Source: Oscillospiraceae bacterium (lineage in GTDB: Bacteria > Bacillota > Clostridia > Oscillospirales > Oscillospiraceae). Taken from it: DNA of 64,000 bases. The translations under genes were made by a program, and so were the position numbers. This document shows positions 1-64,000 of the stretch, one piece after another. Location: the NCBI GenBank assembly GCA_017541825.1, contig JAFXYJ010000043.1, forward strand, positions 17,154 through 81,153, written 5' to 3'. Below the pieces are notes generated by a model. That model saw nothing but the letters and a program-made list of their open reading frames with translations. It ran no database searches and had not been told where the DNA came from. Positions within the stretch are counted from its first letter, which is position 1. Every line of letters begins with the position of its first letter.

Positions 1-121
1 TCCCCGCCGGGCCGATGCGCCCGGCCAGCCACACCTGCCAGAGCATCCCCACGCCCCGCATGACCAGCGACGACACGGTCAGCAGCGCGGTGTTGCGGAT
101 GAGCTTTGTTCCTCCGATCAA
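1..121 (-). CDS. Partial 5' end of a MOP-superfamily flippase-like membrane protein (SpoVB/MurJ-type N-terminus); the gene runs off the window
   Basis: Too short to appear in the ORF track. Reverse-strand translation from TTG at 121 gives MIGGTKLIRNTALLTVSSLVMRGVGMLWQVWLAGRIGPAG. This fits the SpoVB/MurJ N-terminal pattern of a hydrophobic TM1 followed by R-x-I-G-x-x-G. The start codon and RBS are uncertain. Confidence 0.35.
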   Translation of the reverse strand, partial: MIGGTKLIRNTALLTVSSLVMRGVGMLWQVWLAGRIGPAG

Positions 122-125
122 TCGG

Positions 126-169
126 CATGCCCCCCGCGGACAGCTTATGCGCCGTCCGCGGGGGGCATG
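126..169. repeat. Perfect 16-bp inverted repeat (stem-loop) in a divergent intergenic region
   Basis: CATGCCCCCCGCGGAC (126-141) pairs perfectly with GTCCGCGGGGGGCATG (154-169) across a 12-nt loop. Neither side has a U-tract, so it is not a canonical terminator. Confidence 0.6.
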
Positions 170-195
170 TTACGCGATTGGGCGGCGCCCTTCTA

Positions 196-224
196 TTGAT
201 TTTCGCCCGAATCGGGGCTATAAT
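196..224 (+). promoter_or_regulatory. Sigma-70-like promoter of the giant surface-protein gene
   Basis: TTGATT (196-201), a 17-nt spacer, then TATAAT (219-224). An AGGGAG RBS lies about 12 nt before the ATG at 269. Confidence 0.55.
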
Positions 225-268
225 AACTCTGTATATGGTAAATTCTGCCCAAAGGGAGACCGTCTGAT

Positions 269-3200
269 ATGAAGAACAGTCTGAAACGGATCACAGCCAT
301 GCTCCTTTGCGTGGTGATGTGCGTGTCCATGCTCCCCGTGAGCGCGCTCGCCGGCGACGAACCGGACGCGGAGACGGAGGAGCAGGGAGCCGCCGCCGTC
401 CTGCCCGAACCGCAGGAGGACGAGCCGGAGGAGCCTCAGGGCGCGCAGATCGGCGAACCGGAGCCGGACCCGGAAACCGAGCCCGCCGGGGAACCGGAGG
501 AGACTCCTGCCGAAGAACCGGAGCCCGAACCGACGGAGGAAGCCGAAGAAGCTTTGGAGACCGAACCGGAAGCCGGGCCGACCGACGAACCCGGGGAGAT
601 CCCCGCCGACGAGCCGACGGACGAGCCCGTCGAGGAACCGGCGGACGAGCCGACGGACGAGCCGACGGACGAGCCCGTCGAGGAACCGGCGGACGAGCCC
701 ACGGAGCCCGACGAGCCCACGGAGCCCGACGAGCCCACAGAGGCCGACGAGTCTGCAGAGGCTGTGGAGCCCGACGAGCCCATGCGCGGCGGGACGAGAG
801 CCGCGGCCTCCGGCACCTGCGGTGATAATCTGACCTGGACGTTTTTCGACAACGGCCAGCTGACCATCAGCGGCAGCGGCGCCATGGACGAGAGCGGACT
901 TACGCCATGGTACAGTTATCAGTATCAGATCAAATATGTTTCGATCAGCGAGGGCGTTACGACGCTGCGGGCGGCGGCTTTTCCGAATTGCTCCGCATTG
1001 ACGACCGTCAGTTTGCCGAGTACTCTGCGATCCATCGGGGAAGGCGCGTTTATCGGCTGCCGCGCCCTTACAGAGGTGACGATCCCCCAGGGCGTGACAT
1101 CCATCAGTCCGCAGACTTTTTCCGGCTGCAGGGCGCTCGCGAGCGTGACGATCCCGGATTCGGTGACGTCGATCGGAAGAAGGGCTTTTTATGAATGCTA
1201 CGCCCTTACCGAGGTGACGATCCCCGGGCATGTGACTTCGATCGGCAGTGAAGCCTTTTGGGCTTGTTCCGGGCTGACAAGCGTCACGATCCCGGACAGC
1301 GTTGAGACCATTGCTGATGGAGCGTTCTATTTTTGCAGAAACCTGCAGAGCATAGAGCTCCCGTCGACGCTGACTGCCCTCGGGGCGAATGCACTGCGGT
1401 CAACAGCTCTGACGAGCGTGACCATTCCCGCCGGTATCACATCGTTGAGCGACGGGCTGTTTGTCGACTGCCAACAGCTTACGAATGTAACTATCCACTC
1501 CGGCGTCACCTCCATCGGCAGCGCCGTTTTCTCCAACTGCACCGCGCTGCAGTCCGTGACGATCCCGGCCAGCGTCACATCAATCGGAGAACTTCCGTTC
1601 CTTCAGTGCTCCGCGCTGACAGCCATCAATGTGGTGAGCGGGAATCCCGCCTACCGCAGTGTGGACGGCGTCCTTTTCACTGCTGACGGGACAACGCTGC
1701 TGGTGTATCCCGCCGGCAAGACCGAAACGTCCTACATTATTCCCGAGGGCGTGACCGCCGTCGGTGACTCCGCCTTCTCTTTTGCTGAGGCGCTCACGAG
1801 CGTGACAATCCCGGTGAGCGTTGTGAGCATCGGCAACGAGGCTTTCGGCGGTACGGGGCTGACAAAGGTGTTCTACGGCGGCACTGAGGAGCAGAGGGAA
1901 GGGATCACCTTCAGCGGGGGAGGTCACTCCCAGATAAACAATGCCAATTGGAATTATGTTCAGGAATCAACGTTCGTCGCCGAGGGCGAATGCGGCGACA
2001 ACCTGCACTGGACGCTGGACGAGAACGGCCTGCTGACCATCACCGGTACCGGGGACATGTACGACTATACGTCCAACAGCGACGACAAGCCCTGGGCAGA
2101 CTATGCCGACGACATCAAGGCCATTGTCGTTTCCTCCGGAGTGACCGGCATCGGCAACTATGCATTTTCGTCGCTTGCCGATCTGATAAGCGTTTCGATC
2201 GATGACGGCGTGACGCGCATTGGGGAAGGCGCGTTCAGTACCTGCGATTCCCTCACGAGCGTAACGATCCCCCGGGGTGTGAACGAGATCAACCGGGATA
2301 CGTTCAGAAACTGTACAGAGCTCGTGAGCGTGACGATCCCGGACAGCGTGGCGAGCATCGGCAACAGTGCTTTTTACGACTGTGACGGGCTTGACGCGGT
2401 ATATATCAATGATCTTACAGCCTGGCTTGGGATCAGCTTTTCAAACTTTTATTCCAACCCGCTTTATTACGCGCACGATCTGTATGTGAACGACACATTG
2501 CTTCAGGAACTTGTTATTCCGGACGGAATAACAAGCATCGGTATTTATGCCTTCTATAACTGCAGTAAGCTCACGAGCGTAACGATCCCGTCAAGCGTGA
2601 CGAGTATCGGCGAGTCTGCTTTCTCCGGCTGCAGCGGACTGACGAGCGTGACGATCCCGTCGGGCGTGACGAGCATCGGCAGCTGGGCCTTCTCCGGCTG
2701 CAGCGGGCTGACGAGCGTGACGATCTCGTCGGGCGTGACGAGCATCGGCAGCGGGGCCTTCTCCGGTACGGGGCTGACGAGCATAACGATCCCCGATGGT
2801 TTGACAGGCATCAGCAGCCAGGCCTTTTACGATTGCAGCAGTCTGACGAGCGTGACGATCCCGGTGAGCGTTGTGAGCATCGGCAACGATGCCTTCTCCG
2901 GTACGGGGCTGACAGAGGTGTTCTACGGCGGCACCGAGGAGCAGAAGGAAGAGATCACCTTCAGCGGGACAGGACACACCGAGATACGCAACGCTACTTG
3001 GCATTATGAGCAGGGAGCCTCCATCGTCGCCGAGGGAGAATGCGGTGAGAACCTGCACTGGACGCTGGATGCCGACGGTGTGCTCACCATCTCCGGCACC
3101 GGGGAGATGTATAATTATAACGGTGATGATAATCCATGGAATGAGTACACGACATCGATCAAGTCGATTGTTGTCAACGAAGGTGTTACCAGCATTGGAG

Positions 3201-6200
3201 ATTATGCTTTCTATGAGTGTCATCTTCTGGCGAGCATCACTATAGCGAATAGTGTGTTCAGCATAGGGAAATACGCATTTGCGAGTTGCTCTTCACTAAC
3301 AAGCGTCTCGATCCCTTATGGAGTGACAAGCATTAAGGATTCTGCGTTTTTTGCTTGCACGGCTCTGAGCGACATCTCGATACCGAACAGCGTAACCGTC
3401 ATTGAGTGTTCCGCCTTCCAAGGGTGTGCCTCGCTAACAAGTGTTTCGCTTCCTGAGAGTGTGATCTCCATCGGGGATGCCGCGTTCTTTTCCTGTACTT
3501 CTTTGACGGACGTTATTATACCGGAGAGCGTTTCCAGTATTGGGGATTATGCTTTTAGGGCTTGTTATTCTCTTACATTCGTTAGTATACCGGATGGTGT
3601 GACTGGCATTGGGGTTCTTACATTTGATGCTTGCCGTTCTCTGACGAGCATAACGATTCCAAACAGCGTAACGTACATTAGTGGCGGCGCCTTCTCGGGG
3701 TGTTCTTCTTTGGCGGATATTATTATTCCAGATAGCGTGACTAGTATTGGGGATAATGCATTTAGCAATTGCTCCTCTTTGACTAGTATTTCGATACCCT
3801 CCGCCGTTACAAGCATTGGCAATTTCCCGTTCAGAGGCTGCACGGCTTTAACTGCCGTTTTAGTGGCAGAAGGAAACGAATATTATTACAGTGACGGAAT
3901 ATGCTTGTATAACAACGAAAAAACTACCTTGATCTTTGTTCCCGAAGGAGTTTTGGGAGAGCTGCGTATTCTTCTAACCACTACAACAATTGATACTGCT
4001 GCGTTTTATCATTGTTCCTCATTAAATAGTGTCACGATTCCTGACAGCGTGACAAGAATAGAGATCAATGCTTTTCTCGAGTGCGCATCGTTAAGGACAG
4101 TGCACTATCTTGGCACTTCAACACAAAGGGGCGCCATCTCCATCGGACGGGGTAACGATTTACTAACCAATGCGACATGGTATTGCGTGATTGCTTCCGG
4201 ACCTTGCGGAGATAACCTCATTTGGAAGCTGGATGAAGGCAACTTGATTACTATTTCCGGAACAGGGGAGATGTACGATTATTCATCTGCCGAAAACGCC
4301 GCATCGCCTTGGTATAGTTTTTGCCGTAGTATAAAAAAGGCTGTCCTCGATGATGGAGTGACGAGCATTGGGGATTATGCCTTCTATAACTGTTCTGCTC
4401 TGACAGATATCATGCTCCCGGATAGTGTGATACGCATAGGAAATGCTGCATTCTATAATTGCGGAGGTTTAACTAGAATAACGATCCCCGATAATGTGAT
4501 AGCTATCGGAGACAGTGCTTTTCGTGCATGCCAAGCCTTAACGCATATCGCGATTCCGAGCGGTGTTATCAGCATAAGCAATTCTGCCTTTTTGACCTGC
4601 ACTTCTTTGAAAAGCGTTACTATTCCGGACAGTGTTACCAGCATTGGTGAATATGCATTTGGAGGATGCTTTTCTCTGACGAATATCACCATTCCGAACA
4701 GTGTAACCAGCATCGGGGATTGGGCGTTTTATCATTGTTCTTCATTGACGAGCATCAGTATTCCGGATGGTGTCACCAATATTGGTGATCGGGCTTTTTA
4801 TCTTTGTTCTTCATTGACGGACATTTCAATCCCGACCGATGTAATCAGTATAGGAGAATCAGCCTTTTATGGTTGTTCTTCCTTGGAAAGCATTTCGATC
4901 CCGGCTGGTGTAACCGCAATAGGGGAATCAGCTTTTGAAGGATGCACCGCTTTGACAGGCTTCACGATACCGGACGGTGTAACTGTCATTAACTACAAAG
5001 CCTTTTGCAATTGCTCTGCCCTCACGAGCATCACGATCCCGTCTGGTGTGACAAATATAGGGGAAGAAGCCTTTGGCGGCTGCAGTTCGCTGACCAGCGT
5101 ATTCTTTGAAGGTAATATGCCGGACATCGACAATACCGCGTTTACCGGCGTCGAGGCGACGGTGTATTATCCCTGCGGAGACGATACATATAACGAGCAA
5201 TCAATACAGCCGTATGGCGGAACGTTAATATGGAATAGAGCCCCCCACACACCCGGCGAGGCAGTGAAGGAGGACGACGTCGCACCTAACTGCACGGAAG
5301 CGGGCCACTATGATATGGTCGTATACTGCGCCGTCTGCGGTGGGGAGCTCAGCCGCGAGACAATCACGACCGGCGCAGCCCTCGGCCACACGGAGGCCGT
5401 CGACGAGGCGGTGGCGCCGACCTGCACGGAAACCGGCCTGACGGAAGGCTCGCACTGCTCGGTATGCGGCGAAGTGCTCGTGGCCCAGGAGGTCGTTCCC
5501 GCGCTCGGCCACACGGAAGTCACCGATGAAGCAGTGGCGCCAACCTGCACGGAGACGGGCCTGACGGAAGGGGCACACTGCTCGGTGTGCGGCGAGGTGC
5601 TCACCGCGCAGGAGACGATCCCCGCCCTCGGCCACACGGAAGTCACCGATGAGGCGGTGGCGCCGACCTGCGCGGAGACGGGTCTGACGGAAGGCTCGCA
5701 CTGCTCGGTGTGCGGCGACGTGCTTGTTGCGCAGGAGGTCATTCCCGCCCTCGGTCACAAGCCCGGCGAGCCGGTCATCGAAAACATGATCCCCGCGACG
5801 GCCGAAGCCGCCGGCAGCTACGAGGAGGTCGTATACTGCGCGGTCTGCCATGCGGAGCTCAGCCGCACCCTGAAAACGCTCATCCATATCGAGACCGCTC
5901 CCACGCTGGACCGGGATTATCTGGTCTTGACCGTCGGCGCCGATGAGGACGTCACACTGTCCGTGTGCGGCGTGGCGGACGAGTGGCTGCCCTTCGTCGA
6001 ATGGAGCTCCAGCGACGACAATGTCCTCACCGTGGAGGGCGGCCGCCTGACGGCAGTGGCCATGGGCACAGCCGACGCGATCGCGCGGCTAGATACCGGC
6101 GAGACGGAGTACATCCTTCGCTGCCGGGTGGACGTCATTGAGAACACCACGGTCGCTGAAGACATCGAATGGCGCGAGAACGGCGCCGTGCGTCTGACCT

Positions 6201-8128
6201 CGACAAAAGCCACGGTCCAGCTGTTCAAGACCGATTACACCCGCATCCAGATCATTCCGGTCCTATCGCAGAATCTGCCGCAGAATATGCGCGGCACGGG
6301 CGTCGCCATTGAAAGCGCGAGCTTTACCTCCCCGGCGGCAGCGGCGCTCTTTGACCTTCGGGTCGTGGACGACCGCACGCTGGAGATCGTGCCCACCGAG
6401 TCGGCGCTGAGCGCGCCCAAGCAGGTCAAGTCCAAATACACGACCGCCGTGACGGTCACGATCGACGGCCAGGAATTCACCACCGAAAAGAAGCTCACCC
6501 TGACCGTGAAAAAGAGCCTGCCCACGATCAAGGCCAAGGCCGTGAAGCTCAACAGCTTCTTTGCCGGCGACACGCAGCCGATCGTCTTCACCGGCGGCAC
6601 GGTGACGGCTGTGCGGCTCGCCGACGGCAGGACCGTGCCCGAATGGATCGCGCTCAGTGAGGACTGCAGGAGCATCGCTTACACAGGAACGCTCAACGCC
6701 AAGAACAGCGGCAAGCTGTATCTGACGGCGACGGTAGCGGGCTGGGCTGTGGAGCGCCCGGTGACGGTGTCGGTCGGCAGCGCGAAGACCGCGCCGACGA
6801 TCAAGCCGAAGGCGGCGACCCTGACGCTGTTGCCTGTCGGCGCGAACCATGTGAGCACCATTTTCAGCGTATCCCCGGCGGTATATACCGACGCCGAGCG
6901 CTTCCCGGTGACTGTGAGCTGCGTTACCGAGGGCGGCACGGCCAGCACGGCGCTGGATTGCTCGGTCGATGGGAACACACTCACCGTCCGGGCGGGGGCG
7001 GCGCTCGACACCGCCGCAGCGCACACCTTCAAGGTATACCTGTGCGTGGCAGGGGTTGAAAAGGCCGTCACCGTCAAGACCCTGCCCAAAGCAACACCAA
7101 CAATTACGGTCAAGGCCGGCGGCGCCTTCGACACGGCGATTCCGGGCAGCCCGATCAAGCTGACGGTCAGCATCCCCCGCGTATACTGCTGTGAAGCTCT
7201 GTCCGTACAGGTGCGGAAGATCGGCTCCGCGGGCGAAGTGCAGCACTTTGAGGAGGCGCTCGATGTTCGCGCCGAGCCCACAGCCGGCGGCGGCAGCATC
7301 GTCCTGTCCCTGACAGATCCCGCGCTGCTGGAGCCCGGCTGTGAGTGCAGGGCGATCGTCACGGCGACGCTCGAGGGAGGCGCTGCGGTCCGGTCCGCCC
7401 CGGTCAAACTGACGATCAAGCGCTCGGCTGCGTCCAAGGTCAAGCCCGCCGTCAGCCTCAAGGTCTCCGGCGGCATCGACGTGCTGCGGCCGGGCACCGG
7501 CGTCACGATCCGCCCGACGGTGAAGAACTACTACGGCGCGGCGCAGCCCGAGCTGACGGTGTACTACAAGCAGGGCAAGACCTGGACGCCCCTGACCCGA
7601 GACGAGAGCGGCCTGCGCTTCGCCCTGGGCGAAGAGACCGTGCTTGAAGCGGAATACTCCGCCGAAAACGGTTTCGTCCTGCGCCGTGCCGGCAAACTGG
7701 ATCACACGAAGAAATACGCGGTCAGCGTCGGCTATACCATCGACGACAGCAGCGAGGCCAACAACGGCGTATACGCGAGCAAGATCACGGCGATCACGGT
7801 CAAGCAGGGGAAGGTCAAGCTCACCCAGAGCGCCAAGACGGTGCAGCTGCTGCGGGACGACCGGTACAGCGAGGGCGTGGTGACGATCAGCTTCGCGGAC
7901 GGAACGCTGGCGGGGATCGACCGTGTGGTGCTGGTCTCGCCGAAGAACAAGGCGGGGGAGACGCTCTTCGAGCTGGAGGATCTGGGCTTCGGGCGGTACG
8001 CGATCCGCTACAGCGGCGGGCGCGTCACGACGACCAAGGCGGCCACGGTGAAGCTGCAGGTGTTCATGAAGGGCAGCACCGCGGCCAAGGCCAACGTCAC
8101 GATAAGCGTCAAGATCAACATAGGATAA
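269..8128 (+). CDS. Giant secreted modular surface protein (2619 aa): signal peptide, acidic P/E/T-rich linker, four BspA-type LRR arrays, Cys-motif repeats, Ig-like (Big_2-type) domains
   Basis: The N-terminus [29 protein letters not shown] looks like a signal peptide. There are many units of about 23 aa of the form VTIPxSVTSIGxxAFxxCxxLTSV (LRR_5/BspA-like). Four header modules read CG(D/E)NLxW..G.L.I(S/T)G(T/S)G.M. Three repeats of 41 aa each carry C-x10-C-x2-C. The C-terminal third is beta-rich and Ig-like. I saw no LPXTG, SLH or choline-binding anchor. Confidence 0.9.
   Translation: [2619 protein letters not shown]
2621..2758 (+). repeat. Two near-identical in-frame 69-bp tandem repeats (one LRR unit each)
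   Basis: Unit 1 (2621-2689) and unit 2 (2690-2758) differ at only 3 positions by eye. A degenerate third unit follows. Confidence 0.85.
5378..5746 (+). repeat. Three in-frame 123-bp tandem repeats encoding a 41-aa Cys-motif module
   Basis: ALGHTE(A/V)(V/T)DEAVAPTC(T/A)ETGLTEG(S/A)HCSVCG(E/D)VL(V/T)AQE(V/T)(V/I)P starts at 5378, 5501 and 5624. Related degenerate units flank the array. Confidence 0.85.
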
Positions 8129-8148
8129 GACCGCAGAATCCAAAAAAG

Positions 8149-8187
8149 AGGCGGCTGCCGTTTTCGGCAGCCGCCTTTTCGTCTTTT
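8149..8187. terminator. Bidirectional intrinsic terminator between the giant gene (+) and recG (-)
   Basis: 12-bp stem AGGCGGCTGCCG / CGGCAGCCGCCT with a TTTT loop. An A-run lies upstream and TTTCGTCTTTT downstream. Confidence 0.75.
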
Positions 8188-8191
8188 GTCC

Positions 8192-12107
<3,916 letters not shown>

Positions 12108-12111
<4 letters not shown>

Positions 12112-13415
12112 GATGCATAATATCCGTTCGCAAGCTGTAATACGTGATTTGCCACGCCCCCGGCGGCGATGAGCCCGCCGCCGCCCTGCTCGAGCAGCAC
12201 GGCGAAGGCCAGCGGCGGCCCGGAGCGGAGGTAGCCCACGAACCAGGCGTGGGTGCTGCCGTCGCCGAGCTCCGCGGTGCCGGTCTTGGCGGCCAGATCG
12301 AGCCCGGGAAAGTTGTTTTTGCCGTAGGCGTAAACCACGTTGTAATTCATGCAGTCGCCGATGAAGCCGGCGGTGTCCGCGTCCATGAGCCGGGAGCGGG
12401 CGCCGGTGTCCCCGGCACGCAGCACGCCCTCCCGGACGGCGCCGCCGCCGGCGACGGCAGCGCAGAGCCGGGCCATGGCGTAGGGGGTCACCAGGTCGTT
12501 GTACTGGCCGATGCCCGACCAGGCCAGCGGCGCGGAGCCCCGGGCCGCGACGTCGAAGCGCCCGGAGGCGGTGCGGCCGCCGTACCAGGGAAGGGAGCCG
12601 GCCACGCCCAGCCGCTCCGCGGTATCGCGGATGACCTGGCCGCCCAGCTCCAGGGCAATGGAGCCGAAGGCGCAGTTGCAGGAGTTGGCCAGCGCCTGCT
12701 CCACGGTCTGCTCCCCGTGGACGCCGGTGCAGTGCACCGTCTCGCCGAAGAGCTCCAGCGACCCGTTGCAGGTGAAGGTGCGGCTCCGCAGGTCCGGGAT
12801 GTGTTCCGCCGCGGCGGTGAGCGTCACGAGCTTGAAGATCGAGCCGGGGATGAACAGCCCGCCGATGCAGCGGTTGATATACATGCCCTCGGCGTCCCGG
12901 CGCTGACCGTAGAGCGGGTCGTAGGCGGGCGAGGAGACCATGCACAGGATCTCGCCGGTCTCGTAGTCCATCACGACCACGGCCCCGGGCCGGCCGTTGA
13001 GCGCGTACCAGGCCCCGGCCTGCAGACGGCTGTCCAGGGAGAGACGCACCTCGCCCCCCGTTCCGTCGGTGCCGTTGACGGGGGAGTAGCCCACCAGATC
13101 CCCGGAGAAGATCCCCAGGGCGGTGGAGCCGATGTTGCCCCGCTGGTCGCCCACCGCGTGGAGCGAGGCGAAGCGCACCGCCTCCTCCTCGGCGTAGGCG
13201 TATTCGCCGTCCCGGGCCGAGAACAGCACCACGCCGTTCCGGTCGGTGAGGGTGCCGCAGGCCAGGACGCCGTTGTGATAGACGTGAGCGTTGGCGCTGT
13301 AGGCGGCCCAACGGCCGCCGCGGAGCGCCAGACGCGCCAGCAGCGCCCCCAGTCCGAAGAGCACCAGCAGCGCCAGCGCGAGGGTGACGGCGGAACGGCG
13401 CCGTATCCTTTTCAT
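12108..13415 (-). CDS. Class B penicillin-binding protein (transpeptidase, PBP2/PbpA-like)
   Basis: Starts MKRIRRRSAVTLALALLVLFG (TM anchor). Carries SIFK (SxxK), SCN (SxN) and KTGT motifs. Its start overlaps the FtsW/RodA stop (ATGA) and its stop overlaps the ABC-F start (ATGA). Confidence 0.9.
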
Positions 13416-15226
13416 CGGCCCGCCCCCTTCTTTTTCGTTTCCGCCCGGGCGGCGCGCTTCCCCGCCTGCCCGCTCCTCCCGGACTTCCCGGCGGCGGGCT
13501 TTTTTGCGTCCTTTTTCGCGTCCGGCGCCGCCGCGGACTTCGCGGCAGCCGGTTTCCCGCCGCCCGCCGGCGTCTTCGAGGCCACAGTCCGGCCCAGGGC
13601 GAAGCTGCCGCCCGGGCGGGTGTCCGCCGCCTTGAGGAAGGCCAGCAGTCCCCAGCAGGCGATCAGGCTCGACCCGCCCCGGGACACGAAGGGGAAGGTG
13701 ACCCCGGTGAAGGGGAGCAGATCCATGGACCCGAAGACGTTCAGGCCCATCTGCGCCAGAAACACCGCCGCCGCGGCGCAGGCCGCGATGACGTAATAGC
13801 TCGAGCGGCCCGTATCGGCGCGGCGCCAGGCAAACAGCGCCAGCAGCAGCACGCCCGCCATGCAGCACACGCCCGTGACGAGCCCCAGCTCCTCACAGAC
13901 CACGCCGAAGACGAGGTCGGTGTCCGCGGCCACGACGGAGGTCAGCCACCCGCCGCCGGCGCCTCGGCCGAACAGTCCGCCCGAGGCCAGGGCGGACATG
14001 GCGCGCACCTGCTGATATCCCGCGCCCAGCGGATCCTCCCACACATGGCCCCAGCTGGCAAAGCGCTGGGCTACGTATGGCCGCAGCGTCAGCACCAGCG
14101 CCACGGCGGCGGCCGCGGCGGCGAGGGGAAGTCCCAGCATCAGGGGGTTCCCCGAGCGCAGGAAGACGATCACGAGAAACGCGGTGAAAAACACGAGCGC
14201 CGTGCCGAAGTCTCCCATCAGGGCCAGCGCCCCGACGCAGACGGCGGAGAAGACGGTGAACAGCAGCGTCCGGCGCATCTGCAGGCAGCGGTCCAGCGAC
14301 GCGGCCCCGGCGTAAACATAGGCGATCTTGACGAATTCGGAGGGCTGCAGGGAGCTGCCGGCCACGGTCAGCCAGTTTTTCGCGCCCATGACGCTCTCGC
14401 TGGTCACCAGCGTGAGCCCCAGCAGCGCGATGGCCGCCGCCGCGGCGGCGGCGCGCAGCGCGGTGACCCGTTTGAGCTCCCGCAGCCAGAGCCCCAGCAG
14501 GAAAAAAACCGTCAGCGCCAGCACGAACAGCGCGCTCTGCTTGAGCATGTTCTCCGGCACCGAGGACGCGGCCACCGAAAAGCCCGCCGCGGTCAGCAGA
14601 AAGGCCAGCGTCTCCGGCTCGAAGCCGCGCGCCCCGGCGTACCGTTCGATGAAATAGCCGCCCCACTGGAGCGATGCGAGGATGCCGAAGGAGAGGATGA
14701 TCCCCGGGCGGTCGGCGGCTGCGGCGGTAAAGCAGTGCTGCAGCAGCAGCGTCAGCTCAAAAAGCGTGAGCAGCAGCAGCGTCGCCGAGGACGCCGGACG
14801 GCGGCGCGGCGGGGAGTCCCGCCGGGGGACGTCCTGCGCCGTGAAGCGGAGGGTCGTTTTGCCGATCCGCAGGCGGTCGCCGCTTTTGATCGGCGCCGTC
14901 CCCTCGACAGCCCTGCCGTTGAGCAGCACGCCGGTGCCCCGGCTCAGATCCGTGACGGACCAGCCGCCGGCGGAGGAGCGCTGCAGCAGCGCATGGGTCC
15001 CCGCCGCGGCGGGATCGTCGATGACGGCGTCCGCGCCGCCGGACCGGCCGACCAGGCACTCCCAGTGCGCGACCGGGATCCGCTCCCCTTTCGGAGGGGA
15101 GAGATATGCCCAGACCTCCGGCGCGTCGTCCGCGGCGAGCATCGAGCGGGCGCAGCGCAGCACGATCCACGCCGCCAGCGCGGCGAGGATCCGGCCCGAA
15201 TACTGCATGAACACATCCTGTCCCAA
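13412..15226 (-). CDS. FHA-domain-fused FtsW/RodA/SpoVE-family (SEDS) protein with a Lys/Ala-rich C-terminal tail
   Basis: The N-terminal FHA-like segment reads ECLVGRSGGADAVIDDPAAAGTHALL...GTGVLLNGRAV...GDRLRIGKTTLRF. About 10 TM segments of SEDS type follow (FVKIAYV, GDFGTALV, PFVSRGGSSL). The start is TTG at 15226, with an alternative ATG at 15208. Confidence 0.85.
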   Translation of the reverse strand: MGQDVFMQYSGRILAALAAWIVLRCARSMLAADDAPEVWAYLSPPKGERIPVAHWECLVGRSGGADAVIDDPAAAGTHALLQRSSAGGWSVTDLSRGTGVLLNGRAVEGTAPIKSGDRLRIGKTTLRFTAQDVPRRDSPPRRRPASSATLLLLTLFELTLLLQHCFTAAAADRPGIILSFGILASLQWGGYFIERYAGARGFEPETLAFLLTAAGFSVAASSVPENMLKQSALFVLALTVFFLLGLWLRELKRVTALRAAAAAAAIALLGLTLVTSESVMGAKNWLTVAGSSLQPSEFVKIAYVYAGAASLDRCLQMRRTLLFTVFSAVCVGALALMGDFGTALVFFTAFLVIVFLRSGNPLMLGLPLAAAAAAVALVLTLRPYVAQRFASWGHVWEDPLGAGYQQVRAMSALASGGLFGRGAGGGWLTSVVAADTDLVFGVVCEELGLVTGVCCMAGVLLLALFAWRRADTGRSSYYVIAACAAAAVFLAQMGLNVFGSMDLLPFTGVTFPFVSRGGSSLIACWGLLAFLKAADTRPGGSFALGRTVASKTPAGGGKPAAAKSAAAPDAKKDAKKPAAGKSGRSGQAGKRAARAETKKKGAGR

Positions 15227-15273
15227 CGGCCCGCCCTCTCGGAAAAGTAGTCCTGAAGATTATACCATTTTTC

Positions 15274-15302
15274 TTGTCATAAATAAAGCGCTTTGCTATA
15301 AT
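15274..15302 (+). promoter_or_regulatory. Sigma-70-like promoter upstream of tmk
   Basis: TTGTCA (15274-15279), a 17-nt spacer, then TATAAT (15297-15302). Confidence 0.5.
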
Positions 15303-15340
15303 AACAAAAACACCGGGAAAATCACCGGGAGGGAAAGGGC

Positions 15341-15958
15341 ATGGACGGAAAATTCATCGTCATCGAGGGGCTGGACGGCTCCGGCAAGACCACTCAGCTC
15401 AAGGCGCTGGCGGGAAACCTGCGCGCCCTGGGCCGCCGGGTGGAGGAGACCGCCGAGCCCACCGCCGGCGCCACCGGCGGACTGATCCGGGACGCGCTCT
15501 CGGGCTTCACGCCCCGCACCGGCACCGAGATCGCCGCGCTGTTCATGGCCGACCGGGTGGCCCACAACGTCAACCCCGTCAACGGCATCGCAAAGCTCCT
15601 CTCGCAGGGCGTGGACGTGGTCTGCGACCGGTATTACTATTCCTCCCTGGCATACCAGGGTGTGGTGTCCGACCCGGAATGGGTATATCATATCAACGTG
15701 GACTGCCCCGAGATCCGCAAGCCGGATCTGTGCGTGTTCCTGGATCTGGACGACGAGGCCTGCCTGCGCCGGATGGGCTCCCGGCCCACCCGCGAGATCT
15801 ACGAGAACGAGAACACGCTCCTGGCCGTCCGGAAGCGTTATTTCGACGCCTTTGCCCGGCTGGAGGGTCGCGACCGCATCCGGATCATCGACGCCGACCG
15901 TCCCCCGGAGAAGGTGGCCGCGGACATTTTCGCCGCCGTGCGGGAGATTTTGGAATAA
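15341..15958 (+). CDS. tmk: Thymidylate kinase
   Basis: MDGKFIVIEGLDGSGKTTQ P-loop, a DRY motif (CDRYYYSSLAYQ), and a length of 205 aa. Confidence 0.9.
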   Translation: MDGKFIVIEGLDGSGKTTQLKALAGNLRALGRRVEETAEPTAGATGGLIRDALSGFTPRTGTEIAALFMADRVAHNVNPVNGIAKLLSQGVDVVCDRYYYSSLAYQGVVSDPEWVYHINVDCPEIRKPDLCVFLDLDDEACLRRMGSRPTREIYENENTLLAVRKRYFDAFARLEGRDRIRIIDADRPPEKVAADIFAAVREILE

Positions 15959-16006
15959 TCCATTTGACAATCGGCCCGGCGCTGTGCTATTATACCAAAG
16001 CGGTCT

Positions 16007-16098
16007 GGAGAAGTACCCAAGAGGCCGAAGGGGCTCCCCTGCTAAGGGAGTAGGCGGTGTTGAGCCGCGCCCGGGTTCAAATCCCGGCTTCTCCGCCA
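16007..16098 (+). tRNA. tRNA-Ser (anticodon GCU), CCA encoded
   Basis: I folded the cloverleaf by hand. Acceptor stem GGAGAAG/CTTCTCC. Anticodon stem CTCCC/GGGAG with loop CTGCTAA. A long variable arm. T-arm CCGGG-TTCAAAT-CCCGG. Discriminator G followed by CCA. Confidence 0.9.
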
Positions 16099-16182
16099 AT
16101 AGAAAACGCTTCATTTGGCATACAAATGAAGCGTTTTTTGACATTCGGAGGCAAGAAAGACGGCCGAGGGGAGGGCGTTACC

Positions 16183-16818
16183 ATGAAATTCGGCAGCGCA
16201 TACTTCATCAACGGCACCGCCTACGCGGGAAAATCCACGATGGTGCGGCTGCTTGCGCTGAAATACGGCGGCATCGAGTGCGGGGAAAACTACCACGACG
16301 CGCTGCTGCCGACGCTGGACAGAGCGGAATTCCCCTGCCTGACCTATACCCGCGATCTGGAGGACTGGCATGACTTCATCCGCAGGACTCCCGACGAATA
16401 CGAGGCGTGGGTGGACGGCGTCACGAAGGAATGCGAGACGCTGGAGCTGCGGATCCTCGAAGAGCTGTGCGCCCGGGGAAAGCCGGTCTTCGTGGATACG
16501 AACATCGGCATCGAAACGCTCCGGACCGTTGCCGCGCCCGGCCATGTGCTGATCATGCTGGCGGACCCGGAGGTCTCCGTGCGGCGGTTTTTTGACCGGC
16601 CGGATCGGGAAAAGCAGTTTTTGTACCGGCTGATCACGGAGGAGCCGGACCCCGCCTGGGCGCTGGACATTTTCCGGCAATGCCTGATGCGGATCAACTC
16701 CCGGGAACGGTACGACCGCTTCGCGCGCTCCGGGTTCCCCGTGATCCTCAGAGACGAAGCCCGCAGCGAGGAGCAGACGCTCGCGCTGGCGGAGAGGATC
16801 TTCGGGCTGGCTCCCTGA
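16183..16818 (+). CDS. P-loop NTPase / small kinase-like protein (AAA-family annotation type)
   Basis: Starts MKFGSAYFINGTAYAGKSTMVRLL, which contains a Walker A site. The ORF-track start at 16057 overlaps the tRNA and I reject it. Confidence 0.6.
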   Translation: MKFGSAYFINGTAYAGKSTMVRLLALKYGGIECGENYHDALLPTLDRAEFPCLTYTRDLEDWHDFIRRTPDEYEAWVDGVTKECETLELRILEELCARGKPVFVDTNIGIETLRTVAAPGHVLIMLADPEVSVRRFFDRPDREKQFLYRLITEEPDPAWALDIFRQCLMRINSRERYDRFARSGFPVILRDEARSEEQTLALAERIFGLAP

Positions 16819-16935
16819 CCGCCCGCGGGCCGGTTTGCGCGAAAATGAGGAAACTGCTCCGGGGCACTTGCGGAAAACGGCCCGGCATGGTACCATGAAC
16901 GGGAGAGCACAATCGTTTTTACGGAGGCGGCATAC

Positions 16936-17898
16936 ATGATCTTTTATTTCACGGGTACGGGCAATTCCCAGGCGGCGGCGCAGAGCGTGGCCGGGGCGCA
17001 GGAGCGCCTGGTCCCGATCGTCGAGTGTCTGCGGAAGGACAGCTACGATTTTGAAATCACCGACGGCGATGCCCTGGGCTTCGTGTTCCCGGTGTACTTC
17101 GGCGGACTGCCGCTGAGTGTGGAGCAGTTCATCGGGCGGCTGCGGCTGACCGGGCGCCCCGGGTACGTATACGGGCTTCTGACCTACGGCGGCTTTGCCG
17201 GAGGCGCGGGCAGCATGCTCCAGGCCGCGCTGGCCCGGGCGGGACTCGGGCTCGACGCGGTTTACGGCGTCAAGATGCCGGACAACTATCTGGTGCTCTA
17301 CGACGCTCCCACCGAGGCCGAGGAGCAGAAGATCCTCAAAAACGCCGGAGAGGCCCTTGCCAGGATCAGGACCCGGATCGTCCTGCGCGACAGGGTCATG
17401 CGCGGGACCGCGCTGCCCGTGCGGATGCTCGCCGCGGCCCTGTATCCGGGCTATATCAACGGCCGGGACACCGCGCCTTTCCACACCAACGACACCTGCA
17501 TCGGCTGCGCGGCCTGCGCCAACCGCTGCCCCAGCCGGGCCATCGAGATGCGCGACGGACGTCCGGCCTGGGTAAAGGACAAGTGCGCGTTCTGCATGAG
17601 CTGCGTGCGCTGCGGCGCCATCGAGTACGGCGAACTCTTCACCGGGAAAGCCCGGTACAAGCATCCGATGCTGCGCAAAAAGGGCCATGACGCCCACGGC
17701 GCCGCCGGCGGGCATGAAACCCACGGCGCGGCCTCGGGTCATGACCACGATGCCGCCGGGGACCACGACCACGGGGACGGCGATTGCTGCCCGCCCGAAG
17801 GCGGACACGCCCACGGCGCTGCCTCAGCGGGACACGACCACGGCAGCGGCGCTGCCTCAGCGGGACACGACCACGGCAGCGGCGCGAAGTGCCATTGA
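16936..17898 (+). CDS. Flavodoxin-like / 4Fe-4S ferredoxin-domain protein (EFR1-type) with a His-rich C-terminal tail
   Basis: N-terminus MIFYFTGTGNSQ. Two Cys clusters, CIGCAACANRCP and CAFCMSCVRC. About 70 aa of H/G/A/D-rich tail ends in KCH. Confidence 0.75.
   Translation: MIFYFTGTGNSQAAAQSVAGAQERLVPIVECLRKDSYDFEITDGDALGFVFPVYFGGLPLSVEQFIGRLRLTGRPGYVYGLLTYGGFAGGAGSMLQAALARAGLGLDAVYGVKMPDNYLVLYDAPTEAEEQKILKNAGEALARIRTRIVLRDRVMRGTALPVRMLAAALYPGYINGRDTAPFHTNDTCIGCAACANRCPSRAIEMRDGRPAWVKDKCAFCMSCVRCGAIEYGELFTGKARYKHPMLRKKGHDAHGAAGGHETHGAASGHDHDAAGDHDHGDGDCCPPEGGHAHGAASAGHDHGSGAASAGHDHGSGAKCH
17815..17880 (+). repeat. Perfect 2 x 33-bp tandem duplication inside the His-rich tail
   Basis: GGCGCTGCCTCAGCGGGACACGACCACGGCAGC occurs at 17815-17847 and again, identically, at 17848-17880. 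It encodes GAASAGHDHGS. Confidence 0.9.
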
Positions 17899-17910
17899 AC
17901 GGAAAACGGA

Positions 17911-17946
17911 CAGCCCCCGCGGCCGGCACGCCGGCCGCGGGGGCTG
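17911..17946. terminator. Stem-loop terminator between convergent genes
   Basis: Perfect 16-bp GC-rich stem (17911-17926 / 17931-17946) with a 4-nt loop. The downstream U-tract is weak (TCGTCTCTT). Confidence 0.55.
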
Positions 17947-17961
17947 TCGTCTCTTCCGCGC

Positions 17962-18921
17962 TCACAGCAGGGCCTCGACCTCTGCGGCCGACGGCATGGA
18001 CCGGATCGCGCCCTTTCGGGTCGTGACGATGTAGGCCGCGGTGTTGGCAAAGCGGAGCATGGCGTGCAGATCGGCCGCGGTGAGACCGTCGAGCCCGTGA
18101 TCGAGCACATAGCCGAGCACGCAGGCGCAGAAGGTGTCCCCGGCGCCGGTGGTGTCCACCACGCCTCCGAGCGTGCGCGCCGGCTCATACACGTCCGTTT
18201 CCCCGTAAAAGGCCCGGCTCCCGTCGGCGCCGGCGGTGACGCACAGCAGCCGGATGTTCGGGCAGCGTTCCCGCAGCACGGCGGCGCCGCGCTCGGGATC
18301 GCTCTCGCCGGTCATGAACAGCAGCTCGTTGTCGGCGATCTTCAGGATGTCGCAGCGCGCCAGCCCCCAGGCGATGGCCTCCCGCGCGGCGTCCCCGCTC
18401 TCCCACAGGGGCGGCCGCAGGTTGGGATCGAAGGACAGCAGCGCCCCGGCCGCCTTCGCCCGGGTCACGGCCTCGACCGTCGCGCTGCGGCAGGGCTCGT
18501 CGGTCAGGGAGAGCGTGCCGAAATGGAAAATGCGGGCGCTGTCGATCAGCGCCGTGTCCAGCTCGCCGACGCGCAGATTGACGTCCGCGCCGGGCCTGCG
18601 GTAAAAGCTGAAGTCCCGGTCGCCGCCGGGCAGGGTGTGCACCACCGCCAGCGTGGTGCGGACCTCGCTGTCACGGCGCAGCGCGCGGCAGTCCACGCCC
18701 GCGGCGAGCAGCGTCTCCTCGAGCATGTCGCCGAAGCTGTCCCTGCCCACCTTGCCGATGAAGGCGCAGGATTTGCCGAGCCTGCGCAGCATCGCCAGCA
18801 CATTGGCCGGAGCGCCGCCGGGGCAGGCCTCGAAGAGCGGGTTTCCCTGCGCGCTCTGTCCGTACTGGGTGAAATCCACCAGCAGCTCGCCCAGGGCGGC
18901 CGCATCGATCGTCTTTTCCAT
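17962..18921 (-). CDS. PfkB-family carbohydrate kinase (fructokinase-like)
   Basis: Contains LGELLVDF...GGAPANV, and TTGAGDTF with a GAGD anion hole near the C-terminus. I prefer the ATG at 18921 because of the AAGGGAG RBS. The track start at 18942 is GTG. Confidence 0.8.
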   Translation of the reverse strand: MEKTIDAAALGELLVDFTQYGQSAQGNPLFEACPGGAPANVLAMLRRLGKSCAFIGKVGRDSFGDMLEETLLAAGVDCRALRRDSEVRTTLAVVHTLPGGDRDFSFYRRPGADVNLRVGELDTALIDSARIFHFGTLSLTDEPCRSATVEAVTRAKAAGALLSFDPNLRPPLWESGDAAREAIAWGLARCDILKIADNELLFMTGESDPERGAAVLRERCPNIRLLCVTAGADGSRAFYGETDVYEPARTLGGVVDTTGAGDTFCACVLGYVLDHGLDGLTAADLHAMLRFANTAAYIVTTRKGAIRSMPSAAEVEALL

Positions 18922-19121
18922 ACGTTTCTCCCTTCCGTTCACGCTTCGGCGCCGTTTTCCGCTGCGGAGCCGTCCGCCAGTTTACCGAAAGTATACCAGA
19001 ACCGACCCCGTCCGACAATAGAGACAGGCCGGACCGGCCGAAATGTTTTCCGCGGGACGGCGGGGCGCTTTTTATGTTGACTTTCACAATCTTTCGGCGC
19101 AATAATACATGCTTTTCACAA

Positions 19122-19150
19122 TTGACACCGGCCGAAATGGATTTTACAAT
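19122..19150 (+). promoter_or_regulatory. Sigma-70-like promoter of the GH94 phosphorylase gene
   Basis: TTGACA (19122-19127), a 17-nt spacer, then TACAAT (19145-19150). Confidence 0.55.
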
Positions 19151-19152
19151 AG

Positions 19153-19172
19153 TTACGAAAACGTTTGCGTAA
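19153..19172. promoter_or_regulatory. Near-perfect 20-bp palindrome, LacI/CcpA-type operator candidate
   Basis: TTACGAAAACGTTTGCGTAA matches its own reverse complement at 18 of 20 positions. It is centred on AACGTT and sits immediately downstream of the -10. Confidence 0.45.
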
Positions 19173-19251
19173 CGGTTTTCTGCCTGCGATCCCCCGGAAA
19201 AGCGGGACGGAGCATGCAGTCCCGACAGAACGATCCATAAGGAGAGTCACC

Positions 19252-21687
19252 ATGAAATACGGCTATTTTGACGATACGCGCGCCGAGTATGTGATCACCC
19301 GGGCGCGCACGCCACTGCCCTGGATCAACTATCTGGGCAGCGAGGACTTTTTCACGCTCGTGTCGAACACCGCCGGCGGCTACAGCTTCTACCGGGACGC
19401 CCGGCTGCGCCGGCTGACCCGCTACCGCTACAACAACAGTCCCCTGGACGCCGACGGCCTGCATTTCTATATCCGGGACGGCGGCGCGGTCTGGAACCCG
19501 GGCTGGCAGCCCACGCAGACGGAGCTCGACCGCTATGAGTGCCGCCACGGCCTGGGCTATACGGTCATCACCGGGGAGAAGGACGGCCTCGAGGCCCGGC
19601 AGGAGATGTTCGTCCCCCGGGGGGACAACTGCCTGCTCACGCGCGTCACGCTGACCAACCGCTCCGGGGCGCCCCGGCGGCTGCAGCTCTACGCCTACAC
19701 GGAGTTCTGCCTCTGGGACGCGATGGACGACAGCTCCAACTTCCAGCGCAACTTTTCCACCGGCGAGGTGGAGGTGGACGGCCCGGCCATCTATCACAAG
19801 ACCGAATACCGGGAGCGCCGGGATCACTACGCCGTCTTCTGGGCCAACCGCGCCGTGGACGGCTTTGACACCCAGCGCGAGGCCTTCTGCGGGGTATACG
19901 GCGGGCCTGCCCGCCCCGAGGCGGTGCTCCGCGGCGGCTGTACCGGCAGCGTGGCCCACGGCTGGCAGCCGGTGGCCGCCCAGCAGATCGATTTCGACCT
20001 CGCCCCGGGAGAGAGCAGGGACGTGATCTTCGGCCTCGGCTATATCGAGGTCCCCGCGGAGGAAAAATGGGAGGCCCCGGGCGTGGTCAACAAGGCCCCC
20101 GCGAAGGCCATGATGGCCCGCTACGCGTCGAACGCCGGCTTTGACGCCGCCCTCGCCGCGCTGGGAGATTTCTGGCGGGAGCTGCTGCGGGGCTTCGAGG
20201 TCCGCACCGGCGATGAGAGGGTGGACCGGATGGTGAACATCTGGAACCAGTACCAGTGCATGGTCACCTTCAACATGAGCCGCTCGGCCAGCTATTTCGA
20301 GAGCGGCATGGGCCGGGGCATGGGCTTCCGGGACTCCTGCCAGGACCTGCTCGGCTTCGTGCACATGATCCCCGAACGGGCGCGGGAGCGCATCCTCGAC
20401 ATCGCCGCCACCCAGTTCCCGGACGGCAGCGCCTATCACCAGTACCAGCCCCTGACGAAAAAGGGCAATCTCGACGTGGGCAGCGGCTTCAACGACGATC
20501 CCCTGTGGCTGATCGCCGGCGCCGACGCCTATATCCGGGAGACCGGCGACTGGTCCATCCTCGACGAGCAGGTGCCCTTTGACAATGACGAGAGTCTGTC
20601 GCAGCCCCTCCACGAGCATCTGCGCCGCAGCTTCGCCTTCACCCGCACCCACCTGGGTCCCCACGGCCTGCCGCTGATCGGGCGCGCGGACTGGAACGAC
20701 TGCCTCAACCTCAACTGCTTCTCCGAGCACCCCGGCGAGAGCTTTCAGATCACCGGCCCCAGCGAGGGCCCCGTGGCCGAGAGCGTGTTCATCGCGGGCA
20801 TGTTCGTAAAATACGGCCGCGCCTGGGCTGCCCTGTGCCGCCATATGGGCCGGGAAGAGGAGGCCGCGGCCGCCGAGCGCGATACGGACGCCATGGAGCA
20901 GACGGTCCTCGGCGCCGGCTGGGACGGCGAGTGGTTCCGCCGGGCCTACGACGCCTTCGGCCATGTGGTCGGCGGCAGGGAATGCGCCGAGGGGCAGATC
21001 TTCATCGAGCCGCAGGGCATGTGCGTCATGGCGGGCATCGGCGTCGAGACCGGCGAGGCGGCCCGGGCGCTGGAGAGCGTCAAAGAGCGGCTGGACACTC
21101 AATACGGCATCGTCCTGCAGCAGCCGGCATATCACACATACCATCTCGAACTGGGCGAGATCTCCAGCTATCCGCCCGGTTACAAGGAAAACGCCGGCAT
21201 CTTCTGCCACAACAACCCCTGGATCGTCTGCGCCGAGACGGAGCTGGGCCACGGCGAGCGGGCCTTTGAGGTCTACCGCCGCACCTGCCCGGCCTATGTG
21301 GAGGAGATCAGCGAGATCCACCGCACCGAGCCCTACGTATACAGCCAGATGGTGGCCGGCCGCGACGCGCCCAGCTTCGGCGAGGCGAAAAACTCCTGGC
21401 TCACCGGCACCGCGGCCTGGACCTTCGTGAGCATCTCCCAGGCCATCCTGGGCCTCAAGCCCACGCTCGACGGGCTGCAGCTCGACCCCTGCGCGCCGAA
21501 GGACTGGAAGCGCTTCACCCTGCGCCGCCGCTACCGCGGCGCGGTCTACGAGATCACCGTGGAAAACCCCGACGGCGTCGAGAAGGGCGTTCGTTCCCTC
21601 GCGGTCGACGGCACGGAGATCGCCGGGAACGTGATCCCGGTGCAGAGCGCGGGCCGCACCGTCCGGGTCAAGGCCGTCATGGGATGA
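19252..21687 (+). CDS. GH94 disaccharide phosphorylase (cellobiose/chitobiose phosphorylase family)
   Basis: N-terminus [34 protein letters not shown]...[19 protein letters not shown] is the classic cellobiose phosphorylase N-terminus. Length 811 aa. AAGGAG RBS. The track start at 19165 is an upstream extension. Confidence 0.9.
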
Positions 21688-21691
21688 AAAA

Positions 21692-21713
21692 CCCTGCCGG
21701 GAAACCGGCAGGG
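21692..21713 (-). terminator. Intrinsic terminator, best in the minus orientation, between convergent genes
   Basis: CCCTGCCGG-GAAA-CCGGCAGGG. On the minus strand it is followed by TTTTT. Confidence 0.6.
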
Positions 21714-21742
21714 AACAGAGCGTCTGATGGATCGGCGGAAGG

Positions 21743-22432
21743 TCAGTCCTTCGCCGCGGGATATTCGGTGCACAGCAGCCGGTAGGGCGGCTCGTCCTCC
21801 TCGATGGTCGGGAAGCGGCCCACGGGCGGGTTGAAGCGGTTGTCGGTGTTGTCGTCGTTGCACTGGCTGACCTCCCCCAGGAGCACCGGCCCGGTGCCCG
21901 CCTCCACGGTGAAGTCGTGGTACAGGAGCTGCTGGATGTGGATGCTCTCGCCGGGCGTCAGACGGATCTGCGTCCCGGCGGGCACGGTGAAGGTGCGGCC
22001 GTCGGTGTGGACGGTCACGTCGGAGATACGGTCGATCTCCTCGTCCGGCAGGCTGTTGTATACCCGGATGAGCACGTTCCCGCCGCCGCGGTTGATGATG
22101 TCCTCGGTCTTGTACCAGTGGAAATGATTGGGGGCATACTGCCCTTCCTTCAGATAGAGCAGCTTTTCCGCGTAGACCTTGGGATATTTGTCCGCCATGG
22201 CCCGATTGCCGTTGCGGATCGTGATCAGGGAGAAGCCGACCCTGTCAAAATCGCCCAGACCGTAGTCGGTGATATCCCAGCCGAGCATGCACTCGCGGAC
22301 CTCGTCGTACTCGTGGCCGAGGCTGCGCCACTGCGCGGGCGTGAAATGACAAAACGGCGGCAGGAAGCAGCAATACTTTTCGCACATGGCCTCCAGCTCC
22401 CGGAGGGCCGCGTTTATCGCAGAACGTTTCAT
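21743..22432 (-). CDS. D-lyxose/D-mannose ketol-isomerase (cupin)
   Basis: Starts MKRSAINAALRELE. Contains GWDITDYGLGDF, the metal-site region KLLYLKEGQYAPNHFHWYKTEDIINRGGG, and GESIHI. Length 229 aa. Confidence 0.8.
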   Translation of the reverse strand: MKRSAINAALRELEAMCEKYCCFLPPFCHFTPAQWRSLGHEYDEVRECMLGWDITDYGLGDFDRVGFSLITIRNGNRAMADKYPKVYAEKLLYLKEGQYAPNHFHWYKTEDIINRGGGNVLIRVYNSLPDEEIDRISDVTVHTDGRTFTVPAGTQIRLTPGESIHIQQLLYHDFTVEAGTGPVLLGEVSQCNDDNTDNRFNPPVGRFPTIEEDEPPYRLLCTEYPAAKD

Positions 22433-22541
22433 AGCAGCAGGCTCCTTTCCCGGCACACGGAATAACGGTATTACGGTATTATAGTGTCCGGACAAAAGCT
22501 TTGTCAACGTCCGGGCAAGCGTAAAAAAAGGAGACGGCCCC

Positions 22542-22823
22542 ATGAGAGAGATCGAGATATTCTATCTGACAGACTGCCCGTACTGCCGCAGCGCGCGGAA
22601 GGCCATCGGGGAGCTCATCGACGAGCACCCGGCCTACGCCGGCGTGGGCGTGCGCTGGATCGAGGAGCGGGCCGATCCCGAGGCCGCCCGGAGCATGGAT
22701 TACTACTATGTGCCCGCCGTGTTCTGTAACGGGCGAAAGCTCTACGAAGCCCGGCCCGGCCACAGCTTCGCCCGCATCAAGGCCGAGCTGCGCCAGGCTT
22801 TCGAACAGGTGCTCCGGCCCTGA
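22542..22823 (+). CDS. Glutaredoxin/thioredoxin-fold protein (CPYC)
   Basis: 93 aa. FYLTDCPYCRSARK carries the redox motif. Good RBS. Confidence 0.7.
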   Translation: MREIEIFYLTDCPYCRSARKAIGELIDEHPAYAGVGVRWIEERADPEAARSMDYYYVPAVFCNGRKLYEARPGHSFARIKAELRQAFEQVLRP

Positions 22824-22885
22824 GCCCGGCGGCGCCGTGAATGCGCCGCGCAGCCGCACGGCGCGAAAAAAGCAATTTGGTATTC

Positions 22886-22915
22886 TTGACTAACCGCGCG
22901 GCGAACGGATATGAT
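22886..22915 (+). promoter_or_regulatory. Sigma-70-like promoter of rubrerythrin
   Basis: TTGACT (22886-22891), an 18-nt spacer, then TATGAT (22910-22915). Confidence 0.45.
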
Positions 22916-22950
22916 AATGACGAACGAAACGAAATAAGGAGGATCGACCC

Positions 22951-23493
22951 ATGGCCAACAACCGTTATTCCGGAACCCAGACAGAGAAGAACCTGGAGGC
23001 CGCCTTTGCCGGCGAGTCTCAGGCACGCAACAAGTACACCTATTTTGCCTCCAAAGCCAAAAAAGAAGGCTTTGAGCAGATCGCGGCGCTGTTTCTGAAG
23101 ACGGCGGAAAACGAGAAGGAACACGCCAAGCTCTGGTTCAAGGAACTCGAGGGCATCGGCTCCACGGCCGAGAACCTCGGCGCCGCCGCCGACGGCGAGA
23201 ACTACGAGTGGACCGATATGTATGAGGGCTTTGCCAGGACCGCAGAGGCGGAGGGCTTCCCCGAGCTGGCCGCCAAGTTCCGCGGTGTGGCCGCCATCGA
23301 GAAGCATCACGAGGAGCGTTATCGCGCGCTGCTGCGCAACGTGGAGGCCCAGGAGGTCTTTGCCAAGAGCGAGGTCAAGGTGTGGGAGTGCCGCAACTGC
23401 GGCCACATCGTGGTCGGCACCGCCGCCCCGGAGATCTGCCCTGTCTGCGCCCATCCGCAGGCGTATTTTGAGATCAACGCCGAGAATTACTGA
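22951..23493 (+). CDS. rbr: Rubrerythrin
   Basis: Diiron four-helix motifs ([25 protein letters not shown]) plus a C-terminal rubredoxin motif, CRNCG...CPVC. Confidence 0.95.
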
Positions 23494-23512
23494 TCCCGCG
23501 GGAGCATACCGG

Positions 23513-23556
23513 AACAAACGGGGGCCGCTGTCAGGCGGTCCCCGTTTGTTTGTGAC
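23513..23556 (+). terminator. Intrinsic terminator after rbr
   Basis: 11-bp stem AACAAACGGGG / CCCCGTTTGTT followed by a T-rich tail. Confidence 0.65.
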
Positions 23557-23793
23557 TTTTGTGACCGCAGGGAAGCCGGTTGTGCTCCATTTCGTATAAT
23601 CTAGTATTTCAACCGAGCAAACGCGCCGGCCCCGGACGGACCGCCATCAGAGAGAAAAAGCCCCACGGTCATGTGCCGCGTCTTTCCGAACGTCCGACTT
23701 GACGGAAAGGCGTTCGGCGCGCATACTGATGATCGGACACAAACGAAAGACGGGCTGTGACCGCGCGGAACAGGCGATCGGAGAGGTGACAGG

Positions 23794-24501
23794 ATGAAAA
23801 CGGTATTGTTCGATCTGGACGGCACGCTGCTGCCCATGGACCAGGATGAGTTCGTCAACGGCTATTTCGGCTATCTGGTGCGCAAGATGGAGCCCCGCGG
23901 CTATGAAGGCCGCGCGCTGATCAAGGCCATCTGGGGCGGGACCGCCGCCATGGTGCGCAACGACGGGACCGGCACCAATGAGGACGCCTTCTGGCGCTTT
24001 TTTACCGGCGTCTACGGCGAGAGCGCCCGAGACGATATCGTCCTCTTCGAGGATTTCTACGCCAATGATTTCCAAAAGGCCAAGGCGTTCTGCGGCTATA
24101 CGCCCAAGGCCGCGGAGACGATCCGTCTGGTCAAGGCGCTGGGCGGCCGCACGGCGCTGGCCACCAATCCGCTCTTTCCCGCCGTCGCCACCGAGAGCCG
24201 CATCCGCTGGGCGGGGCTCGAGCCGGAGGATTTCGAGCTCTACACCACCTATGAGAACATCGGCTGGTGCAAGCCGAACCTGGACTATTACCGGGAGATC
24301 CTCCGCCGGCTGGACGCCGCGCCGGAGGAGAGCATCATGGTGGGCAACGACGCCGGGGAGGATCTGGTCGCCGCCGAGCTGGGCATGAAGGTGTTCTGGC
24401 TCACCGACTGCGCGATCAACAAGGTCGGCGCCCGGGAGGAGGACTGGCCCCACGGCGGCTTTGACGAGCTGATGGACTGGCTGCGGGGCGAGCTGCGCTG
24501 A
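23794..24501 (+). CDS. HAD-superfamily hydrolase
   Basis: MKTVLFDLDGTLL carries the DxDGT motif I. GNDAGEDL supplies the late acidic motif. Confidence 0.8.
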   Translation: MKTVLFDLDGTLLPMDQDEFVNGYFGYLVRKMEPRGYEGRALIKAIWGGTAAMVRNDGTGTNEDAFWRFFTGVYGESARDDIVLFEDFYANDFQKAKAFCGYTPKAAETIRLVKALGGRTALATNPLFPAVATESRIRWAGLEPEDFELYTTYENIGWCKPNLDYYREILRRLDAAPEESIMVGNDAGEDLVAAELGMKVFWLTDCAINKVGAREEDWPHGGFDELMDWLRGELR

Positions 24502-24505
24502 AAAA

Positions 24506-24541
24506 AGACCGGGAGGGCGGATGCCTCCCGGTCTTTATATT
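24506..24541. terminator. Bidirectional intrinsic terminator (HAD gene / citrate synthase)
   Basis: 11-bp stem AGACCGGGAGG / CCTCCCGGTCT. An A-run lies upstream and TTATATTT downstream. Confidence 0.7.
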
Positions 24542-24550
24542 TGAATTGTT

Positions 24551-25909
24551 TTACCGTTCATTCATGGGCACGTAGTGGGTGTATTTCATCGACGAACGGT
24601 AGGCCGGGCGGATGATGCGGCCGCCGGTGGCGACCTCCTCGAGACGGTGGGCGCACCAGCCGGCCACGCGGGCGATGGCGAACAGCGGCGTGAACAGCTC
24701 GGTGGGGATGCCCAGCATCCGGTAAACGAGCCCGGAATAGAGGTCCACGTTGGCGCACATGGGCACCGTGTGCCCGGTGTGCTCCATCACCAGCGGGATG
24801 CCCAGGCGCTCCACGGCTTCGGTCAGGGCAAAGTCGTCGCCGTAGCCCAGCTCCTCCGCCATCTTTCTGGCGTACCGCTTGATGATCGTAGTGCGCGGGT
24901 CGCTGATGGTATACACGGCGTGGCCCAGGCCGTAGATCTTGCCCGAGCGGTCACCGGCCTCGCGGCGGAGCAGTCGGACCAGATAGTCCCGGATCGTGTC
25001 GTCCGAGCGGTCGCCGATGTTCTCGCTGATATCGGCGAGCATCTCCTGCACCTTCTCGTTGGCGCCGCCGTGGAGCGGCCCCTTGAGAGAGCCCACCGCC
25101 GCGGCGATGGCGCTGTAGGTGTCGGTGCCGGAGGAGGACAGCGTCCGGCAGGCGAAGGCGGAGTTGTTGCCGCCGCCGTGCTCGGCCTGGAGGATCAGCA
25201 TCAGATCGAGCAGCCGCGCCTCCTCGTGGGTGTAGCTCTTGTCCCGGCGGGCCATGCGCAGGAAGTTCTCGGCCAGCGACAGATGATCCTTGGGGTTGTG
25301 GATGTACAGGGAGTGCCCGCCGAAGATGTGGCGCTTGACGGCATAGGCGTCGGCCACGATGGTGGGGAACCGGCCGATGAGCACGATGGACTGGCGCATG
25401 ATGTTTTCCAGCGATGTGTCGTCGGGGTTGTCGTCATAGGAATAGGAGGCGAGCACGCTGCGCTCGAGCTTGTTCATCACGTTCTTCGACGGCGCCTTGA
25501 GGATCATATCCTCGAAAAACCCGTCCGGCAGCCGCCGGGAGGCGGCCAGGATGGCGTTGAACTGGTCGAGCTGCGTCTGGTCGGGCAGGCTGCCGAACAG
25601 CAGCAGATACGCCACCTCCTCATAGCCGAAGGTGTCGGTATACATATGGCTGTCGGCGATCTCGTTGATGTTGATCCCGCGGTAATAGAGCTCGCCGGGA
25701 ATGGGGACCTTCTCCAGATCGCGCAGATAGTAGCCCTGTACGCTGCCGATCTGGGTCACGCCGGCGATGACGCCGGTGCCGTCGGAATTGCGCAGGCCCC
25801 GCTTGACCGCGCTGCCCTGGTAGTGCCTCGGATCAATCGTGTACTGCTCGTGCACGTTGGCGCACAGTGATTCGATGCAGGCGTTGATTTCGTTGCTGTC
25901 TATGACCAC
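24551..25909 (-). CDS. Citrate synthase family enzyme
   Basis: 452 aa with citrate synthase signature regions (LILQAEHGGGNNSAFA, GPLHGGANE, GLGHAVY, ARVAGW). GTG start, with an in-frame stop 9 nt upstream. Confidence 0.85.
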   Translation of the reverse strand: MVIDSNEINACIESLCANVHEQYTIDPRHYQGSAVKRGLRNSDGTGVIAGVTQIGSVQGYYLRDLEKVPIPGELYYRGININEIADSHMYTDTFGYEEVAYLLLFGSLPDQTQLDQFNAILAASRRLPDGFFEDMILKAPSKNVMNKLERSVLASYSYDDNPDDTSLENIMRQSIVLIGRFPTIVADAYAVKRHIFGGHSLYIHNPKDHLSLAENFLRMARRDKSYTHEEARLLDLMLILQAEHGGGNNSAFACRTLSSSGTDTYSAIAAAVGSLKGPLHGGANEKVQEMLADISENIGDRSDDTIRDYLVRLLRREAGDRSGKIYGLGHAVYTISDPRTTIIKRYARKMAEELGYGDDFALTEAVERLGIPLVMEHTGHTVPMCANVDLYSGLVYRMLGIPTELFTPLFAIARVAGWCAHRLEEVATGGRIIRPAYRSSMKYTHYVPMNER

Positions 25910-26191
25910 TTGTGTTCACATCCTCAGTATGGATATTTGAGCAAAAGTATAGCGCGGAAGGGGCCGATTTGCAAGCGCAAAGCATTTTCTTTCAAATTTT
26001 CTCCCTTTTGCCCTGCATTTTCCCGGGATGATCCGGTTATTTATGAAAGTTGATTAATAAAAAATGCAAAATCGCCTTGCGGAGCGGGACCCTTTTTGAT
26101 ATACTGGCCCGGAAGCGCACGCGCGCGCACGCCCCGGAAACGACAGAACGCCCGCGCCCCCGGACCGACGCGCCGGGAGAAGGAGGAGACC

Positions 26192-27403
26192 ATGGAAAAG
26201 ATCAAAATGCGCAGCCCCATCGTGGAGATCGACGGCGACGAGATGACGCGCATCCTTTGGCAGGAGATCAAATCGGAGCTGCTCGCTCCCTTCGTAGAGC
26301 TCAACACCGAGTATTACGATCTCGGCTTGCCCAACCGGGACGCCACCGGCGACCGGGTGACCGCGGAGGCCGGGGAGGCGATCCTGCGCTGCAGAGTCGG
26401 CGTCAAGTGCGCGACCATCACCCCCAATGCCGAGCGCATGAAGGAGTACGGCCTGCGCGAGATGTGGCGCAGCCCCAACGGCACGATCCGCGCCATCCTC
26501 GACGGCACGGTGTTCCGCGCGCCCATCGCCTGCCCGGTGCTCAAGACCCTGATCCCCGGCTGGATAAAGCCGATCACTGTGGCCCGCCACAGCTACGGCG
26601 ACATTTACCGGGACACGGAGCTGCGCGTGGAGGGCCCTGGCACGGCGGAGCTGGTGTTCACGGCCGCCGACGGGAGCCAGGAGCGCCGGACGATCTACGA
26701 GTTCGAGGGTCCCGGGGTGCTCCAGGGCTGCTACAACAAGGACAGCTCCGTGGAGAATTTCGCCCGCTCCTGCTTTGAGTACGCCCTGAGCGTCGGACAG
26801 GACCTGTGGTTCTCGGCCAAGGACACGATCATGAAGCAGTACGACGGCCTGTTCAAGGACACCTTCCGCCGCCTGTACGAGGAGGAATACCGGGAGCGCT
26901 TCGAACAGGCGGGGATCACCTATTTTTATACGCTGATCGACGACGCCGTCGCGCGGCTGGTCCGCTCGGAGGGCGGCATCGTGTGGGCGCTCAAGAACTA
27001 CGACGGCGACGTGATGAGCGACCTGATCTCCACTGCCTTCGGCTCCCTGGCTATGATGACCAGCGTGCTGGTCAACGCCGACGGCTGCTACGAATTCGAG
27101 GCGGCCCACGGCACCGTCACGCAGCACTACTACCGCCGTCTGCGGGGCGAGCGCACCTCCACCAACCCGGTGGCGACGATATACGCCTGGTCCGGCGCTC
27201 TGCGCAAGCGCGGAGAGCTCGACGGCGACGCGGCGCTGACGGGCTTTGCCGACGCGCTGGAGACGGCGGTCATGGACACGATCTGTGCGGGCACCGTCAC
27301 CGGCGACCTGGCCGCGCTGATGGAGCCCCGGCCCGCGGGAGTGGACAGCGAGACCTTCCTGGCCGCCGTACGCGCCAGACTGGAGAAGACCCTGGGAGCA
27401 TAA
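26192..27403 (+). CDS. icd: NADP-dependent isocitrate dehydrogenase (homodimeric, eukaryote-like subtype)
   Basis: MEKIKMRSPIVEIDGDEMTRILW..., ATITPN, NGTIRAILDGTVFR, KNYDGDVMSD and HGTVTQHY. AGGAGG RBS. The track start at 26096 is an extension. Confidence 0.9.
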   Translation: MEKIKMRSPIVEIDGDEMTRILWQEIKSELLAPFVELNTEYYDLGLPNRDATGDRVTAEAGEAILRCRVGVKCATITPNAERMKEYGLREMWRSPNGTIRAILDGTVFRAPIACPVLKTLIPGWIKPITVARHSYGDIYRDTELRVEGPGTAELVFTAADGSQERRTIYEFEGPGVLQGCYNKDSSVENFARSCFEYALSVGQDLWFSAKDTIMKQYDGLFKDTFRRLYEEEYRERFEQAGITYFYTLIDDAVARLVRSEGGIVWALKNYDGDVMSDLISTAFGSLAMMTSVLVNADGCYEFEAAHGTVTQHYYRRLRGERTSTNPVATIYAWSGALRKRGELDGDAALTGFADALETAVMDTICAGTVTGDLAALMEPRPAGVDSETFLAAVRARLEKTLGA

Positions 27404-27436
27404 AAAACTCTTTCCCCTCCGGGGGAGGGGATTGGC

Positions 27437-27465
27437 TTGACAAAGCACGGCGATAGTGATAGATT
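27437..27465 (+). promoter_or_regulatory. Sigma-70-like promoter driving the riboswitch leader
   Basis: TTGACA (27437-27442), a 17-nt spacer, then TAGATT (27460-27465). Confidence 0.6.
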
Positions 27466-27486
27466 GAATGGCAACAATTGATTACG

Positions 27487-27668
27487 TTCGAGTGCCGTCA
27501 CTTCCCCGCGGGAAATGACGGAGAATAGGGAATCCGGTGCGAATCCGGAACGGTACCGCCACTGTGAGCGCGTTAGACCGTACATGCGGTGTGAGCCAGC
27601 CATTGGGGAGACCTGAGAAGGCGTTGTACGATTGAAGAGGCGTAAGTCAGGAGACCTGCTTGAACGGT
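27487..27668 (+). promoter_or_regulatory. Cobalamin (B12) riboswitch aptamer
   Basis: The conserved core reads AATAGGGAATCCGGTGCGAATCCGGAACGGTACCGCCACTGTGAGC, including the B12 box GCCACTG. The 3' element AGTCAGGAGACCTGC is also present. Both are hallmarks of the RF00174 class. I set the boundaries by eye. Confidence 0.85.
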
Positions 27669-27726
27669 CGGCTTCGTGTCTTCCGGGAATGAGGACTCTG
27701 AGCGCAATCTGTCACGCGGAAATACG

Positions 27727-27759
27727 GCCGCGGCAGTTTTTCGGCTGCCGCGGCTTTTT
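27727..27759 (+). terminator. Riboswitch expression platform: intrinsic attenuator terminator
   Basis: Perfect 10-bp stem GCCGCGGCAG / CTGCCGCGGC with an 8-nt loop, followed by TTTTT. It lies 52 nt before the ATG at 27811. Confidence 0.8.
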
Positions 27760-27810
27760 ATGTTCTTGTCAGGTCAACCCCCTGAAATATAATGTACGGA
27801 GGCATTTTTC

Positions 27811-30510
27811 ATGAGAGCAATGAGAAAGATCTTGCCCTTCCTGCTTACCCTGTGCATGCTGCTGAGCCTTTCCGGCTGCGGCAACACGGCTGCCGCGCCT
27901 GCCGCGCAGGAGAGCGAGCCCGCTGCCGAGGCGCAGGCCCCTGCCGCCCCTGCGGAGGAGCCCGCCGCCGAGGAGGAGGACGAGGAGAATTATGAGACCG
28001 GCGACGCGTCTCTGGACGACCCCCTGAACGCAGACGGCATCGGCGAGACCGAACTGCTGGTCGTGAGCTTCGGCACCAGCTTCAACGACAGCCGCCGCCT
28101 CACCATCGGCGCCATCGAGCGCGCCCTGCAGGCGGCCTTCCCCTATGTCAGCGTCCGCCGCGGCTTCACCGCCCAGATCATCATCGATCACGTGGCGCGC
28201 CGTGACGGCGAGGTCATCGACAACGTCACCGAGGCCCTGGACCGCGCGGTCAGCAACGGGGTCAAGACGCTGGTCGTGCAGCCCACCCACCTGATGAACG
28301 GTCTGGAGTACGACGAGCTCGTCGGGATCCTGGCCGGCTACTCCGACGCCTTTGAGCGCGTCGTGGTGGGAGAGCCCCTGCTGACCTCCGACGACGACTT
28401 CGCGCGCGTGGCTCAGGCGCTGGTGGACGCCACCGCCGAATACGACGACGGCGAGACCGCCATCTGCTTCATGGGCCACGGCACCGAGGCCGAGTCCAAC
28501 AAGATCTACGCCCAGATGCAGGAAGTCCTGACCGGCATGGGCATGGCCAACTACTTCGTCGGCACCGTCGAGGCCGAGCCCTCCCTGGAGGACGTGCTGG
28601 CGATGGTCGATGCGGGCGACTACACCCGCGTGGTGCTGCGGCCGATGATGGTCGTGGCGGGCGACCACGCCAACAACGACATGGCGGGCGACGAGGAAGA
28701 CTCCTGGAAGAGCGCCTTTGAGGCCGCGGGTTACGAGGTCGAGTGCGTCGTCGAGGGCCTGGGCGGCATCCCCGAGATCCAGGAGCTCTATGTCGAGCAC
28801 GCCAAGGCCGCCTTCGGCGAGCTGGACGACGATTACTTCACCGGCGACGCGTCCCTGGACGATCCTCTGAACGCCGACGGCATCGGTGAGACCGAGCTGC
28901 TGGTCGTCAGCTTCGGCACCAGCTTCAACGGCAACCGCGTCGCCACCATCGGCGCCATCGAGGGCGCCCTTGCCGAGGCCTTCCCCGAGGCCGGTGTGCG
29001 TCGCGGCTTCACCGCGCAGATCATCATCGACCACATCCTCGAGCGCGACGGCGAGGTCATCGACAACGTCACCGAGGCGCTGGAGCGGGCCGTGGCCAAC
29101 GGCGTCAAGACGCTGGTGGTGCAGCCCACCCACCTGATGAACGGCTTCGAGTATGACGAGCTGATCGGCATCCTGGCCGGTTACATCGACGATTTCGAGG
29201 CGATCCAGGTCGGCGAGCCCCTGCTGACCTCCGACGACGACTTCCAGCGCGTGGCGCAGGCCATGGTCGACGCCACCGCCGCGTATGACGACGGCGAGAC
29301 CGCCATCTGCTTCATGGGCCACGGCACCGAGGCCAAGTCCAACGGCGTTTACGCCAAGATGCAGACTCTGCTCACCGACATGGGCAAGACCAATTACTTC
29401 ATCGGCACCGTCGAGGCCGAACCCTCCCTTGAGGACGTGCTGGCCCTGGTACAGGCGGGCGACTACAAGCGCGTCGTGCTCCGGCCGATGATGGTCGTGG
29501 CCGGCGACCACGCCAACAACGACATGGCCGGCGACGAAGAGGATTCCTGGAAGACCGCCTTTGAGGCGGCCGGCTACGAGGTCGTGTGCGTCATCGAGGG
29601 CCTGGGCGGCATCCCCGAGATCCAGCAGCTCTACGTCGAGCACGCGCAGAGAGCCTTCTACGCTCTGGATGAGGACACCGGCGACGCGGCCAGGGACGAT
29701 CCGCTGAACGCCGACGGCATCGGCGAGACCGAGCTGCTGGTCGTCAGCTTCGGCACCAGCTTCAACGACAACCGCGTCGCCACCATCGGCGGCATCGAGA
29801 ACGCGCTCAAGAAGGCATACCCCGACTACAGCGTGCGCCGCGGCTTCACCGCGCAGATCATCATCGACCACGTCCGGATCCGCGACGGCGAGATCATCGA
29901 CAACGTCACCGAGGCCCTGGAGCGGGCCGTGGCCAACGAGGTCAAGACGCTGATCGTGCAGCCCACCCACCTGATGAACGGCATCGAGTACGATGAGATC
30001 ATGGGGATCCTGGCCGGCTATTCCGACGCTTTTGACAAGATCATCGTCGGCGCGCCGCTGCTGACCTCCGACGACGACTTCCAGCGCGTGGCGCAGGTCC
30101 TGGTCGACGCCACCGCCGAATATGACGACGGCGAGACCGCCATCTGCTTCATGGGCCACGGCACCGAGCACGAGTCCAACGGCGTGTACGCCAGAATGCA
30201 GCAGCTGTTCACCGACATGGGCAAGACGAACTATTTCGTCGGCACCGTGGAGGCCGAGCCCTCCCTTGAGGACGTGATGGCGCTGGTGCAGGCCGGCAAT
30301 TACAAGCGCGTCGTGCTCCGGCCGATGATGGTCGTGGCCGGCGACCATGCCAACAACGACATGGCCGGCGACGAGGAAGGCTCCTGGAAGACCGAGTTCG
30401 AGGCCGCGGGCTACGAGGTCATCCCCGTGATCGAGGGCCTGGGCGGCATCCCGGAGATCCAGCAGCTCTACATCGAGCACGTGCAGGCCGCGATCGACGC
30501 CGCTGCCTGA
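27811..30510 (+). CDS. Lipoprotein with three tandem CbiK-type (class II chelatase, sirohydrochlorin cobaltochelatase-like) domains
   Basis: Lipobox MRAMRKILPFLLTLCMLLSLSGC, followed by an A/P/E linker. Three units of about 280 aa each contain LLVVSFGTSFN, VVQPTHLMNG.EY, ICFMGHGTE and RPMMVVAGDHANNDMAG. Both CbiK metal-ligand histidines are retained in every unit. Confidence 0.85.
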   Translation: MRAMRKILPFLLTLCMLLSLSGCGNTAAAPAAQESEPAAEAQAPAAPAEEPAAEEEDEENYETGDASLDDPLNADGIGETELLVVSFGTSFNDSRRLTIGAIERALQAAFPYVSVRRGFTAQIIIDHVARRDGEVIDNVTEALDRAVSNGVKTLVVQPTHLMNGLEYDELVGILAGYSDAFERVVVGEPLLTSDDDFARVAQALVDATAEYDDGETAICFMGHGTEAESNKIYAQMQEVLTGMGMANYFVGTVEAEPSLEDVLAMVDAGDYTRVVLRPMMVVAGDHANNDMAGDEEDSWKSAFEAAGYEVECVVEGLGGIPEIQELYVEHAKAAFGELDDDYFTGDASLDDPLNADGIGETELLVVSFGTSFNGNRVATIGAIEGALAEAFPEAGVRRGFTAQIIIDHILERDGEVIDNVTEALERAVANGVKTLVVQPTHLMNGFEYDELIGILAGYIDDFEAIQVGEPLLTSDDDFQRVAQAMVDATAAYDDGETAICFMGHGTEAKSNGVYAKMQTLLTDMGKTNYFIGTVEAEPSLEDVLALVQAGDYKRVVLRPMMVVAGDHANNDMAGDEEDSWKTAFEAAGYEVVCVIEGLGGIPEIQQLYVEHAQRAFYALDEDTGDAARDDPLNADGIGETELLVVSFGTSFNDNRVATIGGIENALKKAYPDYSVRRGFTAQIIIDHVRIRDGEIIDNVTEALERAVANEVKTLIVQPTHLMNGIEYDEIMGILAGYSDAFDKIIVGAPLLTSDDDFQRVAQVLVDATAEYDDGETAICFMGHGTEHESNGVYARMQQLFTDMGKTNYFVGTVEAEPSLEDVMALVQAGNYKRVVLRPMMVVAGDHANNDMAGDEEGSWKTEFEAAGYEVIPVIEGLGGIPEIQQLYIEHVQAAIDAAA
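28000..30510 (+). repeat. Three in-frame tandem repeats of about 840 bp (one CbiK domain each)
   Basis: The unit start motif GGCGACGCG (G-D-A) occurs at 28000, 28843 and 29680, giving periods of 843 and 837 bp. Long stretches are identical at the protein level. Confidence 0.85.
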
Positions 30511-30604
30511 AAGCTGCGTACGAACGTTTGAGTCCATGGGTTTTCCCCGGCGGATGCTCCGCCGGGGAAAATCTTCCGTCGATTGAAAAAGAGGATGACG
30601 CGTT

Positions 30605-31582
30605 ATGAAAAAAAGCATCGCACTCCTTCTGGCGCTGCTGCTCCTGGGCGGACTGCTCGGCGGCTGCGGCGGCGGGACCGCGTCGGAAGCGCCCGCAGCC
30701 ACGAACACCCCCGCGCCAACGGAAGCGCCCGCGCCCACGGAAGCCCAGGCGAGCGCGGAAGACCCTGCGCCTGCCGAAGCCCCTGCGGAGGATGCTCCGG
30801 CGGGGGTCGCCTCCGGCGCGGACACGATCGAATATGAGGACGTGGTGGAAGAGGGCATGGTGCCCGTCACCGCCGAACATATCAAAAACGGCGCCTACGA
30901 CGTGGAGATGGTCTCCAGCTCCGCCATGTTCAAGGCCGATCACTGCAGACTGATCGTCGAGGACGGAGAAATGAAGGTCGTGCTCTACATGACCAGCGGC
31001 GCCTATCTCTACATGTACGCCGGTACGGCCAGAGCCGCGGCTGCGGCGCCCGAGGAGGACCGCATCCCGCTCGAGCCCGGCGATGAGGAAGGATACAATC
31101 AGTTCGTGCTGCCCCTCCGCGCGCTGGACGACGGCGAGAGCTTTGCCGCCTTCAGCAAGAAGAAGGAGCTCTGGTACGACCGCACACTGCTCTTCCGGGC
31201 AGACAGCCTGCCGCTGGAGGCCTTCAGGGAGGGATTTCTGACGACGCCGGAGAGTCTCGGCCTCGCCGACGGGGAGTATACCGTGGAGGTCACCCTCTCG
31301 GGCGGCTCGGGCAGAGCCAGCGTCAAATCCCCGGCCCGCATGTTCGTCGCCGGAGGCGCCGTGACAGCGGAGATCATCTGGGGCAGCTCCAACTACGACT
31401 TCCTGCTCGTGGACGGCGTCCGGATCGAGCCGGAGACCCTGGAGGGCGGGTCCACCTTCCGCGTCCCGGTGACGGTGTTCGACCACCCCATCGGCATCCA
31501 GGCGGACACGACGGCCATGAGCACGCCGCATCTGATCAGCTACTCCCTGCGTTTTGACAGCGCCTCCGTACAGGGCGCGTAA
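30605..31582 (+). CDS. Lipoprotein of unknown function, co-transcribed with the triple-CbiK lipoprotein
   Basis: Lipobox MKKSIALLLALLLLGGLLGGC, followed by a P/A/E/T linker. Two beta-rich halves share a G-x-Y-x-V-E-(M/V) ... S-(S/G) ... V-x-(D/G)-G pattern. I could not recognise a family with certainty. Confidence 0.7.
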   Translation: MKKSIALLLALLLLGGLLGGCGGGTASEAPAATNTPAPTEAPAPTEAQASAEDPAPAEAPAEDAPAGVASGADTIEYEDVVEEGMVPVTAEHIKNGAYDVEMVSSSAMFKADHCRLIVEDGEMKVVLYMTSGAYLYMYAGTARAAAAAPEEDRIPLEPGDEEGYNQFVLPLRALDDGESFAAFSKKKELWYDRTLLFRADSLPLEAFREGFLTTPESLGLADGEYTVEVTLSGGSGRASVKSPARMFVAGGAVTAEIIWGSSNYDFLLVDGVRIEPETLEGGSTFRVPVTVFDHPIGIQADTTAMSTPHLISYSLRFDSASVQGA

Positions 31583-31588
31583 CGCTCT

Positions 31589-31635
31589 GCCGCGCGGATA
31601 CAGCACGACTGCATCCGCGCGGCAAATTTAATTTT
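31589..31635 (+). terminator. Intrinsic terminator closing the riboswitch-controlled two-gene unit
   Basis: Perfect 11-bp stem GCCGCGCGGAT / ATCCGCGCGGC with a 13-nt loop, followed by AAATTTAATTTT. Confidence 0.6.
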
Positions 31636-31716
31636 GCGCCCTCGGAAATTTATGTTGCGTTCTCCGTATAGAATTTGTTATAATCACAGCATCACATATA
31701 AAAGGAACGGTCAGCT

Positions 31717-33750
31717 ATGCTTGGTATCGGAATTGACACTGGCGGCACCTGCACGGATGCGGTGCTCTATGACTCCGCAACGGGAAAGATCCTGGCCTCC
31801 GGCAAGGCGAACACGACCAAATCCAATCTGGAGATCGGCATTGCCAACGCCATGGACAACCTGCCCCGGGAACTGATCGAAAAGGCAGAGACCATTTCAC
31901 TGTCCACGACGCTGGCCACCAACGCCAGCCTTGAAAACAAGGGCGCGCGGGCGAAGCTCCTGCTCCTGGGCTTCCAGGAGGATCTGATGGAGCATCTGAA
32001 AAAGGCCTTTGAATCCTACGGCATGCACGACATGACCCGGTTCATCACCATGGAGGCCAAGGCGGAGGGCGTGTTTTCCCAGCCGATGGATCCCGACTGG
32101 GAGATGCTCCGCGCGAAAGCGCCGGAATGGTTCGCCGACAGCGACTCCATCGGCGTCGTCCAGCTCTACCCCAAGGCCAACGGCGGCCGCTTTGAGCTCA
32201 CCGCGCTCAAGCTCCTGCAGGAGGAGCTGGACATCCCGATCACGATCTCCTACGATATCTCCAACGAGATCGACATCATGAAGACCTGCGCGGGCACGCT
32301 GCTCAATGCCATGCTCATCCCGCTGGTGGCGGAGTTCATGAACGCCATCCGCCATGTGTGCGCCCGGCGCGGGCTGAACATCCCCATCACGATCATCCTG
32401 AGCAACGGCACCATGTCCCCGGCGGACGAGGCGCAGCAGCATCCGGTGGACACGATCCTCTGCGGGCCGGCGGCCAGCGTGGTCGGCGGCAGCGTTCTGG
32501 CCGGCGAGGAAAGCGGCATCATCGTGGATATGGGCGGCACCACCACCGACATCGCGATCGTCCGCCGCGGCATTCCCGCTCCGGCCGTGGGCGGCATCAA
32601 GATCGGCCGCTGGCGCACGATGGTGGAAGGCATCTATGTGGATACCATCGGACTGGGCGGCGACAGCGGCATCCTCTGCTACGATCATGTGCTCTCTCTG
32701 GACGCCGTGCGGGCCATCCCGCTCTCGCTCCTCGCCGCGGAGTATCCCGGCGTGCTGCCGAAGCTGGAGGATCTCCGCATGCGGAAGGACCATGCCTCCC
32801 GCTATGACTATGAGTTCTATGTCCTCATCAAGGACATCGCCGGCAAGACGGGCTACAGCAAAGAGGAACAGGCTCTGTGCGAGGCGATCAGGGCCGAGCC
32901 CCTGACCCTCACCGAGCTGGCCGAACGGCTCGACTGTGAGAGACGGCGGCTGCCGACGGCGCGTCTGGAATCCGACGGCGTGGTCATCCGCAGCGGACTG
33001 ACGCCCACGGATATGATGATCCTCAACGGAGATTTCGACCTCTACGACGGCAGGGCCGCCAGGATCGCCGCCGCGTATCTTGCCGACAGCGCCGAATGCG
33101 AGTTTGAACAGCTGCCCGGCAAGATCTACGAGCTGGTGGAGCGCAAGATGTACCACGCCCTCGGCCGGGTGATCCTGGGCCAGCGCTTCCCGAAAACGAA
33201 GGAGTTTGAAGACCCGGCCTATCTCACGCCCATTTTGGACGCGGCCTACAGCCAGGCGGTGCAGCGCGTGGACCATCCGGATCTTTATGCCGACGCGGAG
33301 GGAGTGCTGGAGCTCACCAGCCGTCTGCCGCTGATCGGCGTCGGAGCGCCGATCCACATCTTCCTGCCCCGGGTGGCCGCCCTCCTGGGCACGCGGGCCG
33401 TGGTGCCCGAGTACGCGGGCGTGGCCAACGCCCTCGGCGCCGTCGCCTCCAAGAAGCTTGCGCGGGAGCAGCTGAGCGTCATGGCCGTATACGAGCATAC
33501 GGTGCTCGTCGGCTATACCGTGGCCTATGAAGGCTCCCGGCGGTTCTTCAAAAAGAGAGAGGACGCGGTGGATTATGCCAGGGAGAACATCCTGCGGACG
33601 ATCCGCGTGAAAGCCGCCGAATACGGCATCACCGGCGAGCCGAACATCGAGCTCCTGATCGAGGACGACCGGGTCGGCGCGGGCAATACGGGGCTGATCT
33701 ACGCCATCAAGCTGACAGCCACGGCGACCCAGAGCGAAGAAGCGCGCTGA
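31717..33750 (+). CDS. Hydantoinase/oxoprolinase-family (ASKHA-fold) protein
   Basis: The N-terminus MLGIGIDTGGTCTDAVLYD is typical of the hydantoinase A N-terminus. A second phosphate motif, IIVDMGGTTTDIA, is present. Length 677 aa. Confidence 0.75.
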   Translation: MLGIGIDTGGTCTDAVLYDSATGKILASGKANTTKSNLEIGIANAMDNLPRELIEKAETISLSTTLATNASLENKGARAKLLLLGFQEDLMEHLKKAFESYGMHDMTRFITMEAKAEGVFSQPMDPDWEMLRAKAPEWFADSDSIGVVQLYPKANGGRFELTALKLLQEELDIPITISYDISNEIDIMKTCAGTLLNAMLIPLVAEFMNAIRHVCARRGLNIPITIILSNGTMSPADEAQQHPVDTILCGPAASVVGGSVLAGEESGIIVDMGGTTTDIAIVRRGIPAPAVGGIKIGRWRTMVEGIYVDTIGLGGDSGILCYDHVLSLDAVRAIPLSLLAAEYPGVLPKLEDLRMRKDHASRYDYEFYVLIKDIAGKTGYSKEEQALCEAIRAEPLTLTELAERLDCERRRLPTARLESDGVVIRSGLTPTDMMILNGDFDLYDGRAARIAAAYLADSAECEFEQLPGKIYELVERKMYHALGRVILGQRFPKTKEFEDPAYLTPILDAAYSQAVQRVDHPDLYADAEGVLELTSRLPLIGVGAPIHIFLPRVAALLGTRAVVPEYAGVANALGAVASKKLAREQLSVMAVYEHTVLVGYTVAYEGSRRFFKKREDAVDYARENILRTIRVKAAEYGITGEPNIELLIEDDRVGAGNTGLIYAIKLTATATQSEEAR

Positions 33751-33769
33751 GGCTCCGTACATAGGAAAA

Positions 33770-33815
33770 AACCGCCGTTCCCCATTCGCGGGGAACGGCG
33801 GTTCTTGCTGTTTTC
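33770..33815. terminator. Bidirectional intrinsic terminator between convergent genes
   Basis: 14-bp stem AACCGCCGTTCCCC / GGGGAACGGCGGTT. An A-run lies upstream and CTTGCTGTTTT downstream. Confidence 0.7.
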
Positions 33816-33836
33816 GGGAGGTGCGCGCCTTTCGGT

Positions 33837-34754
33837 TTACAGGATTTGATTCGGCGGCAGGCTTATGCGTCCGAGCATGTTTTCAAACTGCGAGCTGTCC
33901 GCGGCGGGGCGGAGCTGCGTGTAGTAAAAGCTGCCCCCGGTGCCGTTGCGGTGCGAGAAATTGAGATACCAGTTCCCGCTCCAGTCGTACATGATATCCT
34001 CCACCTCCAGCACCTTTCCCCTGGTCCCGGTACCGATCTGCGTGACGAAGCGGCCTTCAAAGTCGAAGACCTGGATCACATTCGTCACGTTGAAATCCCA
34101 GAGAGAGCGGTAAATATACGTCCCGTCGGTCTCGATGCCCTGGATCGTCAGCGTGACGTCCCGGTCTGCGTTCACTGTGCGCAGATACTGGAAATCCGCG
34201 TCCAGAAAGGCGAACCGGCGTCCGGCATTGCCCGACACCGAGACGATGTACTCGTCGCGGGACCGGTCATAAGCGATGCCGTTGATCCTGAGTACCTTTC
34301 CGTCGTTCGTGAGCCGGATCAGCTCGATGAATTCCAGCGTGATCGGATCAAAGACCGCGACATCGCCCCGGGTCGCGTTGTCATTGGGGTCAAAGGCCAC
34401 CACATAGAGGCGGTTCGTATTGGGATTGTAGGTCATGTCGTTGACGTGATTGCAGACCCAGTCGTCCTCGGAATACTCCCGGGTCTCCAGCTCCCAGGTG
34501 GTCAGATCCAGCCGCGTGATGATGCGCCGGTTGTTCCAGCCCGCCCAGATATAGCGGCCGTCGGTGCAGGCGCCCTGCATCTGATGGGTCAGGTCGACGA
34601 CCTCCACGTCGATCGACAGCAGCTTCCACATGGACAGCGTCTCAGCAAAGCCTCCGCTGTCCTCCGCGCTGTCGGCGGCCGCGGCGGGGGCGGCGGGAAA
34701 CGCCAGCGCGAGGACCATAAGGAGCGCGATCCCTGTTTTGAACCCTTTTTTCAT
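33837..34754 (-). CDS. Secreted hypothetical protein (beta-rich, possibly propeller-like)
   Basis: Signal peptide MKKGFKTGIALLMVLALAFPAAPAAAA. No family recognised. Its ATG shares one nt with the upstream methyltransferase stop (TGATG). Confidence 0.6.
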   Translation of the reverse strand: MKKGFKTGIALLMVLALAFPAAPAAAADSAEDSGGFAETLSMWKLLSIDVEVVDLTHQMQGACTDGRYIWAGWNNRRIITRLDLTTWELETREYSEDDWVCNHVNDMTYNPNTNRLYVVAFDPNDNATRGDVAVFDPITLEFIELIRLTNDGKVLRINGIAYDRSRDEYIVSVSGNAGRRFAFLDADFQYLRTVNADRDVTLTIQGIETDGTYIYRSLWDFNVTNVIQVFDFEGRFVTQIGTGTRGKVLEVEDIMYDWSGNWYLNFSHRNGTGGSFYYTQLRPAADSSQFENMLGRISLPPNQIL

Positions 34755-35473
34755 CACTTTCCCGTTTCCGTGCCTTTCCGGGCGGCGACGAACCAGGTCG
34801 CCGCGTCCGCGCCCTCGTCGGGCAGCAGCCGGTGGCCGCACTGCATGAGCGTCAGCCCGGCCTTTTCCAGCAGCGCCGTGACGGCGCCGATATCATGGAC
34901 CTTTTCCAGGATATCCTCTTCAAATTTCAATACGTCCTGCTCAAAGACGTCGATATGCAGCCGCACCGCACCGTCCTCGCGGGACGTGCGGAACCGGGCG
35001 CTGACCGTGTCGCTGTAACGCAGCACGAAGGGCTCGTCGTCCGGGATTTCCCCCTCGCTGAGCAGATCGAAGACGAAGACGCCGCCGGGCGTCAGATATC
35101 CGGCCGCGTTTTCAAAGACCCGCGCCACGTCCCCGAGCCCGAAGAGATGGTTCAGCGCGTCGCCGGTACAGGTGACCAGATCCACGGGCCGCTCCGGGCG
35201 CCAGGTCACCATGTCGCCCACATCGAAGCGCAGCCCCGGCGCGTTTTCCCGGGCGACGGCGACCATCGCCTCTGACAGATCCACGCCGGAGGCCGAGATG
35301 CCCGCCGCGGAGAGCACCCGGCAGAGCACGCCGGTGCCGCAGCCCAGGTCCAGCGCGGTCCGCACCGGGATGCCGTTCCGATCGAGCCACCGCAGCAGCC
35401 GCTCGCCGAACACCTCCGGGTAGACGTTCCAGCCGAACTCGTTGTAGACCCGGCAGAATCCGCTTCCGTACAT
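34754..35473 (-). CDS. Class I SAM-dependent methyltransferase
   Basis: Motif I LDLGCGTGV, and post-I GVDLSEAMV. Starts MYGSGFCRVYNEF, 2 nt after the lysA stop. Confidence 0.8.
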   Translation of the reverse strand: MYGSGFCRVYNEFGWNVYPEVFGERLLRWLDRNGIPVRTALDLGCGTGVLCRVLSAAGISASGVDLSEAMVAVARENAPGLRFDVGDMVTWRPERPVDLVTCTGDALNHLFGLGDVARVFENAAGYLTPGGVFVFDLLSEGEIPDDEPFVLRYSDTVSARFRTSREDGAVRLHIDVFEQDVLKFEEDILEKVHDIGAVTALLEKAGLTLMQCGHRLLPDEGADAATWFVAARKGTETGK

Positions 35474-35475
35474 TC

Positions 35476-36768
35476 CTACAGGTCCAGCGCGCAGAGGTCT
35501 TCCGCCGTTTCGCGCCGGACGACGACGCGCGCGCCGTCCGGGGAGAGCATGACCACCGGCGGGCGACCCAGCCGGTTGTAGTTGGAGGCCATGGAATAGT
35601 TGTAGGCGCCGGTGGTGCACACGCACACCAGATCGCCGCGGCGCACATCTGCGGGGAGCTCCACGGCGGGCTGCAGGACATCGCCGCTCTCGCAGCAGCG
35701 GCCCACAAGATCGAAGGTGTCGGTCCCGCCCTCCCGCTGGCCGTGGAGCACGGTGTAGCGCGCGTCGTAGAGGATGTAGCGCGGATTGTCGGCCATGCCG
35801 CCATCCACGATCACGTAGTTCTTGAAGCCGGGGATGTGCTTGACCGTGCTGACGGTGTATACCGTCATCCCGGCGTCGGCGACGATGCTCCGCCCCGGCT
35901 CCATCAGCACCCGGGGCATGGGAAGGCCGGTCTCCTTTATGCGTGCGCGCAGGTGAGCCGCCACGCCCGCGATCCGCGCGGGGATATCCGCCGCGGGGTC
36001 GCTGTCGACATAGCGTACGCCGTAGCCGCCGCCCAGATCCAGCTCCCGGGCGGTAAAGCCGTATTTCGCATGCAGAAAAGCCATGAACTCCACCATCACG
36101 TCCGAGGAGCGCTCGAACACGTCCTCGTCGAAGACCTCGGAGCCCACGTGACAGTGCAGGCCGGCCACGTCGATGCCGTCGGCGGACAGCGCGGCGCGCA
36201 CGAGGGCCTCGGCCTGCCCGGTCTGGATGGGCACGCCGAATTTGACGTCCACGGTGCCGGTATTCACGGCCTCGTAGGTGTGGGGATCGATGCCCGGGGT
36301 GATGCGCAGCAGCACCTTCTGACGCATGCCCCGCGCCTGCGTCTGCGCGGAGAGCGCGGCCAGATCGGTCTCGTTGTCCACCACAAAGCAGCCCACGCCG
36401 TGATCCAGGGCGTAACGGATGTCCTCGTCGGTCTTGGCGTCGCCGTGGTAATAGATCCGTTCGGCGGGGTATCCGACGGACAGCGCCGTATACAGCTCGC
36501 CCACGGACACAGCGTCCACGCCGATGCCCTCCTGTGCCATGATGCGGTAGATCTCCTTGAAGGCGGCGGCCTTCCCGGCGTAAAGGACGCCGGTGTCATC
36601 ACCGAAGCCCGCCAGAAAGGCGTTTTTATACATCCGGCAGTTGGCGCGGATGCGCTCCTCGTCCATCAGGTAGAGCGGCGTGCCGTATCGTTCCGCCAGC
36701 GCGTCGACGCTGTGCCCGGCAAAGCGGACGACGCCGCGTTCATCTCTTGCAATATTCGAGGACAGCAT
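35476..36768 (-). CDS. lysA: Diaminopimelate decarboxylase
   Basis: YGTPLYLMDEERIR near the N-terminus. PLP-fold motifs YAGKA, HCHVGS, DLGGGYGV and CESGD. Length 430 aa. Confidence 0.92.
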   Translation of the reverse strand: MLSSNIARDERGVVRFAGHSVDALAERYGTPLYLMDEERIRANCRMYKNAFLAGFGDDTGVLYAGKAAAFKEIYRIMAQEGIGVDAVSVGELYTALSVGYPAERIYYHGDAKTDEDIRYALDHGVGCFVVDNETDLAALSAQTQARGMRQKVLLRITPGIDPHTYEAVNTGTVDVKFGVPIQTGQAEALVRAALSADGIDVAGLHCHVGSEVFDEDVFERSSDVMVEFMAFLHAKYGFTARELDLGGGYGVRYVDSDPAADIPARIAGVAAHLRARIKETGLPMPRVLMEPGRSIVADAGMTVYTVSTVKHIPGFKNYVIVDGGMADNPRYILYDARYTVLHGQREGGTDTFDLVGRCCESGDVLQPAVELPADVRRGDLVCVCTTGAYNYSMASNYNRLGRPPVVMLSPDGARVVVRRETAEDLCALDL

Positions 36769-36804
36769 AAAACGGTGCTCCTTATTCGCTTAAAATGGAA
36801 GTTT

Positions 36805-36834
36805 ATTCTATCATCCGCATGCGTCGGATGTCAA
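36805..36834 (-). promoter_or_regulatory. Sigma-70-like promoter of the lysA operon
   Basis: Read on the minus strand: TTGACA (36834-36829), an 18-nt spacer, then TAGAAT (36810-36805). An AAGGAG RBS precedes the ATG. Confidence 0.55.
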
Positions 36835-36903
36835 CAGCCGCGCGGGGCATAACACGCCGGCTTCCCGTGCCCGCGGGGTGGATACATGTGTTTCACAGCG
36901 CAT

Positions 36904-36946
36904 AAAGGCAACACAGTGTTTCCATTGGAAACACTGTGTTGCCTTT
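36904..36946. promoter_or_regulatory. Perfect 20-bp-arm palindrome about 95 bp upstream of a sigma-54 promoter: candidate enhancer (UAS). Alternatively an orphan terminator-like hairpin
   Basis: AAAGGCAACACAGTGTTTCC-att-GGAAACACTGTGTTGCCTTT. A related motif set occurs upstream of the second sigma-54 promoter (40778-40846). Confidence 0.5.
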
Positions 36947-37019
36947 TTCACCGCGGCGGACCCTCCCGCAAAAGCGGCTGTCTGCGGTGTTTTTCTCTTT
37001 TTTTCGCCGACGGGAAAGC

Positions 37020-37035
37020 TGGCACAGGACTTGCA
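37020..37035 (+). promoter_or_regulatory. Sigma-54 (-24/-12) promoter upstream of etfB
   Basis: TGGCAC-aggac-TTGCA matches the TGGCAC-N5-TTGCW consensus exactly. It lies 67 nt before the etfB ATG. Confidence 0.75.
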
Positions 37036-37101
37036 TTCAGGCTGGGTAAGGGAGAAGATTCCCGTCCACTTCACACAGATGAAACATGGGAGGAAGCAGG
37101 T

Positions 37102-37908
37102 ATGAACATTTTGGTATGCGTCAAGCAGGTCCCGGACACGACTCAGGTGAAGATCGACCCTGTCACCAACACGCTGATCCGCGAAGGGGTACCTGCCATC
37201 GTCAACACCTTTGATGCCTTTGCCCTGGAGGCCGCGGCACGCATCAAGGACAAGGATCCGTCCACCCGGATCGTAGTGGTCTCCATGGGCCCCGAAAACG
37301 CGAAAAACGCTCTCAAGGAGTGCCTGGCCATCGCGGCGGACAAGGCCTATCTGCTGTCCGCGCGGGCCTTCGGCGGCTCCGACACCCTGGCCACCAGCTA
37401 CATCCTCTCCAACGCGGTGAAGAAGGTCGAGGAGTTCGAGGGACACTTCGACATGATCTTCTGCGGCAAGCAGGCCATCGACGGCGACACCGCCCAGGTC
37501 GGACCGGAGCTGGCGGAGCACCTGGGATATCCCCAGGTCACCTGCTGCCTGGAGGTGCTGGATTTCGATGACAAGCACCTTGAGGTCCTCAAGGAAGGCC
37601 AGGACGCCAATTCCGTCATCAGTGTCCGGTTCCCCTGCGTGACTACCTGGACCAAGCCCTCCTTCGACCCCCGGTTCCCCACCATCAAGCGCAAGCTGGC
37701 GGCCAACCGTGCGGAGATCCGCGTGTTCACCGACGAGGACTTCCCGGATATCGACCGGACTGCCATCGGCCTGAAGGGCTCCGCGACGCGGGTGAAGAAA
37801 TCCTTTGTCCCGGTGCGGAAAAAAGACGGCATGATCATTGCCGAGGACACGGTGGAGGCATCCGCCGCAAAGCTGGTCGCTCTTTTGAACGACGCGCATG
37901 TGATTTGA
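37102..37908 (+). CDS. etfB: Electron transfer flavoprotein beta subunit
   Basis: MNILVCVKQVPDT... and GKQAIDGDTAQVGPELAEHLG. Length 268 aa. The track start at 36886 is an extension. Confidence 0.92.
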   Translation: MNILVCVKQVPDTTQVKIDPVTNTLIREGVPAIVNTFDAFALEAAARIKDKDPSTRIVVVSMGPENAKNALKECLAIAADKAYLLSARAFGGSDTLATSYILSNAVKKVEEFEGHFDMIFCGKQAIDGDTAQVGPELAEHLGYPQVTCCLEVLDFDDKHLEVLKEGQDANSVISVRFPCVTTWTKPSFDPRFPTIKRKLAANRAEIRVFTDEDFPDIDRTAIGLKGSATRVKKSFVPVRKKDGMIIAEDTVEASAAKLVALLNDAHVI

Positions 37909-37923
37909 CAGGAGGGAAGAAAC

Positions 37924-38934
37924 ATGATCGCCAAGACCAAGGACCTTTGGGTATTTGTTGAAACGAGAGAAAACGGCACGGCGAAGAACGTCGGCCTTGA
38001 GCTGCTCAACCCCGGCCGCAGGCTGGCGGAAAAGCAGGGGGGCGCCCTGGTGGCGGTGGTGATCGGCCACAACACCGACGCCGCCGTGGAGGCCTGCGCC
38101 CGGCACGACGCCGATAAGATCCTCGTGGTGGACGGTCCCGAGTATGAGAGCTACACTACGGACGCCTACGCCAACGCCATGTATCATCTGGTGACCAAAT
38201 ACGGGCCCACCACCCTCGTGATCGGGGCCACGCCCAACGGACGCGACTTCGGTCCCCGGGTGTCCTGCCGGCTCAGGACCGGCCTGACGGCCGACTGCAC
38301 CGCCCTGGACGTGGATGAGGAGAGCGGCAACATCGCCTGGACCCGCCCGGCCTTCGGAGGCAACCTGATGGCCACGATCCTGTGCGCCGAGGCCCGTCCC
38401 CAGATCGGCACCGTCCGTCCCGGCGTGTTCAAGAAGGCGCCGGAGACCGAGCCTCACGCCGAGATCATCCGCGAGGACTACCATGTCCCAGAGGAGGATA
38501 TCCGCACCAGGCTGCTTCGGGAGATCCACGACGCCGCCGAGGAGATCGTCGATCTCGAGGGCGCGGACATCATCGTTTCCGGCGGCCGCGGCGTCGGCGG
38601 CCCGGAGGGCTTCGCCACCCATATCAAGCCTCTGGCCGACGCGCTGGGCGCCACTGTCGGCGCGTCCCGCGCAGCCGTGGACTCCGGCTGGATCAGCCAT
38701 GCCCACCAGGTCGGCCAGACCGGCAAGACCGTGGCCCCGAAGCTGTATATCGCCTGCGGCATCTCCGGCGCGATCCAGCACCAGGCCGGCATGAGCGGCT
38801 CGGACTGCATCGTCGCCATCAACAAAGACCCCGACGCGCCTATTTTTGAGATCGCGCACTACGGCATCGTCGGCAACCTGTTCGAGGTGCTGCCGCTGCT
38901 GACCGCCGAGGTGCTCAAGCTCAAGGCCGAATAA
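37924..38934 (+). CDS. etfA: Electron transfer flavoprotein alpha subunit
   Basis: 336 aa. The C-terminal FAD-binding region reads IVSGGRGVG...GASRAAVDSGW...QVGQTGKTVAPKLYIACGISGAIQH. Confidence 0.92.
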   Translation: MIAKTKDLWVFVETRENGTAKNVGLELLNPGRRLAEKQGGALVAVVIGHNTDAAVEACARHDADKILVVDGPEYESYTTDAYANAMYHLVTKYGPTTLVIGATPNGRDFGPRVSCRLRTGLTADCTALDVDEESGNIAWTRPAFGGNLMATILCAEARPQIGTVRPGVFKKAPETEPHAEIIREDYHVPEEDIRTRLLREIHDAAEEIVDLEGADIIVSGGRGVGGPEGFATHIKPLADALGATVGASRAAVDSGWISHAHQVGQTGKTVAPKLYIACGISGAIQHQAGMSGSDCIVAINKDPDAPIFEIAHYGIVGNLFEVLPLLTAEVLKLKAE

Positions 38935-38948
38935 CATCTCCTTTGCAC

Positions 38949-38980
38949 GGCGTCCGCGGAGACAGGTCTCCGCGGACGCC
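38949..38980 (+). other. GC-rich stem-loop after etfA (possible weak terminator or processing site)
   Basis: GGCGTCCGCGGAGAC / GTCTCCGCGGACGCC are perfectly complementary arms. The U-tract is poor. Confidence 0.4.
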
Positions 38981-39023
38981 CGGCTGCTTTACATGCGTGG
39001 AAAAGAAAGGATACAGGAAGGAT

Positions 39024-39692
39024 ATGGAACTGAAAACGGCCATTATGGAGCGCCATTCCACCCGCGGCTTTTCCGACCGGCCCGTCTCCCGGGAGACGCT
39101 CAGGGATGTCCTGACCATGGCGGAGCGCGCCGTGTCCTCCGTCAACTGCCAGCCCTGGGAATTTGCCGTCGTCACCGGCGACGTGCTCCGGACGCTGTGC
39201 GCGGAGATCACCGAGTGCTTCGAACGCGGTGACCCCGCGGACATCACGCCCTGGTTCGGAGAGGGGATCTACCGCAGCCGCCGCAGTGAGATCGGGAAGC
39301 AGCTCTTCGCCGCGATGGACATCTGCCGGGAAGACCGGGAAAAACGCCGCTGGTGGACTGCCCGGGGCTACCGCTTTTTTGACGCGCCTGCGGCCATCCT
39401 GCTGATGATGGACAATTCGGCGGATGAGTTTTCCTGCCGGCTGGATATGGGCTGCGTGATCCAGAACATCTGCCTGGCGTCGATGGAGTTCGGCCTGGGG
39501 ACCTGCGTGGAGTACCAAGGCGTGTCCTATCTCGAGCCGCTGCGCCGAAACCTGCCCGCTTCCCAGGGCAAACGCTTCGTCTGCGCCATTGCCATCGGGT
39601 ACCCGGACGAGAGCTTTCCCGCCAACCGCGTCGTGTCCTCCCGGGCCGACGTGGACGAGATCACGTCCTGGTACGGTTTTGATGAGGAATAA
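39024..39692 (+). CDS. Nitroreductase-family flavoprotein
   Basis: Starts MELKTAIMERHSTRGFSDRPVSRETL...NCQPWEF, a typical nitroreductase N-terminus. Length 222 aa. Confidence 0.8.
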   Translation: MELKTAIMERHSTRGFSDRPVSRETLRDVLTMAERAVSSVNCQPWEFAVVTGDVLRTLCAEITECFERGDPADITPWFGEGIYRSRRSEIGKQLFAAMDICREDREKRRWWTARGYRFFDAPAAILLMMDNSADEFSCRLDMGCVIQNICLASMEFGLGTCVEYQGVSYLEPLRRNLPASQGKRFVCAIAIGYPDESFPANRVVSSRADVDEITSWYGFDEE

Positions 39693-39728
39693 CTTCCGTG
39701 CGCCGCGGCGCAGATCGGAGGCGATGAG

Positions 39729-40712
39729 ATGATCGAAGAAATTGGAACGGGGATCTATCGCATAGGCGTCCCGCTGCCGGACAATCCGCTCCGGGAGCTC
39801 AACAGCTACTTTCTCCGGGGGACCGACCGGGACCTGCTCATCGACACCGGATTCCGGAATCCCGTGTGCCAGAGCGCGCTGGAGGAGGGACTGCGGACGC
39901 TGGAGTCCGACCCCGCGCGGCGGGATGTGCTGCTCACGCATCTGCACTCCGACCACTCCGGGAACGCCGATCTGTTCGCGCTTCCCGGCCGGCATGTGTA
40001 TCTGAGCGGCACGGACCTCGGTTATCTGCGCCAATTCCGCAGCGGAGCGATCCTGGAGCGCCAGCGCGCCCGCTACCTCGCGGAGGGCATGCCGTCAGCG
40101 CTGGAAAAGGAGATCAGCGCCGTGAACCCGGCGGACAACCAGGCCATCGAGCAGATCACCGATCAGTTCGTCCCCCTGCGGGACGGCGATGTGATCTCCG
40201 TGGGAGACCTGTCCCTGGAGACCGTGCTGGTGCCGGGCCACACCCCGGGGAACACGGTCTTCCTTTGCCGGAGGCAGGGGATCCTTTTCAGCGGTGATCA
40301 CATCCTCTTCGACATCACGCCCAACATCACCGCATGGGACGGCGTGGAGGATTCGCTGGGGGATTACCTGGACAACCTGAACCGGATCCGGGATCTGCCG
40401 GTAAAGCAGACGCTGCCGGGACACCGCGGACCCGGAGAGTTCCGCCCCCGGGTGGACGAGCTGCTGCGGCACCACCGCAGACGGCTGAACGAGGCCCGGC
40501 GGATCGTGGAGGAAAACCCCGGTCTGAACGCCTTTGAGATCACCGCGCAGATGACCTGGCAGATCCGTGCCCGCAGCTGGGATGATTTTCCCATCACGCA
40601 GAAATGGTTCGCCATGGGCGAGTGCATGTCCCATCTGGACTATCTCCGCCGCCGCGGCCTGATCCGCCGGGAGGAGTTCGGCGGCATGCGCCGTTATTAC
40701 GCCTCGCTGTGA
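39729..40712 (+). CDS. MBL-fold metallo-hydrolase
   Basis: Contains the HxHxDH motif in LTHLHSDHSGN, and later VPGHTPG. Length 327 aa. Confidence 0.8.
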   Translation: MIEEIGTGIYRIGVPLPDNPLRELNSYFLRGTDRDLLIDTGFRNPVCQSALEEGLRTLESDPARRDVLLTHLHSDHSGNADLFALPGRHVYLSGTDLGYLRQFRSGAILERQRARYLAEGMPSALEKEISAVNPADNQAIEQITDQFVPLRDGDVISVGDLSLETVLVPGHTPGNTVFLCRRQGILFSGDHILFDITPNITAWDGVEDSLGDYLDNLNRIRDLPVKQTLPGHRGPGEFRPRVDELLRHHRRRLNEARRIVEENPGLNAFEITAQMTWQIRARSWDDFPITQKWFAMGECMSHLDYLRRRGLIRREEFGGMRRYYASL

Positions 40713-40777
40713 CCGGGAAAGGATGAGTCTGCGGCGGGAGGCTCATCGGACGGTGCATTATGTAGCTATTGTGAGTC

Positions 40778-40846
40778 AAAGGTAACACATTGGCACACAT
40801 GTACCCGCATATGCCCGGGGATTTGTTACCATTTCCGCATGGAAAC
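40778..40846. promoter_or_regulatory. Candidate enhancer (UAS) elements upstream of the second sigma-54 promoter
   Basis: AAAGGTAACACA (40778-40789), the inverted partner TGTTACC (40824-40830), and the palindrome ATTTCC-GCAT-GGAAAC (40831-40846). These resemble the arms and centre of the 36904-36946 palindrome. Confidence 0.45.
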
Positions 40847-40891
40847 GGAGCGAAAGCACGGAAAATGTCACAATTTAAAGGTTAATCAAGT

Positions 40892-40907
40892 TGGCACAAA
40901 GTATGCA
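40892..40907 (+). promoter_or_regulatory. Sigma-54 (-24/-12) promoter upstream of the GntP/CoA-pathway operon
   Basis: TGGCAC-aaagt-ATGCA. The GG and GC dinucleotides are correctly spaced. It lies about 187 nt before the ATG at 41094. Confidence 0.7.
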
Positions 40908-41093
40908 TAATAGTAGGAGACATTTGCCAAAATGTCTCACAGGTTTTACCGGATATTCGTTGCTCTGACGAAGAACTCCGCAAACGGCAGTGCTTTTTCG
41001 GGAAAGGAGGGGATGACCGGACACGGACGGAAGCCAATCCTGTTGATACATCATCAGAAATCGGAAAGAAAGGAATAAGGGGGATTTTCAATC

Positions 41094-42416
41094 ATGACTT
41101 CTGCAGAGATTCTCAGTTTAATCGGTGTCATCGTCGCTCTGGGCGGACTGGCGTTCTTCGTACTGAAGGGTGTGAACAACTATCTGATGGCCTTCATCGC
41201 CACGGTGCTGATCGCCATCACCAGCGGACTGAACATTTATGAGACGCTGGTCAAGACTTATATGGGCGGCTTCACCGGCTACATCGCCCAGTGGTTCATC
41301 GTATTCTATGCCGGCGCGCTGTTCGGCAAGCTGATGGCGGACTGCGGCGCGGCGGAGACCGTCGCCCACGGCCTGGTCAAGCTCGTCGGCAAAAAGCTGG
41401 CGCCCTGCGCTCCTATCATTGCCGGCGCCGTCATGGGCTACGGCGGCATCACCACCTTCGTCATCGGCTTCTGCGTGGTGCCTATCGCGGTGCAGATCTT
41501 CCGCGACGCGAACCTGCCCCGCCGGCTGATCCCCGGCGCCATCTTCATCGGCCCCACCATCGCCATGGTCGCCCCGGGCTCGCCCCAGATCGCGAACATC
41601 GTCTGCTCCACCGCCTGCAACACGAACTACATGGGCGGCGGCCTTGCCGGCTGGATCGCGGACCTGGTCTTCGGCCTGGGCACCGTCTGCGTGCTCTTCC
41701 TGTGGATGATCAAGCGCGCCGTGGCCAAGGGTGAGTACTTCATCCCGAAGGATGTGGACAATGTCACCTCTGACAGTGACAGCAGGGAGCGTCCGGGCAT
41801 GCTCACCAGCATCCTGCCGCTGCTGATCACCGTCGTGGCCATCAACATCCCCAACGGCCAGGGCGGGAACCTGATCCCCACCGAGTACGGCCTGCTCCTC
41901 GGCTGCCTGTCCATCATCCTGCTGAACCTGAAGTTCTTTGACAAAAAGGCCATCGTCCCCGCGCTGGGCGACGGCTTCAAGACCGCCATCACCATCATCG
42001 GCAACACCGCCGCCATCGTCGGTATCGGCGCGGTGGTCAAGGCCACCCCGATGTTCGGCCCTGTGGTCGAGAGACTGACCTCCGGCACCGGCAATCCCTA
42101 CGTGGGCGGCGCGGTCTCCATCGCCCTGCTGGCCGGCATCCTGGGCAGCGCTTCCGGCTCCACCAGCCTCGGCGCTCCTCTGCTGGCTCCCGCCTTCATC
42201 GCGCAGGGTGCTGATCCCGGCATGCTGGCCCGCGTCATGTGCATGGCCTCCTCCACGCTGGACTCCCTGCCCCACAGCGGTGCCGTCGTATCCACCATCG
42301 ACGCCATGTGCCACGAGGAGTACAAGGGCTCTTACGGCTGCGTGTTTATGCTGACGGTTGTCGGCACCACGGTCATGACCCTGTCCGCCATCATCATGGC
42401 GATGCTCTTCTATTGA
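41094..42416 (+). CDS. GntP-family anion:H+ permease (paralog 1)
   Basis: 440 aa, polytopic. Collinear with the second copy at 43343. Confidence 0.8.
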   Translation: MTSAEILSLIGVIVALGGLAFFVLKGVNNYLMAFIATVLIAITSGLNIYETLVKTYMGGFTGYIAQWFIVFYAGALFGKLMADCGAAETVAHGLVKLVGKKLAPCAPIIAGAVMGYGGITTFVIGFCVVPIAVQIFRDANLPRRLIPGAIFIGPTIAMVAPGSPQIANIVCSTACNTNYMGGGLAGWIADLVFGLGTVCVLFLWMIKRAVAKGEYFIPKDVDNVTSDSDSRERPGMLTSILPLLITVVAINIPNGQGGNLIPTEYGLLLGCLSIILLNLKFFDKKAIVPALGDGFKTAITIIGNTAAIVGIGAVVKATPMFGPVVERLTSGTGNPYVGGAVSIALLAGILGSASGSTSLGAPLLAPAFIAQGADPGMLARVMCMASSTLDSLPHSGAVVSTIDAMCHEEYKGSYGCVFMLTVVGTTVMTLSAIIMAMLFY

Positions 42417-42478
42417 TCTGACCGGGCAGCGAAGCGTCACAGTCAGCATTTTCAGAACCTTTTAAGGAGGGTATCTCA

Positions 42479-43276
42479 TTGTCCAAGGATTATCTGAACG
42501 AGGCGTATCAGGATGTGATCCTGGAGGTCAGGGGGCGCATCGCTTATGTGACCCTGAACCGTCCCCACAAGCTGAATGCCATGACTATGAATACCAAGGG
42601 CGAGATCGTCCGGATCTTTCAGGGTCTGGATCAGGACCCGGACGTCTGGGGCGTGATCGTCACCGGCGCAGGCAAGAGCTTCAACGTGGGCTCCGACGTC
42701 AGCCACCATCCCGCCAGCTGCGAGGAGGCGTTTGACGAGATTACCTTTTCCCAGAACGTCCTCAATACGATCGAGAAATGCAGCAAGCCCGTGATCGCGG
42801 CCATCAACGGCTACTGCCTGGGCGGCGGCATCGAGCTGGCCCTTGTGTGCGACCTGCGGATCGCCAGCGAAAAGGCCTCCTTCGGTCTGCCGGAGGCGAA
42901 GCTGGGCGTGATCCCTTCCTACGGCGGCACCCAGCGTCTGACCCGGCTGTGCGGCGCGGCCCTGGCCAAGGACCTGTGCTTCACCTGCCGGAGGATGCCC
43001 GCCGACGAGGCGCTCAGCTGGCATCTGATCAACCGTCTCGTGCCCCATGAGCAGCTGATGGACGAGGCAACGAAGTATATGGAAGAGATCCTCGCCAACG
43101 CGCCGATCGCCCTCAAGTACTGCAAGTACAGCATCAACAACGGCGCGGAGATCAGCCTGGAGAAAGGGCTGGAGATCGAGAAGCTGAGCTTCGCCATGTG
43201 CATCGCGTCCGAGGACTGCGCCGAGGGCATGGCCGCTTTCGCGGAAAAGCGCGAGCCTCAGTTCAAGAACCGCTGA
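42479..43276 (+). CDS. Enoyl-CoA hydratase/isomerase (crotonase) family protein 1
   Basis: VTLNRPHKLNAM, ITGAGKSFNVGSD, INGYCLGGGIELAL and a C-terminal AEGMAAFAEKREPQFKN. TTG start with an AAGGAGG RBS. Confidence 0.85.
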   Translation: MSKDYLNEAYQDVILEVRGRIAYVTLNRPHKLNAMTMNTKGEIVRIFQGLDQDPDVWGVIVTGAGKSFNVGSDVSHHPASCEEAFDEITFSQNVLNTIEKCSKPVIAAINGYCLGGGIELALVCDLRIASEKASFGLPEAKLGVIPSYGGTQRLTRLCGAALAKDLCFTCRRMPADEALSWHLINRLVPHEQLMDEATKYMEEILANAPIALKYCKYSINNGAEISLEKGLEIEKLSFAMCIASEDCAEGMAAFAEKREPQFKNR

Positions 43277-43342
43277 TACCGGCACGCCGGATCCCCGGAT
43301 CGAGAGAATAAAGAAACAAATCCATAAAACGGAGGGAGAAAA

Positions 43343-44650
43343 ATGTCAATCACGACGATCAGTCTGCTGGGCATCATACTGGGCCTGGCCTGTCTGGTGT
43401 TCTTTTCCTTCAAGGGCCTGAACATCTACCTCAACTCGTTCCTGTTCGTTTTCATCGTCGCGCTGACGGGCGGCCTTGATATCTACAAGACCTTCGTCAC
43501 CACCTACATCGGCGGCTTCACGGGCTTCATCACCGGCAACTTCTTCGTGTTCGTGGCCGGCACCGTGATGGGCCAGTGCGCGCTGATCACCGGCGCAGCA
43601 AAATCCATCGCCAACGGCATCGTCAAGGCCTTCGGCAAGAAGGGCGCCCTGCTGGCAGTGCCCATCGCCTGCCTGGTGCTGTCCTACGGCGGCGTCTCTG
43701 CCTTCGTGGTCGGCTTCACCGTGTTCCCCATCGCCCTGGAGGTCTTCCGCAACAACGACGCCCCCCGCCGCCTGATCATCAGCGGCATCTGCTTCGGCGG
43801 TGCCACCGTGGCCATGTGCGGCCCCGGCGCGCCTCAGGTCCAGAACAGCATCCCCGCCAACGCCTGCGGCGTGAGCCTGATGGCCGGCTCCGTCTGCGGC
43901 TTCATCGGCTGCGCGGTGACCCTTGTCGTGGGCTACACCTGGTATATGTACATGATCAAGCGCGCCATGGCCCGTGGCGAGCACTTCGTGGCCAAGGACG
44001 GCGACTTCTCCGACAAGACCGAGGAGAACATCCCGCCCTTCATCACCTCCATCATCCCGCTGATCGTGACCCTGATCCTCATCAACACCATCCTGCCGCT
44101 GGAAGTCGGTGTCGTCTTCGGCGCGCTGCTGATGGTCGTCATGAACATCAAGTACTACCCCACCTGGAAGACCGAGTTCCTGCCTGAGATGGGCAAGGCC
44201 GTCGCCAACGCGCTGATGTTCATCGGCAGCGTCGCGGCCATCGCCGGCGTCGGCGGCGTCGTCAAGGCGACCCCGGGCTTTGAGGCCGTTGTCTCCTTCC
44301 TCGACACCGCATCTCTGGGCAACCCGCTGATCGGCGCCTCCGTGGGCACCATGATCCTCTGCGGCATCACCGCCTCCGCCTCCGGCGGCCTGGGCATCGC
44401 CGCGCCGATCCTGTCCGAGATGTACGCCGGCCAGGTCAGCATGGCGGCGCTGTCCCGTATCATGTCCATGGCCTCCATCACCTTTGACTCCATGCCCCAC
44501 AGCGGCGGCATCGCGGCGAACATCTACGGCATCGGCCGTGAGACCCACAAGACCGCTTACATCCCCATCATGAACCTGTGTCTGTGGACACCCTGCGTAG
44601 GCCTGGCGGTCTCGCTGATCCTGTTTACACTCTTCCCCAATCTCCCGTGA
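43343..44650 (+). CDS. GntP-family anion:H+ permease (paralog 2)
   Basis: 435 aa. Same topology and shared motifs with 41094..42416, for example PRRLI, DS(L/M)PHSG. Confidence 0.8.
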   Translation: MSITTISLLGIILGLACLVFFSFKGLNIYLNSFLFVFIVALTGGLDIYKTFVTTYIGGFTGFITGNFFVFVAGTVMGQCALITGAAKSIANGIVKAFGKKGALLAVPIACLVLSYGGVSAFVVGFTVFPIALEVFRNNDAPRRLIISGICFGGATVAMCGPGAPQVQNSIPANACGVSLMAGSVCGFIGCAVTLVVGYTWYMYMIKRAMARGEHFVAKDGDFSDKTEENIPPFITSIIPLIVTLILINTILPLEVGVVFGALLMVVMNIKYYPTWKTEFLPEMGKAVANALMFIGSVAAIAGVGGVVKATPGFEAVVSFLDTASLGNPLIGASVGTMILCGITASASGGLGIAAPILSEMYAGQVSMAALSRIMSMASITFDSMPHSGGIAANIYGIGRETHKTAYIPIMNLCLWTPCVGLAVSLILFTLFPNLP

Positions 44651-44815
44651 TCCGTCTGCGCGCTGCAGGGCTCGTGACGGAATGCGGCGGCGGAGCACAG
44701 CCATGACGATTGTACCGACCGTATGACCGACGCTCCGCCTCTTTTTCGCTGACAGTCAGCCGCGGGACGGGAGACCCGCCCCGCGGCGAGTAATAACCCA
44801 AGGAGGAAATGACTT

Positions 44816-45952
44816 ATGGATTTCAGACTGACGGAAGATCAGGAATCCATTCGAGAGCTGGCGGCAAAGTTTGCCAAAGAGGTATGCGCCCCGGAGGTAG
44901 AGACCATCGAGGCCGAGCACCGTTTCCCCATCGAGACCTTCCGTAAGTTTTCCGAGGTGGGTCTCTATTCCGTGAACTTCGACGAGGAGTACGGCGGCAT
45001 CGGCAAGGACGCCCTGGCCGAGGTGATCGTGGTGGAGGAGCTGACCAAGGCCAGTCTCAGCCATGCGGCGGCCTTTCAGATCAACCGCGCCTGCGCGGGA
45101 CTGATCGATGAGGTGGGCAGCCCCGAGCAGAAGGCAAAATATCTGCCCTGGATGATCGAGAACGGCATTCCCGGCTCCGTGTGCATCACCGAATCCGGTG
45201 CGGGCTCCGACGCCGCTTCGATGCGCACGATGGCGGTGCGGGACGGCGACGACTGGATCCTCAACGGCACCAAGTGCTTCATCACCGGCGCGGGCGTCTC
45301 CGAGCTGTATATCGTCTGCGCGCAGACGGACCGCGAGCTGGGCGCCAAGGGCATCACGCTGTTTATCGTCGATCCGTCCACCCCCGGCTTCTCCATCGGC
45401 AAGATCGAAAACAAGATGGGCCTGGTGGGCTCGCAGACCGGCGAGGTGATCCTGCAGGATGTCCGCGTGCCCGGTGAAAACGTGCTCGGCGAGGTCGGCA
45501 AGGGCTTCAAATACGTCATGGCCAATCTGGACGGAGCCCGTATCGGCACCGCGGCCCAGGGCCTGGGCACCGCGGAGGCGGCGCTGGACCTGGCGATCAA
45601 GTATTCCAAGGAGCGGGTACAGTTCGGGCGCCCCATCAGCAAATTCCAGGGCATCCAGTGGTATCTGGCGGAAATGGCCACCAAGGTGGATTCCGCAAAG
45701 TGGATGATCTATCACGCGGCCTGGCTCAAGAACGAGGGGCTGCCTTTCAGCAAGGAAGCCGCCATGGCCAAGCTCTACGGCACCACCATCGGCCGGGAGG
45801 TCGTCAACACCGCGCTGCAGATCCACGGCGGCTACGGATACATGAAGGACTATCCCCTGGAGCGCATGTACCGTGACGTCCGGATCACGGAGATCTACGA
45901 GGGCACCTCGGAGATCCAGAAGGTGGTCATCGCCGGGCAGCTGCTCCGGTGA
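44816..45952 (+). CDS. Acyl-CoA dehydrogenase family flavoprotein 1
   Basis: 378 aa. Contains ITE(S/P)GAGSDA, GTKCFITGAG, QIHGGYGYMKDYPLERMYRDVRITEIYEGTSEIQ. Confidence 0.9.
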   Translation: MDFRLTEDQESIRELAAKFAKEVCAPEVETIEAEHRFPIETFRKFSEVGLYSVNFDEEYGGIGKDALAEVIVVEELTKASLSHAAAFQINRACAGLIDEVGSPEQKAKYLPWMIENGIPGSVCITESGAGSDAASMRTMAVRDGDDWILNGTKCFITGAGVSELYIVCAQTDRELGAKGITLFIVDPSTPGFSIGKIENKMGLVGSQTGEVILQDVRVPGENVLGEVGKGFKYVMANLDGARIGTAAQGLGTAEAALDLAIKYSKERVQFGRPISKFQGIQWYLAEMATKVDSAKWMIYHAAWLKNEGLPFSKEAAMAKLYGTTIGREVVNTALQIHGGYGYMKDYPLERMYRDVRITEIYEGTSEIQKVVIAGQLLR

Positions 45953-46008
45953 TCAACAGGAGCCGGCGAAAGCCGGTGCAGGATTATTGACAAGGAGGAT
46001 AATGAATT

Positions 46009-47247
46009 ATGGGTAAAGGCGTACTGAGCGGCGTGCGCGTACTGGAATACGACTCCTACGCTGCCAGCAACAACGTGGGCAAGGTGCTGGCTCTCTGGGG
46101 CGCGGAGGTCATCAAGGCCGAACCGCTCACCGGCGACGTGTTCCGTCATATGGGCCAGAACAATAATGTCCCCATCGACGAGGACGAAAACCCCGCTTTC
46201 CAGCTGGTGGCCTCCAACAAGAAGAGCGTCACCATCGACACGAAGACCCCCGAGGGCTACGATCTGCTGATGAAGCTGCTGGAGACCTGCGACGTGTTCC
46301 TCACCAACGTCCGCATGCCCTCTCTGAAGAAAAACAAGCTGGACTGGGAGACCATCCATGCGAAATATCCCGACAAGGTCTACTGCCACGTCTCCGGCTG
46401 GGGCCTCAAGGGACCCCAGGCGGCCGAAGCCGGCTATGACACGGTCTGTTACTGGGCCGTCTCCGGCGCCATGGTGGACCTGGCCCCCGCGGGCGGCCCC
46501 CCGCTGCCCCCGAGCTTCGGCGTAGGCGACCAGCACATCGGCGCCTATGGCGCCGGCGGCATCGCGGCTGCGCTCTACAAGAAAGAAAAGACCGGCGAGG
46601 GCGAGTTCGTCTCCGCGTCCCTGATGGGCGTCTCCGCCCTGGGCCACGGCATGATGACTACCTTCTGCCAGAACGCCTTCCGTGACCGCGGACTGGGCGA
46701 GAAGTATCCCCGCGGCCATTTCGATCCCACCCTGCCGACCTTCAACGCCTACAAGTGCAAGGACGGCGAGTGGCTGATGCTGACCGTCAACGAGTACACC
46801 AAGTACCTGCCGAAATTCTGCGAGGTCTTCGGCATCTCCGATATCGTACTCAGCAATCCCAACTTCAACAGCGAGGTGGAGATCCACAAACCCGAGAACA
46901 TGAAAGCCATGGTCGAGATCCTGGACGACGTGTTCATCAAGTACACCAGCGACGAGGCCCTGAAGATGATGATCGACAACGACATGGTCGCCTCCAAGTA
47001 TCCCCACTTCTCGGACTTCGCGGTCAACGAGCAGGCCCACGCCAACGGCTACTTCGAGTACTACACCTCGCCCAACGGCCAGACGGCCTCCTATCCCGCC
47101 AACCCCATCACCTTCAACAACGGCGAGGACAACCTCAATCTGGCGCCGTTCCCCAAGCTGGGCGAGCACAACGAGGAGGTCTTCCACAGCCTCGGCCTCA
47201 GCGACGAGCAGATGGCCGAGCTCCGCGCCAAAAAGGTCATCAGCTGA
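46009..47247 (+). CDS. Family III (CaiB/BaiF/Frc-type) CoA-transferase 1
   Basis: GVRVLEYDSYAASNNVGKVLALWGAEVIKAEP, CDVFLTNVR and GVGDQHIG. Length 412 aa. Confidence 0.88.
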   Translation: MGKGVLSGVRVLEYDSYAASNNVGKVLALWGAEVIKAEPLTGDVFRHMGQNNNVPIDEDENPAFQLVASNKKSVTIDTKTPEGYDLLMKLLETCDVFLTNVRMPSLKKNKLDWETIHAKYPDKVYCHVSGWGLKGPQAAEAGYDTVCYWAVSGAMVDLAPAGGPPLPPSFGVGDQHIGAYGAGGIAAALYKKEKTGEGEFVSASLMGVSALGHGMMTTFCQNAFRDRGLGEKYPRGHFDPTLPTFNAYKCKDGEWLMLTVNEYTKYLPKFCEVFGISDIVLSNPNFNSEVEIHKPENMKAMVEILDDVFIKYTSDEALKMMIDNDMVASKYPHFSDFAVNEQAHANGYFEYYTSPNGQTASYPANPITFNNGEDNLNLAPFPKLGEHNEEVFHSLGLSDEQMAELRAKKVIS

Positions 47248-47311
47248 GCGCCCCGCGCCGGAGAGCGCAAAAAGAATACAGAATCTAAAGTAAAGGAGCA
47301 GCTTCCGTACC

Positions 47312-48556
47312 ATGCAGGAAAGAAAAAAGGGTATGTTGGCCGGCGTGCGCGTGCTGGAGTATTCCTCCTATGCCGCGTGCTCCAATGTGGGCAAATTGCT
47401 GGGCCTCTGGGGAGCAGAGGTCATCAAGGTCGAGCCCCCCGGGGGAGAGATATTCCGTGTCATGGGCACGCTGACCAATCTGCCCATTACACCGGAGGAG
47501 AACCCGGCGTTCCAGCTTTGCAATTCCAACAAAAAAGGCGTGACCATCAATACCAAGACCCCTGAGGGAAAAGCGCTGTTCCACAAGCTCCTGGCGTCCT
47601 GCGATGTGTTTCTCACCAATGTCCGCATGGCCTCTCTGATCAAAAACGGCTTTGGATGGGAAGAGCTGCACGAAAAATACCCCGCGCTTGTCTACTGCCA
47701 CATCTCCGGCTGGGGCCTCAAAGGGCCCCAGGCCGGAGAGTCCGGCTTCGACACCGCCTGCTATTGGGCCGTGTCCGGCGCGCTGGCGGACCTGGCGCCC
47801 GCCGGCGGACCGCCGATCCCGCCCTCCTACGGCGTGGGCGACCAGCACATGGCGGTGTACGGGGCGGCCGGCATCTGCGCGGCGCTGTTCCACCGCGCCA
47901 TGACGGGGGAGGGCTCGTTCGCCGCGCCGTCGCTGCTGGGCGTAGGCGCCCAGGGCCACGGCATGATGACCACCTACTGTCAGAAGCCGTATCAGGAACA
48001 GGGACTGGGCATGCGCTATCCCATCGGTCATTTCAACCCCTCGTATCCGACGTTCAATTCCTATCAGTGCAGCGACGGGGAGTGGGTCATGATCACGATC
48101 ACGGAGTATGCCGAAAAGCTTCCCAAATTCTGCGAGGTCTTCGGCATCCCCGCGTCGGTCTACACCGATCCCCGCTTCAGCACCGTGGAGGAAGTCCAGA
48201 AGCCGGAGAACCTTCGCGCCATGGTGGAGCATATCGACGCCGCCATCGGCCGCTATACCTCCCGGGAGGTGGTGGAGATGATGACGGCGGCGGACATGGT
48301 GGCCACCACCTATGTCCACTTCACGGACTTCGCGGAGAACGAGCAGGCCCACATCAACGGCAACTTCGAGTACTTCACCTTTGAAAACGGACACACGGTA
48401 TCCTTCCCGGCCAACCCGGTGCTGTTCAACGGCGGCGAGGACAACTATCACCTGACCCCGGCCCCGAAGCCCGGGGAGCACAACGAGGAAGTCTTCACCG
48501 CCCTGGGCTATGCTCCGGAAGAGCTTGAGAGACTCCGGGAAGCGAAGATCATATAG
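47312..48556 (+). CDS. Family III (CaiB/BaiF/Frc-type) CoA-transferase 2 (adjacent paralog)
   Basis: Collinear with the preceding gene along its full length (GVRVLEYSSYAA..., CDVFLTNVR, GVGDQHMA). Roughly half or more of the residues are identical by eye. Confidence 0.88.
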   Translation: MQERKKGMLAGVRVLEYSSYAACSNVGKLLGLWGAEVIKVEPPGGEIFRVMGTLTNLPITPEENPAFQLCNSNKKGVTINTKTPEGKALFHKLLASCDVFLTNVRMASLIKNGFGWEELHEKYPALVYCHISGWGLKGPQAGESGFDTACYWAVSGALADLAPAGGPPIPPSYGVGDQHMAVYGAAGICAALFHRAMTGEGSFAAPSLLGVGAQGHGMMTTYCQKPYQEQGLGMRYPIGHFNPSYPTFNSYQCSDGEWVMITITEYAEKLPKFCEVFGIPASVYTDPRFSTVEEVQKPENLRAMVEHIDAAIGRYTSREVVEMMTAADMVATTYVHFTDFAENEQAHINGNFEYFTFENGHTVSFPANPVLFNGGEDNYHLTPAPKPGEHNEEVFTALGYAPEELERLREAKII

Positions 48557-48585
48557 CAGCATTTTTGCGCAAGGAGAGAATGTGA

Positions 48586-49365
48586 ATGGAATACCACGGT
48601 CTGATCTTTGAAAAGCAGGACAAAGTGGGCGTGATCTATCTGAACCGCCCGGAAAAGCTCAATGCGATCGACACGCCCACTCAGGAGGCGCTGGTACAGC
48701 TCATCGCCGATATCGAAAAGGACCCCGAGCTCAGATGCATTATCCTGACCGGCGTCGGACGCGCCTTCTGCGCCGGCGGCGACATCGGCGAGGAATCCGA
48801 GAAAACGGTCCTCTCGGGCTATGATTTCTCGGTGCTCGGCCATGCCATGACCAACGCGCTGGCCAACTGCAGGCTGCCCATCATCGCCGCCATCAACGGC
48901 TATGCGCTGGGCGGCGGCCTGGAATATGCACTGGCCTGCGATTTCCGCTATGCGGCCTCCACCGCCAAGATCGGCGCTCCCGAGAGCAACCTGGGCGTGA
49001 TTCCCGGCGCCGGCGGCACCCAGCGGCTGTCCCGGCTGGTGGGCGTGACCAAGGCCAAGGAAATGATTTACACCGGACGCAAGTATACGGCCGAGCAGTG
49101 CCTGGCCATCGGTCTGGTGGACAAGGTGTGCGAGCCGGAGAAGCTGATGGAGGAGGCCATGGCTTTTGCGCAGGAGATCGCCGAGCGGGCGCCCATTTCC
49201 ATCCGCATCGCAAAATTCGCCATTGACAAGGGCATCAATCTGGATCTTCCCAGCAGCCTGGATCTGGAGGCGACGCTCTACGGCCTGATCCACAGCACTT
49301 ATGACGCCAAGGAGGGACTCAACGCCTTCCTGGAGAAGAGACCGGCCAAATTTGAGGGCAGATAA
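48586..49365 (+). CDS. Enoyl-CoA hydratase/isomerase (crotonase) family protein 2
   Basis: [39 protein letters not shown] and [17 protein letters not shown]. Confidence 0.88.
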
Positions 49366-49398
49366 TCCACCGTTTTTTCAAAAAAGGAGACCGACAAT

Positions 49399-50535
49399 AT
49401 GCAGTATCAATTTCTGACGGAGGATCAGCGCGGGTTGATCGAAATGATCCGCGATTTCGGGAAGAAGGAGGTCCAGCCCTATCAGTCCGAGTGGGATGAC
49501 AAGGGGATCTTCCCGAAGGAGGCGGTGGAACACGCCTTTGAGCTGGGCTTCCATGTGCTGGACGTCCCCGAGGAGTACGGCGGGCCCGGCCTGGATTACC
49601 TGACCACGATGATGTGCGTGGAGGAGATCAACCGCTCCTGCACCGCCATCGCCCCAACCATCATCGGCGCGAGCATCGCGGCCAAGCTCGTGGAGCTCGG
49701 CGGGACCCCGGAGCAGAAGCAGTATTTTTACGACCGGGTCCTCAACGGCGCCTATACCGGCATGAGCATCACGGAGCCCGGTGCGGGCTCGGACGCGGCT
49801 TCCATGCGTACCATGGCGGTCCGGGACGGGGACGAGTACGTCCTCAACGGCACAAAATGCTTTGCGTCCAACGGCGGCATCGCCGAGATGATGGTGGTCT
49901 TCGCCGTCACCGACAAGGGCAAGCGGTCCCACGGCATCTCCGCCTTCATCGTGGAGACGGACCGGCCGGGCTATATCGTCGGCAAGGAGGAGAACAAGCT
50001 GGGCTTCCGCTGCTCCAACACCGTAGGCATCACCTTTGACGACTGCCGGATCCCCGCCTCGAACCTGATCGGCGTGGAGAACGAGGGCTTCCGTCTGACC
50101 ATGCAGACGCTGGACCGCGGCCGCGTCAAGGTCGGCGCGTCTGCGGTGGGCTATGCCCAGGCGGCCATCGACTACGCCACCGAGTATGCCAAGACCCGCG
50201 AACAGTTCGGCAAGCGCATCTGCGATTTCGAGGGCATCCAGTTCATGCTGGCGGATATGGAGGCCGGGACCGAGGCGGCCCGCCAGGCGGTGTATTACGC
50301 CGCCCGTCTCATCGACGCGGGGCTCCCGAGCTCCCGCGCGGCGGCGATCGCCAAGCTCATCGCCACGGACAACGCCATGAAGGTGACCACGGATGCGGTC
50401 CAGATCTTCGGCGGCTACGGCCTGTGCAAGGACTATCCCGTGGAGATGCTCTTCCGTGACGCCAAGGTCCTGCAGATCGTCGAGGGCACCAACCAGATCC
50501 AGAGAATGATCATCGGCCGGGATATGTGCCGCTGA
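49399..50535 (+). CDS. Acyl-CoA dehydrogenase family flavoprotein 2
   Basis: 378 aa. Contains ITEPGAGSDA, GTKCFASNGG, QIFGGYGLCKDYPVEMLFRDAKVLQIVEGTNQIQ. Confidence 0.9.
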   Translation: MQYQFLTEDQRGLIEMIRDFGKKEVQPYQSEWDDKGIFPKEAVEHAFELGFHVLDVPEEYGGPGLDYLTTMMCVEEINRSCTAIAPTIIGASIAAKLVELGGTPEQKQYFYDRVLNGAYTGMSITEPGAGSDAASMRTMAVRDGDEYVLNGTKCFASNGGIAEMMVVFAVTDKGKRSHGISAFIVETDRPGYIVGKEENKLGFRCSNTVGITFDDCRIPASNLIGVENEGFRLTMQTLDRGRVKVGASAVGYAQAAIDYATEYAKTREQFGKRICDFEGIQFMLADMEAGTEAARQAVYYAARLIDAGLPSSRAAAIAKLIATDNAMKVTTDAVQIFGGYGLCKDYPVEMLFRDAKVLQIVEGTNQIQRMIIGRDMCR

Positions 50536-50629
50536 TCCCCATGGGCTCCGCCCGGCCGGACGGAGCCCGTTTGGGCGAAGGACCTGTCCGGCCCTTCGCC
50601 CGTCACAATTTCAGAAGGTGAGGATAGGT

Positions 50630-51475
50630 ATGTTCAGCAAAGATCTGATCGGGACCAAGGTAGGTCCCTTTGAGTTTCCCTATACCTGGAAGGATGTCGT
50701 GCTGTACGCTCTGGGCGTGGGCGCCGGCGAAGACGCGAGCGAGGAGTGCTTCGTCTACGAGAAGAAGCTCAAGGTGCTCCCCACCTTCGGCGCGATCCCG
50801 CAGCCGGTGGCTCCCATCTCCCTGCCCAAGCGGACCGTGAGCGACATCAAGGGCATGCTCCACATGGAAAACGAGCTGATCGTCCACAAGACCCTGGATC
50901 CCAGGGGCGGAAAGCTGTTCTATGAAACCTCCATGGAAAAGCTCTATGACCGCGGCCCCGGCAAGGGCGCCAAAATGGTGATCCGCACCGACGTATATGA
51001 CGAGCTTGGCGACCTGGTCTACGAGAACCACGACGCGATGTTCTCCCGGGCCGACGGCGGCTGGGGAGGAGAAATGCCGCCCCGCAATGAGAACGACATG
51101 CCCGACCGCGCGCCCGATGTGGAGGACCGCGCCGTGCCGGCAGTCACACAGCCCATGCTGTACCGGCTGGGCAGCCGGGATCTCTTCCCGCTGCATATCG
51201 ACAGGGAATTCGCCGAGGCCAGCGGCTTTGAGCGCCCGATCATGCACGGGCTGTGCACCTACGGCTATGCCTGCCGCATGAGTATCAGGAACCTGTTCCC
51301 GGGAGAACCGGAGCGGCTTCGCCGCATCAACGCCTGCTTCATGAAGTCTCTGTACCCCGGAGATCCGATCAAGCTCCAGCTCTGGAAGATCGGGGAACGG
51401 GAGGCGAGATTCCAGATCGTCAATGAACGCACCGGCGAGGTGCCCATCGGCAAAGGCGTCCTGGAGTGGATCTGA
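50630..51475 (+). CDS. MaoC-like (R)-specific enoyl-CoA hydratase/dehydratase (double hot-dog)
   Basis: The C-terminal half contains YRLGSRDLFPLHIDREFA...GFERPIMHGLCTYG, a MaoC motif. I prefer the ATG at 50630 because of its RBS (AAGGTGAGGA). The track start is GTG at 50618. Confidence 0.8.
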   Translation: MFSKDLIGTKVGPFEFPYTWKDVVLYALGVGAGEDASEECFVYEKKLKVLPTFGAIPQPVAPISLPKRTVSDIKGMLHMENELIVHKTLDPRGGKLFYETSMEKLYDRGPGKGAKMVIRTDVYDELGDLVYENHDAMFSRADGGWGGEMPPRNENDMPDRAPDVEDRAVPAVTQPMLYRLGSRDLFPLHIDREFAEASGFERPIMHGLCTYGYACRMSIRNLFPGEPERLRRINACFMKSLYPGDPIKLQLWKIGEREARFQIVNERTGEVPIGKGVLEWI

Positions 51476-51490
51476 TGGTTCACACGCAAT

Positions 51491-51521
51491 GCCCGCCGGG
51501 AGAGCTTTTCTCCCGGCGGGC
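51491..51521 (+). other. Strong stem-loop between the MaoC and ligase genes, followed by a TATAAT hexamer
   Basis: GCCCGCCGGGAGA-gcttt-TCTCCCGGCGGGC forms a 13-bp perfect stem. TATAAT lies at 51530-51535. There is no U-tract. Confidence 0.45.
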
Positions 51522-51588
51522 GGGCATGCTATAATGGACAGAGAATAAACGGCTTCCCCGCGCAGACTGCGGCAAATCAGATCGCGAG

Positions 51589-53526
51589 GTGGAAAACATG
51601 ACCCCTGCTGTTTTTGACAATAAAAGGACGCTGCGCATAGAGATCACTGCCGTCCGGGGACTCCCGTCCGTGCCGGCGGGAAAAATGCTGACCGTCGCCG
51701 ACTATCCCCACAGGGCGGAGATCGATCTGGAACCGCTGTCGCTGCCCGACTGGGCGCAGCGGCAGCTGGCACAGCAGCTTCGGGAGCTGCCGGAGATATC
51801 CGGAGAGAACGTCGTGAAGCTCCGGGATCCGGAGGCCGGGGACGTCAGCGCCGACGTCCGTATCCGCCGCTATGTGGACGCCCGGATCGAGGATGTGCTC
51901 GCCTGGCAGGCGGAGCACCGGCCGGACCGGGAGGCGCTGGTGGACCTGAATACCGAACGGCGCTATACCTATGCAGACCTGGATCGTCTCAGCGGCCGCC
52001 TGGGCGACGCGCTGTGCCGGCTCGGCCTGCCGCTCAACAGCCACGCGGCCGTCGTGCTGCCCACGGGAGCGAACAACTTCCTCACGAAATTCGCCATCAA
52101 CCGGGCCGGCGCCGTCATCGTCAACGTGAATTTCATGGAGCGCCCTGCGACCATGTTCACCATGGTGCGCAACAGCGACTCACAGGTTGTGTTTATGCGG
52201 CCGGGCACCAAGGGCACCGAGTTTATCGACTGGCTCTATGAGAACTGTCCCGAGCTCAGGGACGCCGTGCCGGGAGAGCCGCTCTCGCTGGAACAGTTCC
52301 CCTGCCTGCGCCATGTGGTGATCTGCGACTCGGCGGTACGGTATCCCGGAACGATCGCGCTGGAGGACCTGTATGCGGAGCCTCGGGACGGCCGCCTCGG
52401 CGCCCTCGACGCGCGCAGCGGATACAAAAGCAGCGACGATGTGTGCACGATCATCCACACTTCCGGCACCACCGCCACTCCCAAGGGTACGATGCTGCTG
52501 CACCGGAGCATCGCCGAGGTGCTGTGCGTCCAGGCGGAGATGCTCGGTCTGGGCGAAGACAGCCGGACCTGCCTGAGTCTGCCGCTGTTCCACGCCTTCG
52601 GTTCCATCGGCACCTCGCTGCCCACCTTCCTGATGGGCGGCTGCGTGGTCTGTATGGACCGGCCGCTGCCCTCGTCCATCGCGGACGCGCTCCGGGACGA
52701 GCGATGCACCGTGCTGTGCAACGTTCCGTCCACCTACCTCCGGCTGTTGGAGGATATCCATCGCCGGCAGATCCCCCGGGAGGCGTTCAGTCTGAAAAAA
52801 TGCGTGGCTGCGGGCGCCGCCTCCACAGAAGCCATGCTGCTGGATGTGGCGGACACCTTCGGCGTACAGGACGTGATCGCGACCTACGGCATGACGGAGA
52901 CCGCGACCGGCGTCACCGGCTCCCGCAGTGACGACGATCTGGAGGCCCGCACCAAGACCGTCGGCGTGGTTTGGCCGGGCGTGGAGATGAAATTCGTCGA
53001 TCCCGCCGACGGGCAGGAGGTCCCCCCGGGGAAGACCGGGGAGATCGTGGTCCGCGGCTTTAACATAATGAAAGGCTACTACAAGATGCCCGAGGAGACG
53101 GCGGCGGTGCTCAGTCCCGACGGCTGGCTCAAAACCGGGGATCTGGGTTATATGCGGCCCGACGGACATGTCTGCTTCGTAGGCCGGCTCAAGGAGAGCA
53201 TCAAAAAATACGGAGAGACGATCAGCCCCGTGGAAATCGAAAACGTGCTCATCCGGGAGCCTCACATCGCGGCCAGCAGCGTCATCGGCGTTCCCGACGA
53301 TCAGGTCGGGGAGGAGATCGCGGCCTTTGTGATCCTAGAGCCCGGCGCCGAGGTGACTCCCGAGGAGATCCGCGCGTTCTGCGCAAAGGATCTGCCCCGG
53401 TTCAAGGCGCCGAAGTATATCTTCTTTGTGGACACATTCCCCTATTCGGGGACCGGAAAGGTCCTGAAAGCCGAGCTGCGCAAGTGGGCGGAGGAACGGC
53501 TCGGCAGGAAACAGGAATCGACCTGA
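51589..53526 (+). CDS. AMP-forming acyl-CoA ligase (ANL superfamily) with an N-terminal extension of about 95 aa
   Basis: AMP-binding motif IIHTSGTTATPKGTM, then YGMTET, GDLGYMRPDG and a C-terminal GKVLK. The canonical ligase fold seems to begin near aa 95 (IEDVLAWQAEHRPDREALV). The true start is uncertain. Confidence 0.85.
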   Translation: MENMTPAVFDNKRTLRIEITAVRGLPSVPAGKMLTVADYPHRAEIDLEPLSLPDWAQRQLAQQLRELPEISGENVVKLRDPEAGDVSADVRIRRYVDARIEDVLAWQAEHRPDREALVDLNTERRYTYADLDRLSGRLGDALCRLGLPLNSHAAVVLPTGANNFLTKFAINRAGAVIVNVNFMERPATMFTMVRNSDSQVVFMRPGTKGTEFIDWLYENCPELRDAVPGEPLSLEQFPCLRHVVICDSAVRYPGTIALEDLYAEPRDGRLGALDARSGYKSSDDVCTIIHTSGTTATPKGTMLLHRSIAEVLCVQAEMLGLGEDSRTCLSLPLFHAFGSIGTSLPTFLMGGCVVCMDRPLPSSIADALRDERCTVLCNVPSTYLRLLEDIHRRQIPREAFSLKKCVAAGAASTEAMLLDVADTFGVQDVIATYGMTETATGVTGSRSDDDLEARTKTVGVVWPGVEMKFVDPADGQEVPPGKTGEIVVRGFNIMKGYYKMPEETAAVLSPDGWLKTGDLGYMRPDGHVCFVGRLKESIKKYGETISPVEIENVLIREPHIAASSVIGVPDDQVGEEIAAFVILEPGAEVTPEEIRAFCAKDLPRFKAPKYIFFVDTFPYSGTGKVLKAELRKWAEERLGRKQEST

Positions 53527-53561
53527 TCGCAGAAAAGACATCAGAGAGGGATGAGAAAAAC

Positions 53562-54779
53562 ATGAATGCAAGGCGCACGGAAAACAAGTGGTTTTATCTG
53601 ATTTGCGGTGCGTTCGGGATGCTGATGATCGGTGTGATCTACGCCTGGAGCATCCTGAAAACACCGCTGGCGGAGGAATTCGGCTGGGGTGTGACGGAGC
53701 TTGCGCTGAACTTCACGCTGACGCTGTGCTTTTTCTGCGTGGGCGGCGTGCTGGGCAGCACGCTCTCTTCCCGTTTTTCTCCTCGCGTCACCATCCTGAC
53801 GGCTGCCGCCTGCCTCTGTGCGGGGTTCGTGATCTGCTCACGGATGAGCGGAGCGAGCATTGCCGCACTGTATCTGGCCTACGGCGGGCTGGGAGGCATC
53901 GGGATCGGCATGGCCAACAACGCCATCGTTTCCCAGTGCAACGCCTGGTTCCCGGGGCAGCGGGGCACGTCTACCGGCGTGCTGATGATGTGCTTCGGTC
54001 TGAGCTCTCTGCTGCTGGGCAAGCTTGCGGCAGCGCTGATGGAGATCCCGGAGATCGGCTGGCGGACCACCTACATGATCATCGGCATCGCCATCGCGGC
54101 GGTGCTGGTGCCGCTGGCCATGATCCTGCGTATGCCGCCCCGCAGCGCGGAGGCTTCTCCCGCCGGAGAGGAAACGGCAGCGGCGCAGGCGGAAAAACGG
54201 GAATACGACTCCCGTGAGATGATGAAGCGCCCCAGCTTCTGGAAGTTTTATGCCTACAGCATCCTGACCTGCGCCGTAGGCAGCACGGTGATCAGCTTTG
54301 CCCGCGACCTTGCCCTGTCCGTGGGCGCCTCGGCGGCGCTGGCCACCACACTGGTGGGCGTGCTGTCGCTGTGCAACGGCCTCGGCCGGATCCTGTTCGG
54401 CCTGATCTTCGACCGCCTCGGCCGCAAGAAGACGATGATCCTGTCCAACCTGCTGACCATCGTCGCTCCCGCCACGATCCTGTTCTCCCTGAGCATCCGC
54501 TCCCTGCCGCTGAGCATACTCGGCTTCTGCCTGACCGGCATCGCCTACGGCAGCAGCCCCACGATCTCCGCGGCGGTGGTCAGTGAGCTCTACGGCGTGC
54601 GCCACTACCCGAAAAACTACAGTCTGGCCAACACCATGGTCATTTTCGCCTCTGTTATGTCAACCGTTGCCGGCAAGATGCTCGAGCTGACCGGGGGATC
54701 GTATCTGCCGGTATTCATCGTTCTGCTGGTGTGCGCGGTGGCGGCTCTGTTCCTGAACTTCCGCATCCGGGAGGCGTGA
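53562..54779 (+). CDS. MFS transporter (oxalate/formate antiporter-like subfamily)
   Basis: Starts MNARRTENKWFYLICGAFGMLMIGVIYAWSI. About 12 TM segments. Length 405 aa. The track start at 53484 overlaps the ligase gene. Confidence 0.8.
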   Translation: MNARRTENKWFYLICGAFGMLMIGVIYAWSILKTPLAEEFGWGVTELALNFTLTLCFFCVGGVLGSTLSSRFSPRVTILTAAACLCAGFVICSRMSGASIAALYLAYGGLGGIGIGMANNAIVSQCNAWFPGQRGTSTGVLMMCFGLSSLLLGKLAAALMEIPEIGWRTTYMIIGIAIAAVLVPLAMILRMPPRSAEASPAGEETAAAQAEKREYDSREMMKRPSFWKFYAYSILTCAVGSTVISFARDLALSVGASAALATTLVGVLSLCNGLGRILFGLIFDRLGRKKTMILSNLLTIVAPATILFSLSIRSLPLSILGFCLTGIAYGSSPTISAAVVSELYGVRHYPKNYSLANTMVIFASVMSTVAGKMLELTGGSYLPVFIVLLVCAVAALFLNFRIREA

Positions 54780-54921
54780 TACCGGGCCGACGAACAAAAG
54801 GTCTCCATCGGGTGTCAGCATTCCGGCTGTTTGATCGATATTGATTATCGGCGTAAAAGCACAAAACCGACAGGGTACGCCGCCAAAGGGCAGGAACCGC
54901 TGTTTTCTTTTGCCGGAAGTG

Positions 54922-54930
54922 TGGTATGAT
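54922..54930 (+). promoter_or_regulatory. Possible extended -10 promoter element for the regulator gene
   Basis: TGGTATGAT (TGn + TATGAT) lies 33 nt before the ATG at 54963. No convincing -35. Confidence 0.3.
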
Positions 54931-54962
54931 AGAGTTATCCCATGACAGGAGGTGCTGACACG

Positions 54963-56915
54963 ATGAGAATCCTTTCTGCTTCCGCGGAAAAGACGGCCGA
55001 TGTTATTGAGACGATGACCCAGCACTGCCGGCAGATCCTGGATCCCGAGGTCTCCTCTTTCCGGATCTGCCCGGAGGAAGAGATCCCTTCCGTTAAAAAG
55101 AAAAGCGTGACGACCTATGCCTACTCCAACCGGGTGATCCGCGACAGCATGGCGTCCGTCCACAACCCGATGCTGGGCGCGGCGGTCTTCGACCAGAACG
55201 GCTGGCTGATCCGGCTCTACGGCAGGGCGGAGTTCCGCGAATGGGCGGCCCGGCGGGGGATCGTGCCTTTCTCCAACTGGCTGGAGGACAGCGCCGGTGT
55301 CAACGCGGTCTCGGTGGGCATGGCCTGCAAGGCGTCGGTCGAGATGTTCGGCGGGGAGAACTACTGCTCCCTGCTCAGAGATACCGCCATTTACTTTACG
55401 CCCTATATCTTGGATCTGGGCCAGACCTTCGACCGGGAAGATTACCGCACGCTCGGCGGCGTAGCCATCATCACGCCGCTTGGTGACGGGCCGGAGGACT
55501 ATCTTTTCACCACCGAGGCGATCGCCAAGGAGGTCGCGCTGCATCTGCACATGGTACAGTGCTTTGAGGAATTCTTCAACACAGAGACCGAGGGTCACAT
55601 TTCCATCGATTTCGATCTGGCCACGTCGGTCCCCCATTTGCTCTATCACAGCAACAATATTTACAAGATCCTCGGCATCGGGGAGCGCAATCTCCACTTT
55701 GAACCGGTGGGCACGGTATTCGACCCCCTGCCGAAGAACCGGGAATTCTGGCGCATCGTCAATGAGGGCATGGCCGTGCAGAACCGACGCATCACCCTGT
55801 GCATCCAGGGCGTCGAGCGGGAATTCACGATCCGCACGCTGCCCTATCAGCAGCGCTTCATCGGCTTCAAGGGGGTGCACATCTTCCTGCAGTCCCAGAA
55901 GCTGAAGACCTCCAGCGTATCCAAGGACGTGGGCAATATCGCCCAGCTCACCTTTGAGGACATCGTCGGGGAATCCCCCGTGATGGTGCAGACGATCCGC
56001 CAGGCCAAGACGCTCTCGGCCAGCGATCACACGATGCTGATCCTCGGCGAGAGCGGCGTGGGCAAGGATCTGTTTGCCCGGGCGATCCACAGCTTCAGCC
56101 GCCGGAGCCAGGGACCCTTCGTGACGCTCAACTGCGCCGCGATCCCCCGGGAGCTCATCGCCAGCGAGCTGTTCGGCTACTCCGACGGCGCCTTTACCGG
56201 CGCCAAGCGGGGCGGCAATATGGGCAAATTCGAGCTGGCCGATTCGGGCACGATTTTTCTCGATGAGATCGGCGATATGCCGCTGGAGCTCCAAGCCACC
56301 CTGTTGGACGTGATCGAGAGCAAGAGCTTCATGCGGGTGGGGAGTAATGTCCGCCGGAAGGTGGATGTGCGGGTCATTGCCGCCACCAACGCGGATATGG
56401 CCGAGCGAATCTACAAGCGACAGTTCCGGGAGGACCTTTTTTACCGCCTTTCCGCGACGCAGCTGTCCATCCCGCCGCTGCGGGCCAGGGGAACGGACAT
56501 CGTGCTGCTGGCGGAATACTTTATCAGCAGTCTTTACAACGACGAAGCGTTCAAGCCGCAGCCGATCCTTTCGGCGGAAGCCAAGCGCCTGCTGATGTCG
56601 CTGCCCTGGCGGGGCAATGTACGAGAGCTGCGCAACGTGATCACAAATGTGGTCAGCCTCTACGACGACCACATCATCAGCGCCGAGCATATCCAGCGCC
56701 ATCTGGTCGGCAGCAAGCTGTATACCGAGCCTTATCCGGCGGAAACATTGTCCTACGCCGCGTCCAACGGCTACGGCCGCAACCGTACGATCACGAAGGA
56801 GGAGCTCGAAGACTGCCTTCGCAAGAATCAGTACCAGAAGGCCGCGGCGGCACGGAGCCTGGGCATCTCGCGCAAGACGCTGTACCGCTGGCTCAAGCAG
56901 TTCGATCTGGCCTGA
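54963..56915 (+). CDS. Sigma-54-dependent transcriptional activator (bEBP): ligand-sensor N-domain, AAA+ domain, Fis-type HTH
   Basis: Walker A GESGVGKD. The sigma-54 contact loop GAFTGA is present, as are the DEIGDM Walker B and the C-terminal HTH AARSLGISRKTLYRWLKQF. I recognised no receiver domain. I prefer the ATG at 54963 because of the AGGAGG RBS. The track start is 54942. Confidence 0.9.
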   Translation: MRILSASAEKTADVIETMTQHCRQILDPEVSSFRICPEEEIPSVKKKSVTTYAYSNRVIRDSMASVHNPMLGAAVFDQNGWLIRLYGRAEFREWAARRGIVPFSNWLEDSAGVNAVSVGMACKASVEMFGGENYCSLLRDTAIYFTPYILDLGQTFDREDYRTLGGVAIITPLGDGPEDYLFTTEAIAKEVALHLHMVQCFEEFFNTETEGHISIDFDLATSVPHLLYHSNNIYKILGIGERNLHFEPVGTVFDPLPKNREFWRIVNEGMAVQNRRITLCIQGVEREFTIRTLPYQQRFIGFKGVHIFLQSQKLKTSSVSKDVGNIAQLTFEDIVGESPVMVQTIRQAKTLSASDHTMLILGESGVGKDLFARAIHSFSRRSQGPFVTLNCAAIPRELIASELFGYSDGAFTGAKRGGNMGKFELADSGTIFLDEIGDMPLELQATLLDVIESKSFMRVGSNVRRKVDVRVIAATNADMAERIYKRQFREDLFYRLSATQLSIPPLRARGTDIVLLAEYFISSLYNDEAFKPQPILSAEAKRLLMSLPWRGNVRELRNVITNVVSLYDDHIISAEHIQRHLVGSKLYTEPYPAETLSYAASNGYGRNRTITKEELEDCLRKNQYQKAAAARSLGISRKTLYRWLKQFDLA

Positions 56916-56948
56916 GCCGCTGCGGACAGTATCGGGAGGAGGAAAACC

Positions 56949-57887
56949 GTGTTTGATCTGTGCCGATTGCTGAACATCCGGTATCCCATCATCCAGGGCG
57001 CCATGGGGCATGTGACTGGCGGCGCCATGGCGGCCGCCGTGACGCGCGGGGGCGGCCTGGGGACCATCGCCTCCGCCGAAAAGCCGCTGGAATACGTTCA
57101 GCGGGAATACCGTCTGGCAAAGGAACTGACCGACGGACCGGTGGCGCTGAACATCCCCGTCAACAACAGCCGCTGCGCGGATATCGCCCGTTTCGTCCTC
57201 GACGAGCATGTGGACGTGGTCGTCACCAGCGCCGGGAGCCCGAAAGCCTTTCTGGCGGACTGGAAGCGCGAGGGGATCCGGGTCATATCCGTGGTGGCCA
57301 CGGTCGAGCACGCCAGAAAGATGTCCGACGCCGGCGTGGATGTCATCGTGGCGGAGGGCATGGAATCCGGCGGCAGGATTGGCAGCATGACCACCATGAC
57401 GCTCATTCCGCAGGTAGTGGACGCGGTGTCGGTCCCGGTGGTGGCTGCCGGCGGGATCGCCGACGGCCGGGGGATCGCCGCGGCTTTTGCGCTGGGAGCC
57501 TGCGGCGTACAGATCGGCACCCGGTTCCTGTTTGCCGAGGAATGCCCCGTCCACGAGAATTTCCGTCGGGCCATCCTGGCGGCGAAGTCGGCCGATGTGG
57601 TCATCACCGGCCGCCCCTACAGCTACCGGGGCGAGGCGCGGATCCTGCGCAACGCACTGTACGAAAAGTACATCGAAATGGAAAAGAGCGGAGCGGCGGA
57701 TGAGGACTACAAACCGCTGTTTGACGCCTCCATGCCCCGCGCCCTGGTGGAGGGCGACGTGGAAAACGGTTCGCCCATGGTCGGGCAGATCGTCGGCATG
57801 TGCAGCCGAGTTCAGCCCGCGGCGGAGATCATCCGCGAGCTGGTGGACGACTACAACCGTCAGCCCGGCCTTCCCCGCATTTCCTGA
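56949..57887 (+). CDS. NMO/FabK-like FMN oxidoreductase (nitronate monooxygenase / enoyl reductase family)
   Basis: IRYPIIQGAMGHVTGGAMAAAVTRGGGLGTIAS and AAGGIADGRGIAAAFALGACGVQIGTRF. GTG start with a GGGAGGAGG RBS. Confidence 0.85.
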   Translation: MFDLCRLLNIRYPIIQGAMGHVTGGAMAAAVTRGGGLGTIASAEKPLEYVQREYRLAKELTDGPVALNIPVNNSRCADIARFVLDEHVDVVVTSAGSPKAFLADWKREGIRVISVVATVEHARKMSDAGVDVIVAEGMESGGRIGSMTTMTLIPQVVDAVSVPVVAAGGIADGRGIAAAFALGACGVQIGTRFLFAEECPVHENFRRAILAAKSADVVITGRPYSYRGEARILRNALYEKYIEMEKSGAADEDYKPLFDASMPRALVEGDVENGSPMVGQIVGMCSRVQPAAEIIRELVDDYNRQPGLPRIS

Positions 57888-57907
57888 TCGACGACCCGCA
57901 TATAAAA

Positions 57908-57943
57908 GAGGCTGCCGCAAATGTTCTGCGGCAGCCTCTTTTT
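57908..57943 (+). terminator. Intrinsic terminator ending the island
   Basis: 12-bp stem GAGGCTGCCGCA / TGCGGCAGCCTC with a 7-nt loop, followed by TTTTT. Confidence 0.8.
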
Positions 57944-58105
57944 ATCGTATCGGCACAGATGCGGGGCCTTCCGGCGCCGTGACCCGGGGATCAATGCTTC
58001 GGCTCTGTGGTCGGCGCTTGTCCGCATCGCTTCCGTACGGCGCCGACGATCGAGCGCAGTGCCCCGCGGCCGCGGATACCCCCTCCGGCCGGACGGCGGG
58101 CAAGG

Positions 58106-58840
58106 TCAGCCCTTCACCGCCCAGAAGAGAAACAGCGGCGCGTCGGCAAGATCACGCTCCCGGAGGATCCTGGCCCCCGCCGCGAGATCCGCCCCGCAGG
58201 CGGCAAAGCCGATCTCCTTTGCCAACGCCGCATCCCACTCCGGACGGCGATGTCCGGCGGCGGGCATGGAGAGAGTGATCTCGGCGTTTTCCCGGGAAAG
58301 CGCAGGCGTGATCCCGATGTGACCGTACACGCCCTCGGCGTTCGTTTCGGAGGCTTTTTGATTCTCGTTGCGGACGTTCTGCGCGTAGTCGGCGTCGAAA
58401 TTGAGCAGCACGCCGCCCGGCCGCAGCACCCGGAACCACTCCCGATACGCCTGCTCCGGATCCGGCAGCGTCCAGGTGAGATTGCGCGTCACCACCGCGT
58501 CGAAGACGGCGTCGTCAAAACGCAGCGCCTGGGCGTCCATCACAAGGAACGTCGGCGATACGCCCGCCTGCCCGGCGATCCGATCGGCCTCGTCGAGCAT
58601 GGCCGGCGTCAGATCGATGCCGGTCAGCCGGTGCCCCAGGCGGGAGAGCAGTACGGCAAAGTAGCCGGTTCCGGTCCCTGCGTCCAGGATATCCAGCGGC
58701 CTGTTGCCGGGGAGCCTGGCGCAGATCTCCTCTGTCCAGCGATCGCTGATGGCGTCGTGCAGCTCGTTGACGCGCACCGCAGCGAAGTCATGCGCTCTCG
58801 CCGTCCAGTAGCTTTTGATGCGCTGTGTCTGGCCTGTCAT
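58106..58840 (-). CDS. Class I SAM-dependent methyltransferase, distal gene of the ABC-importer operon
   Basis: Motif I ILDAGTGTGYF, post-I GIDLTPAML. Its ATG lies 2 nt after the upstream ATPase stop. Confidence 0.8.
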   Translation of the reverse strand: MTGQTQRIKSYWTARAHDFAAVRVNELHDAISDRWTEEICARLPGNRPLDILDAGTGTGYFAVLLSRLGHRLTGIDLTPAMLDEADRIAGQAGVSPTFLVMDAQALRFDDAVFDAVVTRNLTWTLPDPEQAYREWFRVLRPGGVLLNFDADYAQNVRNENQKASETNAEGVYGHIGITPALSRENAEITLSMPAAGHRRPEWDAALAKEIGFAACGADLAAGARILRERDLADAPLFLFWAVKG

Positions 58841-58842
58841 TG

Positions 58843-59595
58843 TCAGTTTCGAACCTCCAGCACGGATGAGATGAGTTTTTTCGTATAGGCCTCGCGGGGG
58901 GAGCGGATGACGTCCGCCACCGGGCCCTCCTCCACCAGCCTGCCGTTGTACATGACCATGACCCTGTCGCAGATGCTGCGCACCACGGCCAGATCATGGG
59001 AAACGAAGATCACCGACATGTTCTTTTCCCGATGCAGCCGGGAGAGCAGCCGCAGGATCTGGGCCTGGGAGGACACGTCCAGGGCGCTGGTGATCTCGTC
59101 GCACAGCAGGATGCGCGGCTGTACGGCCATGGCCCGGGCGATGGCGAAGCGCTGGCACTGTCCGCCGCTGAGATCCCGGGGATACCGCTCGGACAGCTCC
59201 AGCGGGAGCTGTACGAGCGAGCACAGCGTCTGCCAGTCCGGCTCCAATCCCGGACCGCAGAGATTGCGCACCGTCTCCCGGATGGAGTCGGCGATCTTCC
59301 GCCGGGGATGAAAGGAGCCCACCGCGTCCTGAAAGATCATCTGGATCGTGCGGTAGTTCTCCCTGGTCCGCCTGACCGGAAGGGGCTGCCCGTCCAGCAG
59401 CAGCTCGCCGGAATCCGGCGTCTCCAGACCGCTGATCTGCCGCAGCAGCGTGCTCTTGCCGCTGCCGCTCTCGCCGACGATGCCGAGGATCTCACCCTCC
59501 TCCAGCGCGAAGCTCACATCGGTGAGCGCGTCCACGCTGACGCCCCGGCGGCGGTATCGCCTGCAAATGTTTTTTCCTTCGAGGATCGCCATCAT
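58843..59595 (-). CDS. ABC transporter ATP-binding protein (OppF/DppF/NikE-like)
   Basis: Walker A GESGSGKST, signature LSGGQ, Walker B LLCDE. Confidence 0.9.
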   Translation of the reverse strand: MMAILEGKNICRRYRRRGVSVDALTDVSFALEEGEILGIVGESGSGKSTLLRQISGLETPDSGELLLDGQPLPVRRTRENYRTIQMIFQDAVGSFHPRRKIADSIRETVRNLCGPGLEPDWQTLCSLVQLPLELSERYPRDLSGGQCQRFAIARAMAVQPRILLCDEITSALDVSSQAQILRLLSRLHREKNMSVIFVSHDLAVVRSICDRVMVMYNGRLVEEGPVADVIRSPREAYTKKLISSVLEVRN

Positions 59596-60551
59596 ACACC
59601 TCCGTCCGCACAGCCGCAGGCGGTCATATGTCCGCCGCCCGCGTCGATCGGCGCGTAGCGCCGTTCCGCGCAGCCGTCCCGGCAGACGGGGCAGCGTTCA
59701 CAGAATTCACAGCCGGCGTCGGCCGGCCCCTCCAGCGGCGGCTGACCCTGCAGCCCGACGGGCATCCCGCCCTGGAGCGAGGGGATAGCCGCGATCAGGG
59801 CGCGGGTGTAGGGGTGGCGGGGATCGCCGAGCACCTGCTCCGGAGTCCCCAGCTCCACCAGCCGCCCGGCGTACATCACGCCGATCCGGTCGGCCAGGAA
59901 CTGCGCCAGAGCCAGATTGTGCGTCACTATGATCTGCGCGATGCCGCTCACGTCGCGAAGACGCCTCAGCTCCTGCGCCACCTGCAGCTGCACGGTGGCG
60001 TCCAGCGCGCTGGTGGGCTCGTCCGCCAGGAGGATGTCCTGCCCGAGCAGCAGCGCCAGAGAGAAGGCGATGCGCTGATTCATCCCGCCGCTCATCTCAT
60101 AGGGACAGCTGGCCAGGATCCGTTCCCGGTCGTTGAGACTCAGCTTGCCGAAGGCCTCGTCCACCTGCGCATCAAAAGTGTTCCTGTCGTATTTGCCGTG
60201 ACTTTTGAGCGTCTCCGTAAACTGCTTCCGATAGCTGCGGATCGGATTGAAGGAGGCACCGGGGCTCTGGGATACCAGGCCGAACTTGTCGCAGCAGATC
60301 CTCTGCCGCTCCCTGGGCGGCAGGGCGAGCAGGCTCCGGCCCTCCAGTATGATCTCGCCCGAAAGAACCTGCAGTCCGGGCGTGGTGCCCATCACGGCCT
60401 TGAGCAGCGTGCTCTTGCCGCAGCCGCTCTCGCCCACCAGGCACAATATCTCCCCGGGGCCCAGCGTGAAGGAGACGTCCGCGACCATACGGCCCGCGCC
60501 GTAGCCGGCGCTGAGATCCCTGACGGACAGAATGGGTTCCGATCCGCTCAT
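59592..60551 (-). CDS. ABC transporter ATP-binding protein (OppD/DppD/NikD-like) with a Cys-rich C-terminus
   Basis: Starts MSGSEPILSVRDL. Walker A GESGCGKST, signature MSGGM, Walker B LLADE. The C-terminus carries CEFCERCPVCRDGC. The track entry 59592..61187 is an artefactual extension. Confidence 0.9.
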   Translation of the reverse strand: MSGSEPILSVRDLSAGYGAGRMVADVSFTLGPGEILCLVGESGCGKSTLLKAVMGTTPGLQVLSGEIILEGRSLLALPPRERQRICCDKFGLVSQSPGASFNPIRSYRKQFTETLKSHGKYDRNTFDAQVDEAFGKLSLNDRERILASCPYEMSGGMNQRIAFSLALLLGQDILLADEPTSALDATVQLQVAQELRRLRDVSGIAQIIVTHNLALAQFLADRIGVMYAGRLVELGTPEQVLGDPRHPYTRALIAAIPSLQGGMPVGLQGQPPLEGPADAGCEFCERCPVCRDGCAERRYAPIDAGGGHMTACGCADGGV

Positions 60552-61393
60552 CTCGTCACCTCCACGTCCAGGACGTCGCGCACACAATCGCCCAGATAGT
60601 TGAAGACCATCACGGTGATGATCGTGGCAAAGGCCGGGGCCAGCACCGCCCAGGGGGCCAGCTGGATGTACGCCCGGGAGAGGCTGATCATGCTGCCCCA
60701 CTCGGCCTGGGGCTCCTGGACCCCGATGCCGAGGAACGACAGGCCCGCGATACCGATCATCATCGAGCCGATCTGGGTGGAGGCGTTGACGACCAGCGGC
60801 CCGAGCATATTGGGCAGCAGCGTCCGGAACAGGATCGCCGCGTCGCTGCAGCCGGAGAGCCGCGCCGCGCTGACGTAGGCCTCCTCCCGGAGGGAGAGGA
60901 CCTTGGCCCGCGCCAGACGGGCGTAGCCGGTCCAGCCGGTGATCCCCATGGCCAGCATGGCGTTGAACATGCCGCCGCCCAGGATGCCCGCCACCGCGAT
61001 GGCCAGCACCATCTGCGGAAAGGCCAGCAGGATGTCCGCCAGCCGCATGACGGCCGAATCCACCCATCCGCCGTAGTACCCGGCCAGCATGCCCAGCACG
61101 GAGCCGATCACGAAGGTAACGGCGACGAGCGTGACCGCGGAGAAAATGGAGGTGCGCGCGCCCATCATGACACGCGAGCAGATGCACCGGCCGTAGCGGT
61201 CCGTGCCGAAGGGATACTGCGCGCCGGGCGCCTGGTTCATGTTCAGTGCGCTGGTGGCGTCGGGATCGTTGGGCGTGAGCATCGGGGCCAGGATCCCGAA
61301 CAGCACCAGGAGCCCGGCCAGGATCCCAAACAGGAGCAGGCGTCTTTTGGCTCTTTTTCGAGCTTCGATTTTTGTCATGATCCCTCTCCTCAT
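60548..61393 (-). CDS. ABC transporter permease (OppC/DppC/NikC-like)
   Basis: 281 aa with about 6 TM segments. The EAA-type loop region reads AARLSGCSDAAILFRTLLPN. Confidence 0.88.
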   Translation of the reverse strand: MRRGIMTKIEARKRAKRRLLLFGILAGLLVLFGILAPMLTPNDPDATSALNMNQAPGAQYPFGTDRYGRCICSRVMMGARTSIFSAVTLVAVTFVIGSVLGMLAGYYGGWVDSAVMRLADILLAFPQMVLAIAVAGILGGGMFNAMLAMGITGWTGYARLARAKVLSLREEAYVSAARLSGCSDAAILFRTLLPNMLGPLVVNASTQIGSMMIGIAGLSFLGIGVQEPQAEWGSMISLSRAYIQLAPWAVLAPAFATIITVMVFNYLGDCVRDVLDVEVTR

Positions 61394-62319
61394 TCCGGAC
61401 GCACCCTGGGGTCGACCCAGTGGTAAGCGATATCGGTCAGCAGGTTGACCATCACATAGACCACGGAGGTGAACAGCACAAAACCCTGTATGACCGGGTA
61501 ATCGCGGTTGGTGATGGCGTCCATGGCCAGCTTGCCCAGCCCCGGCCAGCGGAAAATGGTCTCTATGACCACGCTGCCGCCGAAGAGCGTGCCGATCTGC
61601 AGACCCACGACGGTCATGATCGTGATGGAGGCGTTGTGGAGCACGTTGCGGTACAGGATGTACCGGCTCTTCACGCCGCGGGAGACCGCGCCGCTGACGT
61701 AGCTCTGTCCGAGCTGCTCCAGGATCTCCGCCCGGAACTGCCGCAGAAACCGGCCGATCATCGGGATCGACAGCGCCAGCGACGGGAGCAGCAGGCCCTT
61801 GAGACTCCTGTCCGCCACCACCGGCAGCAGACGGGCTTTGACGCAGAGATAATACATCAGCAGCACCGAGATCAGGAAGTTCGGCAGGGAGTTGGCGATG
61901 AAGCTGAAAAACCGGATGATGTTATCCAGCAGGGAATCCTTTTTCAGGGCCGTCAGGATGGCCAGCGGCAGGGAGATCAGCAGGGAGATCGCCAGCGAAC
62001 CCAATGCCAGCTGTACGGTGCAGCCCAGGGCCTTTCCCAGCTTTCCCGCCACGCTCAGCCCGTCCTTGTAGGAATTGCCCAGATCGCCGCGCAGGACCTT
62101 CAGCGCCCAGTCGCCGTACTGGACCAGGAACGGCCGGTCCAGTCCCATGGTTTTGCGGGTCTGTTCCAGCACCTCCTCCGAGACGGCGATCCCCTGGGCG
62201 CTGAGCTTTTTGGACGCGGCGTCGCCGGGAGCCAGGTACATCAGCAGGAAGGTGAGGAAGCTCAGGGCGATCAGGATGCCCACCAGATGAATGAGCCGCC
62301 GGCCGATATACTTACCCAT
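61390..62319 (-). CDS. ABC transporter permease (OppB/DppB/NikB-like)
   Basis: Starts MGKYIGRRLIHLVGIL. Contains YVSGAVSRGVKSRYILYRNVLHNA. I prefer the ATG at 62319. The track start is GTG at 62331. Confidence 0.88.
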   Translation of the reverse strand: MGKYIGRRLIHLVGILIALSFLTFLLMYLAPGDAASKKLSAQGIAVSEEVLEQTRKTMGLDRPFLVQYGDWALKVLRGDLGNSYKDGLSVAGKLGKALGCTVQLALGSLAISLLISLPLAILTALKKDSLLDNIIRFFSFIANSLPNFLISVLLMYYLCVKARLLPVVADRSLKGLLLPSLALSIPMIGRFLRQFRAEILEQLGQSYVSGAVSRGVKSRYILYRNVLHNASITIMTVVGLQIGTLFGGSVVIETIFRWPGLGKLAMDAITNRDYPVIQGFVLFTSVVYVMVNLLTDIAYHWVDPRVRPE

Positions 62320-62436
62320 ACGTTTCACCACACATTAAGATAGGATCATAGGAGAAAATCTAAATACGTTATCAAAGGACAGATGGAGTCGACGACAGTC
62401 GGCTCCATCTTGCCATGCGCGGATATGACTGCGCGG

Positions 62437-63993
62437 TCAGGGCATATCGGTCGCAGCGCTGACTCCGTAGAAGTCGAAGGGACAGTACTCCGCTATGCCT
62501 GTCACGCCGGGCGCGGCGACGGTGGTCTTGTTGAACAGGCCTACAAAGCCGAAGGCATTGTCGTCGATGACCATCTGCACGATCCTGTTGGCCAGCTCGG
62601 CGCGCCGGGAGAGATCCGGCTCAAACTGGAGCTCATCGATCAGCGCTTCGCTCGCGTCGGTCGGGAAACCGGCCAGCGCCCATTTGCTGTCCGCGCGGAA
62701 CAGCGCGTTGATGCAGTAATAGGGATCGCCGGCCTTGTCCGCGATCATGCAGTAAAGAGCGATGTCGTAATCGCCGGAACTCACATAGGTATCGTCGGCG
62801 TTCTCCTGGACGGTCAGCGTGGAATCGATCCCGACGGCCTTGAGCTGCTCCTGCATCAGCAGGGCGATGGTATCCAGGGAGCGGGCCGCGTAATAACAGA
62901 TGTTTAAGGTCAGCACCGCGCCGTCCTTTTCGTAAAGGCCGTTGGCGTTGAGCGTGTACCCGTCGGCCTCCAGGGCGGCCCTGGCCGCGGCGGTGTCAAC
63001 GGCGGGCTTGGTGACCTGGCCGTAGGGAGCCGCGGAGGAGAAGGGGCCGACAGCCGGAGAAACGGTCCCGCTCAGATACTGGGCGATGGCGTTGTTGTCC
63101 GTCGTCAGGTTGACGGCACGGCGGACATTGTCGCTCAGACGGGTCTTGTTGAGCGCGTAAAACTGCAGCCGGGTGGCGGGGATCTCGGTGAGCACATACC
63201 GGGAGGGATCGGCGGAGTAGATCTGCTTGGCGGCGGCGGAGACGCTGTTGTAGCCGTCGATCTCGCCGCTCTGCATGGCCATGAGCTTGCTCTCGTCGTC
63301 CTGCATGTAGTAGAACACCGCGCCGTCCAGCTTGACCTCGCCGTTCCAGTAGGAGGCGTTCCTGACGACCTCGACGGTCCCCTCGGGCTCAAAGGATTTG
63401 ACGACGAAGGGGCCGGTGCATACGGGGGCGTTGTCGAAATCCGTTGTGTCGTCCAGGTCCATGATGCCCAGCTCCGGCGCCGTCAGGTCGCTGAGCATGG
63501 TCGGGTTGATGCCCGGAGTCGCGATGGTGAGGGTCTTTTCATCGACGGCAGTGAGGGTGTAGCTGTTCAGAACGGAAAAACGTTCGTTGACCTCGCCGAT
63601 GCGCTGAAGGTTGCGCACCACCATGTCCGCCGTCAGCGCCTTGCCGTTGGAGAAAGCCGCCTTGGGGTTGAGCCTGATGGTCCAGGTCAGACCGTCGCCG
63701 CTCACCTCGGAGCTTTCCGCCAGCAGAGGCTGTACGGACAGATTGTCCGCGACGCGGAACAGCGTTTCGGACATGCCGTAGATCGAGGTGTACCAGCCGT
63801 AATAATCCTTGTGGACGTCCAGACTGGGATACGCGAAACTCACGGCCATGCGCAGGATCTTCTGCCCGGCGGGCGCGGGCGCGGCGTCGGGCTTGTCGCC
63901 GCCGCCGGTGCCGGCTGCGCCGCCGGCGCCGCCGCAGGCGGTCAGACTCAGCGCCAGACAGAGGACCAGAAGCAGATAGAGCAGTTTTTTCAT
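62437..63993 (-). CDS. ABC transporter substrate-binding lipoprotein (family 5, peptide/nickel/opine type)
   Basis: Lipobox MKKLLYLLLVLCLALSLTAC. 518 aa, the typical size and composition of SBP_bac_5 proteins. Confidence 0.88.
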   Translation of the reverse strand: MKKLLYLLLVLCLALSLTACGGAGGAAGTGGGDKPDAAPAPAGQKILRMAVSFAYPSLDVHKDYYGWYTSIYGMSETLFRVADNLSVQPLLAESSEVSGDGLTWTIRLNPKAAFSNGKALTADMVVRNLQRIGEVNERFSVLNSYTLTAVDEKTLTIATPGINPTMLSDLTAPELGIMDLDDTTDFDNAPVCTGPFVVKSFEPEGTVEVVRNASYWNGEVKLDGAVFYYMQDDESKLMAMQSGEIDGYNSVSAAAKQIYSADPSRYVLTEIPATRLQFYALNKTRLSDNVRRAVNLTTDNNAIAQYLSGTVSPAVGPFSSAAPYGQVTKPAVDTAAARAALEADGYTLNANGLYEKDGAVLTLNICYYAARSLDTIALLMQEQLKAVGIDSTLTVQENADDTYVSSGDYDIALYCMIADKAGDPYYCINALFRADSKWALAGFPTDASEALIDELQFEPDLSRRAELANRIVQMVIDDNAFGFVGLFNKTTVAAPGVTGIAEYCPFDFYGVSAATDMP

Positions 63994-64000
63994 GGGGGAC

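Follow-up and report, generated by a model that had tools for sequence, protein, structure and literature searches.

A low-GC pair of LRR arrays, probably imported, lies in frame within a giant surface-protein gene of an uncultured Oscillospiraceae bacterium

Two of the four LRR arrays encoded by a giant gene of an uncultured Oscillospiraceae bacterium form a sharply bounded internal block whose composition is unlike both flanks and unlike the genome, while the reading frame runs on undisturbed. The gene (269..8128 on the + strand of the window, i.e. of the whole 64,000-nucleotide stretch analysed here) is a single stop-free ORF of 7.9 kb for a putatively secreted modular surface protein of 2619 aa. 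Since the block (3110..5239, +) has the composition of a much AT-richer organism, it was most likely imported from another bacterium, and we infer that it is probably a xenologous two-array BspA-type LRR cassette joined in frame into a resident gene. The host genome is a gut or rumen MAG of 2.48 Mb in 167 contigs (62.6% GC, 92% complete, 4.3% estimated contamination).

Composition along the reading frame

From N- to C-terminus the protein comprises a putative signal peptide, an acidic Pro/Glu linker, four BspA-type LRR arrays, Cys repeats and an uncharacterised C-terminal stalk. The N-terminus (MKNSLKRITAMLLCVVMCVSMLPVSALA) resembles a signal peptide as judged by eye, and together with the linker (269..817, +) it has a native-like composition (GC3 0.79–0.87); the linker also carries a 66-nt in-frame length polymorphism (644–709, +). 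The sister arrays 1 and 2 follow (818..3040, +; headers at 818 and 1991; GC3 about 0.73–0.76). Downstream of the block lie the Cys-repeat region (5240..5846, +), which is made of C-x10/11-C-x2-C units with a native-like GC3 of about 0.8–0.85, and the stalk of about 760 aa (5846..8128, +; GC3 about 0.86). Pfam LRR_5 (PF13306) matches the protein in 14 stretches with a score of 1238.8 bits (E=0, cut-off 27.7 bits), the best of them (aa 1435–1559) within the low-GC block, and the family match was also found in the genome scan. No anchor motif was recognised in the protein. Membership of this family suggests a putative adhesin, and a binding function of its LRR arrays is likewise putative.

The block spans codons 948–1657, has GC1/2/3 of 0.42/0.50/0.45 and begins with the remainder of header 3, on which follow array 3 with a low-GC tail, header 4 (from 4205) with array 4, and finally the C-terminal LRR cap. 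A joint maximum-likelihood model on GC3, with two change points and three rates, gave 0.755, 0.454 and 0.854 along the ORF, switching at nt 3110 and 5239, with a log-likelihood gain of 162 over the no-change model. When the GC3 series was permuted 300 times, no gain exceeded 10.9, whereas the real series gave 142 on the same coarse grid. In 300-nt windows the GC content is 0.42–0.49 over about 3000–5100 versus 0.57–0.73 on either side, and in-frame GC3 windows range over 0.38–0.51 within the block, 0.61–0.87 upstream and 0.77–0.96 downstream. Measured over 2 kb, the GC of the block (0.469) falls within the bottom ~0.2% of the 4374 genome windows; GC3 is 0.89–0.95 in neighbouring housekeeping genes and 0.70–0.75 in the three other LRR_5 genes of the host genome. 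Synonymous codon use differs between the block and arrays 1–2 (summed chi-square 158, 39 df, p 2.5e-16), as illustrated by the counts of TTA (0/8/0), TCT (2/18/0) and ATA (6/21/2) in arrays 1–2, block and C-terminus, respectively. Amino-acid use is AT-shifted as well, with I/(I+V) of 0.64 in the block vs 0.50 in arrays 1–2 and a FYMINK fraction of 0.27 vs 0.21.

A preliminary description, made from the letters of the sequence alone, had drawn a low-GC block at 3100–5240 in an intact frame, and the model places it at 3110–5239 inside the ORF. The four 60-nt GC counts done by hand for that description are exact (41.7%, 36.7%, 60.0% and 75.0%). The change was correctly called abrupt, since both the windowed GC3 and the change-point model indicate a step and not a gradient, and the identification of the block with LRR arrays 3 and 4 (headers beginning at aa 925 and 1313) and its A/T-ending codons were confirmed too. 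So were the two boundaries proposed there, one within the conserved header and the other just ahead of the Cys repeats, which are described below.

Junctions and direction of the join

The support intervals confine the 5' break to 22 nt and the 3' break to 88 nt. The 5' junction (2-lnL support interval 3101..3122, +) lies within header 3, after GTGEM, and in the header codon alignment the switch falls between GGG GAG ATG and TAT AAT TAT. It coincides exactly with the end of an intragenic repeat, a module made of an array tail and the first part of a header, whose copy 1 (1793..2061, +) and high-GC copy 2 (2843..3111, +) share 84.4% nucleotide identity (dS 0.31, dN 0.14). Per 30-nt window this identity is 20–29/30 up to 3112 and then 14–19/30 in full windows (~50%). 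The sequence GGGGAGATGTA at the 5' junction is also present in the all-low-GC header of array 4, and shared sequence at the junctions amounts to only about 11 nt. The 3' break, between TGG AAT AGA and GCC CCC CAC and about 50 nt ahead of the first Cys module, is blurrier than the 5' break, with a patchy intermediate zone from ~4950 to 5323; the junction zone (2-lnL support interval 5236..5323, +) extends from the end of the LRR cap (…TLIWNR) to the first Cys module.

We envisage a cassette that would have evolved for long in a genome of, by its composition, roughly 40–47% GC, and that would have entered the gene by a double crossover, as a replacement or an insertion of arrays. The left join would have been made in the conserved array header after GTGEM and the right join where the LRR cap ends, just ahead of the Cys repeats. 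Ligand-binding 'head' modules would have been swapped, with the signal peptide and linker, the older arrays, the Cys repeats and the C-terminal stalk left in place; the in-frame product would then have been kept by selection. Because the flanking homology is only a few bases long between sequences of such different composition, classical homologous recombination is unlikely, and the join was probably guided by microhomology or made by homology-facilitated illegitimate recombination. The earlier proposal of an import from a lower-GC source by recombination at the header is backed by composition, codons and the placement of the arrays in the tree as far as the import goes; for classical homologous recombination the homology at the header is far too short. 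A role of the tail+header module as a dedicated shared adapter is weakened, since its 84% conservation is confined to this gene; relatives hold only short pieces of it, at 77–85%.

The transfer would be recent relative to the time needed for amelioration. The gene as a whole looks layered, with GC3 of 0.89–0.95 in host genes, 0.85 in the stalk, 0.755 in arrays 1–2 and 0.454 in the block, and import and amelioration therefore probably both acted. The preliminary description had opposed a chimera to slow amelioration; the chimera stands, the either/or contrast does not.

A reading of reverse polarity, which appears quite unlikely, takes the block as the remnant of a foreign LRR gene around which native-looking parts were added in separate events, the N-terminus and arrays 1–2 being joined upstream and the Cys repeats and stalk downstream; the gene would still be a chimera. 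Fusions of a foreign head to a native stalk do occur, as in the same-genus homolog G012:C4 (head/stalk GC3 0.458/0.756, lnL gain 104), in which the N-terminal 1545 aa, signal peptide included, are wholly of low GC3 and fused to a high-GC3 stalk. Moreover, the tail+header module that borders the junction arose by duplication, and array 2 could therefore be a later addition beside a junction that was already there. However, such a history requires at least two independent in-frame fusions, against one double crossover, and the signal peptide and linker are native in composition.

Relatives of the arrays, homologs of the gene and the locus

In the array tree, A1 and A2 form a sister pair (97/79), A3 clusters with other organisms' arrays of GC3 0.21–0.29 (92/84) and A4 with a metagenome array (99/97). 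The top identity of A4 is to an array of Blautia ammoniilytica (59% aa by tblastn, GC3 0.45). The backbone of this tree is without resolution, and no relative exceeds 59% identity. As for the separate histories of block and flanks suggested by the preliminary description, A3 and A4 stand apart from A1 and A2 in this tree, and the pool of distant relatives is much the same for arrays 1–4. The phylogeny supports the view that arrays 3 and 4 are unlikely to be derived from arrays 1 and 2. Of the homologous arrays found, nearly all belong to genomes of 35–47% GC.

No donor or near-donor of the block was found over all searches, in which the top identity was 45–59% aa. These covered 40 relatives (by nucleotide search), 185,579 species genomes and JGI metagenomes (by peptide-seeded scans), 5.8 billion proteins (long and mid-length ranges), 1.84 billion representatives (by exhaustive phmmer, with a ranking dominated by repeat summation), and plasmids and phages. 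A protein from a low-GC genome, G026:C6, was considered as a homologous cap-to-Cys junction and rejected, being merely another Cys unit in a dockerin-tailed protein.

The C-terminal stalk is also found in a paralog on contig C8 of the host and in about 109 long proteins elsewhere, which carry other heads (LRR_5, lipase, VWA or Flg_new). A search with the stalk gave no match above 43% stalk identity that carried another head. Besides G012:C4, head and stalk differ in GC3 in the homologs L379 (0.55/0.84) and L381 (0.47/0.65), and in the C8 paralog GC3 climbs from 0.35 to 0.93. The recurrence of this pattern in several homologs suggests that such mosaicism is common among giant surface proteins of this class. 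In L380, from a low-GC host, the head is AT-shifted too (0.31 vs 0.42 in the stalk), so part of the offset could be a property of the gene class and not of one transfer. Only tentatively, and with considerable doubt, might the giant stalk-sharing genes be seen as a 'head-swapping' system of gut Clostridia, in which near-native stalks repeatedly capture foreign, AT-richer binding heads and the tail+header module serves as an in-frame adapter. If so, whole arrays would be exchanged at this module between bacteria of very different GC, and the gene would record serial captures, from the stalk (0.85) through arrays 1–2 (0.755) to arrays 3–4 (0.454).

In several family members the LRR heads are AT-shifted against their stalks irrespective of host GC, and no donor was found in the searches run. 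Both are what one would expect had arrays 3–4 diverged in place, as long-standing parts of the gene that moved towards AT-ending codons by drift or selection, through relaxed selection, local AT-biased mutation or selection for slow translation. We nevertheless consider this very improbable. The step can be placed to within about 20 nt, at the point where the intragenic repeat stops, the homologous arrays 1–2 have stayed at GC3 0.755 in the same transcript, amino-acid usage is shifted along with the codons, and A3 and A4 do not join A1 and A2 as sisters. In addition, the genus contains LRR arrays of GC3 0.8–0.9 (0.77–0.92 for its high-GC3 LRR_5 arrays), which indicates that LRR coding itself does not force low GC3.

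The same mosaic is present in three further assemblies from other samples (two k141-named contigs and one scaffold-named record, representing two assembly styles), at 99.7–99.9% identity and with the same neighbouring genes; source samples include those behind ERZ27256873, ERZ28018973 and ERZ28654243. That LRR-gene reads of a low-GC organism were joined into a high-GC contig during assembly or binning is barely credible: the 167 contigs and estimated contamination of the MAG and the repetitive nature of LRR genes would favour such an artefact, but the recurrence of the mosaic, with 0 differences in the block among assemblies from different samples, argues against it, as do the shortness of any repeat at the junctions (about 11 nt shared, too little to mislead a de Bruijn graph) and the continuity of frame, LRR phase and domain order across both junctions. 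As the four assemblies differ by only 1–4 SNPs, none of them in the block, a comparison of SNP density between block and flanks is uninformative. Presence or absence of the block in relatives, to which the preliminary description had pointed, gave its presence in all four of these near-clonal assemblies; a block-free conspecific or congeneric allele was not found, the 90% cluster holding near-clonal block-carrying copies only.

None of the 19 species representatives of the genus has the giant gene, and in same-genus species the stretch next to recG is occupied by unrelated genes in each, so that no empty site is definable. By RecG, the nearest relative is the goat-rumen MAG RGIG3610 (85% aa). 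Within about ±8 kb the host contig carries genes for an aminotransferase, a dehydrogenase, a P-type ATPase, a SpoVB-like protein, RecG and ABC-F, and no mobility gene (integrase, transposase). The insertion of a genomic island or mobile element was rejected, given that both borders lie inside the reading frame and no mobility gene is nearby. Silent-cassette antigenic or phase variation was rejected as well: a tblastn search of the block against the 92%-complete host genome gave, outside the gene, only matches of at most 45% identity, and so no second, near-identical copy.

Significance and known mosaic systems

We judge the in-frame partial-gene horizontal transfer to be real, tidy and a known kind of event; the giant-gene mosaic reveals no new mechanism or system. 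As a natural partial-gene transfer it is unusually clean, with modules of GC3 0.45 set in frame between native sequence of 0.76–0.85 and a left breakpoint resolved to about 20 nt within a conserved motif. It would mean that uncultured gut and rumen Oscillospiraceae can alter their surface-recognition repertoire via imports of single LRR arrays across large compositional distances, and not via whole genes only. Detectors of whole-gene HGT, and likewise binning statistics that rely on GC, will misjudge genes of this kind.

The closest parallels are classical mosaic genes such as pneumococcal pbp2x/pbp2b, Neisseria penA and ospC, where, like here, a sharply bounded foreign block with intact frame lies between resident flanks in a surface-exposed or selected protein and was detected by a discontinuity of composition or sequence. 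Their donors, however, are known close relatives (typically >80% nt) and the exchange is ordinary homologous recombination, whereas the present block differs by about 0.3–0.4 in GC3, has a flanking homology of a few bases and comes from a donor that was not found. The BspA-type LRR family is itself subject to lateral transfer, e.g. into Trichomonas (PMC2843621, PMC6701047). Its members, such as BspA of Tannerella forsythia, are secreted surface proteins of the same repeat family with a presumed binding role, and the family moves between very distant organisms; the reported transfers are of whole genes or gene families, while here two arrays within a gene are concerned.

Listeria internalins are LRR proteins that diversify by recombination and module exchange, and in them, too, the LRR modules are the part that can be exchanged and that determines the ligand, while the scaffold is conserved. 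Their exchange takes place within one genus of uniform GC, and they have LPXTG or GW anchors, none of which was seen here. Phage tail-fibre genes are swappable low-GC host-recognition cassettes. In contrast to these, the giant gene has no phage context, its neighbours being the SpoVB-like gene and recG, but the arrangement is similar in both: a recognition head that is exchanged and AT-richer than the host, on a structural base that is conserved.

The gene and its low-GC block

The gene is a single open frame of 2619 codons on the forward strand (269–8128). A signal-peptide-like N-terminus is followed by an acidic, Pro/Glu-rich linker, and then come four BspA-type LRR arrays (headers at aa 184, 575, 925 and 1313, each opening its array with CG[DE]NLxWxL…G.LTI[ST]G.G.M), a run of Cys-motif repeats and a C-terminal stalk of ~760 aa (5846–8128, aa 1860–2619) without a Pfam match. 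The LRR_5 profile matched 14 stretches of the product in the Pfam search (E=0), so that it belongs to the BspA/LRR_5 family. The host genome is a MAG of 2.48 Mb in 167 contigs with 62.6% GC; comparison of RecG identifies it as an uncultured Oscillospiraceae, with a goat-rumen MAG as the nearest relative (85% aa identity).

The preliminary description had reported an abrupt fall in GC within this frame from four 60-nt counts, all of them exact on recount. GC in 300-nt windows was 0.42–0.49 over ~3000–5100 and 0.57–0.73 outside, while in-frame GC3 was 0.61–0.87 upstream, 0.38–0.51 inside the block and 0.77–0.96 downstream. A joint maximum-likelihood fit of two change points and three rates to GC3 delimits the block at nt 3110–5239 (GC3 0.755, 0.454 and 0.854 in the successive segments, log-likelihood gain 162), with 2-lnL support of 3101–3122 for the left break and 5236–5323 for the right. 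Recursive segmentation returned these three segments and no others. When the GC3 series was shuffled 300 times the gain reached 10.9 at most, compared with 142 for the real series on the same grid. By GC, the block falls within the lowest ~0.2% of the genome's 2-kb windows; GC3 is 0.89–0.95 in neighbouring housekeeping genes and 0.70–0.75 in the other three LRR_5 genes of the genome. These results therefore confirm a low-GC block at essentially the coordinates first given. The gene looks layered in GC3, from host genes (0.89–0.95) through the stalk (0.85) and arrays 1–2 (0.755) down to arrays 3–4 (0.454).

Elsewhere in this 62.6%-GC genome, four small low-GC islets (GC 0.34–0.42; C5:3640–4686, C167:38999–40045, C44:41311–42357 and C11:2681–3601) hold one ORF each of ~300–350 aa, unrelated to LRR genes, and probably represent accessory genes that were acquired independently.

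Anatomy of the junctions

At the left junction (…ACC ATC TCC GGC ACC GGG GAG ATG / TAT AAT TAT AAC GGT GAT GAT AAT CCA…) the switch falls in header 3, just after GTGEM, and thus inside the conserved header as had been proposed. Header 4, entirely within the block, reads …ACT ATT TCC GGA ACA GGG GAG ATG TAC GAT TAT, and GGGGAGATGTA is the sole string common to it and the high-GC side. We infer microhomology from this string, with header 4 standing in for the donor header.

The composition break is also a break in homology. Nucleotides 2843–3111 (array 2 tail and start of header 3) are 84% identical to 1793–2061 (array 1 tail and first part of header 2), and 30-nt windows along the pair have 20–29 of 30 positions identical up to 3112, and then, in full windows, 14–19; a recombination endpoint is expected to look so. 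The pair has dS 0.31 and dN 0.14 (dN/dS ~0.45), and the array bodies share 42–45% protein identity, far below the tail-and-header modules beside them. This pattern suggests that the module was duplicated or gene-converted later, in an event confined to it.

The right junction (…TGG AAT AGA / GCC CCC CAC) lies where the LRR cap finishes (…TLIWNR), ~50 nt upstream of the first Cys module, in agreement with a 3' boundary placed just before the Cys-repeat region. It is less sharp than the left one, GC3 being patchy (~0.56–0.68) from ~4950 to 5323. The Cys-repeat unit itself (5378–5750; GHTEVxDEAxAPTCTETGLTEGxHCSVCGEVLxAQE) recurs at ~85% protein identity in a same-order genome (L011, on G026:C6; GC 0.42), where it sits in a different protein with a dockerin-like tail. 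The unit is apparently an independent module of wide distribution.

Origin of the block and the pattern among homologs

Synonymous codon use differs between the block and arrays 1–2 (summed chi-square 158, 39 df, p 2.5e-16), as seen in the counts for arrays 1–2, block and C-terminus of TTA (0/8/0), TCT (2/18/0) and ATT (8/32/7). Amino-acid use is likewise AT-shifted relative to arrays 1–2, with I/(I+V) at 0.64 vs 0.50 and FYMINK at 0.27 vs 0.21. Both biases argue that the block spent a long time in a genome richer in AT. A maximum-likelihood tree built on 36 arrays has A1 and A2 (arrays 1 and 2) as sisters (97/79); A3 clusters with arrays whose GC3 is 0.21–0.29, from a low-GC same-order genome and a Eubacteriaceae MAG (92/84), and A4 with a metagenome array (99/97). 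The array most similar to A4, from Blautia ammoniilytica, shares 59% aa identity with it by tblastn and 57% in the tree alignment, and has GC3 0.45 in a locus of GC 0.44. Since the backbone lacks resolution, support from the tree for foreign A3 and A4 is only moderate. Homologs of all four arrays come nearly all from genomes of 35–47% GC. LRR coding as such does not force low GC3, as same-genus LRR_5 arrays reach 0.77–0.92 (G012:C5, G015:C34, G008:C144 and G016:C91), others being intermediate (0.56–0.73).

One of the nearest tree neighbours of array 3 is an array of L371 (G026:C39:361–3252 and 3499–5559; same order, genome GC 0.35), an LRR_5 surface-protein gene with a 964-codon open frame and GC3 0.24 that is convergent with recG, as in the window. 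This placement may be a coincidence or an old shared location.

A nucleotide search of relatives gave no match above 70% over 230 nt. Best protein identities to the block were only 45–59% in 185,579 species genomes and JGI metagenomes, at most 49% in a 5.8-billion-protein set (two length ranges) and at most 45% in plasmids and phages, and none exceeded 55% among the matches listed from a representative protein library. With synonymous sites this far from host equilibrium, close resemblance to the block is still to be expected in the true donor lineage; as the searches found nothing close, we take the donor to be an unsampled lineage, which is plausible for a hypervariable LRR family that numbers 423,652 representative proteins at E ≤ 0.001. 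There were no silent cassettes of the block in its own genome and no mobile-element hallmarks at the locus. The whole gene is restricted to its lineage, being absent from the 19 same-genus species representatives, and no two of the species examined agree in the region next to recG, which leaves no empty-site or alternative-allele comparison. Of the proposal that an LRR cassette came from a lower-GC donor, the foreign block stands as probable, on the strength of its composition, the layout of its breakpoints and a moderate conflict between phylogenetic placements; donor and block-less alleles were not found.

The stalk recurs in a paralog on contig C8 of the same genome (C8:12448–15972; 45% aa), in a 2421-aa protein of a same-genus genome (G012:C4; 43%) and in about 109 other long proteins (27–43%). 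The heads of these 109 or so are LRR_5, Lipase_3, VWA, other lipase folds (PGAP1/LCAT-type) and Flg_new, and the stalk resembles an uncharacterised module that carries or anchors variable heads. In the G012:C4 gene (L215, 46802–54063) GC3 is 0.458 in the head (aa 1–1545, including the signal peptide) and 0.756 in the stalk (lnL gain 104), and in the C8 paralog it rises gradually from 0.35 in the head to as much as 0.93 in the stalk. Head and stalk values are 0.55 and 0.84 in L379 (host genes 0.88–0.92), 0.47 and 0.65 in L381, and 0.31 and 0.42 in L380, from a low-GC host. Such layering is consistent with heads having been imported repeatedly from AT-richer sources and then ameliorated. It also agrees with the general rule that newly acquired DNA is richer in AT than the genome receiving it. 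Since a low-GC host shows the offset as well, part of it may be a property of the gene class. L215 also carries, between LRR arrays and stalk (aa ~1200–1500), an extra low-GC domain of ~300 aa (…SCHGMSAAAVL…GGHSVVAYG…), by eye a putative Cys/His peptidase type.

Mechanism and comparison with known mosaic genes

We consider it quite probable that a cassette of two arrays was brought in, by replacement or by insertion, through a single double crossover. Its left endpoint would lie in the header and its right one at the boundary of cap and Cys repeats, the cassette being joined by microhomology-guided or homology-facilitated illegitimate recombination, which we invoke because there is no extended homology; selection would have kept the in-frame product. 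The block might instead be what is left of a head that was foreign from the start, with native parts assembled around it. Foreign-head fusions do occur, as in the G012:C4 architecture, and the duplicated tail and header beside the junction leave room for this variant, but it needs more events than a double crossover and is rather unlikely. AT drift in place is very improbable, given that LRR coding has no inherent low GC3 and that the step is too sharp (20 nt) between homologous arrays, a sharpness that a modest gene-class offset cannot yield either.

The same gene is present in three further ENA metagenome assemblies (ERZ27256873 and ERZ28018973, k141-named contigs, and ERZ28654243, a scaffold-named record) at 99.7–99.9% identity to the window, flanked as in the window by a SpoVB-like gene on the upstream side and by recG on the downstream side. 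Sequence differences comprise a 66-nt in-frame linker indel, 1–4 SNPs, none in the block, and one scaffold gap (20 N) in the third assembly. The indel (644–709, 22 aa), a length polymorphism of the acidic Pro/Glu repeat linker that distinguishes the window MAG from two other assemblies, accounts for the 2597-aa and 2619-aa products. With the same gene and neighbours in three other assemblies, no SNPs in the block, no repeat at either junction long enough to mislead an assembler, and frame, repeat phase and domain order unbroken across both, an assembly chimera is hardly credible.

The literature search found papers on BspA lateral transfer and on mosaic antigens; none, in the portions available, deals with compositional mosaics within single genes for LRR proteins of gut commensals. 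Proven mosaic genes have a known donor and block-less alleles, both missing here, but as a process the double crossover matches mosaic genes formed by interspecies recombination and domain-level HGT. The block is a textbook-quality example of a process already known, of modest surprise.

Follow-up and report, generated by a model that had tools for sequence, protein, structure and literature searches.

A cobalamin riboswitch precedes genes for CbiK-type and NEAT-like predicted lipoproteins: a candidate corrinoid relay of Gram-positive bacteria

Layout of the locus and its regulatory elements

We analyzed a two-gene unit within a 64,000-nucleotide stretch of DNA from an Oscillospiraceae bacterium; this whole stretch is referred to as the window. 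An initial annotation of the unit had listed a promoter, a cobalamin riboswitch with an attenuator, two lipoprotein genes and a terminator, and all of these parts were found at or near the places where it had put them (Table 1). The first gene, ORF1, has a ribosome-binding site (GGAGG) 8 nt upstream of its ATG and encodes a protein with three CbiK units; the second, ORF2, encodes a smaller partner protein.

Table 1. Features of the riboswitch-CbiK-partner unit in window coordinates
Feature	Position	Strand	Description
Sigma-70-type promoter	27437..27465	+	TTGACA, 17 nt, TG-n-TAGATT; 10/12 matches, extended -10 TG
Cobalamin riboswitch aptamer (RF00174)	27473..27677	+	B12 box AGUCAGGAGACCUGC
Attenuator (putative expression platform)	27726..27762	+	Intrinsic terminator hairpin and T tract
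Second promoter-like site	27766..27793	+	TTGTCA-16-TATAAT; 11/12 matches; between attenuator and start codon
ORF1, 899-aa predicted lipoprotein	27811..30510	+	Signal peptide, lipobox LSGC, Ala/Pro/Glu-rich linker, three CbiK units
CbiK unit 1	28000..28836	+	Includes family-specific N-terminal motif GDASLDDPLNADGIGE
CbiK unit 2	28837..29658	+	84% identity to unit 1
CbiK unit 3	29659..30507	+	79% identity to unit 1
Intergenic hairpin	30538..30574	+	17 bp, without U tract; -31.3 kcal/mol, z -5.2; between both genes
ORF2, 325-aa predicted partner lipoprotein	30605..31582	+	Lipobox LGGC, Pro/Ala/Glu linker, two predicted NEAT-like beta-sandwich domains
NEAT-like domain 1 of ORF2 (predicted)	30890..31198	+	Residues ~96-198; AlphaFold and Foldseek
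NEAT-like domain 2 of ORF2 (predicted)	31271..31555	+	Residues ~223-317; AlphaFold and Foldseek
3' terminator-like hairpin	31588..31637	+	Followed by A/U-rich tract; -28.5 kcal/mol, z -4.6

The ORF1 leader passes the cobalamin riboswitch covariance model RF00174 with 101.3 bits (E 3.5e-24; gathering score 31.5) over the full length of the model (positions 1-189 of 189), confirming the riboswitch proposed in the initial annotation. The match begins 8 nt downstream of the sigma-70-type promoter and is the only one to any Rfam family above the gathering score across the 64 kb. The aptamer also scored 171 bits against a purpose-built covariance model, R1, although it was among the seven training sequences of that model and the score is therefore not independent. 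The attenuator stem comprises 13 bp, of which 9 are G-C pairs (27726-27755), and is followed by TTTTTATG; a hairpin with a T-run 3' of the aptamer was detected in 61 of 78 related leaders. The presence of the riboswitch and of the terminator is thus shown. That the attenuator serves as the riboswitch expression platform is inferred from the sequence: there are no data on adenosylcobalamin-induced termination or ligand selectivity, and the antiterminator pairing is unresolved.

A search of positions 27350-31750 returned three promoter-like sites, against 0.5 expected from shuffled sequences. The second site listed in Table 1 would yield a leader of only ~11-15 nt starting at the ribosome-binding site, and its function is uncertain. 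The hairpin between the genes could possibly stabilize the mRNA or act as a partial terminator. At the 3' end, the hairpin at 31588-31624 contains 15 pairs, a 12-bp stem with 3 more pairs on top, and is followed by AAAUUUAAUUUUG; a simple terminator scan missed it owing to its long loop and interrupted U tract. The gene that follows begins at 31717 and has a separate promoter-like TATAAT region. Long minus-strand ORFs across the unit (e.g. 27769-30885, 1038 aa) were taken as high-GC artefacts, since strong family matches and conserved homologues support the genes on the plus strand. A foreign origin of the unit is unsupported, as its GC content (0.648) is near that of the window (0.633) and a protein identical to ORF1 was found in the same context on 8 metagenome contigs.

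Predicted lipoproteins with CbiK and NEAT-like folds

To be called a lipoprotein, a protein had to carry a signal peptide with a basic n-region and a hydrophobic core, ending in a lipobox with an invariant Cys. Both proteins satisfy this criterion, ORF1 with the lipobox LSGC (Cys23, nt 27877-27879) and ORF2 with LGGC, whose Cys21 is invariant among 40 homologues. The signals are conserved across relatives: a lipobox was found in at least 60 of ~72 related CbiK genes, and either a lipobox or a signal peptide in nearly all. The export signals are thus shown, and the claim that both proteins are lipoproteins held at the level of the signal peptide, with lipidation itself remaining a prediction from sequence. 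Neither protein has a C-terminal LPXTG sorting signal.

ORF1 gave three full-length matches to PF06180 (CbiK), with 760 bits in total, which shows that the repeats are true CbiK (class II chelatase) domains, as had been proposed. Their fold was predicted by modeling. The AlphaFold model of unit 1 (pLDDT 86.9) aligned by Foldseek with S. enterica CbiK (1QGO; TM 0.94, RMSD 1.6 Å), with CbiK(P) of Desulfovibrio vulgaris (2XVX; TM 0.93) and with FetB of Porphyromonas gingivalis (9B86; TM 0.90). FetB was also the best PDB sequence match to the ORF1 CbiK domain (E 2e-45).

In S. enterica CbiK the metal-ligand histidines are His145 and His207 (PMC4063343), the equivalents of which lie in the ORF1 motifs FMGHGTE and VAGDHANND, respectively. 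The initial annotation held that all three repeats keep both histidines and placed them in FMGHGTE and QPTHLMNG. The claim held for the sites themselves, as His145, Glu175 and His207 (S. enterica numbering) are retained in every repeat, and FMGHGTE was assigned correctly; the histidine of QPTHLMNG, however, aligns with His83 of the S. enterica enzyme, a conserved residue that does not ligate the metal. Across 94 exported CbiK domains from ~80 species, His145 and His207 never vary and 93 have Glu175; Phe10 is likewise conserved (residue roles from PMC4063343). The domains share 41% sequence identity with a cytoplasmic CbiK, including its invariant motifs. The exported family also has conserved residues of its own, together with an N-terminal TGDAxxDxxxNxDxIG motif that is absent from cytoplasmic CbiK. 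The number of CbiK copies per exported protein varies from 1 to 5, and repeats inside one protein are more alike than they are to orthologues, which suggests repeated lineage-specific duplication, as in multi-NEAT receptors.

The fold of the partner, left unspecified in the initial annotation, was recognized only once its structure had been predicted. In a Foldseek search with the AlphaFold model of ORF2 (pLDDT 85.4), the best 37 PDB matches were all Isd-type NEAT domains, with TM scores of up to 0.69 for single domains; among these were the two-NEAT units of IsdB and IsdH, and IsdX1 (TM 0.69). ORF2 is accordingly modeled as a tandem of two NEAT-like, eight-stranded Ig-like beta-sandwiches. 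Sequence comparison gave little support of its own. ORF2 had no match to the Pfam NEAT family (PF05031) at E<=1, Pfam and NCBIfam scans of it returned nothing meaningful, and a profile search of PDB sequences with the partner returned only signal-peptide or linker noise. Within the partner family, 28 of 40 members did match the NEAT model at E<=1, the lowest E value being 1.4e-6 and the highest listed score among homologues 31.7 bits, below the gathering cut-off of 32.8. The last strands of the two domains read WYDRTLLF and HLISYSLRF; Tyr191 and Tyr313 in these strands are conserved, and the tyrosine at +4 is replaced by Leu or Phe. No canonical heme-ligating YxxxY is evident there, although the register is unverified: comparison of the partner-family profile with an IsdA NEAT sequence (an approximate query) gave a probability of 0.09 and no usable register.

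Conservation of the operon and its neighborhood

Members of the partner family were found in the genomes of at least 555 species representatives, some of them cultured, from the Oscillospiraceae, Lachnospiraceae and Ruminococcaceae. Carriers in culture include Agathobaculum butyriciproducens DSM 100391 (L050), Clostridiales bacterium CCNA10 (L052), Lachnospiraceae bacterium XBD2001 (L048) and Brotonthovivens ammoniilytica (L074). We surveyed the gene context of 80 partner loci, using evaluable cases as denominators, and found an exported CbiK gene immediately 5' of the partner in 74 of 75 loci, a cobalamin riboswitch upstream of that gene in 68 of 71 (~96%), across families, and a BtuFCD-type importer (Peripla_BP_2, FecCD and ABC genes) directly 3' of the partner in 64 of 72. 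The gene order riboswitch-CbiK-partner-BtuF-BtuC-BtuD in relatives is thereby shown. RF00174 also precedes six of six diverse multi-CbiK loci and the four-domain locus L091. One locus without a riboswitch, L021, lies right after cbiH and cbiJ, and its position within this cbi operon accounts for the absence; another, L061, is a diverged copy in which Glu175 is replaced by His. L072, the third exception, is unexplained.

The permease of the importer has BtuC as its best NCBIfam match, and that of the ATPase is 'corrinoid ABC transporter ATPase'. The importer components of the relatives score under the NCBIfam equivalog cut-offs, and their BtuF-like protein has no recognizable PDB relative by sequence and no NCBIfam match. 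Genes for cobalamin biosynthesis (cbi) flank 26 of the 80 loci, and one locus, L006, lies inside a complete cbi cluster that encodes a separate 259-aa cytoplasmic CbiK. Natural fusions were found that keep the operon order, joining CbiK to the partner (P0087, L029 and P0269) or the partner to a BtuF-type Peripla_BP_2 protein (seven proteins). A homologue with a single NEAT-like domain lies downstream of the CbiK gene of the distant locus L009.

The initial annotation had noted that no B12 transporter is adjacent. This held for the window, in which no Peripla_BP_2, FecCD or ABC genes of such a transporter were found within the 64 kb, and an adjacent transporter is also missing in other three- to five-domain or fused variants (L005, L008, L009 and L091). 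We regard the locus as a derived variant with three CbiK domains and without an adjacent transporter, the absence being particular to the multi-domain variant and not typical of the system. The annotation had also raised the question of how often exported CbiK genes occur with a riboswitch, a partner and a transporter nearby; the arrangement proved strongly conserved, with the importer usual in relatives, and its reading of the pair as a capture or hand-off layer is now much better supported than by the window alone.

These data bear on three alternative explanations. The first is that ORF1 is an ordinary biosynthetic sirohydrochlorin cobaltochelatase that is merely triplicated. In its favor, ORF1 scores 644 bits against the NCBIfam equivalog SiroCoChCbiK (cut-off 400; best stretch residues 642-897), and homologues are annotated in their source records as 'sirohydrochlorin cobaltochelatase'. 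Such a role requires a cytoplasmic location, which ORF1 fails by its lipoprotein signal peptide, and these signals are conserved family-wide; there are no data on chelatase activity. The separate cytoplasmic CbiK of L006, the family-specific residues and N-terminal motif, and the linkage or fusion of the gene to exported NEAT-like and BtuF-like proteins likewise argue against this explanation, which we consider all but excluded.

The second is cobalt scavenging, in which the His/Glu/His sites would bind free Co2+ on the cell surface for B12 synthesis, in the manner of a metal-binding lipoprotein. Cobalamin riboswitches commonly govern cobalt uptake systems (PMC7689651), a crystal structure of D. 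vulgaris CbiK(P) has Co2+ at the corresponding histidine (PMC4063343; PDB 2XVZ), and the cbi clusters close to 26 of the 80 loci would fit such a role. However, the importer encoded alongside belongs to the FecCD/BtuC type, which handles chelates (B12, heme, siderophores), and not CbiMNQO, NiCoT or ABC-3, and the obligatory NEAT-like partner has a fold known for tetrapyrrole binding. Cobalt scavenging seems very unlikely.

The third alternative is an Isd-like acquisition of heme or porphyrin, with the riboswitch reflecting cross-regulation and not the ligand. It is supported by the NEAT fold of the partner, by the heme or porphyrin binding of FetB/IhtB and CbiK(P) (PMC13065792, PMC12094164), and by a DtxR-family repressor gene near the operon in L002 and L010. 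Against it stand the prevalence of the riboswitch across families, the frequent location of the operon within or beside cbi genes, and the lack of an evident YxxxY in the NEAT-like strands, with the reservation on register given above. In addition, His96, through which CbiK(P) reportedly binds heme between subunits (Romao et al. 2011), corresponds to Asp in ORF1, and the position of the DtxR gene is not conserved. We give this explanation little credence.

A candidate corrinoid relay and its precedents

Our preferred interpretation, to which we assign a probability of roughly 0.6, is that the CbiK-NEAT pair is a B12-repressed extracytoplasmic relay, a Gram-positive receptor module, shut off by intracellular cobalamin, for the capture of corrinoids (or cobalt-tetrapyrroles) and their delivery to a BtuFCD importer. 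Under B12 scarcity, transcription of the leader would continue past the terminator and both genes would be expressed; their products would be exported and tethered by lipid to the membrane's outer face via long flexible linkers, with exposure beyond the cell wall being an inference. The three CbiK-fold domains would provide multiplied binding sites, in which the interlobe cleft would hold a cobalt-tetrapyrrole by means of the retained His/Glu/His metal site. The ligand would then pass to the di-NEAT-like partner, a BtuF-type binding protein and BtuCD, and so into the cell; the direction of this hand-off is inferred, and in the source genome the importer would have to be encoded elsewhere. NEAT domains are established tetrapyrrole shuttles in the Isd system, and the chelatase fold and BtuF-type binding proteins have a common two-lobe architecture (SCOP), although the top 50 Foldseek matches of the unit 1 model included no BtuF-type (class III) proteins. 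The relay reading is supported by the riboswitch, the importer linkage, the cbi neighbors, the fusions and the export signals, and by the variable copy number and within-protein similarity of the repeats, which form the signature of a binding receptor.

The initial annotation had named a corrinoid, a corrinoid precursor or cobalt as the ligand. This remains an inference without binding or expression data, a porphyrin also being in play, and we consider a cobamide, cobinamide or other corrinoid most likely. Several points count against the corrinoid reading. The characterized exported relatives of CbiK (D. vulgaris CbiK(P) and P. gingivalis FetB/IhtB) were found with heme or porphyrins and not with corrinoids (PMC13065792, PMC12094164), and to our knowledge all characterized NEAT domains bind heme. 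The CbiK cleft evolved for the planar sirohydrochlorin, and it may or may not accommodate an intact cobamide that includes the nucleotide loop. The lack of a transporter in the window, the sub-threshold scores of the importer components and the BtuF-like protein without a solved relative must be added to these.

Binding rather than catalysis is likewise inferred, and an active enzyme would explain the strict retention of the catalytic His/Glu/His residues no less well than a passive binder would. A fourth explanation is accordingly that the exported CbiK domains are active (de)chelatases outside the cell, for example inserting Co2+ into metal-free or incomplete precursors from neighbors or exchanging metals, with the NEAT-like partner and BtuFCD importing the product. 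The conservation of His145, His207, Glu175 and Phe10 and the sequence and structural similarity to the cytoplasmic enzymes are consistent with activity, the surface homologue FetB chelates Co and Mn into a porphyrin in vitro (PMC13065792), and many of the carriers make B12, their cbi genes adjoining the operon. On the other hand, the gut is not known to hold an extracellular pool of sirohydrochlorin-type substrates, itself an inference, and the presence of 2-5 tandem copies, like that of fusions with shuttle or binding proteins, is typical of receptors and not of enzymes. We consider this explanation unlikely, yet compatible with the relay, as the metal site could equally ligate the cobalt of a bound corrinoid. 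A bolder and doubtful proposal combines both into a 'corrinoid Isd system' of gut Clostridia, in which the front-end exported cobaltochelatase would (re-)metalate, for example, incomplete or metal-free corrinoid or tetrapyrrole intermediates from neighbors before import. If true, this would be the first NEAT-fold relay for a non-heme tetrapyrrole, and B12 assembly would in part take place outside cells, at the level of the community.

Returning to the relay as the preferred reading, we compared it with known systems. The initial annotation knew of no described system of this type; we also found no description of a B12-switched CbiK-NEAT system in the literature searched, although there are two partial precedents. 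In Desulfovibrio a B12 element controls cbiK-cbiL together with btuCDF (PMC545781), and periplasmic CbiK(P) of D. vulgaris (PDB 2XVX/2XVZ) is an exported CbiK with intact catalytic residues. Unlike ORF1, it is a single soluble domain of a Gram-negative bacterium, without tandem repeats, lipid anchor or the N-terminal motif, and it is not known to have a NEAT-like partner (none was looked for). P. gingivalis IhtB/FetB, the other precedent, is a CbiK-family surface lipoprotein encoded beside an ABC importer (IhtCDE) and is interpreted as a heme-binding or (de)chelatase protein, making Mn-PPIX (PMC13065792). It differs from ORF1 in being a one-domain outer-membrane lipoprotein with a TonB-dependent receptor and in lacking the N-terminal motif. 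No NEAT-like partner of it is reported in the literature examined, expression of the iht operon is unresponsive to iron or heme starvation (PMC12094164), and a cobalamin riboswitch link for iht/fetB is neither confirmed nor denied in the accessible literature.

The Isd heme relay of S. aureus and B. anthracis (the NEAT proteins IsdB, IsdH, IsdA, IsdC and IsdX, then IsdE and IsdF) has the same Gram-positive envelope logic, leading from repeated surface receptor domains via NEAT shuttles to a Peripla_BP_2 lipoprotein and a FecCD-type permease. In contrast to Isd, the CbiK-NEAT pair is under a cobalamin riboswitch and not Fur and iron, it relies on predicted lipidation and not on sortase and LPXTG, its first receptor has a chelatase fold and not a NEAT fold, and its partner in the window has no Pfam NEAT match and no evident YxxxY heme motif. 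Bacteroides BtuG, BtuH, BtuJ and BtuK are riboswitch-repressed surface lipoproteins with multiplied paralogues that capture cobamides and pass them to an importer (PMC13616437, PMC6143338). Their folds are unrelated to those of ORF1 and ORF2 (BtuJ is a jellyroll; BtuG and BtuH also differ), and they act at an outer membrane with BtuB; their structures were absent among the Foldseek PDB matches of both of our models, and no Pfam or NCBIfam matches to them were found. Salmonella enterica CbiK (PDB 1QGO), the biosynthetic sirohydrochlorin cobaltochelatase, resembles the ORF1 units in fold and metal-site residues but is a cytoplasmic single-domain enzyme of the cbi operon and has neither signal peptide nor partner.

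Cobamides are an object of competition that shapes gut communities, yet only in Bacteroides is it understood how they are captured at the surface; for Gram-positive Firmicutes, extracellular capture is 'entirely uncharacterized' according to a 2026 review (PMC13616437). The CbiK-NEAT pair is probably an undescribed Gram-positive system for the capture of B12-like molecules, and the operon offers a concrete, testable candidate for the missing machinery in dominant butyrate-producing families. Should the relay reading prove true, the ligand range of the class II chelatase and NEAT folds would extend to corrinoids. Databases name proteins of the ORF1 type as the biosynthetic enzyme, and since an exported CbiK passes the enzyme equivalog, genome-based predictions of B12 prototrophy that use CbiK as a pathway marker can be misled.

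The riboswitch-controlled unit

The initial annotation described a self-contained unit in which a cobalamin riboswitch precedes a lipoprotein gene with three CbiK units (ORF1) and a partner lipoprotein gene (ORF2). We confirmed this unit as real at window positions 27437-31637, with its parts as described. Apart from the riboswitch (RF00174, gathering score 31.5 bits), nothing in the whole 64 kb matches Rfam above the gathering score. The cobalamin aptamer is coupled to a terminator-type expression platform; of 78 leaders of related loci, 61 have a comparable hairpin and T run 3' of the aptamer.

Features of the cobalamin-riboswitch unit in window coordinates
Feature	Position	Strand	Details
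Sigma-70-type promoter	27437-27465	+	TTGACA-17-TG-n-TAGATT; just 5' of riboswitch
Cobalamin riboswitch	27473-27677	+	Full-length aptamer; RF00174, 101.3 bits, E 3.5e-24
Attenuator-type hairpin	27726-27762	+	13 bp, G+C-rich, then T run; ~50 nt 3' of aptamer
GGAGG	8 nt 5' of ATG at 27811	+	Precedes ORF1 start
ORF1	27811-30510	+	899 aa; lipoprotein signal peptide ending LSGC, Cys23
ORF2 (partner)	30605-31582	+	325 aa; lipobox LGGC, Cys21; linker similar to that of ORF1
Closing hairpin	31588-31637	+	Strong, with interrupted U tract; closes the unit

A second promoter-like site (TTGTCA-16-TATAAT, 27766-27793, 11 of 12 consensus matches) is located between the terminator and the ATG; if functional, it would allow riboswitch-independent basal expression from a very short leader. 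Between the CbiK and partner genes, a perfect 17-bp hairpin without a U tract (30538-30574; -31.3 kcal/mol, z -5.2) might govern how much of each product is made relative to the other, or protect the mRNA 5' of it from decay. The genes beside the unit are unrelated to B12 (isocitrate dehydrogenase on the 5' side; a hydantoinase-family gene, ETF subunits and nitroreductase on the 3' side), and no BtuFCD-type transporter was found anywhere in the 64-kb window. Elsewhere in the window, a 2619-aa ORF (269-8128, +) is composed over nearly its whole length of BspA-type leucine-rich repeats (PF13306, 14 stretches, 1239 bits) and is probably a giant surface protein.

Exported CbiK domains and a NEAT-like partner

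Export signals are present on both proteins. In ORF1, the signal peptide is followed by a linker of ~50 residues rich in Ala, Pro and Glu and by three full-length CbiK units (PF06180, 760 bits), which are 41% identical to the cytoplasmic CbiK of a related cbi cluster. The identical 899-aa protein is encoded on 8 metagenome contigs with the same surroundings, and its closest named relatives belong to the Oscillospiraceae (Dysosmobacter, Faecousia). The structure model of unit 1 (pLDDT 86.9) superposes on S. enterica CbiK (TM 0.94, RMSD 1.6 A), the periplasmic CbiK of Desulfovibrio vulgaris, CbiK(P) (TM 0.93), and FetB (IhtB) of Porphyromonas gingivalis (TM 0.90). Equivalents of His145 and His207, the metal-related residues of S. 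enterica CbiK (PMC4063343), and of Glu175 and Phe10 are all kept in each unit; among 94 exported domains from ~80 species both histidines are invariant and Glu175 is retained in 93. In the ORF1 units, both the chelatase fold and the metal site are preserved. One residue assignment of the initial annotation failed: the histidine in QPTHLMNG, claimed as a metal ligand, corresponds to S. enterica His83, which is conserved and is not a metal ligand, and the true second ligand sits in VAGDHANND.

The main rival explanation is that the exported domains are active extracellular chelatases. It is favored by the invariant catalytic residues and by a report that surface FetB acts as a Co/Mn chelatase (PMC13065792); we consider it unlikely, and it is compatible with the capture model presented below. 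A further alternative is the database name. ORF1 homologues are called 'sirohydrochlorin cobaltochelatase' in public records, and the exported ORF1 itself scores above the cut-off of SiroCoChCbiK, the NCBIfam equivalog of the biosynthetic enzyme (644 bits against 400). This name conflicts with the export signals and with the finding that a related cbi cluster encodes a cytoplasmic CbiK of its own; an ordinary biosynthetic role is very unlikely. The misnaming is systematic and could lead to overprediction of B12 prototrophy.

The exported CbiK family has conserved features of its own that neither cytoplasmic CbiK nor FetB nor CbiK(P) shares. Most evident among them is the N-terminal motif TGDAxxDxxxNxDxIG, which was modelled with low confidence and is therefore predicted to be flexible. 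In the alignment, the ORF1 units carry Asp at the position of His96 of the Desulfovibrio periplasmic CbiK, a residue that reportedly bridges haem (Romao et al. 2011).

A direct Pfam scan of the partner gave no match. Its AlphaFold model, built on 40 homologues (pLDDT 85.4), contains two beta-sandwich domains (~96-198 and ~223-317), a predicted tetrapyrrole-shuttle fold for which every one of the best 37 Foldseek matches in the PDB is a NEAT domain. Over its whole length the partner is matched by the two-NEAT units of IsdB and IsdH, whereas IsdX1 matches one domain (TM 0.69). Pfam NEAT is reached at E<=1 by 28 of 40 family members (best 1.4e-6), and domain 2 of one relative aligns to profile positions 3-118 of 119 with 31.7 bits, just below the cut-off. 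We therefore term the partner di-NEAT-like by predicted fold and do not count it as a certified member of the NEAT family. It shows no evident canonical YxxxY haem motif, although the residue register relative to known NEAT domains is not established. Four proteins from the profile search (P0249, P0260, P0266 and P0361; 1473-1965 aa) each carry 7-11 copies of the partner's NEAT-like domain, in a layout resembling multi-NEAT haem receptors.

A conserved operon and a proposed capture-and-relay model

The interpretation of the unit is decided by comparative genomics. A partner-alignment scan found relatives in at least 555 species-representative genomes, mainly of Oscillospiraceae, Lachnospiraceae and Ruminococcaceae, with Agathobaculum butyriciproducens DSM 100391 and Clostridiales bacterium CCNA10 among the cultured carriers; an exhaustive profile search gave 2387 clusters at 50% identity. 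Gene order was surveyed in 80 fetched partner loci, with evaluable loci as the denominator for each feature. An exported CbiK gene lies directly 5' of the partner (74/75), preceded by a cobalamin riboswitch (68/71), and a Peripla_BP_2 gene lies directly 3' (64/72), usually followed by a FecCD permease and an ABC ATPase; flanking cbi biosynthesis genes occur in 26 of the 80 loci. Nearly all CbiK genes of the exported family encode a lipobox or other signal peptide. Rfam independently found the riboswitch in 6/6 diverse multi-domain CbiK loci, and that of four-domain locus L091 was found with a covariance model built for this analysis. The riboswitch exceptions are three loci, including L021, which lies inside a cbi operon directly 3' of cbiH and cbiJ. 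In another, L061, no riboswitch was detected upstream of the CbiK gene (1393-2481), which encodes a diverged single-domain exported protein (58% identity) with Glu175 replaced by His (VGVVHDG).

The best NCBIfam matches of the importer are BtuC for the permease and 'corrinoid ABC transporter ATPase' for the ATPase, both below equivalog cut-offs. Three CbiK-partner fusions (P0087, L029, P0269) and seven partner-Peripla_BP_2 fusions keep the domains in the order of the operon genes, which is strong evidence that the three proteins work together physically. Conserved linkage and fusion to a BtuFCD-type importer and frequent embedding among cbi genes are shown by these data.

In locus L071, two cobalamin riboswitches on opposite strands stand back to back (8327-8538, -, and 8658-8860, +), one facing the CbiK-partner-BtuFCD operon and the other minus-strand cbi genes (cbiC 6280-6882, cbiD, cbiB). 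A Clostridia-type locus with 47-57% partner identity also turns up in genome bins under the names Barnesiella intestinihominis, Flexilinea sp. and Bacteroides sp. (L012, L014, L033); we lean towards contig mis-binning over real occurrence in those phyla.

Two further alternatives bear on the ligand. Haem acquisition is very improbable given the near-universal cobalamin riboswitch and the frequent cbi neighbours. Capture of free cobalt by the exported domains is likewise improbable, since a chelate-type importer is linked to them and the fold of the partner is a tetrapyrrole-binding one. In the capture-and-relay model that we prefer, low cobalamin would lead to read-through of the operon, the lipid-anchored CbiK domains would take up a corrinoid or other cobalt-tetrapyrrole in the inter-lobe cleft, and the di-NEAT-like partner would hand the ligand to BtuF and then BtuCD. 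We assign this model a probability of about 0.6. The capture and hand-off role initially proposed is supported and extended by the analysis; the ligand, the mode of action (binding or catalysis) and the hand-off are inferred, without binding data.

Partial precedents exist. In Desulfovibrio, a B12 element regulates cbiK-cbiL along with btuCDF (PMC545781), and the periplasmic CbiK was isolated with haem. IhtB/FetB, a CbiK-type surface lipoprotein beside an ABC importer, has been interpreted as haem-related; notably, starving the cells of iron or haem does not change iht operon expression (PMC12094164). Relay logic and the NEAT fold are shared with the Isd system, which is haem-specific, Fur-regulated and sortase-anchored. 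Bacteroides BtuG/H/J/K set a precedent for riboswitch-controlled surface B12 capture, although their folds are unrelated and absent from the Foldseek matches of the ORF1 unit and partner models. Relays that capture nutrients at the surface are already known, as are exported CbiK proteins. Within the literature searched, we found neither the Clostridial system nor any NEAT-like protein under a cobalamin riboswitch; subscription journals were under-covered, and an earlier mention, e.g., in comparative-genomics supplements, is not excluded. Within that scope, what is new is the combination of CbiK and NEAT-like proteins, the way it is regulated and how widely it is spread among Gram-positive gut bacteria. 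The unit is of high interest because it offers a candidate for corrinoid capture by Gram-positive cells that is widespread, mis-annotated and open to direct testing.

Copy-number variants

One-domain CbiK is the common form (71/75 loci); two-domain proteins are frequent in Oscillospiraceae, and three-, four- and five-domain forms exist. Repeats within one protein are closer to each other (80-99% identity over L002, L010, L006 and the window, with 93% in L002, 99% in L010 and 79-84% among the three ORF1 units) than orthologous domains are between species (60-81%, or 63-76% when the ORF1 units are compared). CbiK has therefore undergone recurrent lineage-specific multiplication, or homogenisation of repeats by concerted evolution. 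Variants with at least three domains or a fused partner (the window, L005, L008, L009 and L091) keep the riboswitch and lack an adjacent transporter. The window thus holds a derived form of an operon that is far more widespread, amplified and confined to the putative receptor part.

Some family members (L005, 8001-10970; L017) have no lipobox and carry long N-terminal extensions; in L005, a region reading LKINGEAASLTAYNIGDVNFFQLRELGKALGF precedes the first CbiK unit. The multi-CbiK proteins P0096 and P0098 contain PF07833 copper-amine-oxidase-N-like domains. These extensions and domains may represent alternative modes of wall anchoring.

Follow-up and report, generated by a model that had tools for sequence, protein, structure and literature searches.

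The window, the whole 64,000-nucleotide stretch of DNA that was analysed (C98:17154-81153), belongs to a genome assembly of 2.48 Mb with 62.6% GC in 167 contigs. It contains a sigma-54 promoter, designated P1, and downstream of it 17 co-oriented genes forming an acyl-CoA pathway cluster of about 20 kb, whose gene order ends with a bEBP gene and then a FabK/NMO-like reductase gene. The cluster has the following features.

37102-38934, plus strand: etfB (37102-37908) and etfA (37924-38934); Pfam ETF and ETF_alpha
38949-38980, plus strand: GC-rich hairpin with perfect 15-bp arms and no T-run after it, between etfA and the nitroreductase gene
39024-40712, plus strand: nitroreductase-family gene (39024-39692) and MBL-fold hydrolase gene (39729-40712); Pfam
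40781-40848, no strand: half-sites before P2, namely GGTAACAC at 40781, TTGTTACC at 40823 and GGAAACGG at 40841
40892-40907, plus strand: second sigma-54-like promoter, P2, TGGCAC-AAAGT-ATGCA, with 1 mismatch
41094-54779, plus strand: pathway genes, from a permease to an MFS transporter; Pfam and NCBIfam
54963-56915, plus strand: one-component bEBP of 650 aa; Sigma54_activat (PF00158, 2.6e-66), AAA_lid_14 and HTH_8
56949-57887, plus strand: FabK/NMO-like enoyl reductase gene; Pfam/NCBIfam
57904-57942: bidirectional terminator-like hairpin after the reductase gene; repeat search

The start of the nitroreductase/MBL region gene was taken from the gene calls in L183, a strain-level copy of the locus. 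The genes at 41094-54779 encode, in this order, a GntP-like permease, an enoyl-CoA hydratase, a GntP-like permease, an acyl-CoA dehydrogenase, two family III CoA-transferases, an enoyl-CoA hydratase, an acyl-CoA dehydrogenase, a MaoC hydratase, an AMP-dependent CoA ligase and an MFS transporter, and they are syntenic, with 72-95% amino-acid identity, in two other loci (L094 and L194).

P2 lies within a 380-bp gap, 186 nt before the GntP-like permease gene, and would serve the downstream part of the cluster, with transcription predicted to start near 40918. The half-sites preceding it are dispersed, at 108.5, 66.5 and 48.5 bp from its GG, and the canonical 17-bp unit described below is not formed upstream of P2. 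Orthologous clusters lack P2, and the matching gap there measures only 44-140 bp.

Promoter P1 and the sigma-54 machinery

The region between etfB and its divergent neighbour contains the following features.

35476-36768, minus strand: lysA, diaminopimelate decarboxylase; Pfam Orn_Arg_deC_N and Orn_DAP_Arg_deC; TIGR01048, 414 bits against a cut-off of 297.9
36805-36834, minus strand: sigma-70-type promoter of lysA, TTGACA-18-TAGAAT with a TG extension; 11 of 12 positions in the scan
36904-36946, no strand: perfect 43-bp palindrome, proposed tandem UAS; read from the sequence
36907-36923, no strand: proposed UAS unit 1, GGCAACAC-A-GTGTTTCC, a 17-bp dyad with its centre at 36915, 106 bp from the -24 GG
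36927-36943, no strand: proposed UAS unit 2, GGAAACAC-T-GTGTTGCC, with its centre at 36935, 86 bp from the GG
36990-37004, plus strand: T5 and T7 tracts between the proposed UAS and P1; read from the sequence
37020-37035, plus strand: sigma-54 promoter P1, TGGCAC-AGGAC-TTGCA; GG at 37021-37022, GC at 37033-37034
37088-37096, plus strand: ribosome-binding site of etfB, GGGAGGAAG

The original prediction of an exact sigma-54 consensus upstream of etfB was confirmed. The string at 37020-37035, TGGCACAGGACTTGCA, has no mismatch to TGGCAC-N5-TTGCW, its GG and GC are exactly 10 bp apart, and it is intergenic and correctly oriented, 66 nt before the etfB ATG at 37102; its transcription start site is predicted near 37046. 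A scan of positions 36400-37300 found no sigma-70-like promoter on the plus strand; its one hit of this type was the minus-strand promoter of lysA. Strings with at most one mismatch occurred twice in the 64-kb window, compared with 0.98 expected, and exact matches five times in the genome, compared with about two expected from a composition estimate. The promoter string by itself is weak evidence, and it is the placement that gives it significance: four of the five exact matches are intergenic, correctly oriented and located 60-110 nt before acyl-CoA-pathway genes.

The identity of lysA, its divergent orientation and the lack of a plus-strand gene before the palindrome were likewise borne out, with a TIGR01048 match and a minus-strand sigma-70 promoter of its own. 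This promoter is about 70 bp from the palindrome and directed away from it, and no co-oriented gene ends at the palindrome on either strand. lysA is a divergent neighbour that lies outside the regulated unit.

An rpoN gene, on which the original prediction depends, was found at C74:3993-5366. It encodes the one complete RpoN of the genome, a protein of 455-458 aa containing the AID, CBD and DBD domains (PF00309, PF04963 and PF04552). True bEBPs number only two in the genome, one encoded on contig C6, with a GAYTGA variant loop, and the other at 54963-56915 of the window. The latter had been named as a bEBP from the outset, and it has Walker A (GESGVGKD), GAFTGA (at residue 409), Walker B (FLDEIGD) and HTH_8, so that the activator is also complete. 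No domain was assigned to its N-terminal region of about 320 aa, which is followed by the AAA+ domain and a Fis-type HTH. With SRKTLYRWL, its recognition helix has a sequence generic for the family, and the protein sequence therefore gives no tie to a particular DNA motif.

The palindrome, its dyads and their conservation

The palindrome at 36904-36946 reads AAAGGCAACACAGTGTTTCC-ATT-GGAAACACTGTGTTGCCTTT; the repeat search reported it as arms of 21 nt, 100% complementary, with 1 nt between them. Its position had been predicted at about 95 bp upstream of the promoter, and its centre at 36925 is indeed 95-96 bp from the -24 element. A perfect palindrome with 20-bp arms far exceeds chance. Each arm is itself a near-palindrome, with seven of eight pairs, and takes the form of a 17-bp dyad, GGnAACA-N3-TGTTnCC, centred at 36915 in one arm and at 36935 in the other. 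Unit 2 is the exact reverse complement of unit 1, and the two centres are 20 bp, or about two helical turns, apart.

The dyad is unique in the genome. The pattern GGNAACANNNTGTTNCC occurred twice in 2.48 Mb, both times in the palindrome, compared with 0.1 occurrences expected, and the palindrome is the sole place in the genome where at least three GGNAACAC half-sites are clustered. In 1.56 Mb of fetched loci, the same pattern was found at orthologous cluster heads only. No further copies of the palindrome were detected in the genome: searching with one arm and up to three mismatches returned the arm itself and two weak chance matches, and a DNA search of the genome returned only the self-match. 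A palindrome at C106:2571 that has the core AAACACAGTGTTT in common was judged coincidental; it sits among unrelated hairpins between convergent genes. An Rfam search of the region returned no RNA family match.

Protein-collection searches that used the bEBP and nitroreductase as queries identified two independent orthologous clusters only, both in metagenome assemblies. In one of them (L094/L082), the bEBP is 83% identical and the pathway proteins are 72-95% identical, with 93-94% for GntP1 and ECH1; this cluster has no etfBA, its first gene being that of the nitroreductase. In the other (L185/L194/L187), where etfBA is present and the MBL gene is missing, the bEBP is 648 aa long, with about 69% identity. 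The bEBP gene stands at the end of both orthologous clusters as their sole regulator gene, and it is the only regulator gene conserved across all three clusters, that of the window included. The upstream neighbours differ: the cluster of the window adjoins lysA, that of L094 adjoins TRAP transporter and LarA-like genes, and that of L194 adjoins an NlpC/P60 gene.

Each orthologous cluster head has a sigma-54 promoter (AGGCAT-GTGAA-TTGCT in L094, with its GG at 4350; TGGCAC-GCTAA-TTGCG in L185, at 3147-3162), and upstream of each promoter lies the 17-bp unit, as GGAAACAG-A-GTGTTACC in L094 and as GGAAACAG-A-TTGTTTCC in L185. The dyad thus stays with the cluster despite the different upstream neighbours. 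Its distance to the -24 GG is 107 bp in L094 and 158 bp in L194, compared with 106 and 86 bp for the two units of the window. The centres of the half-sites lie at the following distances from the -24 GG.

Window: 110.5, 101.5, 90.5 and 81.5 bp (four half-sites)
L094: 111.5, 102.5 and 91.5 bp (three matching positions, each 1 bp further)
L194: 162.5 and 153.5 bp (unit moved by 52 bp, about five helical turns)

Either the position or the helical phase of the dyad is therefore conserved in the orthologues. In L194, 13 bp rather than 3 bp separate the unit from the next half-site, which amounts to one additional helical turn. This next half-site corresponds to the promoter-distal half of unit 2, GGAAACAC (36927-36934), which is kept in both L094 and L194 as GGTAACAC; the other half of unit 2, GTGTTGCC (36936-36943), is not conserved in either. 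In a three-way alignment of 326 columns, a block of 42 columns (about 13%) that spans the dyad and the next half-site contains 21 of the 53 invariant columns, and conservation is sparse outside it; this footprint rests on three lineages, that is, three independent orthologous promoters. In L094 and L185, the corresponding stretch between dyad and promoter is AT-rich or carries a T-tract, and the T5/T7 tracts of the window could possibly form an intrinsic bend that aids DNA looping.

Other loci did not contribute to the footprint. The strain-level copies L183 and L184 are 99% identical, and their changes in the palindrome, ATT to GAT in the loop and one extra T, do not discriminate between the readings considered below. 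Forty related genomes contained neither an orthologue of the bEBP nor a match to the intergenic DNA, and their lysA neighbourhoods are not syntenic, so that the borders of the island are undefinable; the lysA upstream regions of same-genus genomes lack the dyad. In a GTDB scan of 80 loci anchored on EtfB, the closest EtfBs (80-81% identity) stood in unrelated contexts with no sigma-54 promoter. A sigma-54-like promoter does precede etfB in seven loci with more distant EtfBs (L005, L008, L010, L011, L013, L061 and L081), but their clusters are non-orthologous, and they show recurrence, not a footprint. Two EtfB homologues from a set of 5.8 billion proteins (P0241 and P0242) belong to other pathways, in 2-hydroxyacyl-CoA dehydratase and SSF transporter contexts. 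A metagenome scan anchored on the nitroreductase returned human-gut matches of 59% identity in ACAD/etfBA-nitroreductase clusters, which are non-orthologous and whose EtfB is only 40% identical, and the distant bEBP homologues P0004 and P0005 lie on short contigs with neither promoter nor dyad.

The orthologous clusters also bear on whether, as originally claimed, the Etf pair is dedicated to the inducible pathway rather than to housekeeping metabolism. This claim was upheld in part: a second etfBA pair on contig C74 speaks for it, and the L094 cluster without etfBA, together with the occurrence of the closest EtfB relatives in many unrelated pathways, speaks against it. Since the orthologous promoter of L094 is followed by a cluster without etfBA, the Etf pair looks like an exchangeable module behind the promoter.

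A second site of similar design was found in the same genome. Contig C90 carries a perfect palindrome of 44 bp, AACACAACTTGTGTCATA-N8-TATGACACAAGTTGTGTT, with an exact sigma-54 promoter on either side, the two promoters being divergent. Each of its arms holds the dyad ACACAA-N-TTGTGT, and its centre is 95.5 bp from the plus-strand promoter. The promoter adjoining the bEBP gene on contig C6 is preceded by the related sequence TGTGTC-N12-GACACA. The genes at the C90 and C6 sites encode an enoyl-CoA hydratase, a CaiB-type transferase, a permease, an AMP ligase and an acyl-CoA dehydrogenase, and the C90 promoters are presumed to be targets of the C6 bEBP. The target design of this second bEBP matches the layout of the palindrome and P1, for which it would be an internal analogue.

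Interpretation and alternative explanations

Together, these results indicate that the palindrome is most likely a pair of UAS for the cluster's own bEBP, with the genuine sigma-54 promoter of the etfBA-led operon about 100 bp downstream. The functional unit would be the 17-bp dyad, present twice, and not the 43-bp palindrome as such. It is inferred that the bEBP binds the dyads, senses an inducer and activates P1 through DNA looping. In such a mechanism, a dimer of the bEBP encoded at 54963-56915 would bind each dyad through its C-terminal Fis-type HTH, and detection of a pathway substrate by the N-terminal sensor region of 320 aa would allow the adjacent dimers to nucleate an AAA+ oligomer. 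The intervening DNA, with its T5 and T7 tracts, would then loop, the GAFTGA loops would contact RpoN in the closed complex, and ATP hydrolysis would open the promoter at the start site predicted near 37046. The perfect 43-bp symmetry appears to be a lineage-specific elaboration, in which the proximal site repeats the conserved distal site exactly, in inverted orientation; as a matter of speculation, it may have originated by inverted duplication or by template-switch 'correction' of a quasi-palindrome.

The original prediction preferred an enhancer to a terminator. An RNA hairpin, acting as an intrinsic or bidirectional terminator or as an insulator against stray transcription between the divergent lysA and etf genes, would account for the very stable stem that the palindrome forms on both strands (-36.5 kcal/mol, z = -7.1, on the plus strand, where none of 200 shuffles was as stable; -39.3 kcal/mol, z = -8.8, on the other strand) and for the TTTTT that follows on the plus strand, which adjoins the stem only if the stem is trimmed back to its GCC end. 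However, there is no upstream co-oriented gene end for a terminator to serve on either strand, as lysA starts at 36768 and its promoter fires away from the palindrome; the terminator consensus scan did not call the hairpin. Upstream of the sigma-54 promoters of the two orthologous clusters the 17-bp dyad is kept, whereas the strong hairpin and T-run are not: L094 and L185 fold at -22.5 and -22.9 kcal/mol (z = -2.4 and -3.7) into small, differently arranged stems with no T-run. Conservation of the dyad without the hairpin or the flanks argues for a protein-binding dyad and not an RNA stem. Furthermore, the dyad symmetry inside each arm is left unexplained by an RNA stem, which has no need of it, and is needed by a pair of dimer sites, which favours dimer binding. 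A hairpin as the explanation of the palindrome is thus quite unlikely and the choice of an enhancer is supported, while the TTTTT after the hairpin on the plus strand means that the palindrome may have a secondary role as RNA.

If the dyads are bound by protein, they could be operators of a different DNA-binding protein, such as a repressor encoded elsewhere or a regulator of lysA, given that many dimeric regulators typically recognise 17-bp palindromes and that the dyads, in the intergenic region shared by the two divergent units, are 70-130 bp away from the lysA -35 element. This is an unlikely reading, because the dyad and the sigma-54 promoter travel with the cluster where the neighbour is not lysA, the same-genus lysA upstream regions do not have the dyad, the three clusters conserve no further regulator gene, and the dyad keeps its distance or helical phase relative to the -24 element. 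It is highly improbable that the palindrome is a repeat, the end of a mobile element or a recombination site at the edge of a horizontally acquired island. The patchy distribution of the cluster would fit such an origin, as would the absence of a bEBP orthologue and of matching intergenic DNA from the 40 related genomes and the location of the palindrome near the left edge of the cluster, but it is present in a single genome copy with no relatives at up to three mismatches per arm, it has no partner at the other end of the cluster, where the hairpin at 57904-57942 is unrelated in sequence, and the dyad-to-promoter spacing stays fixed where the flanks of the loci differ.

A low probability is given to two further possibilities, in which the exact 43-bp symmetry would be more than incidental. 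The palindrome might be a two-level element, in which a tandem bEBP enhancer in the duplex is combined with a cruciform or transcribed hairpin that insulates lysA from etf or modulates access of the activator, or it might represent a newborn second activator site, made by template-switch 'correction' around a single ancestral dyad. If the latter were true, a mechanism by which enhancer sites multiply would be directly observable.

Relation to known systems and significance

The reading of the palindrome as a UAS pair can be compared with the NtrC enhancer of Escherichia coli glnAp2, which consists of two adjacent 17-bp dyads of 7-N3-7 geometry situated about 100-140 bp before a GG-N10-GC promoter. 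The dyads, spaced about 32 bp from one another, are each bound by a dimer via a Fis-type HTH, and the dimers jointly nucleate the active oligomer of NtrC, a phosphorylated response regulator. The 7-N3-7 dyad geometry, the two adjacent sites and the GG-N10-GC promoter are shared by the locus in the window. It differs in that its bEBP has neither a receiver domain nor an adjacent kinase, in the sequence of the sites, in their spacing of 20 bp, and in that the two sites are exact inverted copies that make up one perfect palindrome.

In its pathway genes, the cluster resembles the caffeate-reduction operon carABCDE of Acetobacterium woodii and the acryloyl-CoA reductase AcrABC of Clostridium propionicum, with a family III CoA-transferase, an AMP-dependent CoA ligase, an ACAD-type enoyl-CoA reductase and a dedicated EtfBA. 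The best or near-best NCBIfam scores of ACAD1, EtfB and EtfA were to Acr models, those of the Etf pair being to EtfB and acryloyl-CoA reductase Etf subunits; all of these lie below the equivalog cut-offs (533 vs 640, 217 vs 475 and 364 vs 600), and the likeness concerns the pathway, not the promoter or the UAS.

The closest regulatory parallels come from the reconstruction of sigma-54 regulons in 57 Clostridiales species by Nie et al. 2019 (PMC6615313). In that study, UAS sites were mostly located 100-250 bp upstream of the promoter, several sites were present in 32 of the 39 EBP groups, and site spacings of about 20 bp occurred, as for the YctR sites at -322 and -302 (PMC6615313). Control of crt-gntT-caiB-bcd-etfAB-type operons by sigma-54 and a bEBP, with several tandem UAS, has already been published for Clostridiales (PMC6615313). 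Like the cluster described here, the regulons of that study have a one-component Fis-HTH EBP encoded beside or within the gene cluster and a first gene preceded, at 45-105 nt, by a TTGGCA-N-TTGC promoter (PMC6615313). They also share palindromic UAS that stand upstream in tandem, in twos or threes and some of them about 20 bp apart, and the regulation of genes for enoyl-CoA hydratase, GntP permease, CaiB-type CoA-transferase, acyl-CoA dehydrogenase and EtfAB (PMC6615313). The candidate motif of the window, GGnAACA-N3-TGTTnCC, differs from the published UAS motifs, which are TTCTCAAAAATGAGAC for YctR, TGTACGGAATAACGAACA for XcgR and TGTA-N-TACA for CrbR (PMC6615313). The sites of the window are 86-106 bp from the promoter, compared with 140-240 bp calculated from the published table, and they are exact inverted copies of each other; the cluster of 17 genes is far larger and has a second internal sigma-54 promoter, and the host is a high-GC Oscillospiraceae-like MAG outside the published study (PMC6615313). 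The promoter-proximal unit, at 86 bp, is slightly nearer to its promoter than the typical 100-250 bp (PMC6615313).

In conclusion, the specific UAS motif proposed here is new, the kind of regulation is already known, and nothing unexpected is added on the mechanism of sigma-54 enhancers. GGnAACA-N3-TGTTnCC is a testable candidate motif for a family of one-component sigma-54 activators in gut or fermenter Clostridia. The regulatory unit would delimit an inducible acyl-CoA/Etf pathway of 17 genes, and the pair of promoter and UAS would offer a ready reporter for an inducer search. The presence of two paralogous bEBP systems in one genome, each predicted to act over acyl-CoA genes of its own, suggests that sigma-54 may be dedicated to such pathways in this organism.

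Additional elements within the window

Further features were identified in the window:

40892-40907, sigma-54-like promoter TGGCAC-AAAGT-ATGCA, ahead of the first GntP-like permease gene
38949-38980, GC-rich hairpin, GGCGTCCGCGGAGAC-AG-GTCTCCGCGGACGCC, whose 15-bp arms pair perfectly, between etfA and the nitroreductase gene
27473-27677, cobalamin riboswitch (RF00174, 101 bits)

Upstream of the promoter ahead of the permease gene, three dispersed half-sites (GGTAACAC, TTGTTACC and GGAAACGG) were found at 40778-40848, with no full 17-bp dyad unit of the kind that composes the window palindrome. A counterpart of this promoter is absent from both orthologous metagenomic clusters, in which the corresponding gap is only 44-140 bp. 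The hairpin between etfA and the nitroreductase gene is not followed by a T-run and may serve to stabilise or process the mRNA; its position appears to be the junction of the etfBA insertion, relative to the orthologous cluster without etfBA (L094). The riboswitch, which was the sole Rfam match within the window, is unrelated to the promoter and palindrome.

The 163-bp gap upstream of the bEBP gene (window 54779-54962) contains an extended -10-like element, TGGTATGAT, which suggests that the activator is transcribed separately from a sigma-70 promoter, probably constitutively.

Sigma-54-like promoters ahead of etfB in other genomes

Elements matching TGGCAY-N5-TTGCT with one or two mismatches were located approximately 60-110 nt directly ahead of etfB at seven loci (L005, L008, L010, L011, L013, L061 and L081), which belong to Lachnospiraceae and other Clostridia and differ in gene context; at L081, the gene immediately upstream encodes a bEBP. 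The occurrence of such promoters before etfB in several differing loci indicates that etfBA under predicted sigma-54 control is a recurrent arrangement.

Palindromes, promoters and a second etfBA pair elsewhere in the genome

What looks like a second sigma-54 regulon was detected outside the window in the same genome (C90:25482-25747 and C6:4423-4590). On contig C90, a 44-bp perfect palindrome, composed of two ACACAA-N-TTGTGT dyads, lies between two divergent exact sigma-54 promoters, and on contig C6 a related element, TGTGTC-N12-GACACA, adjoins the gene for a paralogous bEBP with a GAYTGA loop. The genes of this putative regulon, encoding an ECH, a CaiB-type transferase, a permease, an AMP ligase and an ACAD, are paralogues of the window pathway genes. 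Approximately 11 different short hairpins follow one another between convergent genes in an intergenic region of another contig (C106:2380-2790), and one of these, TTTTCCATAAAACACAGTGTTTTATGGAAAA, has the core AAACACAGTGTTT in common with the window palindrome, which is probably a coincidence.

The genome also carries a second etfBA pair:

C74:8-1282, second etfBA pair, at the extreme start of the contig

The rpoN gene (C74:3993-5366) is on the same contig. Because C6 ends within an acyl-CoA dehydrogenase gene located after a sigma-54 promoter and C74 begins with etfBA, the two contigs might be neighbours in the genome, in which case the Etf pair on C74 would be sigma-54-dependent as well.

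Follow-up and report, generated by a model that had tools for sequence, protein, structure and literature searches.

Clostridia and Fusobacterium carry a cassette of six genes, crt-gntP-CoA-transferase-acd-etfBA, that is associated with a sigma-54 enhancer-binding protein (EBP) and is also found in Clostridioides difficile (CD0800-0806). The sigma-54 promoter of the C. difficile cassette has been mapped by TSS (PMC7438776), and the cassette has been listed as the YctR regulon (PMC6615313). A literature search on CD0800-0806 found no functional study. The cassette acyl-CoA dehydrogenases (ACADs), including that of C. difficile, pass the NCBIfam model of the acryloyl-CoA reductase AcrC (695-737 bits; cut-off 640). 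In Anaerostipes, proteomic data support a route in which a crotonase and ACAD/Etf lead from 3-oxo/3-hydroxypropionyl-CoA to propionate (PMC8355322).

The locus analysed here lies in a 64 kb stretch of DNA (hereafter, the window) from an Oscillospiraceae bacterium, probably of rumen type, and is an enlarged relative of this cassette, which the earlier note had missed. Judged by sequence, the sigma-54/EBP cassette of Clostridia and Fusobacterium is its nearest relative, and the cluster is a rare, expanded version of this known but uncharacterised cassette. Its features are as follows.

36904..36946, no strand: candidate enhancer (UAS) of P1, a 43-nt perfect palindrome with four GGNAACAC/GTGTTNCC half-sites
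37020..37035, + strand: predicted sigma-54 promoter P1 (TGGCACAGGACTTGCA), exact match to TGGCAC-N5-TTGCW, 67 nt before the etfB ATG
37102..37908, + strand: etfB, 268 aa, bifurcating-type small Etf subunit (Pfam ETF)
37924..38934, + strand: etfA, 336 aa, large Etf subunit (Pfam ETF and ETF_alpha)
39024..39692, + strand: nitroreductase-family flavoprotein (NfnB-like), 222 aa (Pfam; PDB 3gr3, 7dp0, 2wzv)
39729..40712, + strand: MBL-fold metallo-hydrolase, 327 aa (Pfam Lactamase_B; PDB 2zo4)
40781..40847, no strand: candidate UAS of P2, with elements GGTAACAC, TGTTACC and TTTCC-GCAT-GGAAAC
40892..40907, + strand: predicted sigma-54 promoter P2 (TGGCACAAAGTATGCA), one mismatch to the consensus, 187 nt before gntP1
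41094..42416, + strand: GntP-like (IT superfamily) anion permease 1, 440 aa (Pfam GntP_permease, 34.6 bits)
42479..43276, + strand: crotonase 1, short-chain enoyl-CoA hydratase-like (Pfam ECH_1), with both catalytic Glu and the GGGIE and LPE motifs
43343..44650, + strand: GntP-like anion permease 2, 435 aa (Pfam)
44816..45952, + strand: ACAD1, Bcd/AcrC-like acyl-CoA dehydrogenase (enoyl-CoA reductase; Pfam), IYEGT with the catalytic Glu
46009..47247, + strand: family III CoA-transferase 1 (Pfam CoA_transf_3), catalytic Asp in GVGDQ
47312..48556, + strand: family III CoA-transferase 2, paralogue of transferase 1 (Pfam)
48586..49365, + strand: crotonase 2, both catalytic Glu present
49399..50535, + strand: ACAD2, second Bcd-like ACAD, IVEGT, with Ser replacing the partner Gln
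50630..51475, + strand: two-domain MaoC/hydratase-2-like (R)-specific enoyl-CoA hydratase (Pfam)
51598..53526, + strand: AMP-forming acyl-CoA ligase, 642 aa (Pfam AMP-binding and AMP-binding_C)
53562..54779, + strand: MFS monocarboxylate transporter (OFA family, SfMCT-like; Pfam MFS_1)
54963..56915, + strand: sigma-54 enhancer-binding protein (bEBP), AAA+ domain with GAFTGA, and HTH_8
56949..57887, + strand: NMO-family, FabK-like FMN enoyl reductase (Pfam NMO)
57904..57942, + strand: intrinsic terminator-like hairpin closing the locus, a 16-bp stem followed by TTTTTAT

The locus thus comprises 17 genes, all on the + strand, in about 21 kb between the first sigma-54 promoter, whose TGGCAC begins exactly at the locus start (37020), and, at its end, a strong hairpin followed by a run of T. 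Pfam and NCBIfam recovered every family that had been named earlier, all on the + strand within 37020-57943. A terminator scan for internal operon structure gave chance-level results only, and the operon structure and extent used below are putative. The cluster is not an artefact, because it was found on independent metagenome contigs and in two diverged lineages, and its proteins match NCBI records MBR6114160-176 from an Oscillospiraceae MAG. Compared with the cassette, it has a duplicated permease, crotonase and ACAD and a pair of divergent family III CoA-transferases, together with the MaoC hydratase, ligase, MFS transporter, nitroreductase, MBL hydrolase and FabK-like reductase. No rpoN, ferredoxin, Rnf or hydrogenase gene was found within the window.

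The predicted sigma-54 control proposed in the earlier note is well supported, because there are two -24/-12 promoters at operon heads, GGNAACAC repeats clustered upstream of them and a bEBP containing GAFTGA. P1 and P2 are the only two consensus matches in the window, and both are on the coding strand in the two long intergenic regions. There are 14 GGNAACAC matches in the window, a number reached in 0 of 100 shuffles, and four of them fall at 36907-36943, in the candidate enhancer approximately 75-115 nt upstream of P1. The candidate site of P2 is more degenerate; both sites would act as enhancers. In a diverged version of the cluster (L041), GGNAACAC half-sites are likewise clustered upstream of a sigma-54-like promoter. 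The bEBP also has a Walker A motif, and its sensor region of roughly 330 aa, which is DhaR/AcoR-like, had no Pfam match.

The module genes share 44-54% identity with their cassette counterparts in C. difficile, C. bovifaecis and Fusobacterium: 50-54% for ACAD1, 45-47% for crotonase 1 and 44-48% for permease 2. Permease 1 is 38-41% identical to the cassette permeases, and the CoA-transferases just 33-35% identical to the cassette enzymes. We counted genes within 6 kb of homologous permeases at 80 metagenome loci and found a crotonase at 55, a CoA-transferase at 52, an ACAD at 36 and an EBP at 31. The recurrent unassigned neighbours (TetR, MCRA, a sulfate permease with Sulfate_transp and STAS domains, and AsnA) were unrelated.

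The earlier note had proposed a specific kinship to cai/fix and car, for which we found no support: scores for NCBIfam CaiA, CaiB, CaiC, CaiD, FixA and FixB were 2-5 fold below the cut-offs, and all Cai, Fix and Acr models fell below cut-off for the locus proteins. Its statement that ligase, CoA-transferase, crotonase, ACAD and Etf together define car and fld appears inaccurate, as neither operon is known to contain a crotonase. Dehydration in the fld/had systems is carried out by a radical 2-hydroxyacyl-CoA dehydratase, an enzyme that is absent from the locus. The locus belongs to none of cai/fix, car or fld.

By sequence type, the Etf of the locus is bifurcating, an assignment that does not prove bifurcation itself. 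The DGDTAQVGP segment (EtfB residues 127-135, within IDGDTAQVGP), which had been associated with bifurcating Etfs, contains Gly123, and this diagnostic residue, invariant in bifurcating Etfs (PMC12630350), is kept in the locus EtfB. The five best PDB matches of EtfB (192-228 bits) are all bifurcating or confurcating proteins, namely CarD, LctB and the EtfB of A. fermentans, C. difficile and T. maritima; canonical ETFs reached 65-78 bits. EtfA and EtfB scored below the AcrA and AcrB cut-offs. Unlike CarE, EtfA has no N-terminal ferredoxin domain; its PDB alignment begins at CarE residue 68.

Both ACADs group with Bcd/AcrC-type enzymes, and no kinship to CaiA was seen, the CaiA model being below cut-off. 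ACAD1 matched Bcd in the PDB (4l1f, 5ol2); ACAD1 and ACAD2 missed the AcrC cut-off of 640 with 533 and 412 bits, respectively. The IVEGT of ACAD2 has Val where straight-chain enzymes have Tyr; the Tyr/Gln rule used for this reading is from PMC12630350. The earlier note had counted placement in the Bcd clade, together with induction by fatty acids, against its own reductive reading, and on the sequence side this is where the two ACADs sit.

This placement in the Bcd/SCAD group is compatible with oxidative use, in which a saturated short, branched or odd-chain acid would be activated, dehydrogenated (ACAD to Etf, in reverse bifurcation) and hydrated, with 3-hydroxyacyl-CoA dehydrogenase (HADH) and thiolase encoded elsewhere, or in which crotonate- or 3-hydroxybutyrate-type dismutation would run both directions. 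Having hydratases of (S)- as well as (R)-specificity would allow epimerisation towards an (S)-specific dehydrogenase. In addition, two distant paralogous loci (L033 and L037) with a CoA-transferase and an NMO gene contain thiolase, and L037 also has a crotonase and an SDR; neither an ACAD nor an Etf was found in the stretch seen. Nevertheless, we consider oxidative use unlikely. The Pfam scan of all other predicted genes in the window found no thiolase or 3HCDH-type HADH, as had been noted before, and the two diverged versions, as far as they are sequenced, had neither; the related clusters likewise lacked both. The regular thiolase of orthologous clusters that would have pointed to classical beta-oxidation did not appear, with thiolase at 0 of the 80 cassette-type loci. 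Pairs of bifurcating-type Etf and Bcd-like ACAD are normally reductive in Clostridia, and for a fermenter that has no respiratory chain, oxidising acyl-CoA is energetically difficult.

Crotonase, Bcd-like ACAD and Etf also constitute the final steps of butyryl-CoA formation, and Nie et al. labelled crt-gntT-caiB-bcd-etfAB as 'butyrate/butanol synthesis' (PMC6615313). Housekeeping butyrate synthesis is highly improbable here, however: the window has neither thiolase nor Hbd, the cluster is rare and its genomic contexts differ, and the cassette ACADs are classed as acryloyl-CoA reductase, not Bcd. Moreover, the three transporters, the ligase and an EBP dedicated to effector sensing indicate an exogenous substrate.

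The two CoA-transferases are 63% identical to each other and the pair is kept in all three lineages. The clade of transferase 1 is rare, with approximately 8 cluster representatives at at least 60% identity among 5.8 billion. Had/Fld-type 2-hydroxyacid transferases, at 36-37% identity, are about as close to them as the cassette enzymes. Their top PDB match, succinate-hydroxymethylglutarate CoA-transferase (only 114 bits for transferase 1), and their best named NCBIfam models (formyl-CoA, succinate-glutarate and succinyl-CoA:mesaconate transferases) raise the question of C4-C6 dicarboxylate substrates (itaconate, mesaconate, glutaconate or 3-hydroxyglutarate type). The transferases would then form a heteromer or act at the two carboxyl ends, MaoC would be a mesaconyl/itaconyl-CoA-type hydratase and the ACADs methylsuccinyl/glutaryl-CoA-type. 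The permeases, which are 42% identical to each other and have weak Pfam scores (34-35 bits), belong to the ion-transporter superfamily with weak CitMHS matches; the C. difficile homologue is named 'divalent anion symporter' in UniRef, and C. difficile-type cassettes have HMGL-like, CitMHS and second CoA-transferase genes upstream. We regard dicarboxylates as quite unlikely, since those NCBIfam scores are all far below cut-off, the crotonases and ACADs most resemble short-chain monocarboxyl-CoA enzymes, the closest relative of the MFS protein is an L-lactate monocarboxylate transporter (NCBIfam SfMCT, 243.7 bits; cut-off 320) and the cluster has no lyase or decarboxylase. For the ligase, every NCBIfam model was below cut-off. 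In the PDB, MaoC matched the human MFE-2 hydratase (1s9c, 143 bits), with which its catalytic Asp and His align; the MaoC motif is non-canonical (RDLFPLH), and a regular expression for GDxNPxH found no match.

The nitroreductase and MBL hydrolase are also the leading genes in L041 (80% identity for the nitroreductase, its first gene, and 72% for the hydrolase). The hydrolase, which matched the NCBIfam Strvi_7410 family below cut-off, is possibly a thioesterase or lactonase. Such conserved leading genes in two lineages might unmask a masked or substituted acid from the plants that ruminants eat, e.g. 3-nitropropionate or a lactone, after which the CoA enzymes would remove the substituent by elimination, and reduction of the enoyl-CoA would give propionyl-CoA or one of its homologues. 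The cluster is rare, and sample labels suggest a ruminant gut origin; the word 'nitroreductase' was absent from the excerpts of rumen nitro-compound papers matched in our literature search. We judge a masked plant acid very unlikely, as only broad family names point to it, the core cassette functions without these two genes, and genes for an ammonia-lyase or for nitrite handling are absent from the cluster. The product of the NMO-family gene resembles FabK and is not a nitronate monooxygenase (TIGR03151 FabK, 332 bits, cut-off 453; PDB FabK 7l00, 273 bits).

On balance, we lean towards the locus being a sigma-54/EBP-switched 'CoA loop'. The gene set supports the general logic proposed earlier, namely activation, dehydration and enoyl-CoA reduction of anionic substrates, and the pathway would run in the reductive direction. 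An effector would bind the sensor region of the bEBP, which would bind the GGNAACAC repeats and open both promoters, P1 driving etfBA-nitroreductase-MBL and P2 the 11 genes from gntP1 through the MFS gene. Acids would be imported by the GntP-like permeases and the first CoA ester primed by the AMP-forming ligase, and thereafter the paired CoA-transferases would shift CoA from the product acyl-CoA to the incoming substrate. The (S)-specific crotonases and the (R)-specific MaoC hydratase would convert 3-hydroxyacyl-CoA to 2-enoyl-CoA, and the ACADs would reduce it with electrons from EtfBA in an NADH-driven step that would be bifurcating, probably co-reducing ferredoxin. As an alternative enoyl reductase using NADH, the FabK-like enzyme may also take part, and the saturated acid possibly exits through the SfMCT-like transporter. 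The favoured substrates would be C3-C6 acids of the 3-hydroxy or 2-enoate type, such as 3-hydroxypropionate/acrylate, 3-hydroxybutyrate/crotonate and homologues, and one or two such small acids would thereby serve as electron acceptors.

Pfam and NCBIfam assigned 17 co-directional genes between positions 37020 and 57943, and the families were exactly those that an earlier note had read from the sequence. Start codons were adjusted using independently assembled copies of the cluster. The window is GC-rich (~0.63), and the NCBI records matching the cluster proteins (MBR6114160-176) come from an Oscillospiraceae MAG. The genes lie in the following order:

Genes 1-4: etfB, etfA, nitroreductase, MBL hydrolase
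Genes 5-8: GntP-like permease 1, crotonase 1, GntP-like permease 2, acyl-CoA dehydrogenase 1 (ACAD1)
Genes 9-10: family III CoA-transferases 1 and 2
Genes 11-14: crotonase 2, ACAD2, two-domain MaoC, AMP-forming ligase
Genes 15-17: OFA/SfMCT-like MFS transporter, sigma-54 enhancer-binding protein (EBP), NMO/FabK-like reductase

The flanks are unrelated to the cluster: the left one encodes a LysA-like decarboxylase and one methyltransferase, the right one a second methyltransferase and an Opp/Dpp ABC system. The two methyltransferases were rejected as duplicated insertion borders because they are 30% identical over the SAM-binding motif only. A Pfam scan of all other predicted window genes found neither a thiolase nor a 3HCDH-type dehydrogenase, bearing out the absence of thiolase and 3-hydroxyacyl-CoA dehydrogenase (HADH) on which the earlier note had based its case against beta-oxidation. 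The classical pathway would place HADH and thiolase alongside ACAD and hydratase, a combination that the cluster does not show. Internal terminators and sigma-70 promoters were counted within the cluster at chance level, so that the operon limits are putative. Elsewhere in the window we observed the following:

269-8128 (+): 2619-aa BspA-type leucine-rich-repeat protein (LRR_5 total 1239 bits, 14 stretches), partly inside a low-GC stretch (0.52-0.54 at 2-6 kb vs ~0.65 elsewhere in the window)
13412-15226 (-): FtsW/RodA/SpoVE family protein with an N-terminal FHA domain
27473-27677 (+): cobalamin riboswitch (RF00174, 101 bits), directly upstream of the next feature
27811-30510 (+): 899-aa protein with three CbiK cobalt-chelatase stretches, an unusual triple architecture, and then a lipoprotein-like ORF downstream

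When both strands of the 64 kb were searched for the sigma-54 consensus TGGCAC-N5-TTGCW with one mismatch allowed, only two matches were found. The count itself equals the chance expectation but the placement does not, since both sites lie on the coding strand in long intergenic regions ahead of cluster genes:

36904-36946: 43-nt perfect palindrome upstream of P1, with four GGNAACAC/GTGTTNCC half-sites
37020 (coding strand): predicted sigma-54 promoter P1, 67 nt upstream of etfB
40892 (coding strand): predicted sigma-54 promoter P2, 187 nt upstream of the first permease, with the elements GGTAACAC, TGTTACC and TTTCC-N4-GGAAAC
40917-40938: 9-bp-stem hairpin (GAGACATTTGCCAAAATGTCTC), directly downstream of the -12 of P2 and inside the 187-nt leader

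The hairpin may be a candidate regulatory element. A terminator reading of the palindrome was rejected because no + strand gene ends upstream of it; it is also contradicted by L041, a diverged version of the cluster, where related half-sites occur without a perfect palindrome. In L041 the nitroreductase gene lies behind a sigma-54-like promoter (AGGCATGTGAATTGCT), and the same half-sites as at P1 are clustered ~90-135 nt upstream of that promoter. The EBP of the window (650 aa) has Walker A, GAFTGA and HTH_8. Neither its N-terminal 335 aa, which include the ~330-aa sensor region, nor the N-terminus of the ligase had a Pfam match, and the DhaR/AcoR-like sensor type is assigned solely from a full-length alignment to DhaR that falls below threshold. 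An rpoN gene is absent from the window.

The DGDTAQVGP segment of EtfB had been tied to bifurcating-type Etfs, and this association was upheld by alignment and PDB ranking. The segment (IDGDTAQVGP) aligned with A. fermentans residues 121-130, its Gly corresponding to Gly123, a residue that never varies among bifurcating Etfs and whose position is taken by bulky residues in canonical Etfs (PMC12630350). The top five PDB matches of EtfB and of EtfA were all bifurcating or confurcating Etfs, and they outscored canonical ETFs by a factor of ~3 with EtfB and of roughly 1.4-2 with EtfA. Thus, the window pair combines the small residue at Gly123 with nearest similarity to proven bifurcating Etfs, as expected of group 2. 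Enoyl-CoA reduction by ACAD and Etf is probably bifurcating, as judged from these similarities.

ACADs and CoA-transferases were placed by profile and pairwise scores. Both ACADs keep the catalytic Glu, and their best PDB matches are butyryl-CoA dehydrogenases. The Tyr/Gln pair that marks straight-chain ACADs (PMC12630350) is present in ACAD1; ACAD2 has Val/Ser at those positions. AcrC, of the clostridial acryloyl-CoA reductase AcrABC, was the top-scoring named NCBIfam model for both (ACAD1 533, ACAD2 412, cut-off 640). Control ACADs from Had/Fld-type and other loci scored 394-476 bits against this model, and those of a cassette found in Clostridia and Fusobacterium scored 695-737 bits, above the cut-off. 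Membership of the window ACADs in AcrC was therefore rejected, ACAD1 being intermediate between controls and cassette. Both CoA-transferases keep the Asp of GVGDQ and form a rare clade, with ~8 cluster representatives of at least 60% identity among 5.8 billion and then none above 44%. A search of species-representative genomes with CoA-transferase 1 returned no orthologue, only proteins ~30% identical and almost all gammaproteobacterial. The clade alignment had no match in a search of metagenome contigs, and the clade seems to be absent from that collection.

Both crotonases retain both catalytic Glu residues. The MaoC protein is nearest to the hydratase-2 domain of human MFE-2; a regular-expression search for the canonical hydratase-2 motif had no match in it, and alignment showed a deviant motif in which Asp and His are retained. 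The NMO-family gene is FabK-like (332.5 bits vs the TIGR03151 cut-off of 453.1) and follows the EBP gene, with no fab genes in the window. Identification as FabK (enoyl-ACP reductase II) was rejected on the sub-cut-off score and the missing fab cluster. The nitroreductase is NfnB-like and the MBL protein resembles uncharacterised hydrolases; because both genes recur in L041, they belong to the system.

The cluster had been likened to three known reductive CoA pathways, and in each case part of the resemblance stood. With E. coli caiTABCDE/fixABCX the window shares its logic, i.e. ligase priming, CoA cycling by a family III CoA-transferase, crotonase dehydration, ACAD reduction and Etf-type electron supply. 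Every test of Cai or Fix membership failed, with all NCBIfam models far below cut-off: CaiA 207.7 and 182.1 vs 540, CaiB 94.8 and 78.9 vs 413, CaiC 215 vs 651, CaiD 179 vs 500, FixA 72.8 vs 219 and FixB 119.7 vs 549. None of the window genes belongs to the BCCT, FixC or FixX families, and the window Etf is of the clostridial bifurcating type rather than the FixAB type.

For the car pathway of A. woodii, CarD and CarE were the top PDB matches of EtfB and EtfA, and both systems have a CoA loop with ligase and CoA-transferase and enoyl-CoA reduction by an ACAD-Etf complex. However, CarC is not the nearest ACAD, ranking 10th for ACAD1 and 24th for ACAD2 (318.6 and 278 bits) with several Bcd/SCAD enzymes ahead of it, and EtfA aligns with CarE only from residue 68, without the N-terminal ferredoxin domain of CarE. 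To our knowledge, car has no crotonase, MaoC or GntP permease.

The third resemblance, to fld/had pathways, was reflected in the CoA-transferases, which are 36-37% identical to transferases of such loci, and in ACAD2, whose nearest match (44.7%) is an ACAD from one of these loci that also has no Tyr. Sigma-54 control also occurs in these pathways (LeuR/hadA). The likeness did not extend to the radical dehydratase, since the HgdAB/FldBC-type dehydratase (HGD-D) and the BcrAD_BadFG activator are absent from the window and present in both Had/Fld-type reference loci (L034, L036). The presence of crotonase and MaoC in place of HgdAB implies 3-hydroxy rather than 2-hydroxy chemistry.

The adjacency of two paralogous family III CoA-transferase genes, followed by crotonase and ACAD, is also what we take to be the arrangement of bbsEFGH-type modules for anaerobic toluene degradation. 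The two-subunit family III CoA-transferase of bbsEFGH provides a precedent for a heteromeric transferase. The window presumably differs in having no equivalents of bbsCD/bbsAB (dehydrogenase, thiolase), and also in organism and niche.

AcrABC of Clostridium propionicum and the Anaerostipes rhamnosivorans route, like the window, use ACAD and EtfBA for the reduction of a short enoyl-CoA. The Anaerostipes route leads from 3-oxopropionate to propionate with crotonase-type dehydration and CoA-transferase cycling (PMC8355322). In contrast to the window, these systems have CoA-transferases of other families and neither dedicated permeases nor an EBP. EtfA and EtfB, like the ACADs, scored below the AcrABC equivalog models (364.5 vs 600 for AcrA, 215.8 vs 475 for AcrB; NCBIfam).

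A permease search led to a closer relative, a cassette of crotonase, GntP, CoA-transferase, ACAD, EtfB and EtfA with an adjacent PAS-type sigma-54 EBP in C. difficile, Clostridium bovifaecis and Fusobacterium. This cassette corresponds to the 'YctR' regulon of Nie et al. (PMC6615313). In C. difficile it comprises CD0800-0805 and CD0806 and has a TSS-mapped sigma-54 promoter; qRT-PCR revealed no SigL-dependent regulation in the conditions examined, and the authors suggested that TY medium lacks the inducer of most such genes (PMC7438776). Our literature search found no functional study of CD0800/CD0801/CD0806 or of clusters combining GntP with CoA enzymes.

The window matches the cassette in having -24/-12 promoters with an adjacent GAFTGA-containing EBP, and in a co-directional set of homologous permease, crotonase, ACAD and EtfBA (44-54% identity) from which thiolase and HADH are absent. 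Compared with three cassette loci (L038, L039, L040), the GntP-like permease was 44-48%, the crotonase 45-47%, the ACAD 50-54% and EtfA 46-51% identical, and bifurcating-type EtfBA with DGDTAQVG was common to both. In contrast to the 6-7 genes of the cassette, the window has 17: permease, crotonase and ACAD are duplicated, etfBA lies in a separate putative operon, and MaoC, ligase, MFS, nitroreductase, MBL hydrolase and FabK-like genes are added. Its EBP has 650 aa with a large DhaR/AcoR-like sensor and no PAS match, whereas cassette EBPs have 458-469 aa with PAS. Because the two CoA-transferases belong to a different, rare clade (33-35% identical to the cassette enzyme) and the ACADs, ACAD1 included, fall below the AcrC cut-off that cassette ACADs pass, the window locus is a variant rather than an orthologue of the cassette. 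We conclude that it is an expanded, rare variant of a sigma-54 crt-gntP-CoAT-acd-etfBA cassette already known from genomics and TSS mapping, and introduces no new principle.

Two other lineages, L041 and L030/L031, carry the whole cluster as well. L041 proteins are 72-95% identical to those of the window, and the DNA is 79-82% identical (L041 5900-21308 vs window 38900-54800). The L041 cluster has a GC content of 0.52, compared with 0.62 for the window cluster and 0.58 for its own left flank, which is unlike that of the window (DHDPS, TRAP DctPQM, LarA_N). The L041 operon begins with the nitroreductase and MBL genes, and etfBA is missing upstream. This pattern of identity, GC and flanks is compatible with a possible horizontal transfer of the cluster. 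The genes of L030/L031 are ordered GntP-ACAD-CoAT-CoAT-ECH-ACAD-MaoC, and their proteins share 69-83% identity with those of the window. Since the CoA-transferase pair recurs in both lineages, its duplication predates them. Neither thiolase nor HADH was found in the stretches seen of L030 and L041. Some metagenome copies (L001/L027 = scaffold_2441; L029) carry a truncated etfB (163 aa), a split CoA-transferase 1 (171 + 258 aa) and a split EBP (~222 + 439 aa), which are either assembly frameshifts or signs of decaying copies; all three genes are intact in the window.

A census was taken by scanning metagenome data with the permease alignment, counting neighbours no more than 6 kb from the permease.

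Neighbours of the permease in 80 metagenome loci
Crotonase: 55/80
CoA-transferase: 52/80 (family III 45, family I 7)
ACAD: 36/80
EBP: 31/80
Etf: 17/80
Thiolase: 0/80

Crotonase, CoA-transferase and ACAD occurred together in 24 of the 37 loci with enough flank, and 23 of these 24 had an EBP. The proposal of a reductive route had been staked on related clusters not routinely carrying thiolase and HADH; the census agrees, with no thiolase in any locus and, by Pfam, no thiolase or 3HCDH among the families listed for neighbour representatives. An Hbd probe that had no positive control matched nothing anywhere and was given no weight. As a caveat, two more distant CoA-transferase paralogue loci, L033 and L037, do carry thiolase, and L037 also an SDR. 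In both, a family III CoA-transferase sharing 39-40% identity with those of the window is accompanied by an NMO/FabK-like reductase, the thiolase and a sigma-54 EBP; L037 additionally has a crotonase and a distant GntP-like permease. No ACAD or Etf was found in the stretches seen of either locus, which suggests that NMO-type enzymes are the enoyl-CoA reductases in this sister cassette family.

Other neighbours recurred and were unrelated, namely TetR, MCRA, a sulfate permease (Sulfate_transp + STAS), AsnA and BKACE (beta-keto acid cleavage enzyme), the last in three neighbour clusters. A subgroup (L068-L087) has a recurring variant, crotonase-GntP-CoAT-ACAD-EBP without etfBA, with recurring TetR regulator and MCRA-family (fatty-acid hydratase) genes. 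In C. difficile-type loci (L038, L050, L053, L054, L070) a CitMHS transporter and a second, distant family III CoA-transferase lie upstream of the cassette, with an HMGL-like lyase in four of the five; the sequence of L070 ends before that position. These three genes look like a separate CoA-ester lyase module.

The best-supported function of the window cluster is a sigma-54-gated reductive CoA loop, whose direction, bifurcation and substrate we infer. An acid would be taken up via the GntP-like permeases, the AMP-forming ligase would prime its CoA ester, and the CoA-transferase pair would cycle CoA. The (S)- or (R)-3-hydroxyacyl-CoA would be dehydrated by crotonase or MaoC, the enoyl-CoA reduced by ACAD-Etf, probably with bifurcation, or by the FabK-like enzyme, and the saturated acid exported. 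Genes are grouped as permease-crotonase-permease-ACAD1 and CoAT-crotonase-ACAD2-MaoC-ligase-MFS, a two-module arrangement suggestive of two substrates or of two consecutive steps. Because all enzymes are most like short-chain CoA enzymes, C3-C6 3-hydroxy or 2-enoate acids are favoured as substrates, with dicarboxylates or substituted plant acids as less likely candidates. The nitroreductase, MBL hydrolase and FabK-like genes could also point to a masked or substituted plant acid of the ruminant diet (e.g. 3-nitropropionate or a lactone) that would be unmasked and then passed through two successive dehydration/elimination and enoyl-CoA reduction modules linked to a bifurcating Etf. We regard this as improbable; if true, it would represent a previously undescribed energy-conserving 'acid respiration' in Oscillospiraceae.

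The core cassette, of which the window cluster is an expanded form, is widespread in gut and fermentation-reactor anaerobes, C. difficile and Fusobacterium included. Because cassette ACADs are classified with acryloyl-CoA reductase and no thiolase or dehydrogenase accompanies them, we hypothesize that it would use 3-hydroxypropionate or acrylate-type acids as electron acceptors, with propionate as the product. How the cassette diversifies can be seen in the Oscillospiraceae version, which has gained new CoA-transferases, a second module and accessory flavoenzymes. This version could represent an unrecognised sink in which plant- or host-derived acids are consumed, with consequences for short-chain fatty acid production in the gut, and the pathway would also conserve energy if the Etf bifurcates. 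The locus offers a concrete lead into an uncharacterised pathway of important gut anaerobes.
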